A stretch of DNA of 64,000 bases from Candidatus Latescibacterota bacterium (GTDB taxonomy: Bacteria > Latescibacterota > UBA2968 > UBA8231): NCBI GenBank assembly GCA_965215195.1, contig CBDCDC010000001.1:992001-1056000 (forward strand), in the 5' to 3' direction. The position numbers and the translations under genes were made by a program. This document shows positions 1-64,000 of the stretch, piece after piece; positions within the stretch are counted from its first letter, which is position 1, and each line of letters begins with the position of its first letter. A model generated the notes under the pieces. That model searched no databases. It was not told where the DNA came from and worked only from the letters and a program-made list of their open reading frames with translations.

Positions 1-365
1 CCGCCGTTGCCCACGGTTTTTTCGAGATCTTCTTCGGCGAGGCCAAATTCCGCCAGATCCAACAGCGGTAGGCTCTGGCGGTTGTGCCCCAGCGGGTTGA
101 GCCGGGCGACGAAGTGGCCCATTTGCCGATAGGCCTGTACGAGGGCTTGGACGCCTTCGAGGACCAAAAGGCCATCGTTGGCCTCTATGGACTGCTGCAA
201 GGCTTCTTGGTCTGGTTCGCCGGCCGGTGCGGAGCGTGCGAAGCCAAACTCAAAGCCGCGGAAGAAGTGCCGCCACTCTTCTGGGATTGCGCTGGGATCG
301 CGCTGGTACTGGGCGTAGAGGGCCTCAATGTACCCGGCGTTTTCACTGTGCGTAGCAAATGACAT
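1..365 (-). CDS. sucA: 2-oxoglutarate dehydrogenase E1 component, N-terminal part (runs off window)
   Basis: Manual translation from ATG at 365 (GGAGG upstream): MSFATHSENAGYIEALYAQYQRDPSAIPEEWRHFFRGFEFG...VQALVQAYRQMGHFVARLNPLG, the typical SucA N-terminus. Missing from the ORF track because it is truncated. Confidence 0.9.
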   Translation of the reverse strand, partial: MSFATHSENAGYIEALYAQYQRDPSAIPEEWRHFFRGFEFGFARSAPAGEPDQEALQQSIEANDGLLVLEGVQALVQAYRQMGHFVARLNPLGHNRQSLPLLDLAEFGLAEEDLEKTVGNG

Positions 366-546
366 AGATCCTCCGACTGCATGGGCTAGATTCTGCAACT
401 GAATATAAGAAGCATAGACGACAGACAACGCAAGCGAACCGTGCGCTATGTTCGGCTTTCGCTGGGCATCCATAAGGGGTGCGTCGCTCAAGCCGAGTCT
501 CTATGCGGCGGTCGCCTAGAGGCAATTTTATAGCCATTATGCACAG

Positions 547-819
547 GTGCAAAAATGCGCTCGTCAAGCTACCGCGGCCGAGGCGGTGGTTGGCTCTAAG
601 AGGCGGCTATTTTGGAGGATGGCGCTGGCGTTGGTGGTGAGTTTGGCCGGGGCGACGTGGATCATTTTACAGGTGTGCTACGAGCACGGCGGGATCAATT
701 TGCATCCGTTCTTTGATCCGTCAGGCCGGGCGCAAATTTGCCGACATGGCGCGGCCGCCTGTCCCCACGCCGTCATTGTAACGACACATTACCGGGATCA
801 GTCGCAAGCGTCCGCATAA
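547..819 (+). pseudogene. Probable fragment of a polytopic membrane protein (recalls DUF6785-like proteins)
   Basis: One hydrophobic segment, KRRLFWRMALALVVSLAGATWIILQVCYEHGGINLHPFF, without a convincing start. The family resemblance is from recall only. Confidence 0.3.
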
Positions 820-840
820 ACTCATAGACTCGCATCGTCT

Positions 841-1359
841 TCATCTCTTAAGTTCGCTCATCCGAAACAAGGCGTGGAGCTCAATGCCTGCTCGGGCTAA
901 GCTCTCGGTGCCACCGGATTCGCGGTCGATCACGCAGATGGCCTGTGAAACTTCTGCACCGAGATTGCGCAGGTCCTGAGCGGAAAGGGCAATTTGGCCG
1001 CCGGAAGTGACGACATCTTCGACGATCAGCAGATTTTTGCCGGCAATGTCCGGGCCTTCGGCTAATTTGCAAGTGCCGTATTCTTTGGTCTGTTTGCGCA
1101 CGAAGCAAGTGGGCAGTCCCGCAAGCTGCGCGAGCATGGTGGCGATAGGCACCCCACCGAGCTCGAGGCCGGCGAGAATGTCGGTGTCGTCCGGGATTAA
1201 GGGCTGGAGGTGGGTGGCGAGTGCATAGAGGAGCGCGGGATGGGTTTCAAACTGATATTTGTCGAAATACTCTGTGGCTGTCGCGCCTGAGCGCAAAGTA
1301 AATTGTCCGCGCAGGTGAGCGGTCTGATAGATGCGGTGAGCGAGTTCGAGTCGGTTCAT
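841..1359 (-). CDS. pyrE: Orotate phosphoribosyltransferase
   Basis: MNRLELAHRIY...GQFTLRSG...YFDKY, RKQTKEYGT loop and PRPP-binding motif LIVEDVVTSGG. ATG at 1359; the longer ORF-track start overlaps the upstream gene. Confidence 0.93.
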   Translation of the reverse strand: MNRLELAHRIYQTAHLRGQFTLRSGATATEYFDKYQFETHPALLYALATHLQPLIPDDTDILAGLELGGVPIATMLAQLAGLPTCFVRKQTKEYGTCKLAEGPDIAGKNLLIVEDVVTSGGQIALSAQDLRNLGAEVSQAICVIDRESGGTESLARAGIELHALFRMSELKR

Positions 1360-1397
1360 GGCGTGGAATTTAGGGAAAAATGGGAGGAAATGCACTG

Positions 1398-3023
1398 CTA
1401 AGGTTCCTCGACGCGGAGGACTTGGTCGGCGGCGACGTTGTCGAGGGTCTGTACTTGGCCAGAAGGCCAAGTGATTTCGACGCGGGCGCGGGTGGCTTGT
1501 CCCAAGCCGAAATGCAGCCGCGGATCGTGGCTGGCCAGATAACTGCCGCCCGATTGGCGCTCCTGCGTTTGCCGGACGCCGCCAGCGGTGACGGCCACGC
1601 GGGCACCTAGGGCGTCGGGGTGGGTCCGGCCAGTGAGGAGAATTTGCAGCCAATGGTGGCGGTGGCCGCCATCGTTGCGCAACAGGCGCGGTGAGGCGGC
1701 CACCGTGGTGACCAGCAGGTCGAGGTCGCCATCGTCGTCGTAGTCGGCCACGGCCGTACCGCGCCCGACATTGGCTTGGGCAAAGGCTGGTCCCATACTG
1801 GCAGAGACGTCGGTGAAGCGTTGGCCATCCTCGTTGCGGAATAGCTGGTTGGTTTGGCGGTAGGTCTGGGTCGAGTCCCATTCGGCGACCACATCCATGA
1901 CATGGCCATTGGCGACAAACAGGTCGAGATCGCGGTCGTTGTCGTAATCGAGGAAGCGGGTGCCAAAGCCGAGGGGTCGGAACGAGGCCTCCCCCAGCCC
2001 GAGCCGCCCGGAGGCGATGGCGAACTGGCCCTGCCCGTCGTTTTGGTAGAGCGTGTTGGTCTCAAAGGCAAAGTTGGTAACGAAGAGGTCCATATCGCCG
2101 TCGCGGTCGTAGTCGCCGAAGTCGGTGCCCATGCCGGCCTCGGCGTGGCCGTGCTCGTCGTAGCGGGTTCCGGCCGCCAGCCCGATCTCGACGAAAGTAC
2201 CGCGCTGGTTCTCGTAGAGAAAGTTCATCGTCCCGTCGTTGGCCACATAGATATCGGTGTCGCCGTCCACGTCGTAGTCGGCAAAGGCCACGCCGAGGCC
2301 GCGGCCCTCTAGGGTGATGCCGGCTGGCTCGCTGACGTCGGTGAAGCGGTCGCCGTCGTTGCGGTAGAGAATATCGCCGATCGGGGAATAGGCGGCCGGC
2401 TCGCAGTAGGAGCGGGTCTTGCCGACCTTGCAGACGATATTGGCGTCGAGGCTGAAGTGAACGTAGTTGGCGACGAAGAGGTCGGTGTCGCCGTCCACGT
2501 CGTAGTCGAAGAAGCCGGCGCTGGTGCCCCAGCGTGGGTCTTCGACGCCGACCTCATTGCGGACAAAGGTGCCGCTGTCGTTGCGGTAGAGGGCGTTGGG
2601 GCCGTAGTTGGCGACGAAGAGGTCCTGATCGCCATCGGCATCGTAGTCGGCGGCCGAGACCCCGAAGCCGTAGCTTGGGTCATCTGCGGCGGTGGAGCCG
2701 CTGACGTTGTGGAAGGTTCCTTGCCCGTGATTTTGGTAGAGTTGGTTGCGCGGCAGGGGTTCGGGAGGGAGTCCTTTTAGGTAGGTGCCGTTGACTAGGT
2801 AGAGGTCGAGGTCCCAATCGCCGTCGTAGTCGAGGAAGGCAGCCCCGGCACCAAACGTTTCGACGTAGTAGTACTCCCCGGAAAAGCCGTTGAAGTGAGT
2901 AAAGTCCAAGCCAGCATCCTGGCCGACATCGACAAAGTGGATCGGGGTGGTGGGCTCAGGAGGCTCGGCGGTGCAGCCGCTCAACAGCACGAGAGCGGCC
3001 AGCCACGGCCACGGAGTGCTCAC
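1398..3023 (-). CDS. CRTAC1-family lipoprotein (FG-GAP repeats + ASPIC/UnbV domain)
   Basis: Lipobox LSGC, repeated DYDxDGDxDLFVxN motifs, C-terminal GGSYLASHDPRLHFGLG...WPSG. Confidence 0.88.
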   Translation of the reverse strand: MSTPWPWLAALVLLSGCTAEPPEPTTPIHFVDVGQDAGLDFTHFNGFSGEYYYVETFGAGAAFLDYDGDWDLDLYLVNGTYLKGLPPEPLPRNQLYQNHGQGTFHNVSGSTAADDPSYGFGVSAADYDADGDQDLFVANYGPNALYRNDSGTFVRNEVGVEDPRWGTSAGFFDYDVDGDTDLFVANYVHFSLDANIVCKVGKTRSYCEPAAYSPIGDILYRNDGDRFTDVSEPAGITLEGRGLGVAFADYDVDGDTDIYVANDGTMNFLYENQRGTFVEIGLAAGTRYDEHGHAEAGMGTDFGDYDRDGDMDLFVTNFAFETNTLYQNDGQGQFAIASGRLGLGEASFRPLGFGTRFLDYDNDRDLDLFVANGHVMDVVAEWDSTQTYRQTNQLFRNEDGQRFTDVSASMGPAFAQANVGRGTAVADYDDDGDLDLLVTTVAASPRLLRNDGGHRHHWLQILLTGRTHPDALGARVAVTAGGVRQTQERQSGGSYLASHDPRLHFGLGQATRARVEITWPSGQVQTLDNVAADQVLRVEEP

Positions 3024-4552
3024 AGCAGATGGGCCAAGGTCACGGCGAGCAATAAGCCGAGCGAGACCCAGCCCAGCAGGGTTTGGAAGCTAGCGAGGAG
3101 TTTGAGCTTGCCGGTCGCGTACCAAGGGTAGGGATCGGTGCGGGTGAAGGTGTGGATGCTGAAACCGATACAGTCGGCGAGGGTTGGGTGCCCGTCGCCA
3201 TTGGCGGACTGCAGGATGTTAGGGACCAGCCGATAGATCAGTGCCCAAAGGAGGATGCTGCCGAGGATGCAGAGGACGAGCTGTAGCGGGGCCGTGCCGT
3301 AGCGGGAGCTGAGGTTCCATAGCTCCAACGCCCAGCGGCGCGGCGCAGCATAAGAAAGGGTGCGCCGCTGGTGGTCTAGGCGCTCAACCTCGCAGTCGGC
3401 GGCGTCGCCTTTTAGTCCTTGGGCGAGGAAGTGGTGTCGCAGGCTGTTGTAGGCCGGGTCAAGCGCGGCAAACGACGCCGAGTCGGCACTGGCCAGCCGG
3501 CGGCGCACGTGCGCCCAGCGGACGCGGAGGCGGTCGAAATAGGCTTCCTCTATGTAGAGGCGGGCGTTTTCGGCGAAGGTCGAATCGGTTTGATCACTTG
3601 GGCGCAGGTCAAGGGTGCCGATAGCGGCGCGGCGCAGGTTGAGGGCGCGGTTGAAAAAGGAATTGAAACGTAGTATTCGTGCTTGGACGCCACTGAAATC
3701 AGCCTCTTTGCGGAAGTAGCTGCCGCCGAAGTAGGCTTGGGCAAAGGTCGCGTTGGCGAAGTGGGCGGCTTGGGCAAAGGTGAAGTCGGCAAAATGAGCT
3801 AGGCCGGCGAAGGTGGCCCGGTTAAAGGAGACTTCCCCGTCGGCACGAGCCGCTGCAAAGTCGGCCGCGGCGAGGAATTGGGTCCGCCAGAAAAGGGCGC
3901 GTTCGGCAAAGCGGGCACCAATAAAGGAAGCCGGGCCATTCCAACGGGCGTCCTTGAAAGAGGCCACGCCGGCGAAGCGAGCATCGGCAAAGTCGGTCTG
4001 GCCGGCGAAGTGGATGCCTTCAAAGTAGGTGGCGGCCTCAAAGCGGGTGCGGGCGAAGCGAGCGGCACCGGCGAAGTGGGCGTTGATAAACGAGTTGGGG
4101 CCGGCGAAATCGCCGTCGGCAAAGTCGGCGTCGGCGCGAAAGGCCGCCTGTTTGAGGTTGAGGTGTTTGCCAGACCGGCTTGCGCGTAGGCCGAATGCGC
4201 CGTGAAAGCGGCTATTCACCAACGAGAGGCCACTGGCGAATGCAGTGCGCTCGCATTGCACCGGGCCGAGGAAGACCACATTGTTGAGGGTGACCTCGTC
4301 TAAGAAGAAGACGTCGTTGAGATGGAGCGCGGCGCGCACGGTGTCGAGACCGGCGGTCGGGGCGTAGAGGGGACCAACGACCGCAGTGGTGTGGAGGTGG
4401 ATGGCCCCTTTTGCCCGTTGTAGGCGCGAGAGTAGCTCCTTCGCTGGGAGCAGGGCGTAAGTCTGGTCGGCGATGGTGGTGTCGGCGCGATCGGCGCGTG
4501 CGCCGAGCGGTATTAGGAGGAGGCAGCAAAGCGCCCGCAGGGGGGTGGCCAT
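3020..4552 (-). CDS. Pentapeptide-repeat protein with C-terminal 2-TM channel-like domain
   Basis: Long AxFxx repeat tract (ADFADGDFAGPNSFINAHFAGAARFARTRF...), then SSRYGT-TM-pore-helix-like FSIHTFT-TM. N-terminal signal-peptide-like segment. Confidence 0.75.
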   Translation of the reverse strand: MATPLRALCCLLLIPLGARADRADTTIADQTYALLPAKELLSRLQRAKGAIHLHTTAVVGPLYAPTAGLDTVRAALHLNDVFFLDEVTLNNVVFLGPVQCERTAFASGLSLVNSRFHGAFGLRASRSGKHLNLKQAAFRADADFADGDFAGPNSFINAHFAGAARFARTRFEAATYFEGIHFAGQTDFADARFAGVASFKDARWNGPASFIGARFAERALFWRTQFLAAADFAAARADGEVSFNRATFAGLAHFADFTFAQAAHFANATFAQAYFGGSYFRKEADFSGVQARILRFNSFFNRALNLRRAAIGTLDLRPSDQTDSTFAENARLYIEEAYFDRLRVRWAHVRRRLASADSASFAALDPAYNSLRHHFLAQGLKGDAADCEVERLDHQRRTLSYAAPRRWALELWNLSSRYGTAPLQLVLCILGSILLWALIYRLVPNILQSANGDGHPTLADCIGFSIHTFTRTDPYPWYATGKLKLLASFQTLLGWVSLGLLLAVTLAHLL

Positions 4553-6237
4553 CAGCTTTGGGCGGCGGTGTACTGCTTCAAATGGGATTCGTGGATGGTT
4601 ATCGGATAGATTTTACGCAGACTATGCATGTATTCGACGTAGCGGTGCTGGGCTTTGTCGATGAGCACGTAGGCCCGGGCACGTCGCTCTGAGTCCTCGT
4701 CGTAGGGGATGTGTTCTCGTTGGCGATCCACGACTTTGAATACCGAATAGCCTTGCTGGGTGCGGACCGGGCCGCCCACTTGGCCGACCGCGAGATCTTG
4801 GGCTAAGTCGGAGATGCCGGGGAAGAATTGCTCGGTATATATATTGAAATTGATGCGTCCGTTGTGGTGGAGGGCCTCGGCGCGTTCGCTGTGGCGCACG
4901 GCGAGGGTTTCGGCCTCGGCCTCCGTGGCTTGCGCTAGTTCGGTGAGCAGCCGCTGGGCTAACGAGTCGCTGGAGACTAGGATTTCGATGGCGACGGTAG
5001 TAGTGGGTTTGGTGAATTTCTCCGGGTGTTCGTCGTAGAAGGTGCGTGCCTCTTCTGGGGTGACCGACAGATGCTGGTCAACCATGATCTTGCGTAGGCC
5101 GGTGACCATGAGTTCTTGGCGCTTGGCGACTATACTAGCGCGGAATTCGGGGTCTTGGTCCAGCCCGGCGTTAATGATCTCAGACATGAACAGGTGTTCG
5201 GGGATAACCCGGCGGTTGAGCAATTCTGCGGCGCGCTCAGGATCGGTTAGCATTTGCGGGGCTATTTTCATCTGGCGGATGGTCTCGACGAATTTTCCTA
5301 GGCCGATGGGGTCTCCCTTGCCGAAGATGCAGACGGGCAAGGCGGCGTCGGCCTCGGCGAGAGCGAACTCCTCGCCTGTGAACTGGCCGATGCGCTCGGC
5401 CAACAGGGCGAGATTCTGCGACTGCGGTTGAGGATGGTACGCGCCCCGCAGCGAATCAAGCATGGTTTGCAGGCGCTGGTTGCGCTGGGCGATGAGCAAT
5501 TCTTCGCGGATGCGGGACTCGGAGGCTTCAAGTGGCGCGGGGATTTCGTCGAGGACGGTGAAGATGACAAACTTTTGCTCGCGGGCGATGGCCAGCGGCA
5601 TCGGCGGGGCGATTTCGCCGATTTCTAGGTCGCCGACTTCGGCTGCGACATCGGGCATGAGTTGGTCGCGCAACTGGTACAGCCCAGTATCACCGCCGCG
5701 TTCGGCACTTTCGCGGTGAGTCGAATGGATGCGGGCCAGTTGGTGGAAATCGGCACCGCCTTGGATCTGCTGGTAAAGGGCGTTGGCTTCTTCTTCGGTA
5801 TTGACCATGATGCCACCGAGACGTATTGAGCGGTCGCGGCGGGTTGCGCGGTAGTGGGCCTCGACCATTTCCGCGGTGATATTCAGCTTGCTGATGATCT
5901 CCCGTTGCTCGTAGAGGCGCAGGATGCGCGAGCGTTCATAATTAGTTAGCTCGTCGATAAACCAAACCATATTTTCGATGTTGGACGCTTCGGCTTCTTG
6001 TAGGAGTAACTCCTTGTCGATCAAGCTATTGAGCAGATTGCGGGCGATGGCCAGCGGCGTGGCCCCTTGGTGCATACCTTCGGGGATCAGGGCGGAGAAC
6101 TCGGCGAACTTAGCCGCGGTGATCGGCTTGTCGCCGACCTCGGCAACAACGAGTTCGGCCGGCGAGGGGGCCGGCGACTGATCTCCACAGGCGGCGAAGA
6201 GCCAACTGAGCAAGAGCAGGGCGTTAAGATGCTTCAT
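4552..6237 (-). CDS. Parvulin-type peptidyl-prolyl isomerase lipoprotein (PrsA/SurA-like, two rotamase domains)
   Basis: Lipobox FAAC; GADFHQLARIHS...SAERGGDTG; second domain LAVRHS...NGRI...GPVRTQQGYSVFKV. Confidence 0.85.
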   Translation of the reverse strand: MKHLNALLLLSWLFAACGDQSPAPSPAELVVAEVGDKPITAAKFAEFSALIPEGMHQGATPLAIARNLLNSLIDKELLLQEAEASNIENMVWFIDELTNYERSRILRLYEQREIISKLNITAEMVEAHYRATRRDRSIRLGGIMVNTEEEANALYQQIQGGADFHQLARIHSTHRESAERGGDTGLYQLRDQLMPDVAAEVGDLEIGEIAPPMPLAIAREQKFVIFTVLDEIPAPLEASESRIREELLIAQRNQRLQTMLDSLRGAYHPQPQSQNLALLAERIGQFTGEEFALAEADAALPVCIFGKGDPIGLGKFVETIRQMKIAPQMLTDPERAAELLNRRVIPEHLFMSEIINAGLDQDPEFRASIVAKRQELMVTGLRKIMVDQHLSVTPEEARTFYDEHPEKFTKPTTTVAIEILVSSDSLAQRLLTELAQATEAEAETLAVRHSERAEALHHNGRINFNIYTEQFFPGISDLAQDLAVGQVGGPVRTQQGYSVFKVVDRQREHIPYDEDSERRARAYVLIDKAQHRYVEYMHSLRKIYPITIHESHLKQYTAAQS

Positions 6238-6347
6238 GGTTCGGGGATGCTCCTAATTTTGAGGAAAAAAATAATGATGAATGTAAAGAGAAAGGCGCGG
6301 AATAAAAGGTAAAACGCCGGGGCGATGGGGCAAGGCTTGAAAGGTGC

Positions 6348-6376
6348 TTGCGGCGTTAGGGGCTATTGATTATAAA
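6348..6376 (+). promoter_or_regulatory. Sigma70-like promoter for the 6479 operon
   Basis: TTGCGG (6348-6353), 17-nt spacer, TATAAA (6371-6376) in an AT-rich divergent intergenic region. Confidence 0.45.
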
Positions 6377-6478
6377 TAGTTGGCCTGCTAGGGGATTGCG
6401 CGGTGATAAGCTTCGCAGATGTGATGAACTTATTGAGTTTTTTTAGATCTGAATTCACTTGTCAACGAACTTTTGCCT

Positions 6479-8704
6479 ATGAAACGCATCAGTGTATATG
6501 CTCTCTTAGTGTGCTTGCTCGGGGGCCGGCCGGCCGGTGCTGAAGTCGTGATCGTCGGCGGCGAAGGCGGTTTGGATTGGGCCAGCGGCGGCGGCGAGAT
6601 ACAAGCGACGGTCATCCGCAGCGCGACTTCAGTGGAAAATACCAACGCGCCGGGTGGGGTCATTGACTTTCGTGCCGAGGGCTTCAACAACTGGATCTTT
6701 CCGCAACGCGCCGATACCACACTCAATATCGCTATCGGTGCCAATTCCGAGGCTCGCGGCGGCTCGATCACCTCGCCCAATACCATCAACATTCGGCCGG
6801 AGTTGCCCAATATCATCGACGGCGATGGTGAGACAGCACTGGATTTGCGCGCCAGTGCCGGAGGCCAGAGCGCACGCGTGTTGGGCATTATCATCGATCT
6901 AGACTTAGGTGCCCGTTTCGGGGTTAATCGCTTCAAGTTTTTTCCCCGCAACGCCGACCCGGCGTTCCCCGCTCCGGCGTTCCCATACCAGAACGATTTT
7001 ATGCGCGGCTTCGAGATATTCATCAACGACGGTACGCCCGAGACTCAGCGCGAGGGGGTGCCGATCCGCGAGACCGTAGTGCTGGCCAACCAGAACGAAG
7101 ACCCAGTAGTTGACGCGCATATCCCGCCTCAGTACGTGCGGTTCGTGCGGCTCAAGTCGCTGACGGCGACGGGCTTTGACTTGGCCGAGTTCCAAGTTTT
7201 TGGTACCGGCTTTGTGCCTGAGGCCCTCTATATCTCCAATGTCTTTGACTTCGGCGACCTGTCGCTCTTTGGAACGCTGCGCTGGGTCGAACAGAAGGTG
7301 GGCGATAGCGGACGGTCTCGGGTCTTGATCCGCACCCGCACCGGCAACGACCCGCAGCCGGTCGAGTACAACAAAATTCGCCCAGGCGAGCAGATTTTCC
7401 GCTTGGGTGGTGGGGCTAGCCAGACGGGTACCACGGCCCGCGGCGACGAAGTGCCGTGGAAATTCGCCGCCGACATCGAGGATACCGAGCTACAGACTCT
7501 GGTTGAGACGGTGCTCGATAACGAGGATGTCGACCTGCGCGAGGCGCTCCAGATATTCAAGGATCTGCCGCTGGAGCAGCAGGAGCAGATCTCGCTGACA
7601 GCCACCGACTTCGGCCGGTTGCGCAATGAGGACAAGGGCAATATTCGCAACGATGTGACCAATTGGAGTGCTTGGTCGCCGCCGTATCCAGTCAGTGCGC
7701 TGGTTGACTTGGACGCCGACTTGGCCGACGCATTCCTGGGGGTGCCGGTGGTCTCGCCGAGTCCGCGGCGCTATTTCCAGTTCTCAATTGAGTTCTTTAG
7801 CGACGAATTTGAGTCGGCCACTGGCGTTGGGGGGATTTCCTTTGAGGTACTGCCTTCGCCTTTTGCCGAGGAGTTAATCGCCGAGATCGTCCCGCGCCAA
7901 GCGGCGCTGGGCGAAAAGGCAGACTTTACCCTCGCCGTGTTGAGCAAACTTCGCCCGGGCCTTGACCGCGGTTTCAATCGGCTACAGGTCGATACCCCGC
8001 TCAAGGTCGAAAACGTAGGACTGGTGGAGGTTCGGCACCCAGACGGCACGGCGGATGAGGCCGACTTTAGCGGCGCGGTGCTCGACCAATTGCCGCTCCA
8101 GCGCGGCGATTTTGCAGTGGTTGAGGCTGCCGACAACAGCTTCATCTTTGAGTTCCCAATGGTCGCCGCGGATGGTACCGAGGTGCGGGTAACCTTCGAC
8201 AACGCAGTGCTGCGCTTCGGCACGACCTTTACGACGCGGGCGTTCAATTCGGGCGAGGAAGTGCAGATTGCCCAAGATGTGGTATCGGGCAACGCCGCCG
8301 ATCTGGGGGAAGCCGATCCGGACTTGCAGCCTTTGGGTACTCCTTTCAGTGGGAACCTCTCGGTGGCCGTGCCGATCGTCGGCGACCTACTGGTCAACGT
8401 GCGTGCGGTCCCCGGGGTCTTTAGCCCCAACGGAGACGGCATAAACGACCAAGCTGCGGTTCAGTACGACATCACCAATATTGCTCGACCGACCGATGTA
8501 GAAATCGTGGTGCTCGACTTGGCGGGGCGGCCGGTGCGGAAGCTCTACCGCGGACTCGACAGCAGCGGGCGCCACGCGCATCCTTGGGACGGCAAAAACG
8601 ACGCCGGGGAGGCACTGCCTCCAGGCAATTATCTGTTCAGAGTGACGCTGGATGCTGGCACTGGCCAGGAACGCGGCATCGGCATGGTCAGCTTGGCTTA
8701 TTGA
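6479..8704 (+). CDS. Secreted discoidin-like protein with FlgD/CHU_C-type C-terminal domain (subtype C)
   Basis: Signal peptide; IIDGD...IIIDLDLG...FKFFPR...VRFVRL...LAEFQVFG jelly-roll-like motifs; C-terminal VFSPNGDGIND...DLAGRPV...WDGKND.G...PGNY...SLAY. Confidence 0.75.
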   Translation: MKRISVYALLVCLLGGRPAGAEVVIVGGEGGLDWASGGGEIQATVIRSATSVENTNAPGGVIDFRAEGFNNWIFPQRADTTLNIAIGANSEARGGSITSPNTINIRPELPNIIDGDGETALDLRASAGGQSARVLGIIIDLDLGARFGVNRFKFFPRNADPAFPAPAFPYQNDFMRGFEIFINDGTPETQREGVPIRETVVLANQNEDPVVDAHIPPQYVRFVRLKSLTATGFDLAEFQVFGTGFVPEALYISNVFDFGDLSLFGTLRWVEQKVGDSGRSRVLIRTRTGNDPQPVEYNKIRPGEQIFRLGGGASQTGTTARGDEVPWKFAADIEDTELQTLVETVLDNEDVDLREALQIFKDLPLEQQEQISLTATDFGRLRNEDKGNIRNDVTNWSAWSPPYPVSALVDLDADLADAFLGVPVVSPSPRRYFQFSIEFFSDEFESATGVGGISFEVLPSPFAEELIAEIVPRQAALGEKADFTLAVLSKLRPGLDRGFNRLQVDTPLKVENVGLVEVRHPDGTADEADFSGAVLDQLPLQRGDFAVVEAADNSFIFEFPMVAADGTEVRVTFDNAVLRFGTTFTTRAFNSGEEVQIAQDVVSGNAADLGEADPDLQPLGTPFSGNLSVAVPIVGDLLVNVRAVPGVFSPNGDGINDQAAVQYDITNIARPTDVEIVVLDLAGRPVRKLYRGLDSSGRHAHPWDGKNDAGEALPPGNYLFRVTLDAGTGQERGIGMVSLAY

Positions 8705-8736
8705 GGCACGGGCCTTTTTTGGAACGAGGGAGAGCA

Positions 8737-11541
8737 GTGTTGAAAGCGATGCGGAGTCTTGCAGTGATCGGTGCTTTACTAGGCCTAACCCCGGCGCATG
8801 GGCAGGAGGACTATCAGGCTCGGCTAGGGGTACAGCGGGGTGGTGCTGTCAGTTTTGAGCCTATCGGCCCGGGAGTATTATTTGGCGCACTCGACCCGAC
8901 CGTCAAAAAGTGGTACGTGCCGCAGGAGCTGTACGTGGACTACGGTTGGCGTCAATGGGAATACTCCAACTACGCCCGCACCCCGTATGAGCGCTACGTC
9001 AACACAACCCGCGAGGGTGCTTACTTCTACGATGTGTACGGCAACTTCACCACCCATGGTTGGCTGATCTACGACTGGCGTCAAGACCAGCCGTTGCCCT
9101 TGGGCAGTGGTATCTTCCAAGGTACGCGTTTTAATACTTGGTTCAATGCAGTGACCATCAGCGGTGATTCGCAAGGGCAGTACCACTACGCGATCACGGT
9201 CGGCGACCGGATCCGCACGACCTTGACGCCGATGACCTTTTCCAAGCCGGACTTCAATGGGGTGCAGGTGGATTTTGCCTCAGACAAGTACCAAGCGACG
9301 ATCCTCGCCTCGCGCATCAGCGAGCCGATCCGAGGCTCCTCGCAGGGCCTCGGCGGCAGCACCGAGCCGGTGACCCAGACCAACACGACCTCAATGTTTG
9401 GTGGGCGGGCGACGTTCCAGGTCGGCGACTTCATCACGCTGGGAGCCACGCTAGTTGATGCCCGCAACGCCAATACCACCCTCGATCTCTTCGCTGGCGA
9501 CCTGATCGCTGGCAGCCTCACGGCTGGGCAAAGCACGACCCCCCTAACGGCTATTGCGGTGATCCTCAGCGACGATTCGCCCGCAGACAACGAAGGGGGC
9601 GCAGCCCTGTTTAGCCACGACGTGCGGATCACCAGCCGCGACTTCGACACCGGCAAGGAGACGGTTTCTACCCTGCAGGAGGTGGTCCGCCCCGGTGCGC
9701 AGTGGCCGGTCCTCTTCGGGGGATTTCGGCGGCCGGGCTTTCTGGCCGCGGACGGTCCAGAGCGGATCATCGTCAACTACGACTTCAACGACCCGGCCTA
9801 CGTGGGCCCGGATCCGACGACCATTGTCGCGGTGGACTTCAACTACGTGCTGGCCAACGACTTCAAGGTCGAGATGTGGTCCGACCGCCAGACAGGTCAG
9901 CGGGCGGTCCCGGCGGCCCCGCTGACTAGCGAAGTAATCGACAATAGCCAGCCGGCCTTTGTGGTACTCCGGCGCGCCGAGGGCAATGTAAAAGACATCT
10001 CCAACTTGCAGCGCATCAAGTTCGACTATGGCTTGCCGACAGCCAACCTAATCGGCGGCTTTACTATTGAAGGTGCCGACGCATTTGGCTTCGACTTCTA
10101 CGGCGAGTGGGATCGCAACAAGCGCTATGCTCAGTACCCCAATGCCGCGCTCTTCAACGAGGGGAAGAAACACGCGATCTCCTCCGAGGCATCCGACGCT
10201 TGGCACTTCAATGTCTCGCGCAATGTGTTCCCCTACTTCCTCTACGGCGAGGCCTACGCCATCGATGAAGCCTATTCGACCACCACCTTTCTGGTCAATG
10301 CCAACGGCGACGTGCAATACGACAATAGTCAGCGACACTTCTACGAATTCGTCGATGACAATGACGACCAAGACCGTTTCCCTGACTGGGTTCGCTTCGG
10401 CACGATCAACGACCGGGCAATCTACCCAGGTTGGGACCAGAACAACGACTTCATCTCGGATTTCAACCAGAATGACAACGCCACCGTGGGCAATATCACC
10501 CCCGACTACGAGGAGCCGTTTCTGCGCTACAACGTCGATCGGCCGGAGTTTCTCTTCGGCATTGACCTCAACAACAACAATTGGATCGACCGCTTTGAGG
10601 ACGACGACTTGCCCGATTTCCCTTATAAACCCGATCGGCGGGGGTTTAATGTCTTCGGGGGGGTGCATTTGATGCCGGAGGCTCGGCTGATCGTCGGCCG
10701 CACGGACGAGGAGTCACAGACAACCGACGCGACTAACGTGACCAACTACGCGATGTTCGCCTTCGACAAGAACTATTCGGGCTTGGGACGCCTGCGGGTC
10801 TTCGATATGATCAAGCAGGCTAAGGACACCATACCTGATGCCCGCCGCGAACCTACGCCCTTTGAGGGTGCGCCGATCCAGCCAGTAGTCCGCGATATTC
10901 TTCCGGCGCAGGACACTTGGATCAACACTGCCTTCGTGCAGTTCGACTACAAGGGTATCGAGGGCTTGAACGTGGTCAACAAGCTCAAGTGGGAGACCTT
11001 CAGCCAGAACCAAGCCGAGACTCGCGATGCTAACGGCCGCCTGATGGAGGACGAAGCCAGCTTTTTCGGCTTGATCAACAAGGTTGACTACACCTACGGC
11101 TTGGGGCGTTTGGACTTGCAGCCGAGACTCAAAAGCGAACTTCTGCGCCAGACAGCCTTTCTGGTCGCAGAAGACGATCGCAAGGAATGGACGGCAACGG
11201 CGCAGTTAATAGCGACCTTGCCAGTACTCCGCCACACGATTGTTCAGGCCGGGCTGGAGCAGTTGTGGTTCAGTAACCAGAGCTTGGACGAGGATGCCCT
11301 TATTGCGGCTGGTCGCCAGCAGGAGACGGGCGACCTGAGTTCGACCAATGTCGCCGTACAGATCTCGACCACCTCGGATTATCTGGGCTACCGGCTGACG
11401 ACCCAGATTGGCCTGCGCTACGGCCGGATCTTCACCGAACAGGTGATCGAGGACAGCGACCGTCTGGGTACCTTTGTGATTGGCGATGAGAGCAGCAACG
11501 AGACGACCAGTTTTATTACGGTCTTCGCCGGGCTAGAGTGA
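8737..11541 (+). CDS. Large secreted protein, putative outer-membrane beta-barrel family (copy 1)
   Basis: Signal peptide after GTG 8737 (or ATG 8749); conserved LDPTVKKWYVPQEL N-domain; acidic DDNDDQDRFPD and DLNNNNWIDRFEDDDLPD loops; amphipathic strands ending TSFITVFAGLE. Confidence 0.7.
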   Translation: MLKAMRSLAVIGALLGLTPAHGQEDYQARLGVQRGGAVSFEPIGPGVLFGALDPTVKKWYVPQELYVDYGWRQWEYSNYARTPYERYVNTTREGAYFYDVYGNFTTHGWLIYDWRQDQPLPLGSGIFQGTRFNTWFNAVTISGDSQGQYHYAITVGDRIRTTLTPMTFSKPDFNGVQVDFASDKYQATILASRISEPIRGSSQGLGGSTEPVTQTNTTSMFGGRATFQVGDFITLGATLVDARNANTTLDLFAGDLIAGSLTAGQSTTPLTAIAVILSDDSPADNEGGAALFSHDVRITSRDFDTGKETVSTLQEVVRPGAQWPVLFGGFRRPGFLAADGPERIIVNYDFNDPAYVGPDPTTIVAVDFNYVLANDFKVEMWSDRQTGQRAVPAAPLTSEVIDNSQPAFVVLRRAEGNVKDISNLQRIKFDYGLPTANLIGGFTIEGADAFGFDFYGEWDRNKRYAQYPNAALFNEGKKHAISSEASDAWHFNVSRNVFPYFLYGEAYAIDEAYSTTTFLVNANGDVQYDNSQRHFYEFVDDNDDQDRFPDWVRFGTINDRAIYPGWDQNNDFISDFNQNDNATVGNITPDYEEPFLRYNVDRPEFLFGIDLNNNNWIDRFEDDDLPDFPYKPDRRGFNVFGGVHLMPEARLIVGRTDEESQTTDATNVTNYAMFAFDKNYSGLGRLRVFDMIKQAKDTIPDARREPTPFEGAPIQPVVRDILPAQDTWINTAFVQFDYKGIEGLNVVNKLKWETFSQNQAETRDANGRLMEDEASFFGLINKVDYTYGLGRLDLQPRLKSELLRQTAFLVAEDDRKEWTATAQLIATLPVLRHTIVQAGLEQLWFSNQSLDEDALIAAGRQQETGDLSSTNVAVQISTTSDYLGYRLTTQIGLRYGRIFTEQVIEDSDRLGTFVIGDESSNETTSFITVFAGLE

Positions 11542-11560
11542 TATGAGACGAGGGCGAACG

Positions 11561-14518
11561 ATGTTGAGACGCACGGCGATTTTCGTCGTTCTATCCTTGG
11601 CGCTGGGCGAAGCGAATGCTCAGCGCATGGATTACGGCAACCGCGTGGGGCACCGCGTGGGCGAACAAGTGCGCTACTCCTCGGTCGGCGCAGCGGTCGA
11701 TATGGACGTGTTAGACCCAACGGTCATGCGCTGGTACATGCCGCAGGAGCTCTTCAGCGAATACGGACGTCGCCAATGGAGCTACACCAACTACGCCAGA
11801 GAACCCTACCGCCGCTACCTAGACCGCAATCTCGATGGCAACTACTTTTACGACGCCTATGGGGATTTTATCACCCGCGGCTACGTCATCTACGACTGGC
11901 GCCAGATCCAGCCGCGTACTTTCGAGAGCAGCTCTATCACTAAGACAGGCCGCTACGCGAACTGGTTCAACCGTTTAATTATCACTTCAGACCAAACCAG
12001 CACCTATAGCTACTCAATTATCGTCGGCGACGAGATTCGCACCACGTTGACGCCGATGACCTTCAATAAGGTTGGTTTCAACGGGGTGGTGACCAACTTC
12101 GCGGCGGGTCGCATCCGGGCTACGGGCCTGTTTTCGCGGGTGACCCTGCCCATCATCCATATTGACGCGGATGTGCCGACAGCCTCGTTGGAGAACTTTT
12201 CCAACTTGGCAGCCGGCCGTCTTGAACTTGATGTGGCCGACCAAGCAACCTTGGGGCTGACGTTGGTCAACGTTCACAACGGCAACGGCGTACGCGAAAG
12301 TTTCCAGGGTAACCCACTCAAAGGCCAGTTGACTTCGGGTCAGCTCGACCGCCAATTGAACCTGCTGGTAGTCAGGCTTGCGGATGATTCGCCCGAAGAT
12401 GGTGAAGGCGGTGCGGTGCTCTTCAGCGACGACGTGGAAATCGCCACCACTCTGCTCCGCGAGGTCGCAGTGGGTGACAGCGTACAGCTAGTAGGGCGCG
12501 ATACCACCATCGTCGGTAGCGGCATAGGCTTTCGCCCGGTGCGCGATGGGGGCGAGCTCCGCGACGGCTTTTTGCGCGCCGATGGCGCAGAGAGCATCGT
12601 GCTCAAGTACGTGCTGGCACCCGAGGATGATGCCTCTGAGGAAGGCTCCCTGCGCTTGCTTTTGCAGCAGAGGCTAGGGCTGACTCTGGCAGAGGCCGCC
12701 GACGCGGTCTCCGCGATCAAAAGCGTGAGATTCCGCTTGGTGCTGGCCAACGACTACCGGGTGGAGGTGTCGTCCGATCGCCAGACCAATCGCTCGGGCC
12801 AGCCGCAATTTATTGTCATGGAGCGGGCACCGGGCAATATCAAGAACGAACTCAACCAGCGCGAAGTCGTCATCGACTACGGCCTGCCGACGGCCAGCCA
12901 GATCTTCGGAGCTAGTGCTGAGCTGCGCGACTTTTACGGCTTCGACTTCTACGGCGAGTTCAACGTCAGCAACCAGTACCGGCAATATCCCTCAATCAAC
13001 CGCAAAAAGCACAAGAGTTTCTCGGGCATCGTCGACGACGAGGCCGCACTCGGCTGGATGTTCAACTTGGCGCGGAAGTCCGGTCCGTGGCTGCTCTTTC
13101 TGGAGGGCTTCGGCATGGACGAGATGTATTCTACCAGTGTGCTGCCGGTCGATGGCCGCGGCGTGGCCGACTACTCGCCTCAAGCCACCAACCTGCTCTA
13201 CGATTTAGTCGACGACAACGATGACCACGACCGGCACCCGGACCAATTGCGGATTTTTCAGGGGAGTTTGATCCCGCCGCAGACTACCTCAATCAGCAAC
13301 TTCACGGTGACTTCCGAGGGGGTAGCCGACCCGGCGGTTTTCCCCGGCTACGACGAAAACGGTGATTTTATCTCTGATTTCAACCAGAACGGCAATGGCG
13401 ACACGGAGAATCTTTTTCCCGACTACGAAGAGCCTTTCCTGCGCTATCACTCGGACCGACCAGAGTTCCTCTTTGGCATTGACTTGAACAACAACGGATG
13501 GGCCGAGCGCTTTGAAAACGACGATTTGCCCGACTATCCCTATAAGAAGGACCACTGGGGCTACAACGCCTACGCCCGAGTCCAAGTCAATCCAAAGGTG
13601 CGCCTGACGGGCGGTTTCCTCTATCAGGATCAGCGCGAAACCGATCGCCGCAATGAGACGGCCTATGGAATTTTGACCTATCAGCAGACTTGGCCCACTT
13701 GGGGCTCCTTGCGGGTCTATGACATGCTAAAAAGGGCTGAGGATACCATCCCCGACCCGCTCTCGCAGTGGATCCTACCCGAGCTAGAGTTGGGTAGTGT
13801 CGTCGAAGAAGTCAGTGGGCGCAACGTCTCGGTACCCGACCTTTTGGCCGCTGAGGACACTTGGATCAATACGTTCTATGCAGACTGGGAGTATAATAGC
13901 CCGCGACGCTGGGCCACGCGGCACCGCTTCAAGTGGGATTGGTGGCACCAGCGCAACGCGGACGCGGTCTTCTCCCTCGACGAGACCGGGGAGAGGATTC
14001 TCGATGTGGAGGGGGATCCGGTGGTGCTTTTCGACCCGCTCGGTCCCGAAGGGCGCAATGGCCGTAAGACCGCGGGCTTCATTGGGCTAATCGACAAAAT
14101 TAGCTACGCCTTTAACTGGCGACGGCTGTGGCTTTCACCTAGGTTCAAAAGCGAATTTCTACGCCAAGTGCCATTTAACCGCGACTTGGCTAAGCGGCGC
14201 TCTTGGGACGCCTTGTGGTCGTTCTTGGTGCGCTTTCCGCTCTTAGTGCGCTCCAGTGTTGACCTCGGCGTTGAACAGCGCCAGTTCTACAATCTCATAG
14301 CCGACGAGGATAAACTGGCAGCAGGGGAGCGAACCGGAGACTTCAGAGGCACGGTCTTGGCCGTGCAATTAACCAATCGCAGGGATTACTTGGGCTACGA
14401 ACTTACTGCCCAGCTCGGCCTGCGCTACGACCGACGTGCGCTCGAAGTTGTCGATGGTGACGCTGAGACGCGCACGGCGGGGCTGGCCTTCCTTTCGGTT
14501 TTCGCCAGTCTGAGGTAG
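11561..14518 (+). CDS. Large secreted protein, putative outer-membrane beta-barrel family (copy 2)
   Basis: Paralogous to the 8737 gene along its length (LDPTVMRWYMPQEL, RTTLTPMTF, PDYEEPFLRY..DRPEFLFGIDLNNN); ends AFLSVFASLR. GAGG precedes ATG 11561 (alternative start 11543). Confidence 0.7.
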   Translation: MLRRTAIFVVLSLALGEANAQRMDYGNRVGHRVGEQVRYSSVGAAVDMDVLDPTVMRWYMPQELFSEYGRRQWSYTNYAREPYRRYLDRNLDGNYFYDAYGDFITRGYVIYDWRQIQPRTFESSSITKTGRYANWFNRLIITSDQTSTYSYSIIVGDEIRTTLTPMTFNKVGFNGVVTNFAAGRIRATGLFSRVTLPIIHIDADVPTASLENFSNLAAGRLELDVADQATLGLTLVNVHNGNGVRESFQGNPLKGQLTSGQLDRQLNLLVVRLADDSPEDGEGGAVLFSDDVEIATTLLREVAVGDSVQLVGRDTTIVGSGIGFRPVRDGGELRDGFLRADGAESIVLKYVLAPEDDASEEGSLRLLLQQRLGLTLAEAADAVSAIKSVRFRLVLANDYRVEVSSDRQTNRSGQPQFIVMERAPGNIKNELNQREVVIDYGLPTASQIFGASAELRDFYGFDFYGEFNVSNQYRQYPSINRKKHKSFSGIVDDEAALGWMFNLARKSGPWLLFLEGFGMDEMYSTSVLPVDGRGVADYSPQATNLLYDLVDDNDDHDRHPDQLRIFQGSLIPPQTTSISNFTVTSEGVADPAVFPGYDENGDFISDFNQNGNGDTENLFPDYEEPFLRYHSDRPEFLFGIDLNNNGWAERFENDDLPDYPYKKDHWGYNAYARVQVNPKVRLTGGFLYQDQRETDRRNETAYGILTYQQTWPTWGSLRVYDMLKRAEDTIPDPLSQWILPELELGSVVEEVSGRNVSVPDLLAAEDTWINTFYADWEYNSPRRWATRHRFKWDWWHQRNADAVFSLDETGERILDVEGDPVVLFDPLGPEGRNGRKTAGFIGLIDKISYAFNWRRLWLSPRFKSEFLRQVPFNRDLAKRRSWDALWSFLVRFPLLVRSSVDLGVEQRQFYNLIADEDKLAAGERTGDFRGTVLAVQLTNRRDYLGYELTAQLGLRYDRRALEVVDGDAETRTAGLAFLSVFASLR

Positions 14519-14531
14519 ATGAACCCACGGC

Positions 14532-16274
14532 ATGAGCGGTGTTTCTACGGTGCAAGGCTGGATCATCAATCGCGGCTACGATGCAATTTTTTTTATTGGT
14601 ACGCCGTTTTTGTCGCTAGTCGCGTTGCTCGTCGCCTCACAGTACTTCAGTTCGGCCAACATTGCTTGGTTCGTGTTGGCGTTCTTTGCGGTGGGCCACC
14701 ACTTACCCGGTTTCATGCGTGCCTACGGCGAAAGAGAGCTTTTCGACCGCCATAAGACAACCTTCCTCGTCTCTCCGCTAGTGGTAACCGCCTTCGTAGC
14801 TTGGAGTGTATTCAACGGCTATCTGGGCTTCTTCATCTTCTTAGCCCTATGGGATCTGTGGCATTTCTTCATGCAGCACTACGGCTTCATGAGGATCTAC
14901 GATGTCAAACGCCGAAAGCCCTCCCGCCTCAGCGCACGGCTGGACTGGTGGCTGACGGCCTTTTGGTTTGGCTATATCATCATCGACAGTCCCCATTACT
15001 TGATCAATTTCCTCGAGCGCTGCCACCGCTACGGCTTCGGCCTCTACACTTGGATTACACCGGAGTTTCTCTTAGAGCTTAGAGAGTGGGTTTTCTATCT
15101 GGCCCTCGGAATAGCCTTCCTCTACGTAGTAAACATGGTCGGAGAACGGGCGCGGGGCATACCAGTAGTTTGGCCGAAGTTGGCAATTTCGCTTACGACC
15201 TTCGCCACCGTTTATTATGCCTATATTGTCCTCGAAGACATCATTCTCGGCTACGCGATTACGGCCTTGGCTCACGATATTCAATACTTTGCCATCGTCT
15301 GGATTTACAACCACGGGGTGCTCAAGCGCTCGCAGGAGTTGGGCACGTCCTTCTTCCGCTTCTTGTTTTCCGACGGCCGCTTCCGCATCGTATTGTTCTA
15401 TGTGATTCTGATTTTGGCTTATGGCGGAATTGAGGCCCTAGCCCGAGCGACAGAGAACTATCTAATATACGATGTGGTTAAGGTCATCATCGCCGCTTCA
15501 GCTTTTTTGCATTACTACTACGACGGTTTTATGTGGAAAGTGCGAAAAAAAGAGATACGCCAGAACTTCGTCGCCGGGGATGAGGGCGAAGCGATCTCGG
15601 TGAGGCGCAAGGGGCTACGCGAAAAGCTACAGGAAAGCGTCGGGTGCTGGGTGGGGTTGCGCTATGCATTCGAGACAGGGCGACAAGTGCTCTACTTTGG
15701 CGTACCCATTCTCTTTTTGGCTTGGAGCGATGCCACCTATTCGGTGTCGGATCTGGAAGTAGGAGAATACATGGCGCGAATGACGCCGAACGTGGGCAAA
15801 ATCCACGACGCCTTGGGCAGGGCCTACGTACAGCAAGGCCAGTACGATCGCGCGATAGAAGAGCACCAAAAAGCGGTGGACTTGGAGCCTGAATTCGCAC
15901 CGGCCTATACCCATCTCGGCATCGCCTATTCGCTATCTGGCGACTCGGACCGAGCCATAGAACTCCACCTCAAGGCCATCGACTTAGAGCCAGAAATGGC
16001 CCAGGCCCATTACAATCTAGGCGTGGATTATTGGGGAATGGGCAAGCTAATCGAGGCGGAGCGGGCTTTCAAGCGGTCAATTGAAGAGGATAGCCAGTAT
16101 ATTCGCGCATATAAAGCCCTATCTCAAGTGTATAGAAAACAGGGAAATAGAGCAGAGTATGTCAGAATTTCCGCCCTAGTCCGCGACCTAGAAAAGGCGA
16201 CTCAACGCAGGGAGTTGAGCCGCAGCGCGATGCCGTGGGCTACGGGCACTGCACTAGCCGAGAACACCCGCTGA
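14532..16274 (+). CDS. Polytopic membrane protein with His motifs and C-terminal TPR domain
   Basis: Many TM segments carrying GHH, WHFFMQHYG, HDIQY and HYYYDG motifs; TPRs IHDALGRAY...AIEEHQKAVDLEPEFAPAYTHLG...AHYNLG. Confidence 0.8.
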   Translation: MSGVSTVQGWIINRGYDAIFFIGTPFLSLVALLVASQYFSSANIAWFVLAFFAVGHHLPGFMRAYGERELFDRHKTTFLVSPLVVTAFVAWSVFNGYLGFFIFLALWDLWHFFMQHYGFMRIYDVKRRKPSRLSARLDWWLTAFWFGYIIIDSPHYLINFLERCHRYGFGLYTWITPEFLLELREWVFYLALGIAFLYVVNMVGERARGIPVVWPKLAISLTTFATVYYAYIVLEDIILGYAITALAHDIQYFAIVWIYNHGVLKRSQELGTSFFRFLFSDGRFRIVLFYVILILAYGGIEALARATENYLIYDVVKVIIAASAFLHYYYDGFMWKVRKKEIRQNFVAGDEGEAISVRRKGLREKLQESVGCWVGLRYAFETGRQVLYFGVPILFLAWSDATYSVSDLEVGEYMARMTPNVGKIHDALGRAYVQQGQYDRAIEEHQKAVDLEPEFAPAYTHLGIAYSLSGDSDRAIELHLKAIDLEPEMAQAHYNLGVDYWGMGKLIEAERAFKRSIEEDSQYIRAYKALSQVYRKQGNRAEYVRISALVRDLEKATQRRELSRSAMPWATGTALAENTR

Positions 16275-16282
16275 GAAAATCA

Positions 16283-16312
16283 TTGACAAACCAATCCTTT
16301 TTTTGTTATTTG
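16283..16312 (+). promoter_or_regulatory. Candidate sigma70 promoter for the 16428 gene
   Basis: Perfect TTGACA at 16283-16288 followed by an imperfect AT-rich -10 (TG-TTATTT) at about 17-18 nt. Confidence 0.4.
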
Positions 16313-16427
16313 GCAATTTATATAGAGAGTGTTCGACGCAAATACTCTCAAGTAAAGGCGGTTGCCAACGGTGGCAGGTGTGACACCGCTTTTTACGTTT
16401 AACCTTATTATAATGGAGGTCTCAACA

Positions 16428-17354
16428 ATGAGAAAATTGTTAGCTTTCGCCGCCACGGCGTTGATGCTGACTAGCACGGCTAGCCTCGCCCACTTTCCAG
16501 AAGGCCAGATCTTCGGGGCGTGGCAGTGGCCGTCGACCCATCTTCCTAACTTGGATGGCGACATCTCCGAGTGGAATGTGCTACCGGATGAGCTGTGGAT
16601 CGACATCTTCCAGACGGAAGTCGCCGAGGGCGATATCGGTCGCGAGATCGACACTGCCAATCTCAACTTCCGCGTCGCTGTTGGTTGGAACGACGAACTG
16701 GACCGCATCTATTATGTCTATGACCGCTTCGACGACATTTGGGATCGCGATGCCGGCGGCTTTGGCTGCTGCGGCCAAGATGACAGCATCGAGATTTTCC
16801 TCGACGCCGACCATAGCGCCGACCGCTTCGCCTTTTGGGATGGCGACTACGAGGACCCGGAGGAACGCGCCCGCAACAACGGCCGCACCAACCAGACGGG
16901 GCACTACCGCTGGCCGGCTCTCGAGCCTTTTGGCTTCTACTGGTTCTGGCTGAGTAGCTCAACTTGGCACGACAAAGAGCCTTATTCGTGTTGCCCGACC
17001 TCCTTCAATCTCGATGGGGCCCACGGCACCGAGGCCAACTTCCAAGCCGAGTGGTACACGGTTGGTTGGGATGATTTTGATCACAACAGCCCCGAAAACA
17101 GCATCCTCCACGATTTTGTCGAGGGAGAGATCATCGGCGTTGGTATCCAAGTCGTCGATAACGACAACGGCCCGAGTTCGGATGATCCTCGAACCGCCAA
17201 GTGGGCGCTGGGCGGTCAGCCCTGCATCAATGGCGACGGTGCCTGCGGCAGCGACTACATTTTGCTGCCGGTCCAAACCGATCTACTGCCGGATCAGATG
17301 TCGGCTATCGAGGGCAATAGCTGGGGCCACATCAAGGCTTCGTTCGGCCAATAG
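16428..17354 (+). CDS. Secreted CBM9/DOMON-like beta-sandwich protein with C-terminal SWGxIK tail
   Basis: GGAGG RBS; signal peptide ...SLA-HFPEG; PNLDGDISEW, VGWN...RIYY, DDSIEIFLDAD and IGVGIQVVDND motifs; ends SAIEGNSWGHIKASFGQ. Confidence 0.7.
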   Translation: MRKLLAFAATALMLTSTASLAHFPEGQIFGAWQWPSTHLPNLDGDISEWNVLPDELWIDIFQTEVAEGDIGREIDTANLNFRVAVGWNDELDRIYYVYDRFDDIWDRDAGGFGCCGQDDSIEIFLDADHSADRFAFWDGDYEDPEERARNNGRTNQTGHYRWPALEPFGFYWFWLSSSTWHDKEPYSCCPTSFNLDGAHGTEANFQAEWYTVGWDDFDHNSPENSILHDFVEGEIIGVGIQVVDNDNGPSSDDPRTAKWALGGQPCINGDGACGSDYILLPVQTDLLPDQMSAIEGNSWGHIKASFGQ

Positions 17355-17382
17355 GCGCGAACAACTAGCAGTTTTACTAATT

Positions 17383-17419
17383 AAGGAGGGAGGGTAGAGT
17401 TGCTCTACCCTCCCTCCTT
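17383..17419 (+). terminator. Perfect 17-bp hairpin (terminator or mRNA-stabilising stem)
   Basis: AAGGAGGGAGGGTAGAG-TTG-CTCTACCCTCCCTCCTT, followed by GTATTT, 29 nt after the 17354 stop. Confidence 0.75.
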
Positions 17420-17467
17420 GTATTTATGTATGATATGTACATTCTACAAACCTTGGGGATAGCGAGC

Positions 17468-19393
17468 ATGAGGAGAGGCTTATGGCTTTGGGTGCTTTGG
17501 GTGGCGATAGGATGGAGTGGGCGTAGCGGTGCGCTGACCGTTTACCGCATCGGCGCAGCGGATTTGCCCGCGCCCGCGTTGGATGTACCCTATCAATTTG
17601 TTCAGCTCGAATGGGAGGCCATAGATGCCAAAGCGCACGGCAGCGCGATACAAATGGCGCTCGGCCCCAATGGGATCATGCCGCAGCAGCTAGACCCGAC
17701 AGTCAACTTGACGCCTCTTTTGGACGAACGCGGCGGCCGGATTGAGACTTTGCAGACGATAGTCGGTTTTGCTCGCTTTCCGGCCCGCGATGCGCCGATG
17801 TTCGATGGCGATCCGACGACGCACTTTCTCGGCGATGGCGACTGGGGCGGTGATTACGGCCGGGTCAAAAACAAGCTCCTGATCTTCGACTTGGGTGGCA
17901 ACTTCATCGTCGATCGCATCAAGTTTTACCCCCGCGAACGCTTTCTCGACACCCGCTTCATTGAGCGCTTTGTTATCGGCATCAGCGATGGCGACCCACT
18001 CAAGGAGAATACGCGCGAGTACGTCGTTGGTGGAGAGGGCGGCCAGTTCCGCGATTACGATGTGGTGTACAACATCACCGAAAACACGCAGTCGGTGATC
18101 GAGCTGAGCATCCCGGATGCGCCTATCCGCCAACTCATGTTTGAGGCACCGCCCAACACCCGTGGCGTTTGGGAGATCGCCGAGTTTGAACTCTACGGCA
18201 TCGGCTTCGCGCCCGAGAGCCAGTACACAACCAACGTCATCGACTTAGGCGGCATGGTGAGTTTGGGCGACCTAACGTGGTCGGGGGAAGCCGAGGGGAG
18301 GGCAAAGGTGGCGATAGCGATGCGCAGCGGCGATGACGACGATCCCAATACCTATTGGCGCCTGACCTTTCGCGGCGACGAGCGCAGTCGCTTCGGCACC
18401 AGCGGCACCGCCTTGACGCTCAGCACGTACAACAAATTGGAAAAGGGCGAGAAGGCTGGAATCACGCCCGATACCGAAAACTGGTCCGACTGGAGCCCAC
18501 CATACAACTTCGCCGCCGGAGAGGATGTGCTGCTGGCGGATAGACCGCGTCGCTACGTGCAGTTCAAGGCCGATTTCACTGCACAGAAAGAAGCTGGTGG
18601 GCGTCTGGATTTTTTGCAGTTCAGTGTCTCGAATCCGCCGGTGGCTAGCCAAGCCTTGGCCGAGATCGGGCCGGCGAGTGCCCGTGCCGGAGAGGTGACG
18701 TCTTTTACTTATGCGATTCTGCCTCAGTTGCGCGACGAGGATTTGGGATTTGATACTATTGAGATTGAGACCCCAGTTGAGGTTGCGAGTATTGATGCGC
18801 TACGGATCGATAGCCAAGAGGCCAGCTTTGTTGTTGTGCGCTCGGACGCACGAGGATTCGCGCTGCGGATCCCGCGCATGGATCCGCAACAGACGGGCGA
18901 ACTAATTGAAATTGACTTTGCGGTGGCAGTGTTCAAGTTCGGGACGGTGTTCACCGGGAGGATCTCCGACAGCGAGAAGCCCTTTGAGGTGCGGCAGGCA
19001 CTGACCGCCGGCAACGCCGATCCACTGGTAGAGAGCAACTCCCTGAGCGTAGGGCTGGTCAATGTGGAGGAGAAGACGGTCAATGACCTCAAACTGTCTT
19101 CGCCGGTGTTTACGCCCAACGGCGACGGAATCAATGACGCCCTCGAGATTGAATACGAACTGTTGAATCTCTTCGGCGCGGTCCCGGTGGCACTGGATCT
19201 ATACGATCTGTCGGGGCAGCGGGTAGGGATGGTGCATCGGGGAACGGCGGCGAGCGGCCGATTCGCACTGACGTGGGACGGAGTGCTAGCGAATGGTGCT
19301 GTGACAGCACCGGGGCTGTATTTACTGCGATTGGAAGTTGACAGCGACCAAGGTAGGGAAGCGCGTCAGCGCGTCATTGCCTTGGCCTATTGA
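17468..19393 (+). CDS. Secreted discoidin-like protein with FlgD/CHU_C-type CTD (subtype A, copy 1)
   Basis: Signal peptide; mature start LTVYRIG; FDGDP..FLGDG, IFDLGG, IKFYPR, WEIAEFELYG; VFTPNGDGIND...ALAY. Confidence 0.8.
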   Translation: MRRGLWLWVLWVAIGWSGRSGALTVYRIGAADLPAPALDVPYQFVQLEWEAIDAKAHGSAIQMALGPNGIMPQQLDPTVNLTPLLDERGGRIETLQTIVGFARFPARDAPMFDGDPTTHFLGDGDWGGDYGRVKNKLLIFDLGGNFIVDRIKFYPRERFLDTRFIERFVIGISDGDPLKENTREYVVGGEGGQFRDYDVVYNITENTQSVIELSIPDAPIRQLMFEAPPNTRGVWEIAEFELYGIGFAPESQYTTNVIDLGGMVSLGDLTWSGEAEGRAKVAIAMRSGDDDDPNTYWRLTFRGDERSRFGTSGTALTLSTYNKLEKGEKAGITPDTENWSDWSPPYNFAAGEDVLLADRPRRYVQFKADFTAQKEAGGRLDFLQFSVSNPPVASQALAEIGPASARAGEVTSFTYAILPQLRDEDLGFDTIEIETPVEVASIDALRIDSQEASFVVVRSDARGFALRIPRMDPQQTGELIEIDFAVAVFKFGTVFTGRISDSEKPFEVRQALTAGNADPLVESNSLSVGLVNVEEKTVNDLKLSSPVFTPNGDGINDALEIEYELLNLFGAVPVALDLYDLSGQRVGMVHRGTAASGRFALTWDGVLANGAVTAPGLYLLRLEVDSDQGREARQRVIALAY

Positions 19394-19395
19394 GG

Positions 19396-21330
19396 ATGAG
19401 CCAGATGGGGTACATAATTGCATTGTGGACGTTGGGGTCGCTAGTGGTCGGCGCAGGCGATCTTGATGCTCTAACGATCTACCGGATCGGGGGTGCCGAC
19501 CTGCCCGCGCCGGAGCTAGCGTCGGTTGAAGGGGTGGAATTCGTGCAGATTGATTGGGCCGCTATCGACGAGGATTTGCACGGTAGTATCAACTTGCTAG
19601 AAGTGTCCGTTGGCCACATCGCGCCGCGTCAGCTTGACCCCACGGTCAATCTGACGCCGCTTTTGCCGCAGGCTGATTTTCTCGGCGATATACTCTATCT
19701 GACTTGGATCGGCTGGGGAGGGTTTAACGACGACGACGAGTTTATCTGGGACGAGGATCCCAATACGGCCTATCTGGGAGATGGTCATTTCGCCTCGCAT
19801 GGGCCGAATACCAAAAACCTGATCTTCGATTTTGGCGGGCTGTTTTTTATCGACCGGGTCAAGTTCTACCCGCGGCCCAGCCATCTGACCGACCGCTTCG
19901 TCGAGCGCTTCGTTATCGGCACTAGCGATGGCGACCCGCTCAAGGATCCCGACCGGGAACTTCGGGCCGGGGCGAGAGGCGATTATGTGGCCTTCGATGT
20001 GATTTACAATGTCCGCGACAATACGCAGCCAGTCATTGAGTTGAAGATGCCCGATGAGCCAATCCGCAAGTTACTCTTTCGGGCACCGGAGAATACGCGG
20101 GGAATTTGGGAATTGGCCGAGTTGGAACTCTATGGTTCGGGTTTTGCGCCCTTCTCCAATTATACCAGCAGCATTATCGACTTGGGCAAGCCGGTGGCTT
20201 TGGGCGATTTGAGCTGGTCGGGCGAAGCCGACACTGGTGCCCAGATCAGCTTAGTGATGCGTAGCGGCGATGTGCCAGACCCGAGCATCTATTGGCGCTT
20301 CACCTTCCGCGGCGACGAGCAGAGCCGCTTTGACGCCAAGGGCCAGCCGCTTACGGCCCGAGCCTACGACAAGCTCAATAAAGGCGAAAAGGCCGGGATT
20401 ACGCCTGATACCCAAAACTGGGAGCCGTGGAGTCAGGCCTACGCCTTTGCGGCTGGTTCAGGGGCGATGCAAGCCGACAAACCGCGTCGCTACGTACAGC
20501 TCAAGGCCGATTTTACCGCGCAGAAGGAGGCTGGCGGACGGCTGGATTTTTTGCAGTTTAGCGTCTCGGACCCGCCAGTGGCGACGCAAGTGTTGGCCGA
20601 AATTTCGCCACCGAGTGCCCGCGCCGGGGACGTCACCCAGTTCACCTATACGATTATGCCGCAATTCGAGCGCGAAGATTTGGGATTTGACACCATCGAG
20701 ATTGAGACGCCGGTCGAAGTAGCCAGCATTGATGGTGTGCGAATCGCCGGCCAGGAAGCCAGCTTTGAGGTCGTGTTCTTGGACGCCACCGGCTTTGTCC
20801 TCAAAATCCCACGGATGGACGTGCAGCAAACCAACGAACGGATTGAGGTGGACTTCGCCGTGGAGGTGTTCAAGTTTGGAACGGTATTCGCTGGCCGGAT
20901 CTCCGATAGCGAAAAGCCCTTTGAGGTTCGTCAGGCATTAACCCCGGGCGATGCCGATCCGCTGACCGATAGCAACACCCTGAGCGTGGGATTAGTCGAG
21001 GTGAGAGAGGAAGCAGTCAATGCGCTCAAGCTGTCTTCGCCGGTGTTTACGCCCAACGGCGATGGAATCAACGACGCCCTTGAGATCGAATACGAGTTGT
21101 TGAACCTTTTTGGTGCGGTGCCAGTGATGCTGGACCTATACGACTTATCAGGGCGGTGGATCGGGGTGGTGGATCGGGGCATGGCGGCGAGCGGACGGGT
21201 CTCGCTGCGTTGGGACGGGAGGTTAGCGGACGGATCAGTGGCTGCGCCGGGATTGTACCTGCTGCAGCTCGAAGTAGAAAGCGACCAAGGCAAGGAAGCA
21301 CGCCAGCGCGTCGTCGTTTTGGCCTACTGA
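19396..21330 (+). CDS. Secreted discoidin-like protein with FlgD/CHU_C-type CTD (subtype A, copy 2)
   Basis: LTIYRIG start, same motif order as 17468, ends RVVVLAY. Confidence 0.8.
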   Translation: MSQMGYIIALWTLGSLVVGAGDLDALTIYRIGGADLPAPELASVEGVEFVQIDWAAIDEDLHGSINLLEVSVGHIAPRQLDPTVNLTPLLPQADFLGDILYLTWIGWGGFNDDDEFIWDEDPNTAYLGDGHFASHGPNTKNLIFDFGGLFFIDRVKFYPRPSHLTDRFVERFVIGTSDGDPLKDPDRELRAGARGDYVAFDVIYNVRDNTQPVIELKMPDEPIRKLLFRAPENTRGIWELAELELYGSGFAPFSNYTSSIIDLGKPVALGDLSWSGEADTGAQISLVMRSGDVPDPSIYWRFTFRGDEQSRFDAKGQPLTARAYDKLNKGEKAGITPDTQNWEPWSQAYAFAAGSGAMQADKPRRYVQLKADFTAQKEAGGRLDFLQFSVSDPPVATQVLAEISPPSARAGDVTQFTYTIMPQFEREDLGFDTIEIETPVEVASIDGVRIAGQEASFEVVFLDATGFVLKIPRMDVQQTNERIEVDFAVEVFKFGTVFAGRISDSEKPFEVRQALTPGDADPLTDSNTLSVGLVEVREEAVNALKLSSPVFTPNGDGINDALEIEYELLNLFGAVPVMLDLYDLSGRWIGVVDRGMAASGRVSLRWDGRLADGSVAAPGLYLLQLEVESDQGKEARQRVVVLAY

Positions 21331-21333
21331 AAG

Positions 21334-23934
21334 ATGGGTATGCATCGTATCAGCATCGTATTAGTGCTTGGTTGGGCAGCGGGCGTCTCGGCCCAAGCTG
21401 GGCATCAGGTGACGACGACTCAGGTAGTAGTCAACAGCCGCGCTCACTGGCAGAACTGGAGCTTTCCACCGGGAGTGCTGGAACTAGGTGCCGATGGCTC
21501 GGTGCGGCCTCAAAACGTCCGCCGCGACATCAATGCGGTGCAAGATATCGTTGAGCACTTGCGCTTACGTCCTCCGAAAAGAATCAAAAAAGACCCCGAA
21601 GACATCGTGCCACTTGACGCGGTACAGGGCGGGGGCACGGCAAATATTGTCGCGGTGCCCAAGATTTTTGATGGGGATTTGACGACCTACTGGGAACCGG
21701 CTGCGGCGAGCGAAGAGTCCGATATCGCTTCGCAGTGGTGGTTCGTCGTTGACTTGGGCCGGTTGGTGATCGCTAAGAAGATCGTGCTCAAATTCGTCGC
21801 TGAGGATATGGGGGACCCGTTCTTGCAGTTCGATGTGCTGGCCTCGCAGGGCAACAAGCCCAAGGGCAACCAGCGTTCTCCGCTACCGGAGTTTAGCCCG
21901 TTGTTGCGGACCTTGCGACCCAACAAGGACCAGCGCGTCTTCGAGATTGACATGGACCAGTTGGGAGATGATTTCGTCGGTACCGGCCTCCGATTCGTGC
22001 AGATCGTGGTAACTGACAGCGGTTTTGACCGCGGCCGGGAGCTGAGCCAAGCCGAGTACGAGGCCCTACCGGCAGGAGAGCAGGGGGCGATTGACTACTT
22101 TAAAAAGCTCACTGGAGGCCGCGAGACCTTGGTGGAACAGAGGGTTTTCGAGCGTCTCGACGCTGACCGCCAAGGCACGATCCGTTACTACCGCAAGGAG
22201 CGTCCGCGGCTGGCGGAGCTGGAGATTCTAACCGAAGGCGACGAGATCCTTTCCGGGATGCTGGAACGCGGCGGTTTCGGTACGGCGACGCAGACAGCCT
22301 CAATTAGCAACATGATTGACGGCGAGATCGAAAGTAGGGTCCAATTTATCACCCGCTTCGGCCGGGGATCGCTCAACTCCCCGGAGGGCGGGGTTTTGTT
22401 CGATTTAGGGGCCTTTTACTGGATCGATGCTTTCCGCATCGCCTACGCCGGCGGGGCCTTTCAAGCCTACCATCTGGATTTTTCCGATGGCAGCCTCGAA
22501 GCAGACGGCAGCCTCAAATGGTCGGTCGCGGTCAATCGCACGGAGACCAGCCACTACGGCAGCAGTCAGGGGCTAGGTTTCGGCCTCTATGAGGGCAACG
22601 ACTTTGAGCGGATTAAAGCGCGATTCTTCCACCTCGTCTGGAAGCAGTTCGAGTCGGGCAGCGGCTTTGGCGGCGGCTCCGGCCAGCCGGCCGAGATTCA
22701 ACTCTACGGGCGGGGTTTTCAGCCAGAAGTGACCCTGACGTCCGACTTGGTGCGCTTGGGCGGTAGTCGCAACCTGTCCTCCATTGAGTGGGACGCCGAT
22801 ACTCCGCCGGGGACCAGTGTAATTTTGCAGACCCGCACCGGCAACGAGCTCGACGAAGTGCTGCGCTACTTCAAAAAGGACGGCACCGAAGTTACCGAGG
22901 CTGAGTACAACAAGCTGCTATCGATTTTTCGCGGCGATACCATCGGCGAAGAAGTCGCCGGTGGGGACTGGAGCGGCTGGAGCCAGCCCTACGAAGACGC
23001 CAGCACCAGCCCGATTACCTCACCCAGCCCGCGCGAATTTCTCGAGATCCGTGCGGGCCTGCTATCGGACGATCCAGAGGTTAGTGCAACGCTGCGCTCA
23101 ATCCGGCTCAACTTCACCAATCCGGTCGCGCAAAGGCTTGTCGGCGAAGTCGCCCCTTTCGAGGTCGGGAGCCTCGGCAAGGAGCAGCGTTTTTCCTTTT
23201 ACGTGCGCCCGGACTTCGCTCGTAGCGATCCCGGTTTCGACCAGTTGCTTTTGATCGCTCCCGCCGACATGAATCTGCGCTTCGAGGGATTTTATGGTGG
23301 CACAGAGACCGAAATGGCGGCCGGGGAGACGACCGGGACGGCCCTCGGTGCTGATGTCGTGCCTACTTCAGGCGACAGCTTGCAGATAGCGTTCTCTCCA
23401 CTGAGGCCTGATTCGGAGGTCGAGGTGGTGCGGTTGGACTTTTCGACAGCCTTGTTTTCGACCGGGGCGGTGGTGCAGGCGTCGTTGCAGCACAGCGGGT
23501 TGGAGGCCGGTGGTTGGCAGCGGGTGGATCCGGGCGAGGCGGTTGCGGCGGTTATCAGCAATACGACGACCTTGGTGGGAAAAGTCAAGTATGGGCCTTT
23601 AGTGCAAGCGGTGTCGGTGGTACCAGTGGCGTTTTCGCCCAATGGCGACGGAATCAATGACGAGGTATCGTTCCGCTTTGCGGTGGTCAAGGTGAGTGAT
23701 GACAGTCCGGTGGAGGTACTCATCTACGATCTACAAGGGCGGTTGGTGCGGCGACTGGCCGAGCAGCGGGGGTTGAGCACGGGGTCGTATGGGATCGCTT
23801 GGGACGGGCGCGACGGACAGGGCGAGGTAGCTCCACCAGGGATCTATCTAGCACGGTTGCGCGTGGACACCGATACCGAGGGATCCCAGATGGGCAATGC
23901 CGAAATTTTTCGCACCGTCGCCGTTACCTACTAG
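21334..23934 (+). CDS. Secreted protein with two discoidin-like domains and FlgD/CHU_C-type CTD (subtype B, copy 1)
   Basis: Signal peptide; QVVVNSRAHWQNWSFP; FDGDLTTYWEP..WWFVVDLG; second IDG..FDLGAFYWID domain; FSPNGDGIND...AVTY. Confidence 0.8.
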   Translation: MGMHRISIVLVLGWAAGVSAQAGHQVTTTQVVVNSRAHWQNWSFPPGVLELGADGSVRPQNVRRDINAVQDIVEHLRLRPPKRIKKDPEDIVPLDAVQGGGTANIVAVPKIFDGDLTTYWEPAAASEESDIASQWWFVVDLGRLVIAKKIVLKFVAEDMGDPFLQFDVLASQGNKPKGNQRSPLPEFSPLLRTLRPNKDQRVFEIDMDQLGDDFVGTGLRFVQIVVTDSGFDRGRELSQAEYEALPAGEQGAIDYFKKLTGGRETLVEQRVFERLDADRQGTIRYYRKERPRLAELEILTEGDEILSGMLERGGFGTATQTASISNMIDGEIESRVQFITRFGRGSLNSPEGGVLFDLGAFYWIDAFRIAYAGGAFQAYHLDFSDGSLEADGSLKWSVAVNRTETSHYGSSQGLGFGLYEGNDFERIKARFFHLVWKQFESGSGFGGGSGQPAEIQLYGRGFQPEVTLTSDLVRLGGSRNLSSIEWDADTPPGTSVILQTRTGNELDEVLRYFKKDGTEVTEAEYNKLLSIFRGDTIGEEVAGGDWSGWSQPYEDASTSPITSPSPREFLEIRAGLLSDDPEVSATLRSIRLNFTNPVAQRLVGEVAPFEVGSLGKEQRFSFYVRPDFARSDPGFDQLLLIAPADMNLRFEGFYGGTETEMAAGETTGTALGADVVPTSGDSLQIAFSPLRPDSEVEVVRLDFSTALFSTGAVVQASLQHSGLEAGGWQRVDPGEAVAAVISNTTTLVGKVKYGPLVQAVSVVPVAFSPNGDGINDEVSFRFAVVKVSDDSPVEVLIYDLQGRLVRRLAEQRGLSTGSYGIAWDGRDGQGEVAPPGIYLARLRVDTDTEGSQMGNAEIFRTVAVTY

Positions 23935-23944
23935 AGGAAACATA

Positions 23945-26557
23945 ATGATGAATCGATCTTTGGCCCTGGCCGTGCTGATCGCTGGCACTGCGTTAGCCCA
24001 ATCGGGATACCAGATAACCGCGAATCAAGTGGTGGTTGACAGTCGCGCTCACTGGCAAAACTGGAATTTTCCGCCAGGGGTGCTGGAACTGGGAAGTACC
24101 GGGACGGTGCAACCCCGGAGTCTGCGGCGCGATATTAACGCTGTCGGCGACATTGTCGCCAACTTGCGTGCGCGTCCACCTGAGGGTCTAAAGAAAACGC
24201 CAGAAGCCATCGTCCTCGCCGACGCCATACTAGGTGGTGCCCGCTCCAATGTCGCTGGCGTGGAAAACCTTTTCGACGGTGATATAACTACCTATTGGGA
24301 ACCTGACCCACCAACCGAGGCGCTGGATCTGAGCACTCAGTGGTGGTTTATCGTCGATTTGGGGCGCTTGGTGATGGCCAAGAAGATCGTGCTCAAGTTC
24401 GTCGCCGAAGAGTTGGGCGATCCCTTCTTACAATTCGACCTCTTGGCCTCGCAGGGCAATATTCCTAAAGGCAACCAGCGTTCACCCACCCCCGAGTTTA
24501 CCACCATCCTCCGCACGTTAAAACCCAACAAGGAACAGCGGGTTTTCGAACTGGTCACCAACTCAGAGCCAACCTTTGCCGGCACCGGGATGCGCTTCTT
24601 GCAGATCATAATTACCGGCAGTGACTTCGACCGCGGGCGGGAAGTGATCTTGGAACAATACGAGGCTCTGCCGACGAGCGACCAGGGGGCCATTGAGTTT
24701 TACAAAAAGCAGGCCGATGGCAGCGAGACCGTGGTGTCGCCGGAAATTTACGAGTTGCTAACAGCCGAGCAGCAAGGACCGATCCGCTACTTCCAGCGCG
24801 AGCGCCCGCGATTGGCCGAATTGGAAGTCTGGGCAGAGGGCGACGAGATTCTCACCGGAGCCTTGGCCCGCGGTGGGTTTGGCACTGCGACGCAAACCGC
24901 GGCGATCAACAACCTGATCGATGGCCAAATCGAGAGCAAGGTCCAGTTTCTCTATTCTTTCGGTCGCGGCTCGTTCAAGGATCCGGAAGGCATCGTCTTT
25001 TTTGACTTGGGGGCGTTTTACTGGATCGATGCTTTTCGCATGGCCTACGGTGGCTCAACGTTTCGGGATTACCGGCTCGATTTTTCCGACGGCAGCCTCG
25101 AAGCCGACGGCAGCCTTAAGTGGACTACGGCGGGGACGCGCCAGACCTCCTCCCCTACAGCGGTGGGGTCGAAGTGGGAAAGCGAGACTAATCTCAGATT
25201 CGGAGCCTACGAGGGTAACGATTTTGAGCGGATAAAAGCGCGCTTCTTTCGCTTGGTGTGGGAGCAGGTCGAAAGCGCCACGGCTCGCGGTGGGGCTACC
25301 GGCCAGCCGGCGGAGATCCAGCTTTACGGTCGGGGGTATCACCCGGAGGTGGTGCTGATCTCCAATTTGATCCGCTTGGGGGCCAGCCGCAATCTGCTGT
25401 CGATTGCTTGGGACGCTGATACGCCGCCGGGGACCAGCGTAGTTTTGCAGACCCGCACCGGCAACGAACTTGATGAGGTACTGCGCTACTTCAAAAAGGA
25501 CGGTACAGAAGTCACCGAGGCCGAGTACAACAAATTGTTGTCGATTTTTCGCGGTGACACTGTCGGCGAGGAGGTCGCCGGTGGGGACTGGAGTGACTGG
25601 AGTGCGCCCTACGAAGTGGCTGCGGGCAGTCCGATTAGTTCGCCATCGCCGCGGGCGTACTTGGAGGTGCGGGCGGTGTTGCGGTCGGACATGCCCGATT
25701 ACAGCGCGACGCTGCGATCGCTGCGATTGGATTTCACCAATCCGGTCGCGCAGGGGCTATTGGGCGAAGTGACCCCCTTTGCGGTGGAGCAGCTGGGGCA
25801 GCCGCAGCGATTTTCGCTCTACGTGCGCCCAGAGTTTGCCACTGGCGATCCGGGGTTTGATCAGTTGTTAGTAGTAGCCCCGTCGGATATGCGCTTGGCG
25901 TTTGAAGGGGTATATGGCGGTCCGGCGGCGGCACTGGCCACCGACGTAGGAGCCGATTGGGCCTTGGACGGAGCGGAAGTCGTCCCCACCGCCGGCGATA
26001 GTTTGCAAGTGGCGTTTTCGGAGATAGGCCCATCCTCGGAGGTGGAGGTGGTGCGGCTGGATTTTTCGACGGCCTTGTTTTCGACCGGAGCAGTATTGCA
26101 GGCATCGTTGCAGCACAGTGTTGAGGGAGAGGGGGGCTGGCAGCGGGTGGATCCGGGCGAGGCAGTAGAAGCCATTGCCAGCAACACGACGACGCTGGTG
26201 GGGGCGGTGCAGGAGGGTGCCTTGGTGCAGGCGGTGAAAGTAGAGCCGCGAGTGGTTACGCCCAATGGCGACGGGGTCAACGACGAGGTGGGGTTTCGCT
26301 TCCAGGTGGTCAAGGTGGACGGAGCCAGTCCGGTGGAGGTGTTGATCTACGATGTGCGGGGGCGGCGAATGCGGCGCTTAGTCGAGCATCGTCCGGCGAG
26401 CACGGGGATCTACGAGATGGAGTGGGACGGTCGGGATAAGCAGGGGACGGTGGTGGTACCGGGAGTCTATCTGGTACGGGTGCGAGTCGATACCGATATC
26501 GAGGGGGCCCACATTGCACACGCCGAAATCCTACGTACTATCGCCGTTGCCTACTAG
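23945..26557 (+). CDS. Secreted protein with two discoidin-like domains and FlgD/CHU_C-type CTD (subtype B, copy 2)
   Basis: GAGG RBS before ATG 23945; close paralog of 21334; ends RTIAVAY. Confidence 0.8.
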   Translation: MMNRSLALAVLIAGTALAQSGYQITANQVVVDSRAHWQNWNFPPGVLELGSTGTVQPRSLRRDINAVGDIVANLRARPPEGLKKTPEAIVLADAILGGARSNVAGVENLFDGDITTYWEPDPPTEALDLSTQWWFIVDLGRLVMAKKIVLKFVAEELGDPFLQFDLLASQGNIPKGNQRSPTPEFTTILRTLKPNKEQRVFELVTNSEPTFAGTGMRFLQIIITGSDFDRGREVILEQYEALPTSDQGAIEFYKKQADGSETVVSPEIYELLTAEQQGPIRYFQRERPRLAELEVWAEGDEILTGALARGGFGTATQTAAINNLIDGQIESKVQFLYSFGRGSFKDPEGIVFFDLGAFYWIDAFRMAYGGSTFRDYRLDFSDGSLEADGSLKWTTAGTRQTSSPTAVGSKWESETNLRFGAYEGNDFERIKARFFRLVWEQVESATARGGATGQPAEIQLYGRGYHPEVVLISNLIRLGASRNLLSIAWDADTPPGTSVVLQTRTGNELDEVLRYFKKDGTEVTEAEYNKLLSIFRGDTVGEEVAGGDWSDWSAPYEVAAGSPISSPSPRAYLEVRAVLRSDMPDYSATLRSLRLDFTNPVAQGLLGEVTPFAVEQLGQPQRFSLYVRPEFATGDPGFDQLLVVAPSDMRLAFEGVYGGPAAALATDVGADWALDGAEVVPTAGDSLQVAFSEIGPSSEVEVVRLDFSTALFSTGAVLQASLQHSVEGEGGWQRVDPGEAVEAIASNTTTLVGAVQEGALVQAVKVEPRVVTPNGDGVNDEVGFRFQVVKVDGASPVEVLIYDVRGRRMRRLVEHRPASTGIYEMEWDGRDKQGTVVVPGVYLVRVRVDTDIEGAHIAHAEILRTIAVAY

Positions 26558-26584
26558 CTCTTTTTCTCCAGCGGAGGGAGTACT

Positions 26585-28546
26585 ATGCGAGTGTCGCTGG
26601 TTCTACTGGCCCTCGGTTTCCTCTGGAGCCAAGCGCCGGCACTGACGATTTATCGGATTGGTGGCCAGAGCCTGCCTCCGCCCGAGCTAGACGCCCCCTA
26701 CGAATTCGTGTCGTTGTCTTGGGCCGATGCCGACGAGGCTCGCGATGGCCGGATCGAGTTAGTCGAGGTAGGGGCCGACTTCATTCGCCCGCAGCGTCTA
26801 GATCCCGCTGTCAACATCGCGCCGCAGATCTACGAATTGGACGGTGGCAAAGTCTTCGTCATGCACTCGCACACCGGCTGGACCGAGAACTTAGAGGAAG
26901 ACGACGTCTTCATCTTCGATGGCGACCCCGAAACCGTCTATTTGGGCGATGGCCACTGGCCTTGGGGGTCCATTTTCTTTGGCGGACGCTCCCTCGATGA
27001 GAGCTGGGGCAAGGGACGATGGATCTACACCAAGGTCTGGATCTTCGACCTCGGCGGCCTATTCACCCTCCAGCGCATCCGCTTTTTCCCTCGCGAAAAA
27101 TTCGCCAACGAGCGTTTCGTCCAGCGATTTAGAGTCGGCACCAGCGATGGCGACCCCCTCAAGGATGGCACCCGCGAGCACACGATCATGCACCGGGGCT
27201 TTTTTTTCGACTTCGACATTGCCTATGACGTCAAGGAAAATTCGAGCGGGGTGGTAGAACTGGCGATGCCCTCCGAGCCGGTCCAGCGCCTGCTGTTTGA
27301 CGCCCCGGAAAATTCGAGTGGGATTTGGGAACTAGCCGAGTTTGAAATATACGGCTTCGGCTTCACCACCGAGGCCACCTACCGCTCGAGCGTCATCGAC
27401 CTCGGCGAAGCGGTCGCACTGGGTGCCGTTACCTGGTCGGGGAGGCAGGATCCAGAGGCCGCCATCGAGCTGCGGACGCGCAGCGGCGACAGCGCCGACC
27501 CGAACAACTACTGGCGCTTCACGTTCAGGGGCGACGAGAAGTCTCTCTTCGACCAACAAGGGAGGCCGCTCACCCGGCAAAGCTATGCCAAACTCAACAG
27601 GGGAGAGAAGGCGGGGATTACCTATGATACCCGCAACTGGGACTCGTGGAGTCCCGCCTATGACTTCAGCACCGGGGCGGGAGATATACAGGTGGACAAA
27701 CCGCGGCGCTACGTGCAGTTTAGTGCCGACTTCCACTCAACCCGCGACCAAGGTAGTCAGCTTGACTACGTGCAGTTTGCCGTGTCGGACCCGCCTATTG
27801 CAACCCAAGTCCTAGCGGAAATCACGCCGAATGCGGTACAGGCGGGCGAGCCGGCGGCGTTTACCTATGCGTTGACCCCGGTGTTTAATCTCCGGGATTT
27901 GGGCTTCGATTCGATTGAAATCGATACCCCGAGCCTGCCCGATGGGGTGGACGCGGTGCGGATCAGCGGCGAGGAGGTGGGGTTTGAGATCCGGCGGCTG
28001 GACGAGCGAGGCTTTGAATTGGGGATTCCCCGGATTGACGCGACGCGGACCGGCGAGCGGATCGAGGTCGATTTCCGCGCCGAGATATTCCAGTTCGGGA
28101 CGCTTTTTGCCGGGCGGGTCTTCGATAGCGAGAAACCGCACGAAGTGAGGCAGGCGCTGACGGCCGGCGATGCGAATCCCCTACTAGATGGCAACCGCTT
28201 AAGCGTGGACATTCTGGATTTGGAACAAAAGAGCATCAAGAGGCTGCGCGTACAGGCCAGCGTCTTCACTCCCAACGGCGACGGGGTTAACGATGTGGTC
28301 GCGATTGAGTGCGACTTGCTGAACGTAGAGGCCGCGCCCGTGGTAATCCACATATTTGATTTGGCGGGGCGCGAGATCGGCCGAATCGACAGCGGAGAGC
28401 AGGTCAGCGGGCGGTTTAGGGCGACGTGGGACGGGCGTGCTGCCGATGATCGACTCGCGTCGCCGGGGACGTATCTGTTGCGGCTCATTGTGGAGACGGA
28501 TGAGGGGGCCGATCGGGCGCAACGGGTCGTCGGCGTGGCCTATTAA
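26585..28546 (+). CDS. Secreted discoidin-like protein with FlgD/CHU_C-type CTD (subtype A, copy 3)
   Basis: GGAGG RBS; LTIYRIG; long aromatic loop after LGDGH; VFTPNGDGVND...GVAY. Confidence 0.8.
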   Translation: MRVSLVLLALGFLWSQAPALTIYRIGGQSLPPPELDAPYEFVSLSWADADEARDGRIELVEVGADFIRPQRLDPAVNIAPQIYELDGGKVFVMHSHTGWTENLEEDDVFIFDGDPETVYLGDGHWPWGSIFFGGRSLDESWGKGRWIYTKVWIFDLGGLFTLQRIRFFPREKFANERFVQRFRVGTSDGDPLKDGTREHTIMHRGFFFDFDIAYDVKENSSGVVELAMPSEPVQRLLFDAPENSSGIWELAEFEIYGFGFTTEATYRSSVIDLGEAVALGAVTWSGRQDPEAAIELRTRSGDSADPNNYWRFTFRGDEKSLFDQQGRPLTRQSYAKLNRGEKAGITYDTRNWDSWSPAYDFSTGAGDIQVDKPRRYVQFSADFHSTRDQGSQLDYVQFAVSDPPIATQVLAEITPNAVQAGEPAAFTYALTPVFNLRDLGFDSIEIDTPSLPDGVDAVRISGEEVGFEIRRLDERGFELGIPRIDATRTGERIEVDFRAEIFQFGTLFAGRVFDSEKPHEVRQALTAGDANPLLDGNRLSVDILDLEQKSIKRLRVQASVFTPNGDGVNDVVAIECDLLNVEAAPVVIHIFDLAGREIGRIDSGEQVSGRFRATWDGRAADDRLASPGTYLLRLIVETDEGADRAQRVVGVAY

Positions 28547-28556
28547 GGAAGATGCG

Positions 28557-30488
28557 ATGAAGCACGTAGCGGTATGGTTTGGATTGTGGCTGTTCATTAG
28601 CGGTCCTCTCGACGCACTGACGATCTACCGGCTCGGGGGCAGCGATTTGCCGATCCCGGAGTTAGCGGCGATTGAGGGGGTAGAGTTCGTGCAGCTAGCG
28701 TGGGCTGACATTGACGAAGATCGGCACGGCCAGACCAACCTAATCGAAGTAGCCCCCAACTACATCGCGCCGCGTCAACTTGACCCGGCGGTCAACCTGA
28801 CGCCGCTTTTGCCCCAGCCTGACTTCCTCGGCGATATTCTCTACCTGACTTGGATCGGCTGGGGTGGTCCCGATGTCGATGACTGGTTTATTTGGGACGA
28901 GGATCCCAATACGGCCTATCTGGGCGATGGCCACTTCGCCCAGCATGGCCCCAGACACAAAAGTCTAATTTTCGACCTCGGCGGTCTGTTTTTTCTCGAG
29001 CGAATCAAGTTCTACCCCCGTGAAAGACACCTCCACGACCGCTTTGTGGAAAGCTTCACTATCGGCACCAGCGACGGCGATCCGCTCAAAGATCCCTATC
29101 GAGAATTGCAGGCCGGCGTGGGGGGGTTCGGCAGGGGGTCTGTCTTCGCCTTTGACGTGCTCTACGATATCAGGGAAAATACCGATCCCATCATTGAGCT
29201 AGAACTGCCCGCGGAACCCGTGCAGAAGGTGCTCTTCCGGGCACCGGAGAACACGCGGGGCATATGGGAGTTGGCCGAACTCGAACTCTACGGCGCTGGT
29301 TTTGCCCCCTTTGCCGGCTATCGGAGCAATGTCATTGATATGGGCCGGGCGGTGTCTCTGGGCGAACTGAACTGGTCGGGTGCGGTTGAGCCGGGTGCCC
29401 GCGTCGCCTTAACTACGCGCAGCGGCGACACGCCTACGCCCAATATCTACTGGCGCTTTACTTTTCGCGGCGATGAGCAGAGCCGCTTCGACACTCAGGG
29501 TCGGGCATTGACGCACAAAGCCTATAACAAGCTCAACAAGGGCGAGCGGGCCGGGATCACGCCCGATACCCAGCACTGGGAAGCTTGGAGCCAAGCATAC
29601 GATTTTGCGACTAGCGCGGGGGCGATGCAGGCGGACCAGCCCCGGCGCTACGTGCAACTGCGTGCCGATTTTGAATCGCTCAAGGAGGCGGGTGGGCGGC
29701 TGGACTATGTACAGTTCGGCGTTTCGGACCCGCCGGTGGCCACCCAAGCGCTGGCTGAGATCGCCCCGGCGCTGGTTAAAGCGGGTGAGGTATCTTCCTT
29801 TACCTATGCGATATTGCCCCGGTTTGAAGAGGACGATCTGGGGTTTGACACCATTGAGATTGAGACGCCTGTGCAGGTGACGAATGTTGACGCAGCGCGC
29901 ATTAGCGGGATGGAGGTCGGCTTTGACGTCCTGCGCTCGGACGCAAAGGGCTTTGCGTTGCGCATCCCGCGCATGGATTTGCAGCGCACCGAAGAGCTGG
30001 TTGAGGTGGACTTTCAGGTAAAAGTGTTCAAGTTCGGCACGATGTTCGCCGGCCGAGTGTCGGATAGCGAAAGACCCTTTGAAGTGCGGCAGAGGCTCAC
30101 TGCGGGCGATGCCGACCCATTGGTCGAGAGCAATGCGCTGAGCGTGGGTTTGGTTGAGTTGCAACGCAAGGCGGCCAACGCGCTTGAGCTAGCCTCGCCA
30201 GTGTTCACGCCCAATGGCGACGGAGTCAACGACGAATTGCAGATAGAATATGAACTGTTGAATCTCTTGGGAGCGGTGCCAATCGCGCTGGATCTGTACG
30301 ATTTGTCGGGCCATCGTTTGGGGGAAGTGTATCGCGGCGCGGCGCAGAGCGGCCGATTTCACTTGGAGTGGGGTGGGGTGTTAGCGAGTGGGGAGCGGGT
30401 AGTGCCGGGGTGCTACCTACTGCGCCTAAAGGTGACCAGCGACCAAGGCGGAGAAATCCTCCAGCGCGTCATCGCACTGGCTTATTAG
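28557..30488 (+). CDS. Secreted discoidin-like protein with FlgD/CHU_C-type CTD (subtype A, copy 4)
   Basis: AAGGA RBS, ATG 28557 (MKHVAVWF); LTIYRLG; N-half very similar to 19396; ends RVIALAY. Confidence 0.8.
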   Translation: MKHVAVWFGLWLFISGPLDALTIYRLGGSDLPIPELAAIEGVEFVQLAWADIDEDRHGQTNLIEVAPNYIAPRQLDPAVNLTPLLPQPDFLGDILYLTWIGWGGPDVDDWFIWDEDPNTAYLGDGHFAQHGPRHKSLIFDLGGLFFLERIKFYPRERHLHDRFVESFTIGTSDGDPLKDPYRELQAGVGGFGRGSVFAFDVLYDIRENTDPIIELELPAEPVQKVLFRAPENTRGIWELAELELYGAGFAPFAGYRSNVIDMGRAVSLGELNWSGAVEPGARVALTTRSGDTPTPNIYWRFTFRGDEQSRFDTQGRALTHKAYNKLNKGERAGITPDTQHWEAWSQAYDFATSAGAMQADQPRRYVQLRADFESLKEAGGRLDYVQFGVSDPPVATQALAEIAPALVKAGEVSSFTYAILPRFEEDDLGFDTIEIETPVQVTNVDAARISGMEVGFDVLRSDAKGFALRIPRMDLQRTEELVEVDFQVKVFKFGTMFAGRVSDSERPFEVRQRLTAGDADPLVESNALSVGLVELQRKAANALELASPVFTPNGDGVNDELQIEYELLNLLGAVPIALDLYDLSGHRLGEVYRGAAQSGRFHLEWGGVLASGERVVPGCYLLRLKVTSDQGGEILQRVIALAY

Positions 30489-30501
30489 AGGGCGAGATAC
30501 G

Positions 30502-33105
30502 ATGAAGACCATTTGGACTTTTGCCTGCGCCTTGCTGCTGGGCACGATGTGCGCCGAGGCTCAGGGAGTGGGTCATCGCGTCACCGCTGACCAAGTCGTA
30601 GTCAATAGTCAGCAGCACTGGCAGAACTGGTCCTTCGGGTCGGGCACTCTAGACATCGGACCCAGCGGCGAAGTCCGGCCACGGCGGCTGCACAAGAATA
30701 TCAATGCCGTGGAGAATGCCCTCGAATTCCTGCGCCTGAATCCTCCCAATTACATTAAAAAAGATGCGGCAGATATCGAACTCAGCGACGGAATCCGCGC
30801 CGGCTCCAATGCTCCGGGCGTACTGGCCCTCTTTGACGGCGATATGGAGACCTATTGGGAACCCGACGTACTCAACCGAGGTATCGACTTGGCGACGCAG
30901 TGGTGGTTTATCGTCGATCTGGGCCGCTTCGTCATGGCCCGCAAGATCGTGCTCAAATTTGTCGATGAAGCACTGGGCGACCCCTTCCTGCAGTTTGATG
31001 TACTAGTCTCGGAAGGCCGCCAGCCCAAAGGCAACAGCCGTTCGCAAACGCCTGAATTTAGCCGGGTGGCGCGCACCTTGGTGCCCAACAAGCAACAGCG
31101 GCTCTTTGAGATCGAACTGGAATCCGCAGAAGAGTTTGCGGGCATGGGCCTGCGCTTCGTTCAGGTGATCGTGACCGGCAGCGACTTTGCCCAAGGTCGG
31201 GAGATCAGCCGCGACGAGTACGAGGCCCTGCCAGAAGCAGACCGGGGAGCGATTCTCTACCACAAGCGGCTGCCAAACGGCAATGAGGCCGCGGTCAAAA
31301 AGGAGGTCTATGACCAACTCGAAGCATCGCGGCAAGGCCCCGTGCGCTATTTCGTGCGCGAAAGGCCGCGCCTAGCCGAACTGGAAGTGTGGGCCGAGGG
31401 CGACGAAATCCTGATAAATACGGTTGAGCGCGGGGGCGTAGTCACCTCGACCCAGTCCTTGGCGCTGGCGAGCCTGTTCGATGGCGATGTACTCAGTTTC
31501 AGCGAGGTGATTTTTATCTTCTCTCCTGGGCAATTAAAGGAACCAGAGGGCGAGGTGTTTTTCGATATGGGGGCCTCGTTCTGGATCGACGCTTTCCGCA
31601 TGGCCTTGGGAGCGCGCCAGCGAAATTTCGAGGGTTATAGACTGGATTTCTCCAATGGTGAGCGCGAGGCAGACGGTAGCCTCAAGTGGACTCCCGCGGC
31701 CGCGGTGAGTGGTGCGGAAGTCCTCGGTCGCAGCGTGATTGGCACCCGAAGCGTAATGGGCAACAACTTTAGCCCCCTAAGGGCACGTTTTTTTCGCTTC
31801 GTGTGGAATCAGATTGTGCGCGGGGTAGGCAATAGCGGTGCGGCCATTCTGGCCGATCCGTCCGAGTTGCAACTCTACGGGGAAGGGTTTATGTCGGAAG
31901 TAAGCCTGACTTCGGATCTGGTGCGGCTGGGCGGCAGACGCAACTTGGTCTCAATCGAATGGGACGCGGATGTGCCGCCGGGCACGAGTGTGCTGGTGCA
32001 GACGCGTACCGGCAACGAGCTAGCGGAGCATCTGCGCTATTTCAAAAAAGACGGCACCGAAGTGAGCAAAGATCAGTACGACAAGCTGCTCTCGATATTC
32101 AAGGGGGATATTGTCGCCGAGGAAGTAGTAGGTGGGGATTGGAGCGACTGGAGTCAGCCTAGCGAAGACCCTAGTGGCAGTCCGATTACTTCGCCGTCGC
32201 CGCGCGAGTTCCTAGAGATCCGGGCGACCCTACTATCGGACGATCCTTCAGTGAGCGCGACTTTGCGCTCGGTCTGGCTCAACTTCACTCATCCCGTGGT
32301 GCAGAGCTTGGTGGGAGAGTTGGAACCGACGATGGTAGAGACGCTGGGGAAAGAGCAGGACTTTTCGCTCTTCGTGCGGCCGAACTTCGACCTCCGCGAT
32401 CCCGGCTTCAACGAGTTCCTGCTGGTGGTACCAGCGGATATGACGCTTGAGTTCAACGGTCTATATGCCGGTGCAGACGAGGGGCTGGCTGGCCGCGATA
32501 TGGACGGAGTAGCGGTGGCCGATGTCGAGGTTGTAGCGACGGGCGGCGATAGCCTGCGATTGGCCTTTCCGCTGATCGGCCCAGAGTCGGGGGTGGAGCT
32601 GTTGCGACTGGATTTCACCACGGCGCTTTTTTCGGCCGGAGCAGTGCTGAAGGCGTCGCTGCAGAATAGCACCTCGGAGGAATGGGATTGGCAGCGGGCG
32701 GACCCAGGTGACGCAGTAGAGGCAGTACTCAGCAACACCATGACCTTGAGGGGCGCAATGCAGAGCCGATCACTGCTAGGGGACGTGGTGATGCCAGAGA
32801 TCTTTACCCCAAACGGGGATGGGGTCAACGACCAAGCGTCGTTCCACTTTAAGGTAATCAAGGTAGGCGACGATAGTCCGGTAGAGGTGCTGATCTACGA
32901 TTTGAGCGGTCGACTAGTGAGGCAGTTGGTTGAGCAGCGCGGGGTGAGTACGGGGGTGTACGGAATTGTGTGGGATGGTCGGGGTGAGTCGGGTGCGGTG
33001 GTCGCACCGGGAGTATATGTGGTGCGCCTGCGGGTGGATACCGACACCCAAGGGGTACGCATCGGGGCTGGGGAGGTCTTGCATACTATTGCTATCGCCT
33101 ACTGA
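30502..33105 (+). CDS. Secreted protein with two discoidin-like domains and FlgD/CHU_C-type CTD (subtype B, copy 3)
   Basis: QVVVNSQQHWQNWSF; FDGDMETYWEP; IFTPNGDGVND...AIAY. Confidence 0.8.
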   Translation: MKTIWTFACALLLGTMCAEAQGVGHRVTADQVVVNSQQHWQNWSFGSGTLDIGPSGEVRPRRLHKNINAVENALEFLRLNPPNYIKKDAADIELSDGIRAGSNAPGVLALFDGDMETYWEPDVLNRGIDLATQWWFIVDLGRFVMARKIVLKFVDEALGDPFLQFDVLVSEGRQPKGNSRSQTPEFSRVARTLVPNKQQRLFEIELESAEEFAGMGLRFVQVIVTGSDFAQGREISRDEYEALPEADRGAILYHKRLPNGNEAAVKKEVYDQLEASRQGPVRYFVRERPRLAELEVWAEGDEILINTVERGGVVTSTQSLALASLFDGDVLSFSEVIFIFSPGQLKEPEGEVFFDMGASFWIDAFRMALGARQRNFEGYRLDFSNGEREADGSLKWTPAAAVSGAEVLGRSVIGTRSVMGNNFSPLRARFFRFVWNQIVRGVGNSGAAILADPSELQLYGEGFMSEVSLTSDLVRLGGRRNLVSIEWDADVPPGTSVLVQTRTGNELAEHLRYFKKDGTEVSKDQYDKLLSIFKGDIVAEEVVGGDWSDWSQPSEDPSGSPITSPSPREFLEIRATLLSDDPSVSATLRSVWLNFTHPVVQSLVGELEPTMVETLGKEQDFSLFVRPNFDLRDPGFNEFLLVVPADMTLEFNGLYAGADEGLAGRDMDGVAVADVEVVATGGDSLRLAFPLIGPESGVELLRLDFTTALFSAGAVLKASLQNSTSEEWDWQRADPGDAVEAVLSNTMTLRGAMQSRSLLGDVVMPEIFTPNGDGVNDQASFHFKVIKVGDDSPVEVLIYDLSGRLVRQLVEQRGVSTGVYGIVWDGRGESGAVVAPGVYVVRLRVDTDTQGVRIGAGEVLHTIAIAY

Positions 33106-33107
33106 CG

Positions 33108-34694
33108 ATGGGAAGCATGGCTTTGACGCGGATGATCTGCCTGATCCTTGTGCTGTGCGGCTGCCAAGGGTCGGACATAGCCCCCGCACGGCCACCTGCT
33201 GTCATCGATCCTGCGCTGATCCGCACCCTGCACTTCCAGCCCCCCGATTCCACCGACAGCGAAGGACGTCGTCTGGCCAAGTTGTACTGCCAGAGTTGTC
33301 ACGTCTTCGCCGAGCCTGATCTGCTGGACCAGACGACGCTGCGCGAATGGGTACTGCCGACATTGGCCAAAATTTTGGGGCTACCGTCGGAGTTGGCTGG
33401 ATTGCCGCCTAAGAAGCAAGAGCGGGGGAGAGAAATTCTAAGCCTCTATCCCGAGGAGCCGTTGATACCGGTAGCGGCTTGGGGGCCAATTGTCGAATAC
33501 TACTTGCAGGCTGCGCCTGAGCGACTCTTGCCCCAAAGTGCGCGGACGCCAATCAGCCGCGACTTGGCGCAATTTGACGTCTTGACACCAGAGTATCGCG
33601 TCGAAAGCCCCTTTACGACGCTCGTGGCGATTAATGAGGGACGGATTTACGCAGGGGACTCGCACGAGCGCTCGGTGTCTATCCTCGATGGTCAAGGGCA
33701 GCTCGTGCAGAAGCTGAGGCTCAACCTGACCCCGACTGATATCGACTGGCGCGAAGGGACTATCTGGGTTACCTCAATCGGCTCGCCGTTCCCTTCGGAT
33801 GATCCACAGGGCCAGTTGATGGCAGTAGCCAAGGAAGGCGATACCTTTCTGGCGGTCGGCAAACGGGTGCTGAGAGACCTGTCGCGACCGGTTGTTACTT
33901 CGTTTGCCGATCTGGATGGCGATGGGGCGGAGGAGATCGTCGTCTCCGAGTTCGGCAATCGGCTAGGGCATCTGTCCTATTTTATTGCGAGGGAAGACGG
34001 GGGCTACGAGGAGCGCTTGCTCAACAAGTACCCCGGGGCCATCAGCCACTACGTGCGCGACTTCAACAACGATAGCCGCCCGGACATCGTCGTCTTGATG
34101 GGCCAAGCGCGCGAGGGGGTGTTTATTTACTACAATCGCGGCGACGGCACCTTTGAGGAGTCCTACGTAGTGCAGTGGCCGCCTTCCTACGGGGCTGCAC
34201 ATCTGAGTCTGGTGGATTTCGACGAGGATGGCGACCTCGATCTACTCACTGCCAACGGCGACAACGCCGACTACGCGCTGCTACTCAAACCGTACCACGG
34301 GGTCCGGCTCTATCTCAACGATGGCCACAATCGCTTCGCAGAGGCCTATTTCTTTTCCCTCAACGGTGCCTATAAGGCGCAGGCCGCTGACTTCGATGGC
34401 GATGGCGATCTCGATATAGCCGCAATTGGCTTTTTCGCCGATTACGCCGATGCGCCCGAAGAAGCCTTCGTGTACTTGCGCAACGAGGGCGGAATGCAGT
34501 TTGTGCCCTCGACATTTGACGAGGTGCTAGCGGGCCGCTGGTTGACGATGGATGTGGGCGACGTTGACCTCGATGGCGACGAGGATATCGTTCTCGGCTC
34601 CTTTGCCATGGGCTGGTCTAATGTGTCGGCCGAGCTAGAAGCGAGTTGGCGGCGGGGACCGTCGATATTGATTCTCAAAAATCGACGCTATTAA
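33108..34694 (+). CDS. Monoheme cytochrome c / FG-GAP (VCBS) repeat lipoprotein
   Basis: Lipobox LCGC; CxxCH (YCQSCH); repeats DLDGDG, DFNND, DFDEDGDLD, DFDGDGDLD, DVDLDGDED. Confidence 0.8.
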   Translation: MGSMALTRMICLILVLCGCQGSDIAPARPPAVIDPALIRTLHFQPPDSTDSEGRRLAKLYCQSCHVFAEPDLLDQTTLREWVLPTLAKILGLPSELAGLPPKKQERGREILSLYPEEPLIPVAAWGPIVEYYLQAAPERLLPQSARTPISRDLAQFDVLTPEYRVESPFTTLVAINEGRIYAGDSHERSVSILDGQGQLVQKLRLNLTPTDIDWREGTIWVTSIGSPFPSDDPQGQLMAVAKEGDTFLAVGKRVLRDLSRPVVTSFADLDGDGAEEIVVSEFGNRLGHLSYFIAREDGGYEERLLNKYPGAISHYVRDFNNDSRPDIVVLMGQAREGVFIYYNRGDGTFEESYVVQWPPSYGAAHLSLVDFDEDGDLDLLTANGDNADYALLLKPYHGVRLYLNDGHNRFAEAYFFSLNGAYKAQAADFDGDGDLDIAAIGFFADYADAPEEAFVYLRNEGGMQFVPSTFDEVLAGRWLTMDVGDVDLDGDEDIVLGSFAMGWSNVSAELEASWRRGPSILILKNRRY

Positions 34695-35491
34695 TCGGCT
34701 GAAACCTCGCGAACGATGCGGACGCCTACATCCGGGCTGCGGGCGTCGGGCGGGCTGAAAAAGCGCGAGGCCGAGCGTCCGCCCAGCCCCAAGGTGCCGA
34801 AGGAGCCGCCGCGACCGACGCGGCGCTCGCCCACGGCCGGACCTTGGGGATCGATTTGTTTCTCCGCACCGTATGGCTCCTCCCAGTTGGCGACCCATTC
34901 CCAGACATTGCCGTGCATATCGTAGAGTCCCCAAGCGTTGGGTGCCTTCTGGCCGACGGCATGGGGATATTTCTCGCCGACTGCCCAAGAGTTGCCGCTG
35001 ATCCAAGCATAGTCGGCCAGTACCTGCTCGTCGTCGCCTGAGGACCAGCGCGTGGTGGTACCGGCGCGGCAGGCGTATTCCCATTCGGCTTCGGTGGGAA
35101 AGCGGTAGAGCGCTTTGCCGGCCTTTTTATTTAGCCGCTGGATGAAATGTTCGGCTTCGATCCACGAGATGTAGGTGGCTGGGTATTGCGCTCCTTCTTT
35201 GGCGTACTGGCGTCGCCGCCACGGTTGGGTACCGACGACAGCTCGCCACTGGGCCTGAGTCAGCTCGTACTTGGCGAGGTAAAATCCACGCGAGATCTCG
35301 ACTTGGTGCTGGGGTGCCTCGCTGTCGTCAAGCGGCCCCTTCTCGCCCGGGGCCGCACCCATGGCAAAGGTGCCGGGCGGGATGTAGGCGAACTCCATCA
35401 CTACGGCATCGCCTAGTTCGACCGTCAGCGACTCGGGACCGCGACTGCAGGCGGGCAAGGCCAAGGAAAGGATGAGCAAGGCACGGCACAT
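34691..35491 (-). CDS. FGE-sulfatase (SUMF1-like) domain lipoprotein
   Basis: IPPGTFAMG, KYELTQAQW, RFPTEAEWEYACRAG, PNAWGLYDMHGNVWEW, RGGSF motifs; lipobox LPAC. Confidence 0.9.
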   Translation of the reverse strand: MCRALLILSLALPACSRGPESLTVELGDAVVMEFAYIPPGTFAMGAAPGEKGPLDDSEAPQHQVEISRGFYLAKYELTQAQWRAVVGTQPWRRRQYAKEGAQYPATYISWIEAEHFIQRLNKKAGKALYRFPTEAEWEYACRAGTTTRWSSGDDEQVLADYAWISGNSWAVGEKYPHAVGQKAPNAWGLYDMHGNVWEWVANWEEPYGAEKQIDPQGPAVGERRVGRGGSFGTLGLGGRSASRFFSPPDARSPDVGVRIVREVSAD

Positions 35492-35533
35492 CGTAGATTA
35501 AAAATAAATTGGCGGAAAAATTCCTAGCAAGGG

Positions 35534-37219
35534 TCAGGGAAAAAGGCCCTGCCCTTCGCGCACCGTGAGGATGCGGTCCGCTTGGATTTCGGCGAAGCGG
35601 TCAATCTGACCGCTGGGCCAATGCACTTCGAGTCGTCGCACCATACTTTCCGCGCCCAAGCCAAAGTGGGCGCGGATATCGTCTTGACCCAGAAAGCTGC
35701 TGCCGGCGCGGATTTCGCGTATCTGAGTACCGACGCTGGTTTCGACGACGACGACGGTGCCGATCCCGTCGCGGTTGCTTTCTACGCCTTGGACGCGGAC
35801 GATAAGCCAATGGTTGCTGGTCGGTGAATCGTTGCGCAAAAGCGAGGGCGTTGAGTCGAGGTTATGGACGGCAATGTCGATATCGCCGTCGTTGTCAAAG
35901 TCGGCCAAGACCGCGCCGCGGCTCAATTCTTCAATGGCAAAACCCGGCCCGGCCACTGCGGTGGCCTCCTCGAAGCGCCCGTCGCCCTTGCTGAGAAAGA
36001 GTTGGTTTTTTTGCCTGTAGGAGGCCCCGCGCTCAAGTTGCTCAACTTGGGGATAGACGTGGCCATTGGCCACGAATAGGTCTTGCCAGCCATCGTTGTC
36101 AAAGTCGGCAAAGCCCGTGCCCCAACCGACGAAGGGCCAGGTGGGATAGATGAGCCCGGCGGTGGCAGTGGCATCCTTGAAGAAGCCGCGGCCATCGTTC
36201 TGGTAGAGGGTGTTGTAGTCGAGAGCGAAGTTGGTGACGTAGAGGTCGAAATCGCCGTCGTTGTCGTAATCGGCCGACGCCGCGCCCATACATGCTTGGG
36301 CATCGCCGCTTTCGAGCAAGGCCACGGCTGCCTCCAACGCTTTCTCCGCGAAGGTGCCATTGCCCTGATTGCGGTAGAACATATTGGGACCTGCGTCGTT
36401 GGCGACGAAGATATCTTGGTCGCCGTCGCGGTCGAAGTCGCTAAAGAGCGGGGTAAAGCCATAGCGCTTATAGTGATCGGTGACGCCGACTGCTTGGGTA
36501 ACATCGGTGAAGATGCCGTCGCCTTCGTTGCGATAGAGCGCATCGGCCGCGCCGACTAGGCCGCGGGGGCCATACATGACGTTCAGGCCGCGCCACATTC
36601 CCGCGTCGGCCCCCTTGGGAATGGCGTTGACATCAAAGTCGATATAGTTCGCCACGTAGAGGTCAAGGTCGCCATCGTTATCGTAGTCGCTCCACGCGGC
36701 ACCAGTACTCCAGCGAGCATCGTCGATGCCGGCCAACGAGGCATGGTCGGTGAAGGTGCCGTTGCCGGCGTTCCGGTAGAAGCGGTTGGGGCCGTAGTTG
36801 GCGACATAGAGGTCCGGGGCGCCGTCGTTGTCGTAGTCGGCGGCTACTGCGCCCATACCCCAGCGCATGTCATTGACGCCAGTGGCGGCGGCGACGTCTT
36901 GGAACGTCGCATCACCTACATTTTGGTAGAGGGCGTTGCGGGGGGCGGTCTCGGGCGGGAAGCCTTCGAGGGTCGATCCGTTGACGATATAGAGGTCAAG
37001 GTCGCCGTCTTGGTCGTAGTCAAAGGCAGCGAGGCTGCCGCCCTTGGCCTCGACAATGTAGTGCTTGTCTGGGCTGCCGCAGATGTTGCGTAGGGTCAGA
37101 CCGGCTAGTTGAGCTACTTCCACGAAGTGAACGCGGGGCAGGCGCTGCTCTGCTGGAGCGCAGCCAACTAAAAGACAGGCGAGGCCAATGCGCCACGCCG
37201 AAAAGGGATGTTCGTACAA
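35534..37219 (-). CDS. CRTAC1-family lipoprotein (FG-GAP + ASPIC/UnbV)
   Basis: Lipobox LVGC; DYDxDGDxDLY repeats; NRDGIG...GSSFLGQDDIRAHFGLG...WPSG. Start uncertain (TTG 37219 or ATG 37267). Confidence 0.85.
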   Translation of the reverse strand: MYEHPFSAWRIGLACLLVGCAPAEQRLPRVHFVEVAQLAGLTLRNICGSPDKHYIVEAKGGSLAAFDYDQDGDLDLYIVNGSTLEGFPPETAPRNALYQNVGDATFQDVAAATGVNDMRWGMGAVAADYDNDGAPDLYVANYGPNRFYRNAGNGTFTDHASLAGIDDARWSTGAAWSDYDNDGDLDLYVANYIDFDVNAIPKGADAGMWRGLNVMYGPRGLVGAADALYRNEGDGIFTDVTQAVGVTDHYKRYGFTPLFSDFDRDGDQDIFVANDAGPNMFYRNQGNGTFAEKALEAAVALLESGDAQACMGAASADYDNDGDFDLYVTNFALDYNTLYQNDGRGFFKDATATAGLIYPTWPFVGWGTGFADFDNDGWQDLFVANGHVYPQVEQLERGASYRQKNQLFLSKGDGRFEEATAVAGPGFAIEELSRGAVLADFDNDGDIDIAVHNLDSTPSLLRNDSPTSNHWLIVRVQGVESNRDGIGTVVVVETSVGTQIREIRAGSSFLGQDDIRAHFGLGAESMVRRLEVHWPSGQIDRFAEIQADRILTVREGQGLFP

Positions 37220-37346
37220 CTTATTTGGTATCTTGTATCTTTGTGTCCTGTGCCCCAAAATACCCATATCCGCTGGAGGCCGCCAGTCAGTTGAGGGCGC
37301 GTCGGCCGGGAAAGGCGGACTAAGACGCGATAGAAAAGGGGACATT

Positions 37347-38540
37347 TTGCTTGGTTGTGACAAAGGTCCGCAACGGAGTTATGGGCTGGGCCTGCTGGGA
37401 GCCGGGTTGATGCTTGGTGGTTATTGGCTGATCTGGGGGTCGGTTGCTGGGTTTGTCAACTCCATTGACCACGGCGAGCAGATCTTTGGCGATTTTCGGC
37501 GCTTCTACTATCCGATGGGCGAGGTGCTTTTTGCCGAAAAGTGGCCGGTTCGGGGGTACTACTATACCTCGTTTTTTGCATTGGGGCTGAGCCTCATGGC
37601 ACTCTTGCCGCTAGCGGCGGCGACTGTTTTGTGGGGGCTTTTGCAGGTGGGGTGGGCGGCAGTGTTCTGCTACGTATCTGGCCGCTATGTGCTCGGACTC
37701 TCCGCTCGGGGCCTGCTGGTTTATTCGTTGTTGTTGCTGGCTTCCTTTCCCTTGTTGCACAATTTCAAGTGGGGGCAGGTCAGTGTGTTGGTGACGCTTG
37801 GCATTTCATCGGCGTTTGCGCTGCACCAGCAGGGTCGAAGCGCACTGGGAGGGATAGTCTTGGCGCTGGTTACCTGTATCAAGTACTATCCCGTCGCGTT
37901 TGTCGTTTATTTTTTTGTCCGCCGCGACGGGCGTTTCCTCGCAGCTTTCGGAATTGGCTTGTTGGGGTTTTACTGCCTGCTGCCAGCCGCGTTGTTGGGG
38001 CCTGTGGATTGGTGGTACTTCGAGCGAGCAACCGCACAATCGCTGCCGGAGACGGCACGGCTCCTCAGCGATTTTAATACCCAGTATTTTGTCCATGTAC
38101 TCAACCGCTGGGGGCAGCTGCTGGGGTATCGCCTTTTGGAATCAACGCTCAATGTGCTACGGCTCGCAGGGGTACTGGTCTTTTGTGCCAACAGCGTCGT
38201 GATGTGGTGGTTACACAAGCGAAAAATCACTCATAGGGTGCCCCTATCGGCCGCGGCGCTCTTTATCGCCTTGCCGTTTGTGGTGCAGACCTCGTGGCCC
38301 CACTACTTCGTCTTTTTGCCCTTTTGCCAAGCGTCCTTGTGGGTGGTGCTCAGTGACGCCCGGGTGCATTGGCTGTGGCGGGTGCCAGTTGTGTGCTCGG
38401 CGGTGCTGGCGAGTGGGTATTGCTTTGCCTTGTTCCCAAGCTGGCGGTTGTACAACGGGGTGGGTGCGTTGTGGCTAGCCGATGCGGCCTTGTTGTGCTC
38501 GCTCTACGGCTTGGTCCTACGGCGAAGGCCGCACGAATGA
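37347..38540 (+). CDS. GT87-like (DUF2029) GT-C membrane glycosyltransferase
   Basis: About 10 TM segments; DF..FYY, YYYTSF, HNFKWGQVS, IKYYP and SWPHYF motifs. Start uncertain (TTG 37347 after AGGGG). Confidence 0.72.
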   Translation: MLGCDKGPQRSYGLGLLGAGLMLGGYWLIWGSVAGFVNSIDHGEQIFGDFRRFYYPMGEVLFAEKWPVRGYYYTSFFALGLSLMALLPLAAATVLWGLLQVGWAAVFCYVSGRYVLGLSARGLLVYSLLLLASFPLLHNFKWGQVSVLVTLGISSAFALHQQGRSALGGIVLALVTCIKYYPVAFVVYFFVRRDGRFLAAFGIGLLGFYCLLPAALLGPVDWWYFERATAQSLPETARLLSDFNTQYFVHVLNRWGQLLGYRLLESTLNVLRLAGVLVFCANSVVMWWLHKRKITHRVPLSAAALFIALPFVVQTSWPHYFVFLPFCQASLWVVLSDARVHWLWRVPVVCSAVLASGYCFALFPSWRLYNGVGALWLADAALLCSLYGLVLRRRPHE

Positions 38541-40306
38541 CTCGCCTGTTGCTGCTACTGGTAGCCTATGCTGCTTGCGAGCCTGCTCCGCCCGTCCTTC
38601 CTGGTCCTTTTCGGGTGGCCCAAGACGCCGGACTTGACTTCGCTTATACTAGCGGCGCGGCGGGCGATTACTTTCTTATTGAGACCATGGGCGCTGGCGG
38701 GGCCTTTCTCGACTACGACCAAGATGGCTGGCTCGACATCTACTTGGTGGATGGGTTCGACTTGTCGCATCTGCGCGGCCAGTACCCACCGATCAACCTC
38801 AGCTACCGCGACGAGACCCACTACTGGGTGGAAAAGGACTACCGGCCCAGCCTGAGTTTCAAGGGCCTAGTTGACGAAAGTGCCTACCAAGTTGCCCCGG
38901 CCACCACTCATCCACCCAAGAGAAATAGACTCTACCGCAACGAGGGAGACGGGACGTTTTGCGAGGTAGAAGGTGCGGCCGGGGCGGACGATACCGGCTA
39001 TGGCATGGGCGTGGCTGTCGGCGACTTTGATGCGGATGGCGACCCAGACCTCTACGTCACCAACTACGGCCCCAATGTCCTTTATCGCAACGACGGGGGC
39101 GCGTTTGTCGATGTTACCGAAAAAGCCGGCGTGGGGGATCCGCGCTGGAGCACCAGTGCCCTGTTCTTCGACTGCGATAACGACGGTGACCTCGACCTTT
39201 ACGCGGCTAATTACCTCGACTTTTATCCGGCCAACAACCGCGTTTGCGGCGGCACCATTACCCCTAAGCGCCGACGCCAAGAGTTGCTGAAAATTCCCTT
39301 CGCACTACGCACCTATTGCAGCCCGCGCCGCTACAATGGCGTCCCGGATGTGCTCTACCGCAACGATGGCACTACCTTTGTCGATGTCACGGAACAGGCG
39401 GGGCTCTTCAACCGCTTTGGCAAGGGCTTGGGGGTGCTGGCCAGCGACTTTGATGCGGATGGCGATACGGATCTCTACGTGGCCAATGACGGGGTCCGCA
39501 ATGCGCTCTACCGCAACGACAGCGGCACCTTCGTCGACATCGCGCTCTCCGCTGGGGCCGCGTACAATGGCAACGGCCGAGCCGAGGCCGGCATGGGCGT
39601 GGCTGCTGGCGACGTTGACGCGGATGGCGACCCAGATATTTTTGTCACCAACTTCTCGCGCGAAAGCAATACGTTCTACCGCAACGACGGAGCCCACCGC
39701 TTCACCGATAGCGGAGCGGCTATCGGCCTCGCCGACCCGAGTCTGCGACCCTTGGGTTTTGGTACCCTGTTTTTCGACGCGGACAACGACGGTGACCTCG
39801 ATCTCTACGTCGCCAACGGGCATGTCATGGACCGGATTCAGCTCCTCGAAGAAGATCTCCGCTACGCCCAACCCGACCAGCTTTTCGCCAACAGTGGCGG
39901 CCAGTTCCACGACGTGTCAGCGGCGGCCGGCCCAGCCTTTTCTCGGGCCGCGGTCTCGCGTGGCGCGGCGTATGGCGACTACGACGCCGATGGCGACCTC
40001 GATTTGTTAGTCACTCACTCCAGCGGTCCAGTGGTCCTCTACCGCAACGACCTACCACCTCGTTCTCATTGGCTCTTGGTGGAAGGCCTAGTGACCGGTA
40101 CCCGCGTCCGCCTGCTGTGCGATGACCACCAGCAGACGCGGACCGTCTCTGCTGGCGGCAGCTACCTATCGGTCAACGATCCACGCCTCCACTTTGGCTT
40201 GGGGGGGTGCGCCCGCATTGAGCATCTCGAAATTCGCTGGCCGGATGGTGCGCGGACCGACCACTACGACTTGGCCGTCGACCAAGTACTCCGCAGCGGA
40301 CGATGA
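38537..40306 (+). CDS. CRTAC1-family lipoprotein (FG-GAP + ASPIC/UnbV)
   Basis: ATGA overlap with the upstream gene; lipobox YAAC; FG-GAP repeats; GGSYLSVNDPRLHFGLG...WPDG. Confidence 0.87.
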   Translation: MTRLLLLLVAYAACEPAPPVLPGPFRVAQDAGLDFAYTSGAAGDYFLIETMGAGGAFLDYDQDGWLDIYLVDGFDLSHLRGQYPPINLSYRDETHYWVEKDYRPSLSFKGLVDESAYQVAPATTHPPKRNRLYRNEGDGTFCEVEGAAGADDTGYGMGVAVGDFDADGDPDLYVTNYGPNVLYRNDGGAFVDVTEKAGVGDPRWSTSALFFDCDNDGDLDLYAANYLDFYPANNRVCGGTITPKRRRQELLKIPFALRTYCSPRRYNGVPDVLYRNDGTTFVDVTEQAGLFNRFGKGLGVLASDFDADGDTDLYVANDGVRNALYRNDSGTFVDIALSAGAAYNGNGRAEAGMGVAAGDVDADGDPDIFVTNFSRESNTFYRNDGAHRFTDSGAAIGLADPSLRPLGFGTLFFDADNDGDLDLYVANGHVMDRIQLLEEDLRYAQPDQLFANSGGQFHDVSAAAGPAFSRAAVSRGAAYGDYDADGDLDLLVTHSSGPVVLYRNDLPPRSHWLLVEGLVTGTRVRLLCDDHQQTRTVSAGGSYLSVNDPRLHFGLGGCARIEHLEIRWPDGARTDHYDLAVDQVLRSGR

Positions 40307-41913
40307 ACCAGCGCGAACGCCTGCTCTACGCCTTGCTCCTGCTGTTGGCTGGTGCCGTGCTCTGCTATGGCTGGAAACTGTATTGGTTTCTCACCGACGA
40401 TGCCTACATTTCCTTTCGCTACATAAGCAACTGGACCTTGGGTTACGGTCCGGTGTGGAACCCGCCCCCGTTTCGCCCAGTTGAGGGCTACACCAATTTT
40501 CTCTGGCTCGTCTTGCTCTATGGGGTCTGGCAGGTCTTAGGCGTCGCCCCTCCCGAGGCGGCCAATTACCTCACCCTGTGCTTTGCCCTATGCTCGCTGT
40601 GCATTGCTTCGCAGATGCTGCTGCGCGTGCCTTGGTCGCCCAAGCTGCGTCCCTATCGTTTAGCCTTCCTCGCCCTCTTGCTGCTCGCAGTGACCACCAA
40701 CCGCACTTTCTTGGCTTGGAGCAGCTCGGGCTTGGAAACAGCGCTGTTTGGTTGCTTGGTCCTCGCTTGGACCTATGCCTGCGCTTTTGTTGCTCCTAGC
40801 CACCAGAGATGGCCTTTAGCTATTTCCTCCTCGGTCACCGGTATCTATTTGACGCGCCCCGATGGCCTGCTTTTCCTCGGTGCCACTGCTGTCGCGCTCT
40901 TGTGGGCTTGGCGCACCGGCTGCTATCCCGCTCGGCGACTCGCCCATGCTCTGCCCTTGCTGGCCGCGCCGCTGCATCTGCTCTGGCGTCAGAGCTTCTA
41001 CGGCGAATGGCTGCCCAATACCTACTATGCCAAAGCCGTCGGGGCTTGGCCGGCCAGTGGCCTCCGCTACGCGCTCTCTTTTATTCTCGAATACGCCCTA
41101 TGGATGTGGGGACTGCTTTTGGTCTATGTGCTATGGAAAAAGAGGGGAGCACTCAGGCCATCTTGGAACGGGCTGCTCGCCGTGCTCGCACTTTGTGGAC
41201 ACGTTGCGTATTACACATTTTTCCACGGTGGCGACCACTTTGAGTACCGGATTTACGCGCACTTGGTGCCTTTGTGCTACCTCGCCTTTGCGTGGTGCCT
41301 AAACGCCGTGGGGATCCAACCGAAAAAAGCGCTTGCGGCCCTCGGCCTCTCGGTTGTCCTCTCCTGGCCGATTCCTTGGATCCATTGGTCCCAGACCCAC
41401 CACATCGCCAGCCGCGGCCAGACCTTACAACTCAAAGTGCCCGTGGCCCCTCACTTTTTCGCCCCGATCCGCTGGTACGCGGCTGCTTTTGACGATCTGC
41501 AATACTGGCTCATTGATCGTTTTGTCTGCATCCGCCACCAAGAACATAAAGCCAACGCGCAATTCCTTGCCGAGATGTTCCCTCCTCGTACTCAGGGTCA
41601 GTTTCTACCCGCGGTCGACTATCCGGTTTTTTTCTTTCCCGCCATCGGCATCCCGGCTTGGCACCTGCCTCACATCAACATCCTCGACGTTCACGGCCTC
41701 AACGACTACGTCATCGCCCGCACTTCCCCCGAGCCGACAGCCAAGCGCATAATGGCCCACGAGCGCACGCCGCCGGCTGGTTATGTAGAGTGCTTCCAGC
41801 CCAATGTCCGCCTCGTCGCCCCCGGGCAAGTTAAGGTGTTCCCCCGCGCACTCTCAGCCGACCAAATTGCCGACTGCGAGACCCGATGGGCGGCGTCTCT
41901 TACTGCCCGTTAG
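40303..41913 (+). CDS. GT-C membrane glycosyltransferase, AftB-like
   Basis: TDDAYISFRY...GPVWN...VEGYTNFLW, SSGLET, TRPDG and YGEWLPNTYYAK motifs; multiple TMs; C-terminal DVHGLND...AHE. Confidence 0.68.
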   Translation: MNQRERLLYALLLLLAGAVLCYGWKLYWFLTDDAYISFRYISNWTLGYGPVWNPPPFRPVEGYTNFLWLVLLYGVWQVLGVAPPEAANYLTLCFALCSLCIASQMLLRVPWSPKLRPYRLAFLALLLLAVTTNRTFLAWSSSGLETALFGCLVLAWTYACAFVAPSHQRWPLAISSSVTGIYLTRPDGLLFLGATAVALLWAWRTGCYPARRLAHALPLLAAPLHLLWRQSFYGEWLPNTYYAKAVGAWPASGLRYALSFILEYALWMWGLLLVYVLWKKRGALRPSWNGLLAVLALCGHVAYYTFFHGGDHFEYRIYAHLVPLCYLAFAWCLNAVGIQPKKALAALGLSVVLSWPIPWIHWSQTHHIASRGQTLQLKVPVAPHFFAPIRWYAAAFDDLQYWLIDRFVCIRHQEHKANAQFLAEMFPPRTQGQFLPAVDYPVFFFPAIGIPAWHLPHINILDVHGLNDYVIARTSPEPTAKRIMAHERTPPAGYVECFQPNVRLVAPGQVKVFPRALSADQIADCETRWAASLTAR

Positions 41914-41930
41914 GCTGGCGAGCCGTCCCC

Positions 41931-42812
41931 TCATTCTCCTTCAAACAACCCCTCCTCCACCGGCATCAGCTCGAAGTCGCCGATAAATTCTCCGCTACAG
42001 TACATTTTCGGGTGTTGCGTCAGGGCCCAAAAGGCATCAAAGGTGTCTTCTTTGGTGTCCGCGTCGAGGAAGGACCAGCCGAGGCCGATGATCGCGCCTT
42101 CTTGCAGCGAGTGGCGGCGGCTCAGATGCGGCCCTTCCGGGTGCAGGTCGTCGAAGGGCGTTAGATAGCATTCGTAGAGGACGGTGCCCGGGGAGAGGTG
42201 CTCAACCGCGCCCTGCCACCCCACGGCCGAATAGCGTTCCTCTTTGGTCCACAGGGCTTTGCCCCACAGCCAGTGCCAGTAGTGGCCGTTGAGCGGCGGG
42301 ATGTAGAGGTGGTAGTTTTGGGTATAGGCGCTGCGGTGGCGCAATTCCACGTGGGGCGCTTCTGTTTGATCGGCGAAGTGAATGACCTTGTCGCCGGCGT
42401 GGTCGGCGTCGATGACGATTTCCCAGATGTCCGCGCCGTGGACGTGGGCACCGGTCAGGCGGCTGTGGGGGGTGTCGAGCGAGTCGGTGATGTCCTTGTG
42501 GAAGCGCCAGATGTCGTCGTACACCTCGGCCATGAAGTACAGGCGGTTGTGGGTTTTGTTCCAGCCGACAGCCGAGCGGCGCACGTGGAAATCCGTGGTG
42601 TCGGGCGCACCGCGCTCGCGGTGCAGCTCCGCGTATTGGGTGTAGTCGTAGAAGTACTCGGCGGGCACTTTGGCCCAGTCGGCGGCATGGCCGTCCATGT
42701 GCGGGACGTGGTCGTCGGGGAACTGGAAGACCTTGAAGGTGGTGTCTGCGGGGTAGTGGGCGAGGGCGGGCAGGGCCAGCAACAAAACGCCGACAGCAGC
42801 AATTAGATACAT
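41931..42812 (-). CDS. Secreted CBM9/DOMON-like protein (paralog of 16428)
   Basis: Signal peptide ...ALA-HYP; PHMDGHAADW, VGWN..HNRLYF, ADIWEIVIDADH, EGAIIGLGWSFLDAD; AGGAG RBS before ATG 42812. Confidence 0.7.
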   Translation of the reverse strand: MYLIAAVGVLLLALPALAHYPADTTFKVFQFPDDHVPHMDGHAADWAKVPAEYFYDYTQYAELHRERGAPDTTDFHVRRSAVGWNKTHNRLYFMAEVYDDIWRFHKDITDSLDTPHSRLTGAHVHGADIWEIVIDADHAGDKVIHFADQTEAPHVELRHRSAYTQNYHLYIPPLNGHYWHWLWGKALWTKEERYSAVGWQGAVEHLSPGTVLYECYLTPFDDLHPEGPHLSRRHSLQEGAIIGLGWSFLDADTKEDTFDAFWALTQHPKMYCSGEFIGDFELMPVEEGLFEGE

Positions 42813-42959
42813 GATGATAGGGCTCCTTTTTGGACGGCAAGGTAGGCTAGGGTATAGGGTGCTCCTACCTTTTGGGTTGACGGCAAAGTAGGCCAAAGAA
42901 GACATTGGCTCAAGGGGGGTGGGGATGGTTATATTGCAAAACCAGAAAGGAGAGTCTGC

Positions 42960-43964
42960 ATGCGCCTACTACTAATTTGGGTCGTCGCGCTCGTTGCCGC
43001 CGGGTGCGGCGAATCGGGCGACGAGCCCATGGAGAAAAGAATCGTCTGGTACGCCCTGATGGTTCACCCCTATGTCGAAGAGGTGCAAAAAGGGGTGATC
43101 GGCTATGAGCGCGACAGCGGGATCAAGATCAAGCGCCAGATCGGCCAAAACTGGACCCAAGACAATGAAAACGCCAACGTTGAGCCGCTGGCCGCCCAGG
43201 GCTACAAAGGCTTCTCGCTCTACCCGGCCGACGCCAGTGCCGCCAATGGACTGTACGAGGAATTGGTGCAAAACGGGGCCTATGTCGTCAGCTATGGAGC
43301 GCCGACGACCCTGCCGACGCCGGCTTCGTTTTGCGTGGCGACCGACGTCCGGCAGGCGGCACTGGAGGCGACCGAGGCGCTGATCGGCTTTATGGGCGGC
43401 AAGGGCCATATCCTCAACGTGCTGGAGCTGGTCGAAGACCCCAACACCATTCTGCGCAAAGAAGGCGTCGAGGCGGCGGTGGCCCAATACCCGGAGGTCC
43501 AGATCGTGCAAGAAATCGCCGGCATGGAGTCGATTGAGACTAGCACCGCCAAAATCCAAGACGCGCTCTCGGCGCGGATCGAGGAGATCGACGGCGTGAT
43601 TTGCACGGGGTACACCCCGACCGTGGCCGCGGCGACCATTCTGTCCGAGTGGAACCAAGCCCCGGGTAACAAGCGCATCCACTTCGTGGGCATTGACACG
43701 GACCCAGTGGTGCTCAACGCGATCCGCCGAGGGGCCATCGACGCGACCGTCTCGCAAAACCCCTACGGCCACGGCTACATCACGTGCGCCCTGTTGAGCT
43801 ATTTGCTCGATGGCTGGCAGGCCAATCCCGACCACTACTTCGTCAACTCGGGCACGGTGCTGGTGACCAAGGACAACGTCGATACCTTTGAGGGCGAAGT
43901 CAGGGCCATCACCGCGCGGATTATGGGCGAGTTGGAGACCAAATACCTCAGCCCGCCCCGCTGA
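42960..43964 (+). CDS. Sugar ABC transporter substrate-binding lipoprotein (RbsB-like)
   Basis: Lipobox AAGC; periplasmic-binding fold motifs FVGID...AIRRGAIDATVSQNPYGHGY. Confidence 0.88.
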   Translation: MRLLLIWVVALVAAGCGESGDEPMEKRIVWYALMVHPYVEEVQKGVIGYERDSGIKIKRQIGQNWTQDNENANVEPLAAQGYKGFSLYPADASAANGLYEELVQNGAYVVSYGAPTTLPTPASFCVATDVRQAALEATEALIGFMGGKGHILNVLELVEDPNTILRKEGVEAAVAQYPEVQIVQEIAGMESIETSTAKIQDALSARIEEIDGVICTGYTPTVAAATILSEWNQAPGNKRIHFVGIDTDPVVLNAIRRGAIDATVSQNPYGHGYITCALLSYLLDGWQANPDHYFVNSGTVLVTKDNVDTFEGEVRAITARIMGELETKYLSPPR

Positions 43965-43967
43965 TTC

Positions 43968-45476
43968 GTGCTCGAACTGCAATCCATTAGCAAGCACTTC
44001 CCGGGCGTCCAAGCCCTAGACGACGTCTCGCTCTCGTTCCAGCCGGGCCAGATCCACGCCCTAGTCGGGGAAAACGGCGCTGGCAAGAGCACTCTGCTCA
44101 AAATTGTCACCGGAATATACCAGCCCGACGCCGGGCAGATGCGCTTCAACGGTGCGCCGCTGCGCGTCCGCAACTGTCGCGACTGCCTCAACCGCGGCAT
44201 TGGCTTGGTCCACCAGGAAATCCAGGTAGTAGCCGAGGCCAGCGTGGCCGAGAACATCATGCTCGACAAGTTAGACGCCTTCAGCCGGTGGGGTCGCCTA
44301 GACTGGCCGCGGCTCGACGACCAAGCGCGGGCTGCGATGGCGCGGGTTGGGCTGGACATGGACCCGCAAGCACCCATTGGCGATTTAAGCGCGGCGCACA
44401 AGCAGCTCGTGCAGATCGCTCGGGTGCTGTCGGCCGAGGCGCGGGTCCTGCTATTAGACGAGCCAACGTCGTCGCTTACTGAGCACGAAGCGGCCCGGCT
44501 CTTTGGCATTTTGCGCCAGTTGCAGGAGGCGGGCGTGGCCATCGTCTTTGTCTCGCACAAGTTCGACGAGGTCTATCAGATCGCCGACCAAGTCAGCGTG
44601 TTGCGGGACGGGCGACACGTGGGCACGAGGGAATTGGCCGGGCTGCCGCGCGCCGAACTGATCGAGATGATGATCGGCCGGCCGGCCGCGACAGCTTCGT
44701 TTGGCGCGCCGGCCGTGGACCGGGCGCGGGCGGTGCTCAGGGTTGAGGGGCTGTACGCGCCGGGCCGAGCGCACGGAGTGAGCTTTTCGCTCTACGCCGG
44801 CGAGATTTTGGGGTTGTACGGCTTGGTGGGGGCCGGGCGCACCGAGTTGGCGCGGCTGTTGGTTGGAGCCGAGCAGGCCGAGCGCGGTGCCGTCTATATC
44901 CACGGAGAAAAAGCGCGGATCGGCTCGGTGGCCGACAGCCTGTACAAATACCGCATGGGCTACGTAACCGAAAACCGCAAAGAAGAGGGCCTGCTGCTGG
45001 ATTCAGCCGTGCGCACCAATCTCGGCATTGCGATATGGGAGCGGATCGTCGGCAAGTTCACCCGCCGGATCGACGACCGGGCCGAGACTAAAGCCGCGCA
45101 GGCCATGGTCGCGGCGCTGGATATCCGCACTACCGGGCTAGAGCAGGAGGTAGCTCACCTCAGCGGTGGCAATCAGCAGAAAGTTAGCTTGGGCAAGTGG
45201 CTGGCGGCCGAGTGCGATATCCTGATCGTGGATGAGCCGACCGTCGGGGTGGATATCCAAGCCAAGGCACAGATCCACCGCTTGCTCTGGGACTTGGCGG
45301 CCAAAGAAGGCAAGGCCATCATTTTGATTTCGTCGGACATGCCGGAGATCATCGGCTTGGCTGGGCGGATCCTCGTCTTTAAGGAAAAGCAGATCGTCCA
45401 CGAGATCGCCGAGATCCACGAGCGGGGGTTGAGCTACGACGCGATAAGCCGCCGCATCGGCCGCCATCTGAACTGA
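43968..45476 (+). CDS. Sugar ABC transporter ATP-binding protein (RbsA/MglA-like)
   Basis: GENGAGKST Walker A, LLLDEPT, second domain LSGGNQQK / IVDEPTVGVD. Confidence 0.95.
   Translation: MLELQSISKHFPGVQALDDVSLSFQPGQIHALVGENGAGKSTLLKIVTGIYQPDAGQMRFNGAPLRVRNCRDCLNRGIGLVHQEIQVVAEASVAENIMLDKLDAFSRWGRLDWPRLDDQARAAMARVGLDMDPQAPIGDLSAAHKQLVQIARVLSAEARVLLLDEPTSSLTEHEAARLFGILRQLQEAGVAIVFVSHKFDEVYQIADQVSVLRDGRHVGTRELAGLPRAELIEMMIGRPAATASFGAPAVDRARAVLRVEGLYAPGRAHGVSFSLYAGEILGLYGLVGAGRTELARLLVGAEQAERGAVYIHGEKARIGSVADSLYKYRMGYVTENRKEEGLLLDSAVRTNLGIAIWERIVGKFTRRIDDRAETKAAQAMVAALDIRTTGLEQEVAHLSGGNQQKVSLGKWLAAECDILIVDEPTVGVDIQAKAQIHRLLWDLAAKEGKAIILISSDMPEIIGLAGRILVFKEKQIVHEIAEIHERGLSYDAISRRIGRHLN
45455..45476 (+). 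repeat. Left 22-bp direct repeat
   Basis: CATCGGCCGCCATCTGAACTGA, the last 22 nt of the ABC ATPase gene; identical to 52103-52124. Confidence 0.95.
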
Positions 45477-45610
45477 GCCAATGGGAAGTTCTCTGGGGCG
45501 AGCAAACATCCTCGAAAACCAGAGAAGCCGTCTTGACCGGCGAATCCCTTTTCTGTTTTATTCCAACCCCCAAAACAGATAGATATAGATATAGAATTGA
45601 GGATGTGATT

Positions 45611-48600
45611 ATGCCCGACGAAAAGGTACAGAGTACGGAAAACCGCCGAGATACCCAGTGGAGTCGTTTGATTGAGGACATGCATCAGTGGCCTTGGGAT
45701 GCTCCAGAATGGGAAAGCGTTCAAGTTCGAGGATTCATAGACCAAGTCCAGCTCATAGCCGAGCAGAAGTGCCAAGAACGAGAAGAGGCGGGGCGGCTCC
45801 AAATCCAGCAGGTCCTCGATCAATTGCGGGAGGAGCACGAGGCGACTCTCGTCAATTACTTTCTTTGCTCAGGCCTAGCCACGTGGGAAGCGGCTAGCTG
45901 TCCCATTGACCGAATTGACGAGCAGCTAAAGAAGACGCAAGACCTACTGACGCAACTGAATCAACGCCAAATCATCTACCAACAGATTCCACAAAATTAC
46001 TTGGAAGGCCGCAAGAAATGGGCGGAATTGGAGTCCGTAGAGCGTCGTATCCGCAGCTTGGTGGAGCAACTCGACCAAGATTTATCCGCCGCCCTCCCCG
46101 AGTCCCCTCCTTTGGATGGTGTTGCCAAAGAGGATGATCCGCCGCCCCCGCAGCCGCCTAGCCCTGTCCAAGGCCCTTTGGATGATCTCCCTGCTTCCGA
46201 GCAAGGCCCAAAAGCCGAAGAAGACGCGGACTCATCCGAAAAGGTGTTGCAACAGGAAGCCAGTCTTAAAGAAGAAGGCGAGCTAGCACCCCCACCTGCA
46301 CCTCAGTTCCCCGATGAGAAGCCCCTGTCTTTGCGCCCGGCTCAAGAGGTAGCAGTTGTGTTGCAAGAAGACCAATCGGATGAACACTGGGAATCGCTGG
46401 GATGGAGCTTGTTAGCTGAAGATGACTTGGCCGGGGCCTACTGGCTGGCTCGTTCTCTGGAAGCAGCGGGTCGCGACGTAGCGATCGCCCCGGAATTGCT
46501 CGCCGTGCTTCAGGGTTCGCGCTGGTTGGAGAACGATACCGACAGCTTGGTCTCCGATATCCGGCAGATTGTTTCGGAGTGGGAGCGCCAAGGTACTACT
46601 TCTGAGCGGCGGCTGAGTTTGGCCGCGGCTTTGCGCCCCAGCTTGGTTGCCCAGCACACCGGTTTAGTTAGCTGGCTTCCGCAAAGGGAAGAAGTCGATT
46701 CCGTGCTGGGTGCGCTAGCCGAGGCTATTCGCACTTTTGCGTCAGCGGGTCACCCCTTACGGGCCGAAGACATGCAGTCCGTAGAAGGCAGGGAAACTCA
46801 CGAGGAGCAAATTAGAGAGATAGGTGAGCAGGCTCGTCTCTTCTTGGAAAACAATCGAGCTAACAAGAAGTTGAAGGTTAAGCGAGCCACCGATGTGTTG
46901 CATCGCTTGGTGCTTCAAGAAGGGGATTTACACCTTCTTCTTACTCCGATAAGCGAAAATAAGGCCGACCAAGTCGCCCAAGTCCAGCAGCGCATGAAAG
47001 ATTTCGGGGAGCGCAGGCAGATTAAACGTTGCCTCCACCAGATTGACCAAGACCTAGCTGGGGCCAAAAAACGCAAAATCACAGGAGATCCCATCAATCA
47101 GTTGGTGCGGAGTGTCGAAGAAGCGGTCGGTCTGGCTCGACGGTGGTGTTCCCTGATAGCTCAGGAAAAGACTGAACACCAGAAGGGCGACTGGCGGGGC
47201 GAGCGCGTGGAAGCCCTACGCTGTCTAGTACAAGATGTCCTCCCCGACATCAATGACGAACTCAAGCGAATGCAGGCGCCGGAGCAACCGCAAGAAGAAG
47301 TCGCTTTGGGCCGTGTTCTACAGCGATCCATAGGCCAAGTAGCAGGTATGCTCGGCCTAGAGGAGCAAGCCGGTATTGAAGTCCCTGAAACATGGATGAA
47401 GCGCGGAAGCAGTTCACTCGAAGGGGCTTTATCGCGCCGCCTGTTGTATCTCCCCGAAATCTCTCTCGACGAAGATGGCTTGCCTGAAAAGGATCAAGAG
47501 GCTGCTATTGCTGGGTATTTGCGTCAGTCTTTGGCTGAAAAACGCTTCCTTCCTATGGCTTGGGATATGCGGATTGAAGGACAGGATTTTCGTTTTACCG
47601 ATGTATTGCGGGATGTATTGGAGAATGATGCGGATCGCCAACGGCTTGAAGAGCGAAACGACGAGGAGCTCAAAAGTGCTCAAGCGGTGCTAAAGGACAC
47701 TGTCAACAAGGTGGAAGGTGCTATTGAAAAGGGACTCGTGGACGGCCTGATTGCAGAAGAAGAACGCGCCGCTCTCAACGCTGAATTGCCGAGAGCTGAA
47801 GACGCTTTGTACTTCCCACCCTTGTTGCAGCAATTAAGTGATATTGAAAAGCGATTGAACCAAAGGCTCGAAGAACGTTTACAAGAGTTGGAGGTTCAAT
47901 GGAAGGAAATGAGGCAGGGCTTGGAGCAGAGTATCCAAGCCGACCTAACAACCGCGGCGGCATCTATTGAAAGTGCTTTTGTGCACCGCGATACCAGGGT
48001 TATAGAAGAAAGCCTAGCCCACTTGCGCGAAATTCGCGACGGTGAGCGCGAATGGCAGGACGAGTGGTTTATCCGGCCCGACAAGCCCGACATCTTCAAG
48101 AAGTTCCAAGAGGCTTGTCCGCGCATTGAAGAAACACTTAGCAGTTTGCGTAATGTCGCACAACTAGCCGAGGTGATTGAACAAGGCCAAACTTGGGCAG
48201 ACATGGAGTTTGGCGAATTGCCCCAAGAATGCCGGGAGGAGGCAGCTAAAGCTCTGCACTCTTGGCACCAGCTAAAACGCGGACAACAAAATAAAAACCA
48301 AAGGCATATCCAAGTTCTTTTGCAGTACTTGGGTTTCCGCCCGTTGGAAGGAAAACCGGCCGTGAGCGTAGGCGTGAAAAAGCGCGATCAAGATTGGCTC
48401 TACTGCCAAGTGGATGCTTCGGCCAGTGGCCTAGCACGACCCATCCCGCAGTTGGGATCGCAAGCCAGCGGCTGCTACAATGTGGTGTGTTTTTGGACAC
48501 GACCTAGGGCCGCCTCTATTGAAGCGTTTTTGCGCGAATTGGGATTGGATACTAAGACGGTCATTATTTTTTTTCTTGGACGATTGACTGATCGACAGCG

Positions 48601-50833
48601 ATGCGACATAGCTGCACAGGCCAGAAAACGGGAATTAGCGCTGGTCGTGCTAGATGAAATTTTGCTGGTATTTTTGGCTAGGCTTGACGATACTCGCCTG
48701 CCAACCTTCCTGCGTTGTAGCCTGCCCTATGCTGCCCTCAATCCCTATACGCCGTTCCAACCGGGAAATGTACCACCCGAAATGTACTACGGCCGCGATA
48801 AGATGATCCGTCAGCTAAGGGAGGGGTCTTGCATAGTGTTCGGCGGGAGACAGTTGGGCAAATCTTCCCTGTTGCGCCAAGTGGAACGCGAATTTCACCA
48901 ACCTGAGCGCGAGCAATACGCTTGGGTTGAAGACATCAAGCTCGTAGGAGATGTACTTACAGGCGAGCCGCCGGCTCGGCTGTGGATCAAGTTGCGCGAT
49001 GGCTTTAAGAATCATTCGCTAATAAGAGCCACAGAGGCGAACCAGCCTGAAAGAATCAGACAATACATCGAGAAGGCGATGGCGGAGTCTCCTCAACGGC
49101 GAGTTCTGGTTCTATTTGACGAAGCCGATCACTTTCTCTCCGCTGATGCCAAGAACGGCTTCCAAGTGGTTGAGGGCTTGCGGAACTTGATGTCGAATAC
49201 CCAAGGGTACTTCATGGTAGTTTTTGCTGGTCTGCACGATGTCCAGCGTTTTAACAATATCGCCAACCAGCCTCTGGCCCACTTTGGTCGAACTGTGCTG
49301 GTAGGGCCGCTCGAGGCTGGGCCAGCTCAGCAGTTGGTGCAAGAACCGCTAGAGATACTGGGCTATCGGTTCGCCGATGAGACCACGGCACTCAAAGTTC
49401 TGTCCTACACTAATTATCACCCGGGTTTGATACAGTTCTTCTGCCACGAACTCGTCAATCGGCTGCAAGACAAAAGGTATTTATCGGGACCGCCCTATAA
49501 AGTGCTAGCAGACGATGTGGAGGCGGTATATCGCATCCCTAGAGTGCGGCAGGTCATTCGCGAACGACTGGACTGGACTTTGGCCCTAGATGCTCGATAC
49601 CAGTGCATCGCTTGGGCCATGATCTATGCCCAGAAAGAGACACGCGATAGCTATGTCCGTTCATTTAGCGCGGCCGAACTTCTCGAACTGGTGCAAGATT
49701 GGTGGTCTCAAGGCTTTGAGAAATGCGATAGCCAAATTTTCGAGGTATTGCTAGAAGAAATGGTTGGTCTGGGTATATTGATACGCAATTTAGATCAATA
49801 TCTGCTCCGCAGTCCCAATCTGGTTCGCCTCATGGGTACCGTAGAGGATATAGAGTACCGTTTGCTAGAGCTAGCTGAAAAATTTCCGCCGTCCCAACGT
49901 CGCCCTGAAAGTCAGCACGTGTTGCTAGATTCCCAGAGCCGCCTATATAGTCCCTTGACGTTGTCGCAGGAAAGCGATTTGCAAAAAAGTGGGGAGTCGG
50001 GTGTGACGTTAGTCTTTGGCACTCCAGTATTGGGGCAGGATGTGTTGGACCGGGCCTTAAAGCGCATAGGCGGGCGTAAGATTCCCAACCAAGAATTGAC
50101 TAAAGTGGAACAAACCTGTAGGTGGTTGGATGACTACGCTCGGCAACCCCGAGGGGCCGACCAGTCCTTGGCGTATGGTCAACTCAAGGGCACAGGAGGT
50201 AACATGGCCCAGTGCGTCTGGCGTGTATGGAATATGTGTGAAACCGTTAAGAAAGGACGAAGACGGCCTCTAAAAGTGGTTTTTATTCTTAATCCCGCGG
50301 CCACTCGGTCTTGGCTAAAGGTGGCTGCGGACCAGCGCACAGATCGAGAAAATAAGGCGGGTCTCGTTTATCTGCATCGTTGGGACGAAGTGGGCATTCA
50401 GCAGCGGTTGAGCCAAGCCGAGAAGCTGGATTCGCCCGAAGTCTGCCAGAAAGTCTTGGAAGCTACAGGGGGATGGTCCGTCTTGCTGGACGCTCTTTTG
50501 CAGCAGTGTGGCGACCATACCGATCCGCGACCTTATGCAGATACCTTGATCGAGGAGATGGGGTCTGAGTTGTTGCATCAGATTGGATTGGATGAGCGGG
50601 AGTCGCGCGTATTGCGGAAGTTGGCGGCACTCGGCACCGTCCAAGATACGGATGAAGATTTAGAGACGTTGATAAGTTTTATTAATGAAGACATTCCCAC
50701 AGATGACGATTCTCTTGCGCTAGATGACTGTAGGCTGACGGTAGAGTTTTTGCACCGACTGCAATGCCTTGAAAAGAAGAACGGGGAATACTGCGTGGAG
50801 TCCGTCTTGAGTCGAGTAATTAACCCTCTATGA
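45611..50833 (+). CDS. Large (1740 aa) STAND/AAA-like P-loop ATPase with long helical N-terminus
   Basis: NPY...YYGR pre-motif, Walker A GGRQLGKSS (nt ~48842), Walker B VLFDEAD, VVFAGLH, YTNYHPGLIQ; GAGG RBS before ATG 45611. Confidence 0.82.
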   Translation: MPDEKVQSTENRRDTQWSRLIEDMHQWPWDAPEWESVQVRGFIDQVQLIAEQKCQEREEAGRLQIQQVLDQLREEHEATLVNYFLCSGLATWEAASCPIDRIDEQLKKTQDLLTQLNQRQIIYQQIPQNYLEGRKKWAELESVERRIRSLVEQLDQDLSAALPESPPLDGVAKEDDPPPPQPPSPVQGPLDDLPASEQGPKAEEDADSSEKVLQQEASLKEEGELAPPPAPQFPDEKPLSLRPAQEVAVVLQEDQSDEHWESLGWSLLAEDDLAGAYWLARSLEAAGRDVAIAPELLAVLQGSRWLENDTDSLVSDIRQIVSEWERQGTTSERRLSLAAALRPSLVAQHTGLVSWLPQREEVDSVLGALAEAIRTFASAGHPLRAEDMQSVEGRETHEEQIREIGEQARLFLENNRANKKLKVKRATDVLHRLVLQEGDLHLLLTPISENKADQVAQVQQRMKDFGERRQIKRCLHQIDQDLAGAKKRKITGDPINQLVRSVEEAVGLARRWCSLIAQEKTEHQKGDWRGERVEALRCLVQDVLPDINDELKRMQAPEQPQEEVALGRVLQRSIGQVAGMLGLEEQAGIEVPETWMKRGSSSLEGALSRRLLYLPEISLDEDGLPEKDQEAAIAGYLRQSLAEKRFLPMAWDMRIEGQDFRFTDVLRDVLENDADRQRLEERNDEELKSAQAVLKDTVNKVEGAIEKGLVDGLIAEEERAALNAELPRAEDALYFPPLLQQLSDIEKRLNQRLEERLQELEVQWKEMRQGLEQSIQADLTTAAASIESAFVHRDTRVIEESLAHLREIRDGEREWQDEWFIRPDKPDIFKKFQEACPRIEETLSSLRNVAQLAEVIEQGQTWADMEFGELPQECREEAAKALHSWHQLKRGQQNKNQRHIQVLLQYLGFRPLEGKPAVSVGVKKRDQDWLYCQVDASASGLARPIPQLGSQASGCYNVVCFWTRPRAASIEAFLRELGLDTKTVIIFFLGRLTDRQRCDIAAQARKRELALVVLDEILLVFLARLDDTRLPTFLRCSLPYAALNPYTPFQPGNVPPEMYYGRDKMIRQLREGSCIVFGGRQLGKSSLLRQVEREFHQPEREQYAWVEDIKLVGDVLTGEPPARLWIKLRDGFKNHSLIRATEANQPERIRQYIEKAMAESPQRRVLVLFDEADHFLSADAKNGFQVVEGLRNLMSNTQGYFMVVFAGLHDVQRFNNIANQPLAHFGRTVLVGPLEAGPAQQLVQEPLEILGYRFADETTALKVLSYTNYHPGLIQFFCHELVNRLQDKRYLSGPPYKVLADDVEAVYRIPRVRQVIRERLDWTLALDARYQCIAWAMIYAQKETRDSYVRSFSAAELLELVQDWWSQGFEKCDSQIFEVLLEEMVGLGILIRNLDQYLLRSPNLVRLMGTVEDIEYRLLELAEKFPPSQRRPESQHVLLDSQSRLYSPLTLSQESDLQKSGESGVTLVFGTPVLGQDVLDRALKRIGGRKIPNQELTKVEQTCRWLDDYARQPRGADQSLAYGQLKGTGGNMAQCVWRVWNMCETVKKGRRRPLKVVFILNPAATRSWLKVAADQRTDRENKAGLVYLHRWDEVGIQQRLSQAEKLDSPEVCQKVLEATGGWSVLLDALLQQCGDHTDPRPYADTLIEEMGSELLHQIGLDERESRVLRKLAALGTVQDTDEDLETLISFINEDIPTDDDSLALDDCRLTVEFLHRLQCLEKKNGEYCVESVLSRVINPL

Positions 50834-52101
50834 GCTTGGGACTGACCACTTCCCTCATGCAGATGCCCACGGTCCGACAATTGCTCGGCCTTATGCTGCG
50901 CGACCTGCGCACTGGCCGCAGTGTGTTGGGCTTGCTACCCGAAGGAGTTGACGCCAGTCTGCTGCGGTCGGTTTTATGGGATGGTCTGGAGCACTTGCAT
51001 CTGCATATTCAAGAGGTCGCCATAGCGAATTTAGACGCCCAAATGCCAGTAGCTGCTTTGGGCCAAGCGATGGGAGTGGATTGGGGTGCTCCCACTGCGG
51101 GGCGCACGGTAAGGAATTTCTTAAAACAAGCGGATTTGCCTGAAGTATTGTTCCTCGAGGGCTTTGATGAACTGGCTGAAGAAGGCGGAGTTCAGTGGTT
51201 GCGATTTATGGAGAGGTGGGCGCGAGAGTGCCAAGGTGGGGACTATGCTGACACGAGTCCTCCGGCACTATGTCTGCTGGCTGAAGCAGCAAAAGTGCCT
51301 TACCCACTTTCCTCAACAAATGTCTTGTTGTCCATTCACGTCTGGCGGGGTATCCCCACTACTGCGGAAGTGCGGTTGTTGTGCCAAGTAGTCGGCGAGC
51401 AGGATACTACTCCTTTAAGCCGTTGGAAAGAGCATACGATTCCATCTATTGCGGGTTCTGACTTGGAGTTGGCCGATTATTTGTGGGAAGAAGACTATTG
51501 CGATGGAGAGGAATTGGTCGCTGTACTGCAGGCTTTTGCTGAGAGGCGCGGCTGGAATCAGGACGAGTTGCATAGACTTCCTTGGGAGGCGACGTATTGG
51601 ACAGATGACTGGCCGTTGTCGCCTCATTTATACAGGGCTTGGGCCCGGGGGCTAGTGCATTGGACTCCAGAGCACGGTGTAGAACGCCACAGCGCGGTCT
51701 TGGCTCTACTGGATCAACAAGAAGCCTTAGATCATCGCCTGTGGCGCGGTCAGGCCGAATTTCTCTTGGCCCAAACTAACCAAATACGACTGGCTTTATG
51801 CGCTCACCTCAACGAAGCCTATGGACCGGCTTGGCCCTATAAGTGGCAAAAACCGGAGACAGATATAGAATGTCAGGAGGTACAAAGTACGCCCTTTGCC
51901 TGTCAGTGGGGGCATCTGAAATTTTTGCTGCAAAACTGCGCGGAACTGCATAGAGAACGACGGTGGTATTCCCTAGTGGAATGCTCGTGGCGCATTCGCA
52001 CGGCATTGGCTCACTATCGCTCTATATCTCTGAAAGAATACGAAAAGTTCTGCTGGGAACTAAAGCGCAGTCATCAGGGCGGCCTGAGGATCGTTTGGTG
52101 A
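50830..52101 (+). CDS. Hypothetical protein (423 aa), partner of the large ATPase; possibly a degenerate P-loop fold
   Basis: ATGA overlap with the ATPase gene; GRSVLGLLP and VLFLEGFD segments; Trp-rich; no catalytic motif recognised. Confidence 0.75.
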   Translation: MSLGLTTSLMQMPTVRQLLGLMLRDLRTGRSVLGLLPEGVDASLLRSVLWDGLEHLHLHIQEVAIANLDAQMPVAALGQAMGVDWGAPTAGRTVRNFLKQADLPEVLFLEGFDELAEEGGVQWLRFMERWARECQGGDYADTSPPALCLLAEAAKVPYPLSSTNVLLSIHVWRGIPTTAEVRLLCQVVGEQDTTPLSRWKEHTIPSIAGSDLELADYLWEEDYCDGEELVAVLQAFAERRGWNQDELHRLPWEATYWTDDWPLSPHLYRAWARGLVHWTPEHGVERHSAVLALLDQQEALDHRLWRGQAEFLLAQTNQIRLALCAHLNEAYGPAWPYKWQKPETDIECQEVQSTPFACQWGHLKFLLQNCAELHRERRWYSLVECSWRIRTALAHYRSISLKEYEKFCWELKRSHQGGLRIVW

Positions 52102-52102
52102 T

Positions 52103-52124
52103 CATCGGCCGCCATCTGAACTGA
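52103..52124 (+). repeat. Right 22-bp direct repeat
   Basis: CATCGGCCGCCATCTGAACTGA, between the stop at 52101 and the permease ATG at 52127. Confidence 0.95.
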
Positions 52125-52126
52125 CT

Positions 52127-53086
52127 ATGGAACGCCTACGCAAACTCATGCGGCACAACGACGCCGGAATCGCCTTGTCCGCGGGGTTGCTGTTTGTGGG
52201 ATGTGCGCTCAGCTCGGAGAGCTTTCTGTCGGCGTACAACCTCTTCAATATCTCGCGGGTCGTTGCGTTTTCGGTGTTGGTGGCGCTGGCGCAGGCGGTG
52301 GTGCTGGTCGCCGGGGGGATGAACCTATCCGTGGGGGCCATCGGCGGCTTGGCGACCATCACCACTGGATACTGCATCCAAGTGTTGGGCCTGCCGGGGT
52401 GGTTAGCGGCGCTGGTGGCACTGGGGATCGGGGGCGCGGCCGGGTGGGTCAACGGGGTCGTCATCACGCGGTTGCAGATCAATTCCTTTATCGCCACGCT
52501 GGCTACGCTTTTTGTCTTTACAGGGCTGGTGCATGGGTTTTCCGAAGGCTACGCCTACACGGACATCCCGCGGGAATTCACGTTTTTGGGGCGGCAGAAG
52601 TTTTTGGGGCTGTCGAATTTGTTCTGGACGATGGGGCTGGTGCTGCTGGCGACTCACTACGCATTCCGGCACACGGTCTTTGGGCGGCGGCTGTTGGCGA
52701 CCGGGGGGAATCAGGAGGCCGCTAGGTTGGCCGGGATCCATACCGAGCGGATGATTTTGCTATCGCACGTGCTGTCGGGCGGCGTGGGTGCGCTGGCTGC
52801 GGTGTTGTGGGTGTCGCGGATGGGCTCGGCGCAACCGGCGACGGGCAAGGATTGGCTGATAACCAGCTTTGCGGTGGCTATTGTCGGCGGGACTGGGCTG
52901 GCCGGCGGGCGCATCTCGGCACTGGGCCTGCTGCTGGGGGCGGTTATCATCGTCCTCATCAAGAACGGCTTGGTGATGCTGGAGGCCAATGTGTACTACG
53001 AGCAGGCGTTTCTGGGGTCGATCATCCTGTTGGCCGTGGTAGTGAGTCGGGTGCGGGAGCTGTACGGTGGGCGGGGCGGAGCGTGA
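52127..53086 (+). CDS. Sugar ABC transporter permease (RbsC-like)
   Basis: GGMNLSVG, INSFIATLA, FGRRLLATGGNQEAARLAGI and AVAIVGGTGLAGG motifs. Confidence 0.93.
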   Translation: MERLRKLMRHNDAGIALSAGLLFVGCALSSESFLSAYNLFNISRVVAFSVLVALAQAVVLVAGGMNLSVGAIGGLATITTGYCIQVLGLPGWLAALVALGIGGAAGWVNGVVITRLQINSFIATLATLFVFTGLVHGFSEGYAYTDIPREFTFLGRQKFLGLSNLFWTMGLVLLATHYAFRHTVFGRRLLATGGNQEAARLAGIHTERMILLSHVLSGGVGALAAVLWVSRMGSAQPATGKDWLITSFAVAIVGGTGLAGGRISALGLLLGAVIIVLIKNGLVMLEANVYYEQAFLGSIILLAVVVSRVRELYGGRGGA

Positions 53087-53147
53087 GGGTTGTGAATTGG
53101 CCCCACCTCACTTAGGCTGAATCCACTTGGAAGGGTAAAGGAGTGCC

Positions 53148-54200
53148 ATGAAGGTCCTCATCACCGGCGGTACCGGCTATATCGGCAGTCATGCAGCGGT
53201 TGAATTGTTGAAGGCCGGCAACGACGTAGTACTGTTTGACAACTTCTCAACCAGCACGTCGCAGGTCGCCGCCGCCATTGGGGCCATTGCCGACCGCGAG
53301 ACCCCGCTCATCGTCGGCGATGTCCGCGACCTTGGCGCGTTGAACGCGGCGTTTGAAACGGACGCCTTCGATGCTGTCTTGCACCTCGCCGGTGCCAAGG
53401 CGGTCGGCGAGTCGGTCGCGTTTCCCCTTGCGTACTACGACAACAACGTCTGCGGTACCGTGCGCCTGCTCGAATGCATGGCGGCGCACGACGTCAAAAC
53501 CCTCGTTTTTAGCTCGTCAGCGACCGTGTACGGGGTCCCGGAGAGGATGCCCATTGGTGAGGATAGCCGGCTGGCACCGACCAATCCCTACGGACGCAGC
53601 AAGCTGATCGTCGAGAACATGCTCAAAGACCTGCATCGCGCCGACGGGTGCTGGCGCATCTCAATTTTGCGCTACTTCAATCCGGTGGGGGGCCACGCCA
53701 GTGGCCAACTCGGCGAGGACCCATGCGGAGTCTCCAGTAATTTGATGCCGTGTATTGGGCAGGTAGCCCTAGGGCGGCAACCGCATTTAGCCATCTTTGG
53801 CGACGACTATCCCACGCCAGACGGGACCTGCATACGCGACTACATCCACGTGGTCGATCTGGCCAAGGGGCACCTGCAAGCGCTGGCATTCCTCGCCGCC
53901 GGTCCCAAGCTGGCTATCCACAATCTCGGCACCGGAGTGGGGTATAGCGTAAGAGAGGTCGTCCGCGCCTTTGAGGCCGCGTCGGGACGCCCCATCCCTT
54001 GCAAGGTTGTAGGGCGACGCCCCGGCGATATTGCCGCGTGCTATGCGGACCCGTCGCGGGCTTGGGAGGAACTGGGGTGGAAGGCCGCATTCGGGCTCGA
54101 ACAAATGTGCCAAGACGCTTGGCATTCTCTATGCGGCCAGAATTTTGGTGGGGCCAGCGCGTCGCACAAATTTGGACGCCCGCCGACTGCAAAAACATAG
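53148..54200 (+). CDS. galE: UDP-glucose 4-epimerase
   Basis: GGTGYIGSH, KAVGES, FSSSATVYG, YGRSK, LRYFNPVG, DGTCIRDYIHVVDLA. Confidence 0.96.
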   Translation: MKVLITGGTGYIGSHAAVELLKAGNDVVLFDNFSTSTSQVAAAIGAIADRETPLIVGDVRDLGALNAAFETDAFDAVLHLAGAKAVGESVAFPLAYYDNNVCGTVRLLECMAAHDVKTLVFSSSATVYGVPERMPIGEDSRLAPTNPYGRSKLIVENMLKDLHRADGCWRISILRYFNPVGGHASGQLGEDPCGVSSNLMPCIGQVALGRQPHLAIFGDDYPTPDGTCIRDYIHVVDLAKGHLQALAFLAAGPKLAIHNLGTGVGYSVREVVRAFEAASGRPIPCKVVGRRPGDIAACYADPSRAWEELGWKAAFGLEQMCQDAWHSLCGQNFGGASASHKFGRPPTAKT

Positions 54201-54296
54201 GATCACATACATATTTTGCACATGTTAAACACTTGGAGTGGTCCAATGATCTTCGGCAAAGAATTGTTGCAACAGGCTCAATGCCCTGAGTGGATG

Positions 54297-54612
54297 TCAC
54301 TCGGACAGGCTTTTCTCCAGTGCTTGCGCGATCCAGCTATTCAGGCTTAGGCCGCTCTCCGCCGCCGAGTGCGCAACGCGCTTATGTAAGTCTGGTCCGA
54401 GCCGCACGTTGAGCTTGCGGCTCGATGCCGTCTTCCTCACAGGACTTGAGATATTCGTCGATGGAGCGGTGGAACTCGCGCCGAATCCCCTCGACGTCGG
54501 TTGCTTCAAAGGTGGCAATCGGATAAGCACCGCTGTTGACGACCCGTCCGTGAAGGCGGCCCACGGAATCGTCGAATTCGACCTCGGCGGTGTATCCCTT
54601 GTAGTTCATCAT
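54297..54612 (-). pseudogene. hicB: HicB-family antitoxin, frameshifted
   Basis: MNYKGYTAEVEFD...HGRV...FHRSIDEYLKSCEEDGIEP in one frame; RHH half KLNVRLGPDLHKRVA..AAESGLSLNSWI in another. Break near 54415-54420. Confidence 0.8.
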
Positions 54613-54660
54613 GGCTTGACTCCTACGGCTTTGAGGAACGCGGCGATGTCGCGCACCGTG
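54609..54660 (-). pseudogene. HicA toxin C-terminal remnant
   Basis: TVRDIAAFLKAVGVKP* overlaps the hicB start (ATGA); upstream sequence does not resemble HicA. Confidence 0.5.
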
Positions 54661-54758
54661 AGGTCCATCACATCCTGTTCGGACGCTGGGACGAGGATGA
54701 GTTCGCCCAGATTCAGCAGAAGATCGATTCCGAAATGCGAGATATCCCTCAGAGACGG

Positions 54759-55103
54759 ATGGCGACCAAGGACAACGACATACGCGCTATCGTCTCGTGT
54801 CTGTTGACTTGTGATCCCTATAGGGTCGTGCTTTTCGGCTCCTATGCCTTGGGGACGGAGGGGATGGGCAGCGATATTGATCTATTGGTCATCCTCGATT
54901 CTGAGGTCATCTCACAGACCTATCAGGAAAGAATGAAAAGAAGGCTTACAGTGAGGGACAGTATCCAAGAGATCAATAAACAGATTCCTATTGACCTCAT
55001 CGTCTATACTAAAGCCGAGTACGAACTTCTGCAGAGGCATGGCACTTCTTTTTTGAACGAGATAGAACGTTTAGGGAAGACGTTGTATGAAAAGGCAAGC
55101 TAA
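54759..55103 (+). CDS. Minimal nucleotidyltransferase (MNT) antitoxin
   Basis: VVLFGSYA.G...SDIDLLVI...PIDLIVYT...EIERLGKTLYE. Start 54759 (alternative 54735). Confidence 0.88.
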   Translation: MATKDNDIRAIVSCLLTCDPYRVVLFGSYALGTEGMGSDIDLLVILDSEVISQTYQERMKRRLTVRDSIQEINKQIPIDLIVYTKAEYELLQRHGTSFLNEIERLGKTLYEKAS

Positions 55104-55521
55104 GGCGTGGCTGGATTCGGCTCGCGATGACTTGGGGGTTGTAGAAGAAATCATCAACCGCGACGACCTGACGCACATGGTTGCCTTCCACTGCCAGCAG
55201 GCGGTCGAGAAATCGTTCAAAGCTGTTCTCGAAGAGTACGAGCAAACCGCACCAAGAGTCCATGACCTGATCACGCTCCGCCATCAGACTGAAAAGTATA
55301 TCAGGCTCGAGGTAGAATCGAAGCTTCTGAACCAATTGAATGAACTGTACATCGATGCGAGGTATCCCTCGGATTTCGGGCTACTCCCGGGCGGAAAACC
55401 ACCAAAGGAACTAGCCCAGAAGATGTACCATCTCGCTCGAAAGTTCGCTAGTACGCCCCCTCCTCTCCCGGCTCGCCCTCCTCTGGATAGAGCACTACCC
55501 GCACGTAGCGGTCCATGTTGA
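55087..55521 (+). CDS. HEPN domain protein
   Basis: WLDSARDDL...AFHCQQAVEKSFKA...HDL...YIDARYP. The 3' end runs 74 nt antisense into the convergent peptidase gene. Confidence 0.85.
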   Translation: MKRQAKAWLDSARDDLGVVEEIINRDDLTHMVAFHCQQAVEKSFKAVLEEYEQTAPRVHDLITLRHQTEKYIRLEVESKLLNQLNELYIDARYPSDFGLLPGGKPPKELAQKMYHLARKFASTPPPLPARPPLDRALPARSGPC

Positions 55522-58306
55522 AATAGTTCTGCGCGGCCTGCTGCACTGCTTCCACCGTCAGGGAATCGACCAACGCTGGATACTGAATCAGCAGCCGCGG
55601 ATCGATCCCGTGGAAGTTGAGCGACGCCAGAGACCCGACCCAGAAGCTGTTTTCCTCGAGGTCTGTCTCGCGCTGGCGCTTGCGCATTTCCTTGACCTTA
55701 TCGACGTAGAGGTCGGTGGTGCCGACGGTTTTTAGGCTGTCGATCTGCTCAAAGACCACCTGCGTCAGCTCCTCGACGCGCTCGGGATCGCTGCCGAAAT
55801 TGATGGAGATGCGGTACTTCTCGTCTGGGTAGCGCGAACCGCTGGCGTTGATCCATACCCCATAGGTGCCGCCCAAGTCCTCGCGCAACACCTCGCGCAG
55901 CTTGATCTGCAGCACCGAGGCCATGGCCCGGAGTTCGAGGTTGTTTTTCCAGCCGTCGTATGCAAAGGGGCCGGTGAAAATCAGCCGCGATTGGCTCTTG
56001 GGTTCGATGCCGCGATAGACCGCTTTGTCGATCACGCCCTGCGGGGCCTCAATGCCGACATCGCGCCAAGTCTCCTCTCGTCCCGTGGTCGGCAAGCCGC
56101 CCAAGTAGGTGCATACCAGCGGCTCCATGTCTTCGAGGGTGAAGTTGCCGACAAAGAAAAACGAGAAGTCGCCGGCGTCGGCAAAGCGATCTTGGTAGAT
56201 GGCCATGGACGTGGCCAAGTCCATCTCGTCGAGCAATTCCAGCGACCAAGGGCGCGCCCGGTGGTGATACTGGGCCATGGTGACCGCAATGGTATCGCCG
56301 AAAGCCGTCTCCGGGCGCGCGCTGCGATTCTGGATGGAGCCTCTCATGCGCGTCTGATAGGCTTGGAAGGCCGTGCTGTCTTGGCGCGGCGCGGTGAAGA
56401 AGGCGTAGATCAGCTCGAACATGGTTTGGATGTCTTCGGGCGAGGCCGAGCCAGAAATGCCCTCCCGCAAGCTGCTGATCCACGGCGATACCCGCACCAC
56501 TTTGCCGGCCAGTTTCTTCTCGAGGGCGATCTTGTCAAACGGCCCCACCCCGCCTTCGCTCACCACCGAGGTCGCCGTTGAGGCCGCCACGTAGGAGGCG
56601 TCGGGGACCAGCGAGTGCCCGCCGGGGCTATAGGCCCGGAAGAGGATTTCGTCGTTTTTGAAGTCCGTTGGCTTCAGGCAGACCCGGAGGCCGTTGGCGA
56701 GGGTCCACCACGTTGCGCCGATCGCGGGGATTTGGCTGCGGGCGACGATTTCAGCCGGAGCTGGCACTTGCGCCACGAGCGGCTCGTCGGACACCTCGTC
56801 GGCGTACGGCGCGATTTCCTGCTGCGCCACCCGGTCAAAGATCGCCAGCAAATCCCGCTCGCTGGGCACGGCAATGCCCTCTTGCTCGGGTGCCTCCACA
56901 GTGATCACGCGGTTTTTTTCGCTCGTCCACTCGCTGGCCAGCGCATTGACCGCGGCCAGCGCAATGCCGGGCACCAGTTCTTGGTAGAGTTCGTACTCCT
57001 TAGCAATGCCGGGGATGGCCTCGTCGGTCAGCAGATGGCGCACGTATTCGGCGGCAAAACCGCTCGACTGCTGCTTGTCGCGCTCGCGGTAGGACTGCTC
57101 CATGCCGCGCAGCATTTCCTTTTTCTCGCGCTCCAGCTCGGAGGCCGTAAAGCCGTATTCCCGCACCCGCGCTGCTTCGATCAGTAGGGCTTCAAGGCCA
57201 GCGTCGAAACCATTGTTTGGCACCGCAGCGCCGAGGATAAAAAACTCCTTGGAGCGCAGCCAGCGCCCCTGCCCGGAATAGGCCCCCAAAAAGGGCGGCT
57301 CGGGCCGCTTGGTCAGCTCGTGCAGGCGCTGGTTGAACATCCGGTGATATAGGGCCTCAATCAGCGAGCGGCGGTACGTGCTCACCGTCCCTTGGGGCCG
57401 CACGTCCATTTTGTAGTAGATGCTGACGCTGTTGTACGTGGCTTCTGGGTCGGAGGCAATGGCGAAGAGCGTCTCCTCGTGGTCGGGCACGGGGAACACC
57501 GTGCGCTCGCGGGGGCTTGCGGCCGCCGGGATGCGCGCAAAATACTCCTGCACCAGGGCCTCTATGGCCGCTGGCTCCATGTCGCCGACGGCCACAAAAC
57601 CCATCAAGTCGGGCCGATACCAGGTTTGGTAAAAGCGGCGCAGGGCCTCGTGCTGGAAGGTGTCGAGCACGGCCTTCTGGCCGATGGGCAGGCGCACGGC
57701 GTAGCGCGAATTTTTGAGGAGGATGGGCAGTTGCTCGTCGAACATGCGCTGCTGAGCGCCGCGCCGCAGCCGCCACTCTTCGACGACCACGCCCCGTTCC
57801 TTGTCGATTTCCTCGGCCTCAAAGCTGATCTGGTGCGCCCAGTCCTCCAAAATTTGGAAGGCTGTATGTACCACCTCGGTGCTGTCGGTGGGCACGGTCA
57901 GCATGTACACGGTCTCGTCGAAGCTGGTGTACGCATTGAGGTCCGGCCCAAAGCGCATGCCGATTAGCTCCAAGTAGTCAATTAGCTCCTGCTTGGCAAA
58001 GTTTTTGGTGCCGTTGAAGGCCATGTGCTCGGCAAAGTGCGCCAGCCCCTGCTGGTCTTCGTCCTCCAGCACCGAGCCGGCATTGACCACCAGCCGCAGT
58101 TCGACCCGGTTTTCGGGCTTTTGGTTTTTGCGAATGACGTAGCGCAGGCCGTTGTCTAGCTGGCCGACCGTCACCAGCGAATCAATGGGCAGCTTTTCTG
58201 CGGTCGTTTTCTCCAGCGCGGCCTGCTGCACGGGCTTCGGCGACGTGCTGACGCAGGCGCACAGCAGCACTGGAAGTACAACGAACAGCATTAAAATGCG
58301 TCTCAT
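55448..58306 (-). CDS. M16 zinc peptidase lipoprotein (PqqL-like)
   Basis: Lipobox LCAC; GLAHFAEHMAF (HXXEH); NAYTSFDETVY; second half LANGLRV...LREDLGGTY. Confidence 0.93.
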   Translation of the reverse strand: MRRILMLFVVLPVLLCACVSTSPKPVQQAALEKTTAEKLPIDSLVTVGQLDNGLRYVIRKNQKPENRVELRLVVNAGSVLEDEDQQGLAHFAEHMAFNGTKNFAKQELIDYLELIGMRFGPDLNAYTSFDETVYMLTVPTDSTEVVHTAFQILEDWAHQISFEAEEIDKERGVVVEEWRLRRGAQQRMFDEQLPILLKNSRYAVRLPIGQKAVLDTFQHEALRRFYQTWYRPDLMGFVAVGDMEPAAIEALVQEYFARIPAAASPRERTVFPVPDHEETLFAIASDPEATYNSVSIYYKMDVRPQGTVSTYRRSLIEALYHRMFNQRLHELTKRPEPPFLGAYSGQGRWLRSKEFFILGAAVPNNGFDAGLEALLIEAARVREYGFTASELEREKKEMLRGMEQSYRERDKQQSSGFAAEYVRHLLTDEAIPGIAKEYELYQELVPGIALAAVNALASEWTSEKNRVITVEAPEQEGIAVPSERDLLAIFDRVAQQEIAPYADEVSDEPLVAQVPAPAEIVARSQIPAIGATWWTLANGLRVCLKPTDFKNDEILFRAYSPGGHSLVPDASYVAASTATSVVSEGGVGPFDKIALEKKLAGKVVRVSPWISSLREGISGSASPEDIQTMFELIYAFFTAPRQDSTAFQAYQTRMRGSIQNRSARPETAFGDTIAVTMAQYHHRARPWSLELLDEMDLATSMAIYQDRFADAGDFSFFFVGNFTLEDMEPLVCTYLGGLPTTGREETWRDVGIEAPQGVIDKAVYRGIEPKSQSRLIFTGPFAYDGWKNNLELRAMASVLQIKLREVLREDLGGTYGVWINASGSRYPDEKYRISINFGSDPERVEELTQVVFEQIDSLKTVGTTDLYVDKVKEMRKRQRETDLEENSFWVGSLASLNFHGIDPRLLIQYPALVDSLTVEAVQQAAQNYFNMDRYVRVVLYPEEGEPGEEGAY

Positions 58307-58364
58307 GTTGGGCTCCTGTTTAAGTGGTCAATAGCCGATTTATTCATTCTTGAATTCAACTGGT

Positions 58365-58575
58365 AGCAAAGATACCAAATGTACGCCCTGAAGAAAGCCG
58401 GGCATGATCCGCAGCGCAGCGCCCTCGACGATTTCTCGTCAGTTGCGGCGCAATCAAGGGCGGCGCGGCTATCGCCCCCGCCAAGCTCATCAGCAAGCGT
58501 TGGCACGTCGTCGCCACAAGGCGAAGGCGACCAAGATGACGGCGGCGGTCATCGAGCGCATCGAAGCGGCGACAA
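58365..58575 (+). mobile_element. IS30-family transposase N-terminal remnant
   Basis: QRYQMYALKKAGHD, then in another frame STISRQLRRNQGRRGYRPRQAHQQALARRRHKAKATKMT..VIERIE: an IS30-type HTH region, broken and without a DDE domain. Confidence 0.7.
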
Positions 58576-58896
58576 AAAGCACTGCCCAACCGCGTCGTCG
58601 GCACGCACCGTAGCGCAATCGCAACACGGCTGTTTCGCCTATACTACACTGCATCGCCTACAAAGCGCCGTCGTTCAGGGCGCGAGATGATTTAAGCGAT
58701 TGGCCCGCATTTTGTTTGCATAAGCCATGTAGCCGATTATCTTTGACCCAATACCAAAGGATGCCCACCATTTATAGATGCGGTCACGTGCTCTTCTGTA
58801 CCAACCCCACCTTATCGCTCCACAAGCGCAAAATCCGCGCTGACTCGCGCAACAAATGCACGTATAGAGAGCCCTTCTCCAGCCGCTCCCGCTGAT

Positions 58897-60906
58897 ATGT
58901 TGAACATTATTTTCATGGCCGTTGCTGCGGCGTTGCTGAGCGGCGTCGATCCGCTGCGGGCCGAGACCCGCACCTTGGTTTTCGGACGGGGCGGAGTCCC
59001 TTGGGACGAGCTGGGTGAGCGAGTCGTCGGCTTGGAGACGGCCGATGGTGCCCTACAGCCCCTCGAACTCTTGTCGCACCAGAATATCATCGCCGGCCCC
59101 CGCACGGAAAGCGGTGAATACACCACGATTCTGGGCAGCACTTGGCAGCTAGGCAAGCAGCCCAAAAGGGACGATTTTGAACTGGGGGTGACGCCGCGCT
59201 TCTGGACCAGTATCCTGCCCCTCTACCACACGGCCCCCTTTCAGGTCATCGACGGCGATCTCGCTACGGTGACCAAGCTGCGCTGGTCTAGAATAGGTGG
59301 GGGGCGCCGGGAAGACATATATACTTTCGACTTTGCGTTTCCCATTCCCATAAACCGCGTGGTATTCTATCCCCCGGCTACCGGACTGGACGAAGCCGGG
59401 GGCTTGAGAAAGCAGCGTTTCCCCCGGGCCTATGAAATATCGAGTGCCAGAGAACCGGTGGATTTTCTTCTGCTCAGCGAAGAAGATAGACCGCGCACCT
59501 TAGAGCACGTACTGTCCCGCACCTTTGTCAACTCCGACCGCGTCATAGATGTCCGCTTTCCCGCGCAGATTCTGCGCTTTTTGCGCCTTTCCTTCAATCT
59601 GATCGAACAGGTGTACATGCTGAGCGAGATTGAGGTGTATGGCGAGGGTTTTGCGCCGGAGACTAGTTACCGCACGTCGGTTATCGACTTGGGAGCGCCG
59701 GTGAATTTCGGGCGCATTTTTTGGCAGTTTGAAAAGTTCCGCAAAACGCCAAGCCAACCAGAACCTATTCCGTCCCCGGACGCGCCCATCAGCTTGGTGC
59801 TGGAAACTCGCAGCGGCAAGGACGATACCCCCAAGGCGCATTACATCATCAGCGACATCGGTACAGAGCGGAAAGTAGAAGAAGCGGTTTACAATAAGGC
59901 GCTGGAGAAATCGCCCTTTGTCCAAGGAGACCGCCCCGGGGACAAGTCGTCGATCAAGCTCGACGAGCAAAACTGGAGTTTCTGGTCCACGCCCTACGAC
60001 CGTTCCGGCCAGTTGCTCCGCTCGCCGGACGCACGGCGCTATATGCAGCTTCAGTTCAATATGGTAGGCGAGGATTTCCACACCTTCGGCCAAGTACAAT
60101 CCGTAGCGATTGAGTACTCGCCGCTGCTTGTGGAGTCCCTCGTCGGCGAGGTGGGTTTGGCCGGGGAGGGAGGCGAGGTGCCCGAAGTGCCCGCTGGCGA
60201 GGAGACGACATTTATCTACGACGTCTTGGCTAGTTTCGGCCGCGACGGCCAGCTAGGCTTTGATGCGATCAGACTCAATACCGCAGCCGCAGCCGAGTTC
60301 GTCAAGCTGGAGATTGGACAGCCGCTAGAGAAAATAGTCCCCGACAGCGTCCGCTTCGCCAACGGGGTTCTAGCGGTGTATTTTCCCTCGCACAAGGTGG
60401 TGCGCGCCGCTGGCGAGGAGCATCTGCGGCTGACCTTTCGCACGGCCTTGTTGGATTTTACTACCCACTTCCTCGGCGAGGTATTGGACCTGACCGGGGA
60501 GAACCTGCCCCAGTCAATTGATCCGGGCGACGCGAGTGCAGCGCTCACTAGCGACGACATCCGCGTTTTCGCCACGGGGACCGCCCTAGAGGCGCTCTCC
60601 GCGCTCGCGTTGACTACGTCGGTCCTGACGCCCAACGGCGACCGCATCAACGACGAACTCGACATTGCCTTCACGCTACTGGGCGTCGAAGACACCGCCA
60701 CCGAAGTTGGCGTCTATGCGCTTGCCGGCCAGCGGGTCAGGACCTTGGTGCGCGGGAAATTCAACAAGGGTTTGTACACTGAGCAATGGGACGGGCGCGA
60801 CGATCGCGGGGCGTTGGTCCCGCCGGGCATGTACCTCCTGCACGTAAAGGTAGATGCCGACAAGGAAGCATCAGAGCAATTTCGCTCGGTCTCGGTGGCG
60901 TATTGA
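58897..60906 (+). CDS. Secreted discoidin-like protein with FlgD/CHU_C-type CTD (subtype C-like)
   Basis: Signal peptide; FGRGGVPW (cf. GGEGGLDW of 6479); VIDGD, LSEIEVYGEGF, NWSFWS; VLTPNGDRIND...SVAY. Confidence 0.78.
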   Translation: MLNIIFMAVAAALLSGVDPLRAETRTLVFGRGGVPWDELGERVVGLETADGALQPLELLSHQNIIAGPRTESGEYTTILGSTWQLGKQPKRDDFELGVTPRFWTSILPLYHTAPFQVIDGDLATVTKLRWSRIGGGRREDIYTFDFAFPIPINRVVFYPPATGLDEAGGLRKQRFPRAYEISSAREPVDFLLLSEEDRPRTLEHVLSRTFVNSDRVIDVRFPAQILRFLRLSFNLIEQVYMLSEIEVYGEGFAPETSYRTSVIDLGAPVNFGRIFWQFEKFRKTPSQPEPIPSPDAPISLVLETRSGKDDTPKAHYIISDIGTERKVEEAVYNKALEKSPFVQGDRPGDKSSIKLDEQNWSFWSTPYDRSGQLLRSPDARRYMQLQFNMVGEDFHTFGQVQSVAIEYSPLLVESLVGEVGLAGEGGEVPEVPAGEETTFIYDVLASFGRDGQLGFDAIRLNTAAAAEFVKLEIGQPLEKIVPDSVRFANGVLAVYFPSHKVVRAAGEEHLRLTFRTALLDFTTHFLGEVLDLTGENLPQSIDPGDASAALTSDDIRVFATGTALEALSALALTTSVLTPNGDRINDELDIAFTLLGVEDTATEVGVYALAGQRVRTLVRGKFNKGLYTEQWDGRDDRGALVPPGMYLLHVKVDADKEASEQFRSVSVAY

Positions 60907-60922
60907 GAGCGGGGATAGCACG

Positions 60923-63253
60923 TTGCAACGGACATACTTGCTGACGCTGTTGGCGCTCTTCCCGCTGGGGGAAACGGGCGCTGGAACGCTGCTCATAAAC
61001 AGCCAAGACCAGTGGCGGCAATGGACTTTTCCGCAAGGGGTGTTGTCGCTGGCAGCAGACGGCAGCGTGGCCCTGCGGCCCTTCCGGCGCAATATAGACG
61101 CCGTCGCCGACGCGGCCGAATTCTTCCATCCAAATGCCAAAGGGAAAGAGGTGCAGGGAGGAATCCGCAGCGCGGGCACTCGCTTGGAGCAAGCCGCCCA
61201 TATCCTCGACGGCGCGGCCACCACTTGGTGGCAACCCAGCCAAGAGGCCCCGCTCGACGATTGGTGGATCGAGATCGATTTGGGCCGCCTCGTCCAAGCG
61301 AAAAAAATACGACTGACCTTTCCCGACACCGAGGGGGCGCGGCCACTGCGGGAGTTTTCCGTTTTCGCTGCCGAAGGAACGCCTTTTCTCACCGGCCAAG
61401 ACGTTTTCCGCTACGACCGGGTGGGCGGCACGACCCAACCCAGCCAGGAGACGGTGATAGAATACGACCTGGCGACGCCGGAGTTGGGCAACGCCCGTGG
61501 CGAGCATTTGGCGACCGTGTCCAGCGATAGCTTGGAGTATAGGTCCATCCAGTACGTCCGCGTCGTCGCCCACGCCAAGAGTCGGGATGCGGCGCTGGCA
61601 GCCGTTGAGGTTGAGGCCCTGGGCGACAACATTGCCCCGGGGACGATTGAGCGCGGCGGCCGCATCCGCACCGGGCGCGACCCGCGCACCATCGCCCATA
61701 TCATGGACGGAACCGCAGCCACGTGGTGGACCTTGACCTCGCGGGGCGACCTCGACTGGCGCGATAAAGGCGATTGGTTTGAGTGGGATCTGGGGGCCAC
61801 CTTCTGGATCGATCAGCTAACGATGGTGGAGCCGCCGCCGGGGTTTGCCACGCTGGGGGTGAATTCGTACAGGAATCAGGCCGCTTTTGAACTATTGACC
61901 TCGGACGGCACGCCGATCCCCACCGAGGGGGAAGAGCGGCTCCAGAGTCCGGTTGATTACCAGTTGCTCAGCTTCGTGGATAACGAAACGCTGGGCAGCG
62001 CGGGCACGAGAAATCGCAATTTTGACTTTCGCTTTCCCGCCCGCAAAGTGCGCTATCTGTTCTACCACCACGAAGCACCGCCCAACCGGCAAACCGTTTT
62101 CCATTTATTTGAAATTTTCCTCTACGGCGAGGGCCATCCGGCCGCGGTGGTGATGACCTCGAATTTCATCGATCTAAAAGGGGCCAAAAGCCTGCGCCGG
62201 ATGCGCTGGAAGGCCGCGACCGCGGCCGCGACGCGCATAGAAATTCGCACGCGCACCGGCAATGCGCTGGACGAAGAGATCTTCTATTACGACAAAAACG
62301 GGCGCGAAATTCCCCAAGGACGCTGGAACAAGCTGCCGGCCAGCCAGAAACTGCCCGAAGTAAAAGTGGCCAAAGCCGGGGCCGACTGGAGCGCGTGGAG
62401 CTCGGCCTACAAGGAGTCCGGGGAAGTCTTTCGCTCGCCCACGCCGAGGAAGTTCGTCCAAATAGAGGTGCGCCTGCAGACCGAAGATCCCGCGGTGGCA
62501 CCAACCCTGCGCGAGATTGCCCTCGACTTCGACGATCCGCTCATCGGCGGCGGGGTTTTCGCCCGCGTCTCCCCGCGCGAAGCAGCCCTCGATTCGCTGA
62601 CGGTTTTTACCTTCCGCCTCGGAGGTCGCACCAGAGCGGGCGATCGCGGTTTCGACCGCTTGGTGTTCGACTTGCCGAGTCCCCTCGAAGGGGCGGTGCA
62701 ATTGCGGATAGGGGATCGCCGCGTTGAACCGTTGCAGGTGGAGGCGAGAGGCGCTGCGGTCGCGATCGACTTGCCCGAACAGGTCCGCACGGACAGCGTC
62801 GAAGTTGGCCTGCCGCTGCGCCTGTTGGCCGCGGCGGCGGCTTTCGACGCTTGGGTCAGCTCGACGACGCAGCCCGATATTCGCCAAGGGATCCAGCCGC
62901 AAGACCCGGAGGCTCTAACGGTGTTCGTGCCCGAGATCGCCCAAGCGGAACACCTCATCCGCGCCTTGGCGGTGACCCCGGCGGTTATCACGCCCAACGG
63001 AGACGGCATCAACGACCGGCTGCAACTGCGCCTGCTAGTGGTAAAAACCACCGCCCAGCCCAAGGTCGCGCTGTACGACTTGAGCGGTGCGCTGGTTGCC
63101 AGCATCGAACCGTTAGACCAGACGCACTATGCGTGGGATGGTCGGGATGACAACGAGCGCTTGTTGCCTCCCGGTATGTACATTCTGGACGCCAAGGTAG
63201 AGACCGATACTAGAACGGAGCGGCGACAGCGCATTGTCCAAGTGGTCTATTAG
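60923..63253 (+). CDS. Secreted protein with two discoidin-like domains and FlgD/CHU_C-type CTD (divergent subtype B)
   Basis: TTG start 60923; INSQDQWRQWTFPQG; WWIEIDLGRLV; WDLGATFWID; ITPNGDGIND...QVVY. Confidence 0.78.
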   Translation: MQRTYLLTLLALFPLGETGAGTLLINSQDQWRQWTFPQGVLSLAADGSVALRPFRRNIDAVADAAEFFHPNAKGKEVQGGIRSAGTRLEQAAHILDGAATTWWQPSQEAPLDDWWIEIDLGRLVQAKKIRLTFPDTEGARPLREFSVFAAEGTPFLTGQDVFRYDRVGGTTQPSQETVIEYDLATPELGNARGEHLATVSSDSLEYRSIQYVRVVAHAKSRDAALAAVEVEALGDNIAPGTIERGGRIRTGRDPRTIAHIMDGTAATWWTLTSRGDLDWRDKGDWFEWDLGATFWIDQLTMVEPPPGFATLGVNSYRNQAAFELLTSDGTPIPTEGEERLQSPVDYQLLSFVDNETLGSAGTRNRNFDFRFPARKVRYLFYHHEAPPNRQTVFHLFEIFLYGEGHPAAVVMTSNFIDLKGAKSLRRMRWKAATAAATRIEIRTRTGNALDEEIFYYDKNGREIPQGRWNKLPASQKLPEVKVAKAGADWSAWSSAYKESGEVFRSPTPRKFVQIEVRLQTEDPAVAPTLREIALDFDDPLIGGGVFARVSPREAALDSLTVFTFRLGGRTRAGDRGFDRLVFDLPSPLEGAVQLRIGDRRVEPLQVEARGAAVAIDLPEQVRTDSVEVGLPLRLLAAAAAFDAWVSSTTQPDIRQGIQPQDPEALTVFVPEIAQAEHLIRALAVTPAVITPNGDGINDRLQLRLLVVKTTAQPKVALYDLSGALVASIEPLDQTHYAWDGRDDNERLLPPGMYILDAKVETDTRTERRQRIVQVVY

Positions 63254-63297
63254 TTGATGCCCCCTGCCAAGCCGCTATCGACACGGGAACCAGCGCG

Positions 63298-64000
63298 ATG
63301 AATAAAGCTATTTGGGCCTTGGCCTTTCTCGCCCTCTGGCCCCTAAAACTCAACGCCGACTTGCAGAGCGGGTTCTTCAATCCGTACAAAGCGACGGGAA
63401 CGCCCATTGATTTTGAGTCGCTGAGTCCGGTTTTGCGGAAATGGTACGTGCCGCAGACCCTGCTTTATCTCTATGGCTGGAAGACCTACGAGTACACCAA
63501 CTACGCCCGGGACAACTACCAGCGCTACGTCAATCTCTTCTTGGAAGGGGATCGCTATTACGACCTGTACGGCAACTATATCACTCGTGGTTGGCGCATC
63601 TACGACTGGCGTCAGGAACACCCGCTCGACTTCGGCAGCAGCATTTTCAAAAATCCCCGCTTCAATAGTTGGTTCAACCGCGTCCTGATATCCTCGGCTT
63701 CCAAAGGGCAATTCTACACCGCGCTGACCGTGGGCGAACAGCTGCGCACCACGCTTACGCCGCTGACCTTTGCGAAACCGCTCTTCGACGGTATCCAGTG
63801 GGACATGCAGTCCGACAAATACGCCTTGACCTTTATTGCCTCGCGCATTGACAATCCGGCCGTCCAGCGCCTCGACAGCGAAATCTCGGAAGCGCGGGAG
63901 ACGGTCTTCACCAATTTGTATGGCTTGCGCGGAGTCGCCCAAGTCGGGGATTTCGCCACGCTGGGCTTGACCTACGTCAATGCCAACCACGGGAACAGCC
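63298..64000 (+). CDS. Putative beta-barrel family protein (copy 3, runs off window)
   Basis: Manual translation: MNKAIWALAFLALW...LSPVLRKWYVPQTL..YGW..YEYTNYAR..YQRYV..EG..YYDLYGNYITRGWRIYDWRQ...RTTLTPLTF, homologous to 8737 and 11561. Not in the ORF track. Confidence 0.8.
   Translation, partial: MNKAIWALAFLALWPLKLNADLQSGFFNPYKATGTPIDFESLSPVLRKWYVPQTLLYLYGWKTYEYTNYARDNYQRYVNLFLEGDRYYDLYGNYITRGWRIYDWRQEHPLDFGSSIFKNPRFNSWFNRVLISSASKGQFYTALTVGEQLRTTLTPLTFAKPLFDGIQWDMQSDKYALTFIASRIDNPAVQRLDSEISEARETVFTNLYGLRGVAQVGDFATLGLTYVNANHGNS

Follow-up and report, generated by a model that had tools for sequence, protein, structure and literature searches.

The question raised by this locus is whether a co-directional series of genes, in which large signal-peptide proteins of an unannotated family accompany a tandem array of paralogues with sorting-signal-like C-terminal domains (CTDs), represents a new secretion system or a new arrangement around a known one. 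The genes lie on the + strand at positions 6473–33105 of the window (the whole stretch of 64,000 nucleotides of a Candidatus Latescibacterota bacterium that was analyzed), and the initial annotation had read them as a lineage-specific secretion or anchoring system with unrecognized components that displays a variable repertoire of binding proteins. The Latescibacterota are uncultured, widespread and thought to degrade polymers, and we know of no account of how they bind and take up their substrates. A literature search retrieved no paper on a type IX secretion system (T9SS) in this group, the papers retrieved on its polysaccharide utilization loci appear not to concern this system, and a broader search listed nothing relevant. 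As described below, what is new here is an operon family, not a secretion system.

Layout and copy number of the block

The block encodes eight paralogous proteins (hereafter CORE), ordered C and then A, A, B, B, A, A, B, together with two proteins of ∼930–990 aa from the unannotated family (hereafter BAR), one polytopic membrane protein with TPR and one CBM9-like protein. The first gene encodes the C-type CORE paralogue (6473–8704, +; 743 aa), in which a signal peptide, a discoidin-like module, the W..WS core and a type-B-like CTD were recognized by alignment and by matches to FlgD_ig (38.5 bits) and CHU_C (31.1 bits). It is followed by BAR1 (8749–11541, +; ∼930 aa), which has a signal peptide and no CTD, and by BAR2 (11543–14518, +; 991 aa), which was examined by homologue searches and is 39% identical to BAR1. 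The polytopic membrane protein (14532–16274, +) has a His-rich N-terminal domain without a Pfam match and a C-terminal TPR region, its only Pfam match, and the next gene, cbm9L (16428–17354, +), encodes a CBM9-like secreted protein with the conserved C-terminus TAVE.SWG.IKA.F, as judged by alignment and profile search. Upstream of the block and divergent from it, a gene at 4552–6237 on the − strand encodes a predicted SurA-like periplasmic chaperone; downstream, an FG-GAP/VCBS repeat protein (33108–34694, +; FG-GAP_3, 105.8 bits) is the last product of the co-directional series and marks the block end in two congeners as well.

Between cbm9L and the paralogue array, a conserved stem-loop of 18–19 bp followed by a T-rich tail (17382–17420, +; −35.8 kcal/mol) resembles a terminator or an attenuator; it is kept in the two congeners, with one compensatory pair, and an Rfam scan of the window identified no family. 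The array itself comprises seven genes, all on the + strand and supported by ORF prediction and alignment: A-type paralogues at 17468–19393 (the ORF opens at 17426, and 17468 is the likely start), 19390–21330, 26585–28546 and 28557–30488 (ORF from 28356), and B-type paralogues, with an extra N-terminal discoidin-like module, at 21334–23934, 23945–26557 (ORF from 23897) and 30502–33105. The tandem arrangement noted by the initial annotation stands, with the spacing corrected from 2–27 nt to between −4 and 27 nt when start codons are set at the signal peptides. The accompanying notion of a variable repertoire did not hold: all seven array members have one-to-one orthologues in the same order in the two congeners, and the array is therefore judged, by this comparison, to be stable rather than fast-changing. 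The A and B subunits are amplified in tandem in this window (four A, three B).

The operon to which the block belongs recurs about 37 times in the genome, and the copy seen here is an enlarged one. A total of 53 BAR genes in 37 loci, 128 CORE genes, 43 cbm9L genes and 41 SurA-like genes were found genome-wide, and these four families account for 265 genes, or 8.8% of the genome. The typical copy contains cbm9L, two or three CORE genes, one to three BAR genes (∼900–1000 aa) and a gene for a SurA-like double-PPIase chaperone, in an order that recurs from locus to locus. A second, ordinary locus of this kind begins within the window (58897–64000, +), with CORE genes at 58897–60906 and 60854–63253 and a BAR gene that starts at 63298 and runs beyond the window end. 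Linkage is tight: of the 128 CORE genes, 102 have a BAR gene no more than 10 kb away, compared with 16% of 5000 random positions, and conversely a CORE gene is found at this distance from 48 of the 53 BAR genes. At the same distance, cbm9L accompanies 30 and the SurA-like gene 29 of the 37 BAR loci. Further genes found in many copies encode FG-GAP/ASPIC proteins, a 250-aa lipoprotein and a polytopic membrane protein whose TPR part is periplasmic. The membrane–TPR gene of the window was considered as a core component and rejected because its N-terminal domain has only three copies in the genome; PMT_2 (GT-C) plus TPR proteins occupy its position in four other loci.

Two of the recurrent partners can be assigned to families with differing firmness. 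The SurA-like protein contains two PPIC-type parvulin PPIase domains (Rotamase_2, 77 bits; Rotamase, 67.5 bits) and a weak SurA N-terminal domain (SurA_N_3, 22 bits, below the cut-off of 27), a combination that marks it as SurA-like; the established role of SurA is that of a chaperone of outer-membrane proteins. For cbm9L, a profile built from five members matched two PDB entries, 1i82 (the CBM9 of Xyn10A; E = 4e-5) and 7nwn (E = 1e-3), while CBM9_1 (PF06452) matched one of the five members (5.6e-5) and the 330-aa window copy had no Pfam match; the CBM9-like label given initially is thus weakly supported.

The operon family appears to be restricted to the Latescibacterota; the best 80 BAR loci found in other genomes all come from metagenome-assembled genomes (MAGs) titled Latescibacterota or Gemmatimonadota. 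A CORE gene was present in 77 and a cbm9L gene in 59 of these 80 loci. Among 151 Latescibacterota genomes, BAR and the CORE core were each found in 94; both occurred together in 92 genomes, neither in 55 and one alone in 4. The lineage specificity suggested at the outset and the predicted co-occurrence of BAR with CTD-bearing paralogues are both borne out by these counts.

CORE proteins and their export

An alignment of the eight window paralogues contains invariant columns at R300, G302, W353, W356, S357, P374 and R375, and within the CTD at P564-N565-G566-D567-G568-x-N570-D571. The R.G...W..WS...PR core and the PNGDGxND motif were accordingly present in 8/8 paralogues, in agreement with the initial description of a signal peptide, one or more discoidin modules, a shared core and a CTD in every member. 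Single-protein Pfam scans were performed for five of the eight (the C-type, the A-type ORFs from 17426 and 26585, and the B-type proteins at 21334 and 30502); the other three were aligned, and all eight are rows of a 28-member CORE alignment (A4). Weak F5/8C matches were obtained for both B-type proteins scanned, and the discoidin-like modules of the window score 17–23 bits, under the Pfam cut-off. In the wider family, F5/8C (PF00754 or PF22633) matched 14 of the 28 members at E ≤ 1e-3, the B-type modules of another locus (L017) scored above the cut-off (42.4 and 43.3 bits), and the CORE profile matched the CBM32 entry 4a41. These results place the N-terminal modules in the F5/8 type C (discoidin, CBM32-like) family. 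Besides these modules, the W..WS middle and the CTD, CORE proteins contain an Ig-like region.

The C-terminal domains matched both FlgD_ig and CHU_C in 5/5 window paralogues scanned, which supports the resemblance to type-B T9SS domains and FlgD-Ig that had been noted. CHU_C (PF13585) scored 31.1 and 31.5 bits in two of the window CTDs, above the cut-off of 27, and 25.8–26.2 bits, below it, in others, with FlgD_ig scoring about equally; TIGR04131 reached at most 25.4 bits, below its cut-off of 35. In the 28-member set, CHU_C was found at E ≤ 1e-3 in 25 and FlgD_ig in 23, and the four families matched by any member included no type-A model. The CORE tails are therefore best described, on these profile scores, as type-B-like T9SS signals. 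The genome contains 215 CTD ORFs, among which 88 further CTD proteins have type-A-like tails; six of seven sampled non-CORE CTD proteins passed the type-A model TIGR04183. Of 127 CORE tails, 79 contain the FTPNGDG motif, versus 0 of these 88 proteins, and 120 of the 127 have Y as the final residue. A BAR gene is found within 10 kb of only 7 of the 88 type-A-like genes. Two CTD classes can thus be recognized by sequence in this genome, a type-A class that is not linked to BAR and a type-B-like class that is.

The initial annotation had noted that no PorV, PorP or SprA gene is recognizable in the window, and none was found there; the translocon components are encoded elsewhere in the genome. SprA was identified at 499 bits (606 bits summed over neighboring matches in one frame) and PorU at 629 bits, and PorU is adjoined by PorV (PF19572, 58 bits, above the cut-off of 27; NF033710, 148 bits, below the cut-off of 250), so that the SprA/Sov translocon, the PorU sortase and the PorV shuttle are all present. 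The GldL/GldM (PorL/PorM) motor gave no match to TIGR03517, PF12081 or TIGR03513, which does not show the motor to be absent because no positive-control genome matched these models. Since the CTDs resemble type-B T9SS signals and the genome encodes SprA, PorU and PorV, the CORE proteins are most likely exported by an ordinary T9SS translocon.

These findings bear on the stronger form of the initial proposal, in which BAR would be the translocon of an independent secretion system. In favor of this reading, T9SS genes are missing from the window and BAR is a large protein without a known family; against it, SprA, PorU and PorV occur elsewhere in the genome, the CTDs match T9SS signal models, and one translocon gene per two or three cargo genes, 37 times over, is unlike the known secretion systems, none of which, to our knowledge, is organized in this way. 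Such a system is considered extremely improbable. An adhesion or gliding apparatus, with CORE proteins as SprB-like mobile adhesins and BAR as part of the track or anchor, would account for the lectin-like modules of CORE, and SprB is reported to be the classic type-B CTD protein paired with SprF (PMC9143113). This is nevertheless very unlikely, given that GldL and GldM were not detected, that CORE proteins are 590–1100 aa long and not giant repetitive adhesins, and that a diversity of substrates accounts better for 37 loci and their three distinct types of subunit.

The BAR family and PorP-like genes

When single members and all 29 members of a BAR alignment (A1) were searched against Pfam and NCBIfam, no family matched at E ≤ 0.1; chance matches at E 0.14–0.3 appeared in three different single members. 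A total of 934 homologues of BAR2 were found, none of which is named or has a Pfam domain, and the family comprises 1069 cluster representatives among 1.84 billion. A search of the BAR profile against PDB sequences gave no match at E ≤ 1, and BAR did not match the PorP/SprF family models (PF11751, TIGR03519). Pfam detected no Plug or TonB_dep_Rec domain in BAR, and the 21 Plug genes of the genome lie elsewhere. Comparisons with hhalign yielded 0.3% for 20 TBDTs of the same genome, 0.2% for DUF5916, 0.2% for DUF6029, 1.8% for SprA, 1.1% for PorV-like proteins and 0.15% for four Latescibacterota PorP-like proteins; known barrel families do not match one another in the same test, and these values therefore exclude membership of the compared families but not a barrel fold. 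By the Pfam/NCBIfam and hhalign comparisons, BAR belongs to no recognizable T9SS component family, as the initial annotation had anticipated.

Of the 53 BAR genes, 51 encode an N-terminal hydrophobic stretch and none an internal TM-like helix. The C-terminus reads F.TV[YF]AGL plus 0–4 residues and does not end in an aromatic residue, and the proteins contain long invariant acidic motifs (DDNDD.DR.PD, D.N.DFISDFNQN, PDYEEPFLRY and IDLNNNGW.DRFENDD) that, judged by eye without a dedicated tool, resemble EF-hand-type loops. The Atlas model of a BAR homologue (P0120) has a pTM of 0.78, and its 30 nearest models carry no Pfam family. By language-model features, the nearest Pfam-named cluster is the TonB-receptor-like barrel DUF6029 (0.89), which serves as a lead only, and a barrel family was the only Pfam-named cluster among the nearest in both Atlas look-ups. 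A hydrophobicity score of period 2 could not tell barrels and soluble beta-proteins apart. Mean-field DCA, applied to 301 sequences (Neff 210) both across 898 columns in a reduced alphabet and across the last 338 columns in the full alphabet, gave only signals of gaps, phylogeny or noise and no strand ladders. A search for longer fused forms of BAR found none; candidate CORE–BAR fusions in two genomes (G079 and G095) were rejected as overlapping spurious frames in GC-rich DNA.

The acidic motifs, together with the non-aromatic terminus and the lack of similarity to any compared barrel family, are what would be expected if BAR were a soluble, possibly Ca2+-binding enzyme or structural protein of the periplasm or exterior, co-regulated with the lectin-like cargo in a catabolic or matrix-building cluster. 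This interpretation is regarded as quite unlikely: the loci carry a dedicated SurA-like chaperone, the sole Pfam-named cluster nearby in language-model space is a barrel family, and BAR, though equipped with a signal peptide, lacks a CTD of the kind with which the secreted proteins of this genome leave.

Type-B CTD cargo is known to be paired with a cognate PorP/SprF-like outer-membrane shuttle or anchor, as in SprB–SprF and PG1035–PorP (PMC9143113, PMC12618676). The present loci resemble this scheme in that CORE has a CHU_C-like CTD and is genetically linked to a gene for a putative outer-membrane partner, in that the type-A cargo of the genome is not so linked, and in that a PorP-like gene stands beside BAR in three related loci, next to a cargo gene in two of them. 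They differ from it in that the linked partner in 36 of the 37 loci is a ∼900-aa protein without PorP/SprF similarity, in having two or three cargo subunits per locus plus CBM9-like and SurA-like proteins across 37 loci, and in having a host outside the Bacteroidota in which the GldL/M motor was not detected.

PorP/SprF-like genes were absent from the window, from 36 of the 37 own-genome BAR loci and from 80 related loci. In L132 (genome G031) and L135 (G001), the order is CORE, a Pfam-positive PorP-like gene and BAR, and in L133 (G035) a PorP-like gene, likewise Pfam-positive, follows a BAR gene at a distance of ∼1 kb; in one locus of the present genome, a CTD protein gene is followed by a PorP-like ORF (L136, below threshold) and, 37 nt further, by BAR. 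Because PorP-like genes stand beside BAR in L132, L135 and L133, BAR would be an extra component and not simply a substitute for PorP, and these three loci are tied by it to the known type-B-cargo/PorP scheme (PMC9143113, PMC12618676). Curated PorP models matched neither this genome nor any of 64 genomes of its family (f1, 0/64), PorP (PF11751) matched in 25 of 30 genomes of the BAR-less sister family f2, and a third family, f3, lacks both BAR and PorP. A phylum-specific PorP-like HMM found 11 PorP/PorV-like ORFs in the present genome, so that the limited sensitivity of the models explains part of the apparent lack of PorP; for this reason, and because PorP-like genes occur inside BAR loci, a complementary distribution of PorP and BAR was dropped as strong evidence.

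The same observations frame an alternative in which BAR performs pure anchoring, without transport, as the cognate outer-membrane receptor or shuttle of type-B-like CTDs in a PorP/SprF-like role. In its favor, BAR is linked to type-B-like CTD proteins only, and PorP is missing both from nearly all BAR loci and, by the curated models, from the BAR-bearing family. Weighing against this role, BAR coexists with PorP-like proteins at L132, L135, L133 and L136, the 11 ORFs weaken the argument from absence, and BAR shows no homology to PorP, which is a third of its size. On balance, anchoring as the sole function is doubtful.

Proposed function

The reading that we prefer, with a probability of roughly 0.5, is that the block encodes a PUL-like outer-membrane complex of T9SS-displayed lectins and BAR, belonging to a lineage-specific multi-copy operon. 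Three observations underlie the proposed mechanism: the gene families themselves, the tight linkage of their genes and the phyletic pattern that they have in common. CORE proteins would be exported by Sec and then across the outer membrane via the T9SS, with SprA, PorU and PorV supplied from elsewhere in the genome, and they would be held at the surface by the type-B-like CTD, whose binding partner would be either BAR or a small barrel of the PorP/PorV type. BAR is envisaged as a large outer-membrane protein that is folded with the help of the SurA-like chaperone of its own locus. CORE and BAR may then act together as a ligand-capture complex, probably for glycans, and the 37 loci would provide different specificities, in functional analogy to the polysaccharide-utilization loci (PULs) of Bacteroidota.

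Bacteroidota PULs pair a SusC-like TonB-dependent transporter with SusD/E/F-like surface glycan-binding proteins. The present operons are similar in their many paralogous loci, in their large genome share (8.8%) and in the pairing of a ∼900–1000-aa signal-peptide protein with predicted surface proteins bearing carbohydrate-binding modules. Unlike in PULs, BAR has no Plug or TonB-receptor domain, the binding proteins are predicted T9SS cargo and not lipoproteins, and no glycoside hydrolases, hybrid two-component regulators or ECF regulators were seen in the annotated loci. A further parallel is provided by CBM9_1 plus DUF5916 proteins, in which a CBM9-like domain is fused to a large predicted barrel: a CBM9-like module is likewise associated here with a large non-TonB protein, and the genome has four DUF5916 proteins, but cbm9L and BAR are separate genes and hhalign gave only 0.2% for BAR against DUF5916. 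By analogy, the operon is possibly the counterpart in this phylum of the Bacteroidota PULs.

A bolder extension of the preferred reading holds that BAR is a new class of TonB-independent giant outer-membrane protein and one part of a modular machine for nutrient capture or uptake that is peculiar to the Latescibacterota. The other parts would be the T9SS-displayed CBM32-like lectins, a CBM9-like protein acting as a cap and a SurA-like chaperone dedicated to the machine, which would be an independently evolved equivalent of the SusC/D PUL, amplified to tens of loci in each genome. In the annotated loci, neither a glycoside hydrolase nor a lyase nor a TonB-type element was seen, and a role in nutrient uptake is therefore an analogy only; this extension is offered tentatively, as unlikely.

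A single operon type thus occupies 8.8% of this genome, and its central family, BAR, is unnamed, lacks a Pfam model and has no solved relative. Even on the modest reading, four or five protein families are newly defined, along with two CTD classes, one linked to BAR and one not, that can be put to the test in work on the T9SS. If the loci are PUL equivalents, the substrate range of members of the phylum could be predicted directly from their genomes, and the loci would also show that T9SS type-B cargo can form multi-subunit outer-membrane machines outside the Bacteroidota.

Gene order and stability of the paralogue array

The window (G000:C1:992001-1056000) belongs to a source genome of 6.13 Mb in two contigs (95% complete, 8.5% contamination), and the nearest relatives of its proteins bear the title Candidatus Latescibacteria or Latescibacterota, with some MAG records labelled Gemmatimonadetes or Gemmatimonadota. 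Between positions 6473 and 34694, every long ORF lies on the + strand. This block begins with a 743-aa C-type member of the CORE family, whose paralogues (subtypes A, B and C) combine a signal peptide, discoidin-like modules, a W..WS core and a type-B-like T9SS C-terminal domain (CTD). It continues with two members of an unannotated family, BAR1 (~930 aa, 8749-11541) and BAR2 (991 aa, 11543-14518), which share 39% identity, then a 580-aa polytopic membrane protein carrying a C-terminal TPR, a ~310-aa secreted CBM9-like protein (cbm9L), seven paralogues arranged A, A, B, B, A, A, B, and finally an FG-GAP protein. A second, ordinary locus of the same kind occupies 58897-64000. The ORFs, alignment and Pfam matches bear out the block and array described in the initial annotation: R..G, W..WS, PR and PNGDG.ND are invariant columns in the alignment of the eight paralogues, FlgD_ig and CHU_C were found at the C-terminus of all five paralogues scanned with Pfam, and both B-type paralogues scanned gave weak F5/8C matches.

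The order C, BAR1, BAR2, membrane protein with TPR, cbm9L, A, A, B, B, A, A, B, FG-GAP is common to two congeners, one of which has an additional B copy and a 4.8-kb insertion. Paralogues of the same type are 53-77% identical, depending on the domain, and those of different types 17-36%, the CTD being the best-conserved part in the between-type comparison. Because the order is kept and the paralogues have diverged to this extent, the array is the product of an old tandem amplification in which A and B subunits multiplied; it is no fast-varying cassette, and the variability originally ascribed to it was not confirmed.

The 113-nt gap that separates cbm9L from the first A paralogue (17355-17467) contains a perfect GC-rich stem-loop of 18-19 bp with a T-rich tail (17382-17420, + strand, -35.8 kcal/mol), an AGGAGG-like string lying within its 5′ arm. 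It is kept in the two congeners with one compensatory pair, and may serve as an attenuator or separate two transcription units within the block. A small FGE-sulfatase-family protein (266 aa, 34691-35491, - strand) and a GT87 glycosyltransferase (37188-38540, + strand) are encoded shortly past the end of the block. Farther along, a sugar-type ABC transporter (binding protein, 42960-43964; ATPase, 43968-45476; permease, 52127-53086) is split by a stretch (45533-52101) encoding a 1766-aa AAA-domain protein and a 423-aa protein without an assigned family; this stretch may be an inserted element, because its GC content is lower (0.52-0.55 versus ~0.60).

Recurrence of the operon and its distribution

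A BAR profile detected 53 ORFs at 37 loci in the source genome, and the W..WS core was found in 128 ORFs, 102 of which lie within 10 kb of a BAR gene, versus 16% of 5000 random positions. Conversely, a CORE gene lies within 10 kb of 48 of the 53 BAR genes and within 200 nt of 32. The recurring order starts with cbm9L (~300 aa), a ~250-aa lipoprotein and two or three CORE proteins of differing length; between one and three BARs follow, and after them come a ~555-aa protein, TPR and FG-GAP/ASPIC proteins, or both. The ~555-aa protein, a double PPIase of the SurA-like type, has 41 copies in the genome, including one in the window (4552-6237, - strand), and is present within 10 kb at 29 of the 37 BAR loci. 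The cbm9L family has 43 members and is present at 30 of these loci; a profile of five members matches the CBM9 of T. maritima Xyn10A (1i82; E 4e-5), and Pfam CBM9_1 is matched by one of the five. Together, the BAR, CORE, cbm9L and SurA-like families occupy 541,761 bp, or 8.83% of the genome.

Several other genes accompany these loci. The conserved ~250-aa lipoprotein (lipobox, then GRYF), which in canonical loci separates cbm9L from the first CORE gene (L016 13378-14151, L018 14049-14771 and L019 13516-14274, all - strand), has no Pfam match and is absent from the window's locus. Proteins with FG-GAP_3 and UnbV_ASPIC domains, often paired with TPR proteins, are encoded in the window at 1398-3023 (-), 35534-37363 (-) and 38369-40306 (+); genome-wide, there are 86 FG-GAP and 111 TPR ORFs, found within 10 kb at 21 and 27 of the 37 BAR loci, respectively. 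In one canonical locus, BAR is followed by a DUF6785+DUF6784 membrane protein gene (L019 2188-4143, - strand), which adjoins divergently oriented oligopeptide-type ABC permease genes. At four BAR loci (L104-L107; G000:C2:3447837, 3301427, 4398426 and 2228964), the gene immediately after BAR encodes a PMT_2 (GT-C glycosyltransferase-like) domain with 8-10 TM helices and a C-terminal TPR, which suggests periplasmic glycosylation of the locus products. A 1405-aa frame (L109, G000:C2:753584-757801, - strand) joins an entire CORE-type protein, with F5/8C and with CHU_C at residues 699-777, to a His-rich membrane domain of the window type with TPR, the join replacing the last CTD residues and the first membrane-protein residues; it represents either a real fusion, a small deletion or an assembly fault. 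The PMT_2 genes and this frame point tentatively to handling of the locus proteins in the periplasm, perhaps by glycosylation.

Beyond the source genome, 934 BAR homologues, all lacking both a name and a Pfam domain, were found in a set of 5.8 billion proteins, and 1069 representatives (E<=1e-3) in a library of 1.84 billion; every database name among BAR and CORE relatives is "hypothetical protein". The best 80 genomic BAR loci all derive from Latescibacterota-type MAGs; cbm9L is present at 59, and a CORE gene lies within 10 kb at 77, the other three being on contigs of 7.6-10.9 kb. Among 151 sampled genomes of the phylum, BAR and CORE (detected with a CTD-less profile) each occur in 94, both in 92 and neither in 55, BAR without CORE being found in G032 and G044 and CORE without BAR in G030 and G042; as these genomes are related, the pattern reflects a small number of gains or losses and does not count as 151 independent trials. 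The association with CTD-bearing paralogues expected by the initial annotation is thus upheld elsewhere. Both families are present in 64/64 genomes of the source genome's family and in 0/30 and 0/18 of two families of the same class. CHU_C-like candidates number tens to hundreds in BAR-positive genomes, versus 0-5 weak matches in the BAR-less families. Within the literature library searched, no paper linked Latescibacter* with T9SS.

Type IX secretion and PorP-like genes

The initial annotation had proposed a new secretion system. Genome searches located SprA (499 bits; 606 bits with neighbouring same-frame matches) and PorU (629 bits) outside the window, with PorV adjoining PorU (NF033710, 148 bits, below the cut-off; Pfam PorV, 58 bits, above it). 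An HMM of the window CTDs matched 215 ORFs genome-wide, which fall into two classes. The first comprises 127 ORFs with the CORE W..WS core, FTPNGDG in 79 and a final Y in 120; among 28 aligned W..WS-core proteins, including all eight from the window, CHU_C, the type-B signal domain, was matched by 25 and a type-A model by none. The second comprises 88 ORFs with NPFNP near the start of the tail and a basic C-terminus; all lack the PNGDG motif, and just seven have a BAR within 10 kb. Of seven ORFs sampled from this class, six pass TIGR04183, the type-A model, and the seventh, beside a divergent BAR, matches neither CTD model. Tandem arrays of mutually very similar type-A-CTD proteins (~710-735 aa; G000:C2:459243-469190 and C2:2146081-2191329) show no BAR linkage. 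The paralogue CTDs are thus predicted to be T9SS signals, and given the two classes and the genome's T9SS genes, export through the ordinary translocon is the economical reading; a new secretion system is extremely improbable. An adhesion or gliding apparatus built from the same T9SS-type cargo is very unlikely; the motor models GldM and GldL, which were run without a positive-control genome, gave no match in the genome.

Curated PorP/SprF models matched neither the source genome nor any of the 64 genomes of its family; they matched 25 of 30 genomes of the BAR-less sister family and four BAR-positive genomes of other families. Two of the latter have the orders CORE, PorP-like (306 aa), BAR (G031) and CORE, PorP-like (346 aa), BAR, BAR, BAR (G001); in G035 the PorP-like gene is ~1 kb downstream of a BAR, and G009 has two PorP-like genes with no BAR within the 18 kb examined. 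The proteins of the first three score 24-26 bits with PF11751 (cut-off 22.3). An HMM of four Latescibacterota PorP-like proteins matched 11 ORFs in the source genome, including PorV and a 286-aa protein (PF11751, only 12.8 bits) encoded 37 nt ahead of a divergent BAR and flanked on its other side by a CTD protein. No PorP-like gene was found at any of the 80 related BAR loci. Because PorP-like genes occur within or near BAR loci, BAR is an additional component that can occur together with a PorP-like barrel rather than merely standing in for it, and the loci belong with the system of type-B cargo and PorP-like shuttles described in Bacteroidota (PMC9143113; PMC12618676). At most loci the CTD could be received either by BAR or by a PorP/PorV-like barrel whose gene lies elsewhere; that BAR is purely a CTD anchor is possible though doubtful.

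The BAR family and a possible surface complex

BAR1 and BAR2 have no Pfam or NCBIfam match. A TonB-dependent transporter was rejected: BAR contains no Plug or receptor domain, the genome's 21 Plug genes lie elsewhere, and hhalign gave 0.3%. In line with the initial annotation, BAR is not a recognisable T9SS component: it has no profile similarity to SprA, PorV-like or PorP-like proteins, nor to DUF5916 or DUF6029. An N-terminal hydrophobic stretch is present in 51 of the 53 copies, an internal TM-like helix in none, and there is no CTD; the conserved C-terminus reads F.TV[YF]AGL followed by 0-4 residues. The ESM Atlas model of one homologue (P0120) has a pTM of 0.78, with no Pfam family on its 30 nearest models; the nearest Pfam-bearing cluster by language-model features is the barrel family DUF6029 (0.89), a lead only. 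Hydrophobic alternation and DCA yielded no usable fold signal. With its long invariant acidic motifs, BAR could be a soluble Ca-binding enzyme or structural protein, which is unlikely; a barrel is the tentative reading, based mainly on the loci having a SurA-like chaperone of their own, on a signal peptide unaccompanied by a CTD, and on the weak lead from the Atlas.

We give roughly even odds (about 0.5) to a PUL-like surface complex, the reading with the most support. T9SS would deliver the A, B and C subunits, as CBM32-like lectins, to the surface, where they and the CBM9-like protein would work with BAR, a large outer-membrane protein folded with the help of a dedicated SurA-like chaperone; the gene families, their linkage and their distribution are established, and the surface location, the membrane location of BAR and any transport role are predictions of this model. 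The many loci would then provide differing ligand specificities. What is new is a massively repeated operon built around an unannotated protein family, which falls under known kinds, either loci for T9SS type-B cargo or multi-locus surface systems of the PUL-like sort.

Follow-up and report, generated by a model that had tools for sequence, protein, structure and literature searches.

Gene Content of the Locus

The window (the whole 64,000-nt stretch of DNA analyzed, to which all positions refer) holds a co-oriented array in which four genes of subtype A, here called A1–A4, are interleaved with three longer genes of subtype B. All four A genes lie on the plus strand: A1 (17426..19393, 655 aa); A2 (19390..21330, 646 aa), the copy chosen for structure modeling; A3 (26585..28546, 653 aa), which has a long, 27-residue loop 1; and A4 (28557..30488), which is 643 aa when counted from the ATG at 28557, a mechanical ORF starting at 28356 being probably too long. 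The TTG start of A2 and the stop of A1 overlap by 4 nt. A1 encodes a signal peptide, a split beta-sandwich with an inserted CBM32-like domain, Ig-like middle domains, and a T9SS-type C-terminal domain.

The subtype B paralogues are B1 (21334..23934, plus strand, 866 aa), B2 (23897-26557), and B3 (30502-33105). B1 has its middle and C-terminal parts in common with subtype A and a different N-terminus, with a weak match to F5/8 type C. The cluster, ordered A-O-O-s-A-A-B-B-A-A-B, begins with the gene of a distant paralogue of the A type (6473..8704, plus strand, 743 aa) that shares the C-terminal domain, followed by two O genes encoding predicted giant outer-membrane beta-barrels (985 and 991 aa; 8584..14518, plus strand) and by an s gene (16362..17354, plus strand, 330 aa), which encodes a signal peptide, belongs to no Pfam family, and is a recurrent cassette member with 22 copies. 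Among the 120 homologous matches listed, the only name given is "hypothetical protein". The host is an uncultured marine bacterium, and the host bacteria are apparently sponge-associated, judging only from the labels of three runs.

Probable Type IX Secretion

The C-terminal, T9SS-type sorting domain of A2 extends from the motif VFTPNGDG (21043..21327, plus strand), and those of the other copies start at 19106 (A1), 28262 (A3), and 30201 (A4). In Pfam searches, A1–A4 score 22.2-31.5 bits for CHU_C and 16.3-33.7 bits for FlgD_ig (cut-off 27); A3 passes both thresholds and A2 only that of FlgD_ig, and neither is passed by A1 or A4. The fold of the A2 domain matches the PorU C-terminal domain (6za2_B, Z 12.3) and the mirolase CTD (8qb1_A, Z 9.1), while TIGR04131 (type B) gives only sub-cut-off matches, in B1 and the 743-aa protein. 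The genome encodes PorU (628.6 bits, cut-off 420) and SprA (499.4 + 97.3 bits, 605.8 summed, cut-off 200), and the signal peptides, as read from the sequences, are of the Sec type without a lipobox cysteine. Profile matches and the modeled fold indicate that A1–A4 are probably type IX secretion cargo, which suggests display at the cell surface.

Cassettes with Predicted Giant Barrels

The A/B family comprises 130 genes in one 6.1-Mb genome, and 103/130 fall in 39 clusters with a predicted barrel gene, of which the genome has 53 copies. The gene sets are fixed, with roughly three A/B genes to one barrel gene; the arrangement ABBO occurs six times, in addition to sABAO(O) and AABO.

No Pfam family was found in the two O proteins (E 0.01), nor was a solved sequence relative of these barrels. 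The AlphaFold2 model of O shows long hairpin strands across residues 134-929, and its Foldseek matches include LptD, MtrB, SlpA, TonB-dependent receptors, ushers, and SprA; the TonB-dependent receptors, which are among many such fold matches, reach TM values of 0.18-0.23. The hallmarks of a SusC/SusD-type polysaccharide utilization locus, a TonB-dependent SusC barrel with a plug and a SusD lipoprotein, did not turn up: a Pfam search of the cluster returned no SusC (Plug or TonB-dependent receptor match), and no SusD-like family occurs among the 32 window proteins scanned.

A CBM32/Discoidin-like Domain in Subtype A

The CBM32/discoidin-like domain of A2, defined by structure and profile matches, spans residues 83-252 (19636..20145, plus strand), with equivalents at 17693-18208 in A1, 26801-27364 in A3, and 28782-29303 in A4. 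The AlphaFold2 model of A2 has a mean pLDDT of 85.6 and is least confident around loop 1 (pLDDT 59-67, residues 111-140). In this predicted structure, residues 84-252 match 4a42_B with Z 11.0 and an rmsd of 2.7 Å over 116/126 residues, and further CBM32 fold matches to the same residues are 4zxe_A (Z 10.3), 2xqx_B (9.8), 7blg_A (9.5), and 2v72_A (9.4). A sequence profile built from 25 paralogue domains of the same genome matches the solved F5/8 type C chain 7jnb_A (E 5.4e-11) as well as 2j1a (2.1e-5), 1eut (4.3e-5), 4a41 (4.4e-5), and 2v72 (6.3e-5). As a single sequence, A2 scores 15.3 bits against the Pfam F5/8 type C model (cut-off 28.2), to which A1, A3, and A4 give no match; an ESM Atlas lead to an F5/8 type C cluster scores 0.92. 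The discoidin/CBM32 scaffold of the original prediction is borne out by the fold matches and by the profile matches to solved F5/8 type C and CBM32 chains: as modeled, the subtype A scaffold is a CBM32/discoidin-like jelly roll (a distorted beta-sandwich).

Divergence of Three Segments between Paralogues

Loop 1, anchored by LGDG and IFD, reads DWGGDYGRVKNK in A1 (17840..17875, plus strand) and lies at 19786-19815 in A2, 26954-27034 in A3, and 28932-28961 in A4. Loop 2, anchored by SDGDPLK...RE and (Y/F)D(V/I), reads YVVGGEGGQFRD in A1 (18020..18055, plus strand) and lies at 19960-19992 in A2, 27179-27211 in A3, and 29106-29150 in A4; in the A2 model it forms a beta-hairpin with its tip at residues 196-197. 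All eight loop strings originally reported (e.g., HFASHGPNTK, HFAQHGPRHK, LRAGARGDYVA, and HTIMHRGFFFD) were recovered letter for letter, and the third variable stretch, said to precede (F/W)D.DP, is present: it precedes FDGDP in A1 (17723..17800, plus strand) and lies at 19666-19746 in A2 (residues 93-119), 26831-26914 in A3, and 28812-28892 in A4.

All 24 sequences of A1–A4 from six species entered the divergence comparison. Loop 1 shows a between-paralogue difference of 0.89, loop 2 one of 0.78, and the third stretch one of 0.72; outside these segments the value is 0.40 for the N-terminal domain, 0.37 for the middle region, and 0.38 for the C-terminal domain. When same-size windows were slid along the mature protein and the non-overlapping ones counted, the loop 1 value was reached by 0/563, that of loop 2 by 17/599, and that of the third stretch by 15/560. 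Coil residues (0.40) are no more divergent between paralogues than strands (0.41), so the excess is not a general loop effect; the excess divergence of the three segments is confirmed. A further divergent segment, absent from the original prediction, is A2 residues 57-76 (0.68 between paralogues), outside the lectin-like domain.

Length changes were surveyed in an alignment of 98 homologous sequences (A2 numbering), in which the indels of the mature protein concentrate in the N-terminal domain. The large ones, of up to 15+2 and up to 4+6 residues, follow positions 135-139 and 194-196, respectively, and small ones occur at 44-45, 93-98, 104, and 112. Past position 200 there are gaps only at 349 (8 sequences) and 574 (6), apart from which one sequence has a single residue inserted after 456 and one is extended by 14 residues after 645.

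Between paralogues, dN is 0.72-0.84 in the loops versus ~0.30 elsewhere, and in A2 versus A4, the closest pair, dN/dS is 0.31/0.78 and 0.49/1.98 in the loops and 0.15/1.09 elsewhere. Synonymous divergence between paralogues has reached saturation (dS 1.6-2.2; no value could be computed for loop 1), which precludes measuring selection along the duplication branches.

Mapping to the CBM32 Binding Site

The galactose-binding CBM32 motif, as given in PMC3313936, consists of H1392, Y1395, R1423, N1428, and F1483. In the 2j1a alignment, the motif spacing (H, +3 aromatic, +32 R, +37 N) falls on A2 L129, G132, R162, and T167, placing the start of loop 1 inside the sugar-contact loop; in A1, too, loop 1 corresponds to the CBM32 loop in which the canonical His and aromatic residues reside. 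R162 is invariant in the 98 sequences, and the position of T167 is Asn in A3. Since the canonical His and aromatic positions align to Leu and Gly, the usual galactose site appears to be absent, although alignment within loops is unreliable.

According to PMC5291390, CBM32 sugar sites are built by apex loops of variable length, and the spacing of the four perturbed regions given there fits A2 segments 93-119, 133-142, 161-173, and 234-243. The proposal that the variable loops sit at the ligand-binding end is supported for loop 1 and the third stretch, on the 2j1a alignment read with PMC3313936 and PMC5291390; loop 2 is a hairpin tip outside the canonical CBM32 binding loops. The canonical apex loops YPR... 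and PENTRGIW are conserved, not variable.

Conservation of the Loops within Orthologues

The A1–A4 array is conserved as 1:1 orthologues, at 88-91% identity, in 5 congeneric species. Pooled over orthologues, dN/dS (NG86) is 0.065, 0.072, and 0.074 in the three loop segments and 0.078, 0.110, and 0.139 elsewhere; within orthologue groups of the six species, the loops differ by 0.046-0.066 versus a window median of 0.067. Within each orthologue group, the loops are thus conserved as much as the rest or more, which contradicts the original view of them as hypervariable in the CDR sense. Among the 98 homologues, the segment of loop 1 measures 27 aa in 49/98, 29 in 40/98, and 41-44 in 4/98, and its DWGGDYG and HFA.HGP motifs are common to proteins about 52-57% identical. 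Three discrete, old classes of loop 1 can be told apart, and proteins with only about 50-55% identity have these classes in common.

In contigs from four independent runs (three studies), 110 substitutions occur over A1-A2, with 1 in a loop among the 40 listed, and there are no loop length variants or indels over these genes, though contigs drop rare variants. No reverse transcriptase is encoded near the array, the only two matches of the genome lying on the other contig. Positions 15000-35000 contain no template/variable repeat pair; the direct repeats there reflect paralogue homology, at 60-90% identity. Diversity-generating retroelements (DGRs) are not known to generate length differences, which also counts against a DGR reading of the loops. 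Phage-driven variation, offered originally as one source of the diversity, is very unlikely because the loops are conserved in orthologues and fall into discrete old classes, no DGR signature lies nearby, and the contigs contain no length variants.

Proposed Function of the Loops

With somewhat better than even confidence, we propose that A1–A4 carry fixed specificity loops on surface lectin-like proteins, likely with glycan ligands, in a cassette with a barrel. The proteins would be secreted, probably via the type IX secretion system, to the cell surface, where the CBM32/discoidin-like lectin domain, inserted in a beta-sandwich near the N-terminus, would be presented outward. Half of its recognition end would be conserved (the invariant YLGDG with which loop 1 opens, the arginine of YPR, and PENTRGIW) and half paralogue-specific (the remainder of loop 1, the third variable stretch, and possibly the tip of the loop 2 hairpin), and the latter would determine the ligand of each copy. 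These ligands would most likely be glycans or glycan decorations that differ from copy to copy; since proteins and lipids, too, are bound by CBM32/discoidin folds, "glycan" denotes the commonest case only.

The loops would have diverged quickly after the gene duplications and then been frozen by purifying selection. Purifying selection on the loops implies a hard-wired panel of few discrete specificities, which corrects the earlier reading of an adaptive or arms-race repertoire: paralogues with different loops do exist, as a diversified receptor repertoire requires, but conservation in orthologues argues against its being fast-changing or CDR-like. The A-type proteins would act within the repeated cassette, several per giant outer-membrane barrel, and A/B proteins and barrel would probably together capture surface material and pass it inward, or anchor the cell to that material.

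More tentatively, and with considerable doubt, the A-type loops could be the read-out of a phylum-specific combinatorial surface capture system in which the few discrete, long-fixed loop classes, each pairing a conserved half-site with one specific to the class, pick the polymer for each cassette. If so, the genome would hold ~39 cassettes, each made of a new-family barrel and about three T9SS-delivered lectin-like proteins, and the window cluster would be a four-specificity version feeding two barrels. Such a system would be a functional analogue of the polysaccharide utilization loci (PULs) of Bacteroidota, made of unrelated parts.

A rather unlikely alternative is that the loops are subunit-recognition surfaces with no external-ligand meaning, through which the A/B proteins of a cassette form a defined hetero-oligomer, possibly on the barrel, with the loops restricting each copy to its own partner. 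The fixed composition of the gene sets, with roughly three A/B genes to one barrel gene, agrees with this, the A1/A2 overlap and the co-orientation of the array fit joint, stoichiometric production, and APC10 and IFT25, both of which act in protein complexes, are among the discoidin/DOC-type fold matches. Strong conservation of the loops of each paralogue is equally expected of a fixed protein-protein interface. However, the positions of loop 1 and the third stretch correspond to ligand-site loops of solved CBM32 modules (PMC3313936 and PMC5291390), and the same loop 1 classes reappear in proteins of distant relatives, in other gene contexts.

That unconstrained surface loops drifted neutrally once the genes had duplicated, leaving four functionally redundant copies, is improbable. 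Unconstrained loops would drift, but the A1 loops are identical in 6/6 species despite a dS of 0.37-0.48 in the same codons, and a dS of 0.28-0.48 speaks against the six genomes being near-clonal; moreover, each of the 5 related species examined keeps a 1:1 orthologue of every one of the four copies. What drift has in its favor is that beta-sandwich surface loops tolerate change, that CBM32 loops are freely replaceable in the nanoCLAMP scaffold (PMC10404686), and that saturated paralogue dS hides selection on the duplication branches.

Continuing diversifying selection, whether by antigenic variation, a phage-receptor arms race, or a DGR, is highly improbable: although the loops are length-variable, the most divergent parts between paralogues, and higher in dN/dS than elsewhere between A2 and A4, orthologue loops evolve no faster than the rest in six species, loop classes are common to distant proteins, the DGR components are lacking near the array, and, as a weaker point, the contigs contain no indels.

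Constant CBM32 sandwiches with variable apex loops are already known to yield lectins of different specificity. What is new is the carrier and its setting: an unnamed, T9SS-sorted family of 130 genes in a 6.1-Mb genome, organized with giant barrels of an undescribed family and bearing discrete, long-kept loop classes. If the loops set ligand choice, they offer a sequence handle to sort dozens of cassettes by substrate, with A1–A4 as four natural loop variants on one scaffold.

Comparison with Known Systems

The CBM32 modules of multi-modular glycoside hydrolases (Clostridium perfringens GH84C, GH89, GH31, and NanJ) have the same fold, and sequence kinship is detectable. As in these modules, apex loops variable in length and sequence sit on a constant beta-sandwich (PMC5291390 and PMC3313936), several divergent copies with individual specificities (those of A1–A4 being putative) occur next to one another, and the Arg of the canonical motif is retained. 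Unlike them, the A-protein module is not attached to an enzyme and sits within the beta-sandwich of a protein with Ig-like and T9SS sorting domains, the canonical His/aromatic positions are Leu/Gly in the A2 alignment, and each copy is encoded by a gene of its own within an array.

NanoCLAMPs, as described in PMC10404686, are engineered from NagH CBM32-2 with three randomized loops, in man-made libraries of 10^10 variants. They come closest to the original idea, as the same scaffold type can bear CDR-like binding loops, whereas the natural A family has few discrete, conserved loop classes.

The resemblance to the SusE/F-type proteins beside SusC/D in PULs is one of outline: both present repeated loci of a barrel and Ig-like/CBM-like surface proteins, each locus diverged for its own substrate. 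The window cluster differs in that it has no SusC or SusD homologues and no glycoside hydrolase, and the A/B proteins bear a T9SS domain instead of a lipid anchor.

In the SprB-SprF system (PorP family) of Bacteroidota, a cargo protein with a T9SS type B C-terminal domain is paired with a cognate outer-membrane partner. The barrels of the window cluster measure about 900 aa, lack a Pfam family, and gave no PorP/SprF match in searches, and there are several cargo genes per barrel and about 39 cassettes per genome. The likeness lies in the A/B C-terminal domain, which matches CHU_C/type B models, in the adjoining outer-membrane barrel genes, and in the presence of PorU and SprA in the host genome.

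Composition of the array

Seven genes, all members of one family and oriented the same way, make up the array: A1, A2, B1, B2, A3, A4, and B3. The four subtype A genes (A1, 17426–19393; A2, 19390–21330; A3, 26585–28546; A4, 28557–30488) encode proteins of 643–655 amino acids with mutual identities of 49–69%. The three subtype B proteins, of about 870 amino acids, share their C-terminal 400 residues with subtype A and have a longer, different N-terminus. The TGA stop of A1 and the TTG start of A2 overlap by 4 nt (19390–19393), and the B1 and B2 ORFs overlap too (23897–23934), so that translational coupling is possible in both pairs; the true start of A2 may be the ATG two codons downstream of the TTG.

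The host genome (6.13 Mb in two contigs, 95% complete) contains 172 matches to A2. Our own HMMs, run over its 4475 ORFs of at least 250 amino acids, detect the C-terminal domain in 213 ORFs, the shared middle region in 130, and the A-type N-terminal domain in 55, of which 33 match that domain over nearly its full length. A FastTree phylogeny of the 98 aligned sequences places A2 and A4 in a 12-leaf clade, adds A1 at a 26-leaf clade, and puts A3 in a 4-leaf clade with the other long-loop proteins. Subtype A is found at an E-value of 1e-150 or better in all 12 genomes of the genus vs none of the 8 genomes searched from other families.

Fold and domain layout

On the A proteins, Pfam detects the C-terminal domain alone; for the four N-terminal segments, F5/8 type C reaches at best 15.3 bits (cut-off 28.2). 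An AlphaFold2 model of A2 was built (646 residues, 98 homologues; mean pLDDT 85.6, pTM 0.73); its residues 84–252 match the CBM32 module 4a42_B (Z 11.0, rmsd 2.7 Å, 116/126 residues; VIA-align against all representatives), further CBM32 chains (4zxe_A, 2xqx_B, 7blg_A, and 2v72_A; Z 9.4–10.3), and related DOC/APC10 domains. Residues 539–646 match the PorU C-terminal domain (Z 12.3) and the T9SS cargo C-terminal domain 8qb1_A (Z 9.1). Structure matches spanning residues 27–395 align only 115–142 residues, at low rmsd, and we read the model as a probable single sandwich (27–83 and 253–395) into which the CBM32-like domain (83–252) is inserted.

Foldseek of the whole 646-residue model against the PDB returned multi-Ig arrays only (complement C3, C5a peptidase; TM 0.10–0.18) and was uninformative on the N-terminal domain, for which VIA-align supplied the per-domain matches. 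Likewise, a full-length profile of 98 sequences found only C-terminal matches in the PDB (FlgD, C5a peptidase), and the N-terminal kinship was detected with a domain-only profile, built from 25 paralogous domains of the same genome, which matches 7jnb_A at an E-value of 5.4e-11 and several CBM32s at about 1e-5. Together, the model and domain-profile matches to solved F5/8 type C/CBM32 chains uphold the premise of the original prediction that the variable loops sit on a discoidin/CBM32 scaffold.

Outside this domain, residues 301–340 are modeled at a pLDDT of 40–56 and nearly without secondary structure. The segment includes invariant residues (Y301, W302, R303, T305, R307, and E310), and, judging from the model, its folding may require a partner or ligand.

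Divergence of the loops between paralogues

The original prediction described loops that differ in length and chemistry between invariant anchors: loop 1 after LGDG, loop 2 after SDGDPLK...RE, and a third stretch before (F/W)D.DP. All eight loop strings that it quoted occur exactly, between the named anchors and at the positions assigned to them, and the observation is therefore confirmed. To measure divergence, the four paralogues were compared together with their orthologous counterparts in five congeneric genomes, all 24 sequences being retained. Between paralogues, the difference averages 0.89 for loop 1, 0.78 for loop 2, and 0.72 for the third stretch, compared with 0.40 in the remaining N-terminal domain and 0.37–0.38 in the rest of the protein. 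No window of the same size matches the value of loop 1 (0/563), and few match those of loop 2 (17/599) or the third stretch (15/560), so that all three show the excess over other regions that the prediction implied. Coil residues as a class (0.40) are no more divergent than strands (0.41), so loops in general do not share this divergence.

Among 98 homologues, indels of the mature protein are concentrated in the N-terminal domain, with large ones at loops 1 and 2 and few, small ones past position 200. In the alignment of 25 domains from A-type paralogues of the same genome, the indel hot spots are the loop 1 and loop 2 sites and three more loops. Within the CBM32-like domain, confidence in the A2 model is lowest around loop 1 (pLDDT 59–67).

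A fourth divergent segment, absent from the original list, lies upstream of the lectin-like domain at A2 residues 57–76 (19558–19617), with a between-paralogue difference of 0.68. It is the only segment that is also fast among orthologues (within-group difference 0.139; 7/584 windows as high); this segment and its equivalents in A1, A3, and A4 resemble a variable surface more closely than do the flagged loops.

Position of the loops relative to the CBM32 sugar site

The loops were placed by reading the printed alignment of the family profile with the GH84C CBM32 (2j1a) alongside two papers. According to one (PMC3313936), the canonical CBM32 galactose motif comprises H1392, Y1395, R1423, N1428, and F1483, plus E1376 in one module, and the GH84C module has the same motif. 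The 2j1a residues with this spacing (H41, W44, R73, and N78) align with A2 L129, G132, R162, and T167. By this alignment, loop 1 appears to start within the loop bearing the His/aromatic pair, the YPR arginine, which is invariant, probably corresponds to the canonical motif Arg, and the position 16 before the aligned His falls within the third variable stretch. The second paper (PMC5291390) attributes CBM32 sugar sites to apex loops of variable length and reports four perturbed regions (971–975, 990–993, 1015–1024, and 1087–1090), which have a spacing that fits A2 residues 93–119, 133–142, 161–173, and 234–243. Based on the motif alignment and the region spacing, two of the three flagged stretches are thus likely canonical binding loops. 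Subtype A conserves the other canonical loops, two in number, where P161, R162, N235, G238, W240, and E241 do not vary across 98 sequences; this suggests a site with one constant and one variable half.

Loop 2 is not among the canonical CBM32 binding loops. In the model it forms a beta-hairpin (strands 191–195 and 198–208) with insertions at its tip. Strand counting with DSSP, used to place it at one end of the sandwich, gave contradictory parities, and that assignment was dropped.

Conservation of the loops among orthologues

Five further species of the genus retain every gene of the array as a one-to-one orthologue (88–91% identity). Loops 1 and 2 of A1 are identical in 6/6 species, and the 27-residue loop of A3 has five variable positions among orthologues. 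Within orthologue groups the loops differ by 0.046–0.066, vs a window median of 0.067. Pooled Nei-Gojobori dN/dS among orthologues is 0.065, 0.072, and 0.074 for the three loop segments, below the remaining domain (0.078), the middle region (0.110), and the C-terminal domain (0.139); as dS is 0.28–0.48, these estimates are not saturated. Between paralogues, where dS is saturated, dN is 0.72–0.84 in the loops vs about 0.30 elsewhere. The CDR-like reading in the original prediction does not fit this conservation within orthologue groups.

Across the 98 homologues, loop 1 falls into three classes: HFA.HGP..K (segment length 27, n = 49), DWGGDYG...NK (length 29, n = 40), and a long class, HWPWGS... 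(length 41–44, n = 4), with other lengths in seven sequences. Each class is common to proteins only about 52–57% identical. The loops diverged quickly after duplication and then underwent long fixation, making them a hard-wired panel rather than a changing repertoire.

Phage-driven variation, also proposed originally, is very unlikely. Besides the fixed orthologue loops, a search for a diversity-generating retroelement found reverse transcriptases on the other contig only and no template/variable repeat pair in 15000–35000, and contigs from four runs in three studies are without indels across A1–A2. One of the 40 substitutions listed, of 110 over A1–A2, lies in a loop, though this contig evidence carries little weight, as rare variants are lost in contigs. 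Contig breaks near 19749–19778 were considered as variation and rejected; they fall at a motif that recurs between paralogues.

Three of the five relatives (G010, G011, and G003) have two B2-like genes vs one here, and duplication of whole genes is thus a way in which the array changes. Between A3 and A4, four of the relatives have an insertion of 4.8 kb. The proteins encoded there in G011 (L035:2866–7672) are a GFO/IDH/MocA oxidoreductase, an SDR dehydrogenase, a TIM-barrel protein resembling xylose isomerase, and a Meth_synt_2-like protein, together a set reminiscent of sugar catabolism within the array; a 415-amino-acid ORF of this insertion is also present in G003, G006, and G010.

Cassettes, possible export, and neighboring genes

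Two upstream genes of the window (985 and 991 amino acids) belong to a 53-member family that matches no Pfam entry and has no solved relative by sequence. An AlphaFold2 model (pLDDT 71.5) has long beta-hairpins over residues 134–929 and matches LptD, MtrB, SlpA, TonB-dependent receptors, ushers, and SprA at low TM, and the product is thus predicted to be a giant outer-membrane barrel (O). The genome contains 39 clusters with a barrel gene, which hold 103/130 A/B genes in recurrent orders that include A-B-B-O; the largest is the one in the window, A-O-O-s-A-A-B-B-A-A-B. The barrel family occurs in 71/121 sampled genomes of the phylum, including 40/40 in the same family and 0/44 across three other families. 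PorU and SprA are encoded in the genome above curated cut-offs, making type IX export of the A proteins plausible.

The s gene (16362–17354) encodes a secreted protein of 330 amino acids that is rich in Asp, Trp, and Cys pairs and matches no Pfam family; its family has 22 copies, recurring at cassette edges. Another cassette of the A/B family begins at 58897–63253 with B-type proteins of 669 and 799 amino acids, the latter with a NedA-like galactose-binding domain above the Pfam cut-off (30.3 vs 27.8 bits), and a barrel gene lies just beyond them.

Four FG-GAP repeat proteins flank the array (1398–3023, 33108–34694, 35534–37363, and 38369–40306), three with an ASPIC/UnbV C-terminal domain; among these genes are a formylglycine-generating-enzyme-like gene (34691–35491) and a GT87 glycosyltransferase (37188–38540). 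An ABC sugar-type transporter set (42960–53086) comprises a periplasmic binding protein (42960–43964), an ATPase (43968–45476), and a permease (52127–53086), and is split by a 1766-amino-acid protein (45533–50833) with AAA_22/AAA_16 matches and a 423-amino-acid ORF without a family.

Proposed function and comparison with known systems

The best reading, which we hold to be somewhat probable, is that surface-displayed A proteins bind a ligand through the CBM32-like apex and that the barrel takes up or holds the catch. Each A protein would be shown at the cell surface with its ligand, most likely a glycan, bound at the apex; the constant half-site would provide a common hold, the class-specific loops would pick the partner, and the cassette barrel would then import or retain the caught material. 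The main rival, in which the loops would serve as subunit-specific interfaces within a hetero-oligomer, is a good deal less probable. Neutral drift of the loops is very improbable and their continuing diversification scarcely credible; both conflict with what the orthologues show.

In CBM32 modules, loop variation at the apex is textbook knowledge. That CBM32 loops can work like CDRs is illustrated by the engineered nanoCLAMP scaffold (PMC10404686). No description of the A/B family was found in the open-access literature on Latescibacteria/Latescibacterota, T9SS, and sponge symbionts; PMC12993501 gave no match to terms for adhesion, discoidin, FlgD, TonB, secretion systems, or polysaccharide utilization. 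What is new in comparison is an unnamed T9SS-tailed carrier with a CBM32-like module apparently inserted into another sandwich, the discrete and anciently fixed loop classes, and their cassette setting. The wider cassette is a more surprising object than the loops.

Follow-up and report, generated by a model that had tools for sequence, protein, structure and literature searches.

A Mobile Two-Gene STAND Cassette in a Candidatus Latescibacterota Genome, Probably a Conflict System With a HEPN-Like Partner

Gene Content and Insertion Site of the Cassette

The window analyzed here is a stretch of 64,000 nucleotides from a Candidatus Latescibacterota genome, and all the features described below lie on its forward strand. 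Two same-strand ORFs were found, one running from the ATG at 45611 to the stop codon at 50833 (45611..50833, 1740 aa, P0001) and the other from the ATG at 50830 to the stop codon at 52101 (50830..52101, 423 aa, P0002). The ORF calls and translations showed that they share an ATGA at the junction, through which the second gene is translationally coupled to the first, as the original prediction had proposed. The larger gene encodes a giant STAND-like ATPase, and the product of the smaller is referred to as the partner.

The pair interrupts a sugar ABC operon, where it lies between the gene for the ATPase and that for the permease. Upstream lie the genes for a periplasmic binding protein (42960-43964; Pfam Peripla_BP_4, 1.1e-40) and a double ABC ATPase (43968-45476; ABC_tran, 1.6e-56), and downstream lies that for the permease (52127..53086; BPD_transp_2, 1.8e-36). 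In these host flanks, the ATPase has 93-94% identity and the permease 96-97% identity to same-genus orthologues. The ATPase gene ends in a 21-nt sequence that takes in its stop codon (45456..45476) and recurs identically at 52104..52124, 2 nt 5' of the permease ATG. Between the left repeat and the big gene lies a non-coding leader of 134 bp (45477..45610), which is conserved in the relative G005 and in which a consensus scan found no promoter. There was also no terminator-like site between the partner gene and the permease gene. The cassette as a whole measures 6.6 kb, holds no other genes, and has a G+C content of 0.52-0.55, compared with about 0.60 in the flanks.

The empty sites of relatives hold a single copy of the 21-bp repeat. 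Among 28 same-genus loci, 17 were empty, 5 carried the pair and 6 had other content, and the pair was patchy, being found in 5 of 24 other same-genus genomes. The same target with precise 21-bp direct repeats was used in three species. In metagenome contigs of a relative that is 90-95% alike, the two sides are joined precisely at the repeats, where 22 letters agree with either side. In the relative G012, the same repeat-flanked site was occupied by a different cargo with a transposase, and other STAND genes or IS cargo were seen at this ABC-operon site in relatives. Neither the cassette nor its encoded proteins yielded a transposase, an integrase, an HUH motif or family, or any recombinase gene in Pfam, PADLOC, and NCBIfam searches, and the partner had no match among phage or plasmid records. 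The big gene is present in a single copy in its own genome.

The synonymous divergence of the pair was 0.37-0.41 relative to G005 and 0.69-0.73 relative to another genome (G001), compared with 0.25-0.29 for the flanks. The pair had a dN/dS of about 0.3, and the flanks one of 0.06-0.15. These values indicated that the pair is functional and has not co-diverged with its flanks. Copies of the pair were disrupted in 4 of 18 cases, including one in which an IS splits the partner gene (G002).

Outside the genus the pair occurred in unrelated contexts and without the 21-bp repeat. Its loci are spread over six or more phylum-level groups (Latescibacterota, Binatia, Chloroflexota, Armatimonadota, Blastocatellia, and Entotheonella), the neighbors in other phyla being unrelated to the sugar ABC operon. 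The big gene was directly upstream of the partner gene in 18 of 20 related loci. These results support the view of a mobile and accessory pair whose genes are tightly coupled.

The Giant Protein Contains a STAND-Like NTPase Module

At least 459 homologues of the giant protein were found, and the invariance of its residues was scored on 41 homologues with 34-78% identity. On the basis of conservation and composition, a variable N-terminal module (aa 1 to ~155) and a linker (aa ~156-240) were distinguished at 45611..46330. The module is the least conserved part of the protein, with an identity of 0.10-0.29 in distant relatives, and in a homologue of 3003 aa (P0131) an unrelated N-terminus of 1480 aa takes its place. 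No enzyme motif was found by Pfam in the first 155 aa. The linker had been described as rich in proline and acidic residues, and it does contain 19 P, 11 E, and 9 D in the 85 residues of aa 156-240. The conserved body that follows (aa 241-900, 46331..48310) can be aligned from end to end with homologues of other phyla and is a candidate sensor or scaffold. It had no Pfam match (aa 241-900) and no usable Atlas match (aa 245-900).

The AF2 secondary structure (model residues 40-135) delimited a small alpha/beta domain ahead of the NTPase (aa 919-1014, 48365..48652), in which P946, Q947, G949, and Y956 are invariant in the 41 homologues. This domain may possibly adopt a restriction-endonuclease-like fold. 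It is followed by a STAND/ORC-type module (aa 1043-1410, 48737..49840) with the tripartite arrangement of a nucleotide-binding domain, a helical lid, and a winged-helix domain (WHD). The intact P-loop noted in the original prediction, GGRQLGKS (aa 1078-1085, 48842..48865), was invariant in the 41 homologues, and so was the accompanying Walker B motif LFDEAD (aa 1168-1173, 49112..49129) at D1170, E1171, and D1173. R1191 and R1213 were likewise invariant. The AF2 model of aa 880-1740 (pLDDT 83) placed an alpha/beta segment before the P-loop and a winged-helix region after the lid, in line with what had been read from the sequence, and the fold matches extended through the WHD of Cdc6 and NLRs. 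The scores of ORC, NLR, and archaeal ATPase_2 folds equaled or exceeded those of MuB and TnsC. Against curated Pfam models, AAA_22 scored 27.0 bits, exactly at its cut-off, and AAA_16 scored 25.4 bits, under its cut-off of 32.6; PF20703 (nSTAND1) was precomputed on some distant homologues only. Fold and motifs together support the assignment of the giant protein as a STAND-like NTPase, which upholds the earlier reading.

The C-terminal region (aa 1436-1740, 49916..50830) was modeled by AF2 as a second alpha/beta module, putatively degenerate AAA-like, with a helical end. It is variable, with an identity of 0.19-0.40 in distant relatives, and contains an invariant TGGW (aa 1619-1622) in the 41 homologues. 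The segment TLVFGTPVLG (aa 1466-1475, 50006-50035), which had been suggested to be a second degenerate P-loop, does form a strand-loop-helix of this second alpha/beta module in the model. The top Foldseek matches were two-ring (tandem) AAA+ proteins over 650-720 aligned columns, but their TM-scores were low (0.16-0.27). The model therefore makes a second degenerate AAA-like module plausible, and the original suggestion stands to that extent. No TPR, WD40, or LRR sensor was found in the giant protein by Pfam at E<=1, in accordance with the absence of a TPR/WD sensor noted before.

The Partner Combines a Pseudo-STAND Module With a HEPN-Like Domain

The partner belongs to a family of 60 close clusters, with 1090 representatives at E<=1e-3. 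Its architecture is uniform, the best 150 of the 1090 representatives all being 290-460 aa long. The first 297 residues (50830..51720) adopt a STAND/AAA+ fold whose nucleotide-binding motifs are eroded: LLPEGVD stands in the position of the P-loop (aa 35-41), and the NTPase-like module lacks GK[ST]. Fold matches of this N-domain include plant NLRs, NAIP/NLRC4, Avs3, and EfAvs5. Residues 1-297 are a pseudo-STAND/AAA+ module. No invariant arginine was present in the N-domain among 25 relatives or 41 distant members, which weakens the idea that the two proteins build a hetero-ring.

The remainder of the partner (aa ~288-423, 51691..52098) is a helical HEPN-like domain, for which AF2 gave helices at 297-331, 360-394, and 401-416. 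It contains the segment HRLWRGQ (51733-51753) and an Rx4H motif, RTALAH (51997-52014), formed by R390 and H395. Both residues were invariant in 25 partner relatives and in 17 C-terminal domains, two of which are fused elsewhere, and R390, N391, A394, and H395 were retained in at least 90% of 41 distant members. The family motif is RNxxAH; the partner in the window has T for N, as is the case in 8 of the 25 relatives, itself included. The Pfam model HEPN_Swt1 matched weakly, in 5 of 25 members with a best E of 0.028, and gave no match at this locus at 1e-5. The hhalign comparisons to Swt1-type HEPN gave P values of 8e-4 and 6.5e-4 with the motifs in register, neither of which was reached by any of 100 shuffles, at a probability of only 24-28%. 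A PDB profile search returned chance matches only.

Judging from sequence, the domain is probably a HEPN-like RNase domain, and the strength of the HEPN assignment is moderate. The original prediction had seen no recognizable active site in the 423-aa protein and no nuclease effector; the conserved Rx4H motif contradicts the former, and the putative pseudo-STAND plus HEPN-like architecture speaks against the latter. The same C-terminal domain was also found on other N-termini. At one such locus (L066) the protein adjoins a STAND+TPR protein and a NurA-domain protein, and at another (L067) an M78 peptidase.

Relation to Known Systems and Genomic Neighbors

In PADLOC-DB v2.0.0, which includes Avs and bNACHT, no family matched the giant protein at E<=1, and the partner gave chance-level matches only (E 0.065-0.069). 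Neither protein had a match in NCBIfam, PHROGs, or PDB sequences.

The closest likeness was found in the predicted mobile counter-invader operon that pairs an active STAND protein with a second, inactive STAND to which HEPN or GT4 is fused (Kaur, Iyer, Burroughs, and Aravind, eLife 2021; PMC8195603). As the relevant passages of that paper describe it, this "nSTAND2" operon is a mobile two-gene unit with STAND modules in both products, one active and the other eroded and fused to an effector, commonly HEPN, and the same description fits the pair. Moreover, the giant NTPase aligned with a bona fide nSTAND2 protein at an hhalign E of 4e-7, with an NPY..FFGR lead-in and both Walker motifs. However, Pfam PF20702 had no match at E<=1 in the window's genome and did not match the pair in five further genomes that carry it, and the partner profile showed no similarity to nSTAND2 protein. 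The active protein also differs in its length of 1740 aa, of which ~1000 aa at the N-terminus are unassigned, and in an additional C-terminal module. As for the conserved arginine finger expected in both proteins of an nSTAND2 system, the giant protein has the invariant R1191 and R1213, and the partner N-domain has no invariant arginine in the 25 or 41 sequences. Our best reading is that the pair is a variant of this nSTAND2-like two-gene logic outside the nSTAND2 Pfam family. The earlier view of an uncharacterized system accordingly held insofar as no PADLOC model matched, but the two-gene logic itself had already been predicted (passages on these operons in PMC8195603).

The pair shares with Avs/AVAST systems a STAND NTPase core and a sensor-switch-effector logic, and the fold searches matched Avs3 (8dgc) with both proteins and EfAvs5 (9jap) with the partner. 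In Avs proteins, the effector, the NTPase, and a TPR-like sensor are all on one chain. In the pair, a second chain instead carries the probable effector together with a dead STAND module of its own, and there was neither a PADLOC Avs match nor a repeat sensor detectable by Pfam. The archaeal Walker-type ATPases Paby2304 and Sso1545 (PDB 2qen, 2fna; Pfam ATPase_2), at 14-16% identity, are ~350 aa long and differ from the giant protein in having neither the long N- and C-terminal regions nor a HEPN partner.

NAIP-NLRC4 and sensor NLR-NRC are paired sensor/helper NLRs of animals and plants. By analogy, the pair may likewise consist of two NLR-type chains, one presumed to be the sensor and the other carrying the effector domain, but there is no sequence kinship past the STAND fold, and the helper here lacks a P-loop.

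For the HEPN-like domain, the Swt1-like HEPN clade, which in the sections of Anantharaman et al. (2013; PMC3710099) on that clade includes HEPN fused to AAA+ (Ava_2192) or to STAND+TPR, is comparable in two respects: RNxxAH aligns in register with the partner motif, and HEPN is joined there to AAA+/STAND NTPases in conflict contexts. On the other hand, HEPN_Swt1 remained below threshold on the partner, and in Ava_2192-like Latescibacterota proteins (~1115 aa) the HEPN domain is N-terminal, while in the partner it is C-terminal to an inactive NTPase.

Among the neighbors of the pair, the gene order PglZ-BrxL-[pair]-SIR2-HerA was found at L057, and the pair was followed by a type I R-M methylase subunit at L050. 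Strong PADLOC matches pooled over 81 neighbor ORFs of 12 loci also included BrxA, MTase_I, Specificity_I, MTase_II, and REase_II. Six of ten hand-picked neighbor proteins, from L055, L061, and L062, had no defense match, and many neighbors of the pair are housekeeping genes. As to the enrichment in defense islands that the original prediction proposed as a check, known defense genes were verified beside the pair at 2 of 12 contexts, L057 and L050 (raw count).

Interpretation of the Pair

We conclude that the pair is probably a horizontally mobile two-gene STAND (NLR-like) conflict system, most likely an anti-phage or anti-mobile-element defense of the abortive-infection type; the conflict or defense role proposed originally is still the best inference. 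Several observations count against this reading: neither protein matches a PADLOC model above chance, the profile scores behind the HEPN assignment are weak, many neighbors are housekeeping genes, the partner is very uniform in architecture, no swapping of effectors next to the big gene was seen, the partner N-domain has no invariant arginine, Pfam gave no TPR, WD40, or LRR sensor, and the partner had no match among phage or plasmid records. The giant protein would act as sensor and switch, and one or both of its long non-enzymatic stretches (aa 1-900, aa 1436-1740) would bind an invader-derived molecule. Upon recognition, the ATP-bound NTPase module would oligomerize, and the partner may dock through its pseudo-STAND module, like a helper NLR on a sensor NLR or an inactive subunit of ORC or a clamp loader. 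The HEPN-like domains gathered in this way could form composite active RNase sites, whose cleavage of RNA would arrest the infected cell.

It is unlikely, in our estimation, that the HEPN-like domain merely binds or senses RNA and that the effector resides in the giant protein, for example in the small alpha/beta domain or the N-terminal module. The HMM-level support for HEPN is weak, 8 of 25 relatives including the window's partner have T for N in the motif, and the N-terminal module of the giant protein is swappable, as is usual for effectors; inactive STAND modules have also been proposed as nucleic-acid receptors (passages on these modules in Kaur et al., 2021; PMC8195603). A non-catalytic role of this type has been suggested for some inactive HEPN domains as well. 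However, R390 and H395 are invariant or at least 90% conserved throughout the family, so that catalysis would fit better than lost activity. As for the alternative effectors, the alpha/beta domain of this giant protein appears to lack the acidic residues of the family consensus, and the first 155 aa contain no enzyme motif. We regard as quite improbable a selfish addiction or stabilization module (toxin-antitoxin-like), or cargo serving the cassette rather than host immunity. Such a module would agree with a repeat-flanked cassette free of other genes, with the frequent disruption of its copies, with the apparent coupling of a HEPN-type toxin to a large regulator, and with the transposase-bearing cargo at the same repeat-flanked site in G012. 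To our knowledge, though, all known addiction modules are far smaller than two genes of 6.5 kb. The dN/dS of ~0.3 speaks for continued selection on both genes, and the STAND architecture, together with the BREX and SIR2-HerA genes flanking the pair at L057, suits immunity.

That the cassette is a new autonomous mobile element, whose site-specific insertion at the ABC ATPase gene's 3' end would be driven by a MuB/TnsC-like AAA+ module of the giant protein, perhaps with the alpha/beta domain, seems very improbable. The precise 21-bp repeats at one target in three species, the dS values out of step with the flanks, and the lack of a recombinase gene in the cassette would suit such an element, but the searches yielded no transposase, integrase, or HUH motif or family, and outside the genus the pair lies in unrelated contexts without the repeat. 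Furthermore, ORC, NLR, and archaeal ATPase_2 folds score at least as high as MuB and TnsC, and a transposase-bearing cargo shares the site, which can therefore be served by other means. Least credible of all is a housekeeping or regulatory function connected with the sugar ABC transporter. Several species of the genus do have the pair within this ABC operon, with no terminator-like site before the permease gene, but the operon lacks the pair at 17 of 28 same-genus loci, and these empty sites largely refute the idea; unrelated neighbors in other phyla, the lower G+C content, and the flanking repeats also oppose it.

Within the preferred reading of a mobile two-gene conflict system, we tentatively consider a more specific but rather doubtful version, a bacterial "paired NLR." In this version, a giant sensor STAND, with a novel sensor fold in aa 241-900, would recruit a helper devoid of a P-loop that delivers a HEPN RNase, and both would travel on a recombinase-less cassette with 21-bp att-like repeats at a conserved gene's 3' end.

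Immunity throughout the domains of life depends centrally on STAND/NLR proteins, of which the characterized bacterial members are mostly single chains. The present pair would split the switch and the probable effector over two STAND-type chains, one of them dead. In the literature searched, a single prediction of this split arrangement, from comparative genomics, was found, and no experimental test. The family is large (at least 459 homologues of the big protein and 1090 partner representatives) and lies beyond present defense-finding models, and ~1000 aa of the giant protein have no assigned fold. If the defense reading holds, the occupied and empty sites offer a clean natural case for studying the movement of defense cassettes. 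If the paired-NLR version is true, the pair would represent a sensor-helper division of labor in prokaryotic STAND immunity, and its cassette a new route of defense-cassette exchange.

The Gene Pair Occupies a Repeat-Bounded Site in a Sugar ABC Operon

The original prediction of two coupled reading frames was borne out. Open reading frame calling and translation placed the big gene, encoding the giant STAND-like ATPase P0001, from the ATG at 45611 to the stop at 50833 (1740 aa), and the partner gene, encoding P0002, from the ATG at 50830 to the stop at 52101 (423 aa) on the same strand, with an ATGA overlap between the two. This pair lies inside a sugar ABC operon, between the genes of the periplasmic binding protein (42960-43964) and the double ABC ATPase (43968-45476) on one side and the permease gene (52127-53086) on the other. 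The G+C content was about 0.60 on both sides compared to 0.52-0.55 over 46-52 kb. An exact 21-nt direct repeat bounds the insert: the left copy (45456-45476) is the 3′ end of the ABC ATPase gene, and the right copy (52104-52124) ends 2 bases 5′ of the permease ATG. A promoter and terminator scan at the cassette ends gave nothing above shuffled sequences, and Rfam had no matches over the whole window.

The same site was surveyed in 31 same-genus genomes, and the permease was located in 28 of them, giving 28 loci. In 17 of the 28 the site was empty, with the ATPase stop about 5 bp 5′ of the permease start and one copy of the 21-mer. The pair was found directly 5′ of the permease in five loci (G000, G005, G001, G007, and G002), and it was bounded by the flanking repeat in G005 and G001 too. 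The G002 copy was broken by an IS1-like transposase gene that splits the partner. The remaining six loci held other content. In G012 the 21-bp repeats (L044, 14087-14107 and 18350-18370) bound a different 4.2-kb cargo at 14087-18370 in the same operon site, made up of a gene for a DDE_5 transposase plus three ORFs of 264, 230, and 382 aa that had no Pfam match. In four others (G018, G046, G011, and G013) a stand-alone STAND NTPase gene of 395-443 aa lay between the ABC ATPase and permease genes (L011 16556-17743; L046 1539-2759, minus strand; L045 17129-18460; L047 922-2157), and a second 21-mer copy was not found around these genes. Their products matched AAA_16 at about 1e-15, and ATPase_2 and nSTAND1 also matched; these Pfam scores cover only these four, and a similar 395-aa ORF adjoins the pair in G007 (L014, 2511-3698). 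In G018 and G046 the pair was located 5′ of the ATPase gene instead. The stand-alone STAND genes and the shifted positions of the pair therefore indicate that the intergenic sites of this operon are a hotspot for such cargo. The layout of G045 (L054, 3750-11973) suggests a rearrangement at this hotspot: the pair is directly 3′ of the binding-protein gene, the ABC ATPase gene is absent, a lone 21-mer lies about 650 bp 3′ of the partner, and the permease gene is elsewhere in the genome.

Both states of the site were also seen in public metagenome runs. Run X5 contained contigs, from a relative with 90-95% likeness, that joined 45454 to 52103 at a depth of about 110, with 22 letters fitting both sides, while the cassette itself was covered at a depth of 2-10. 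In run X6, from a different study, the cassette and both junctions were covered at 95-99% likeness.

Several other features surround the operon. Two ORFs just 5′ of it, of 536 aa (40303-41913, plus strand) and 324 aa (41931-42905, minus strand), had no Pfam match at E ≤ 0.001, and the former is kept in G001 at 91% identity. Further upstream, seven consecutive large paralogous genes (17426-33105, plus strand) encode proteins with C-terminal FlgD_ig and/or CHU_C (type IX secretion sorting) domains, followed by genes for FG-GAP/ASPIC proteins, an FGE-sulfatase, and a GT87 glycosyltransferase (33108-34694; 35534-37363, minus strand; 38369-40306).

The Cassette Diverged Differently From Its Flanks

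Against G005, the flanks had a dS of 0.26-0.29 (dN/dS 0.06-0.10), compared to 0.41 for the big gene and 0.37 for the partner gene. Against G001, the flank dS was 0.25-0.28 (dN/dS 0.08-0.15), and those of the big gene and the partner gene were 0.69 and 0.73. The dN/dS of the pair was about 0.3 in both comparisons. Purifying selection acts on both genes, and simple co-divergence of the cassette with its flanks does not hold. The pair is older than the divergence of the flanks, which points either to independent acquisition or to replacement by recombination.

The Big Protein Carries an Intact NTPase Module

The predicted P-loop GGRQLGKS was confirmed at aa 1078-1085 and LFDEAD at aa 1168-1173, and the proline-rich acidic linker at aa 156-240 (19 Pro, 11 Glu, and 9 Asp per 85 residues). 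Across 41 homologues there is no variation in the Walker A and B residues or in the motifs SYTNxHxGLIQ and SPNLxR. The NTPase module lies between a small alpha/beta domain (aa 919-1014) on its N-terminal side and a second alpha/beta module on its C-terminal side. The suggested second degenerate P-loop, TLVFGTPVLG, is present in the latter at aa 1466-1475 as a P-loop-like strand-loop-helix that lacks GK[ST], but the best Foldseek matches of the P0001 model, two-ring AAA+ proteins aligned over 650-720 columns, had low TM-scores. AAA+ domains fill the VIA and Foldseek match lists of both models. With Pfam, the only matches were AAA_22, whose 27 bits equal the cut-off, and AAA_16, which fell short of its own. 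Searches against PADLOC, as the original prediction had advised, matched no system, and NCBIfam, PHROGs, and PDB sequences gave nothing meaningful.

Conservation peaks at aa 900-1440 and is lowest at aa 1-240 and 1440-1740. In the 3003-aa homologue P0131, an unrelated 1480-aa N-terminus replaces aa 1-231, and aa 245-900 had no usable Atlas match. Giant proteins encoded on plasmids share the core (aa ~830-1660) at 24-33% identity but differ in their N-termini and downstream partners. On Bradyrhizobium elkanii plasmids (L098, 1488-12443), a 3100-aa "RNaseH domain-containing protein" with a 28-29% identical core is followed by a 549-aa AAA ATPase, and on a Brasilonema plasmid (L099, 4638-14897) a 2289-aa protein with a core of the same identity is followed by a 1094-aa helicase.

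The Partner Combines a Pseudo-NTPase With an Rx4H Domain

The partner has LLPEGVD at the P-loop position, where GK[ST] is likewise absent from every relative; the N-terminal domain of the partner is a pseudo-NTPase. A sequence-level paralogy between this domain and the C-terminal module of P0001 was considered and dropped, because hhalign of the partner against the big-protein profile showed no similarity. The partner also gave nothing meaningful against NCBIfam, PHROGs, and PDB sequences.

The partner had been described as a protein with no recognisable active site, which was not borne out. Its C-terminal third is helical and carries HRLWRGQ together with a conserved Rx4H motif (R390, H395), written IRNxLAHYRP in most relatives and RTALAH in P0002. 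Neither R390 nor H395 varies among 25 relatives or among 17 C-terminal domains, and each of R390, N391, A394, and H395 is retained by 90% or more of 41 members sharing 24-40% identity. Judged from its sequence, this motif is probably the Rx4H signature of HEPN domains, for which independent support is modest. Pfam HEPN_Swt1 matched 5 of 25 members (best E 0.028), although this family model gave no match at the partner locus at 1e-5, and an Atlas lead connected the partner to a "Swt1-like HEPN" cluster. When 30 bona fide Swt1-type HEPN domains drawn from Latescibacterota genomes were compared by hhalign, their motifs lined up with those of the partner (P 8e-4, then 6.5e-4); 100 column shuffles gave no score as high as either one. 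Searching PDB with a profile of A6, the alignment of partner C-terminal domains, returned chance matches only (ribosomal protein and fluorescent proteins, E 0.2-1.7). Swt1-type HEPN domains occur N-terminally in proteins of ~1110-1135 aa in 49 of 168 Latescibacterota genomes (e.g., G000:C2:1799129-1799470, L070). The window's own genome has three HEPN_Swt1 matches, none at the pair.

The Rx4H domain was also found fused to other N-termini. In Roseiflexaceae (L066, 217-10456) it is part of a 616-aa protein whose neighbours are a STAND+TPR protein of 1426 aa and a NurA-domain protein of 837 aa, and in Spirochaetia (L067, 3826-5732) it is part of a 254-aa protein followed by an M78 (IrrE-like) peptidase. 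The HRLWRGQ and Rx4H motifs are intact in both fusions, and the C-terminal domain of the partner therefore behaves as a portable module.

The Two Genes Are Coupled Across Distant Bacteria

The partner has 60 close clusters, and HMMER, run in full over 1.84 billion representatives, gave 1090 matches at E ≤ 1e-3 (386 at E ≤ 1e-30), with lengths of 290-460 aa in all of the best 150 of the 1090. For the big protein, the homologues number at least 459, and many are full-length (1700-2100 aa, 35-40% identity). A scan of one genome per species yielded 20 related loci, which by their record titles belong to Candidatus Latescibacterota (where the window itself belongs), Binatia, Anaerolineales, Caldilineaceae, Chloroflexia, Armatimonadota, Blastocatellia, and Entotheonella. 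The big gene was immediately 5′ of the partner on the same strand in 18 of them, 14 of which look intact. The other four were disrupted by a frameshift (L052), a frame change (L055), a 1.2-kb insertion (L063), or many frameshifts (L065), and some of the four may reflect mistakes in assembling long reads; tblastn found the partners of L053 and L055 intact. The pair has a patchy occurrence in the genus (in 5 of 24 further genomes, and also G045 and G046 via the one-genome-per-species scan), and it is single-copy in the window's own genome. In phage and plasmid records, tblastn found no match to the partner.

Among 81 neighbouring ORFs at 12 loci with distinct surroundings, strong PADLOC matches were obtained for BrxL, PglZ, BrxA, HerA, and SIR2, and for type I methylase and specificity subunits and a type II methylase and endonuclease; Pfam also identified many housekeeping genes. 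These matches were tied to specific loci in two cases only: L057 (Armatimonadota), with the order PglZ-BrxL-[pair]-SIR2-HerA, and L050, with a type I methylase subunit 3′ of the pair. The neighbour matches are suggestive of a defence neighbourhood and do not amount to a measured enrichment. Neighbours at L055, L061, and L062 were rejected as BREX, HerA, or R-M genes, having no PADLOC match at 1e-10, and a 986-aa neighbour at L050 was rejected as HsdR, being histidine-kinase-like. A 516-aa neighbour at L013 had no PDB match.

Relationship to the nSTAND2 System and Proposed Function

The present pair follows the same logic as the two-gene nSTAND2 operon, for which Kaur et al. (2021, PMC8195603) place STAND modules in both products and predict a toroidal hetero-multimer. 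Membership was not supported, however. The nSTAND2 Pfam model PF20702 had no match at E ≤ 1 in the window's genome, nor did it match the pair in five further genomes that carry it. The big-protein profile aligned with a true nSTAND2 protein (hhalign E 4e-7), whereas the partner profile showed no similarity to it, and no invariant arginine was found in the partner N-terminal domain among 25 and 41 relatives. The pair is therefore filed as working like nSTAND2, as a divergent and much larger variant. It should be mentioned that PF20702 and PF20703 are swapped in PMC13449251 relative to the copy of Pfam searched in this work. One bona fide nSTAND2 locus in Blastocatellia (G169; L101, 1673-8554) encodes adjoining proteins of 1402 and 662 aa; both align with the big-protein NTPase and appear to retain the Walker A lysine. 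In the literature searched, no pair of this kind had been studied experimentally; the supplementary tables of PMC8195603 (Figure 6-source data 1) and PMC13581612 may list the family, and the accessible part of the latter (Nature 2026, Avs families) describes no two-gene form.

In the mechanism we propose, the long non-enzymatic regions of the big protein would serve in sensing, the big protein and its partner would co-assemble, RNA would be cleaved, and the outcome would be abortive defence. A complex prediction of aa 1040-1740 of the big protein with aa 1-297 of the partner returned no answer (a score of zero) and counts neither way. The original prediction of an uncharacterised STAND defence system was right in kind, but it missed the probable effector and the published prediction (PMC8195603). 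With the cassette, the coupling of its genes, an active and a dead STAND module, and a conserved Rx4H domain established, we lean toward regarding the pair as a mobile two-gene STAND conflict system that provides defence of the abortive type.
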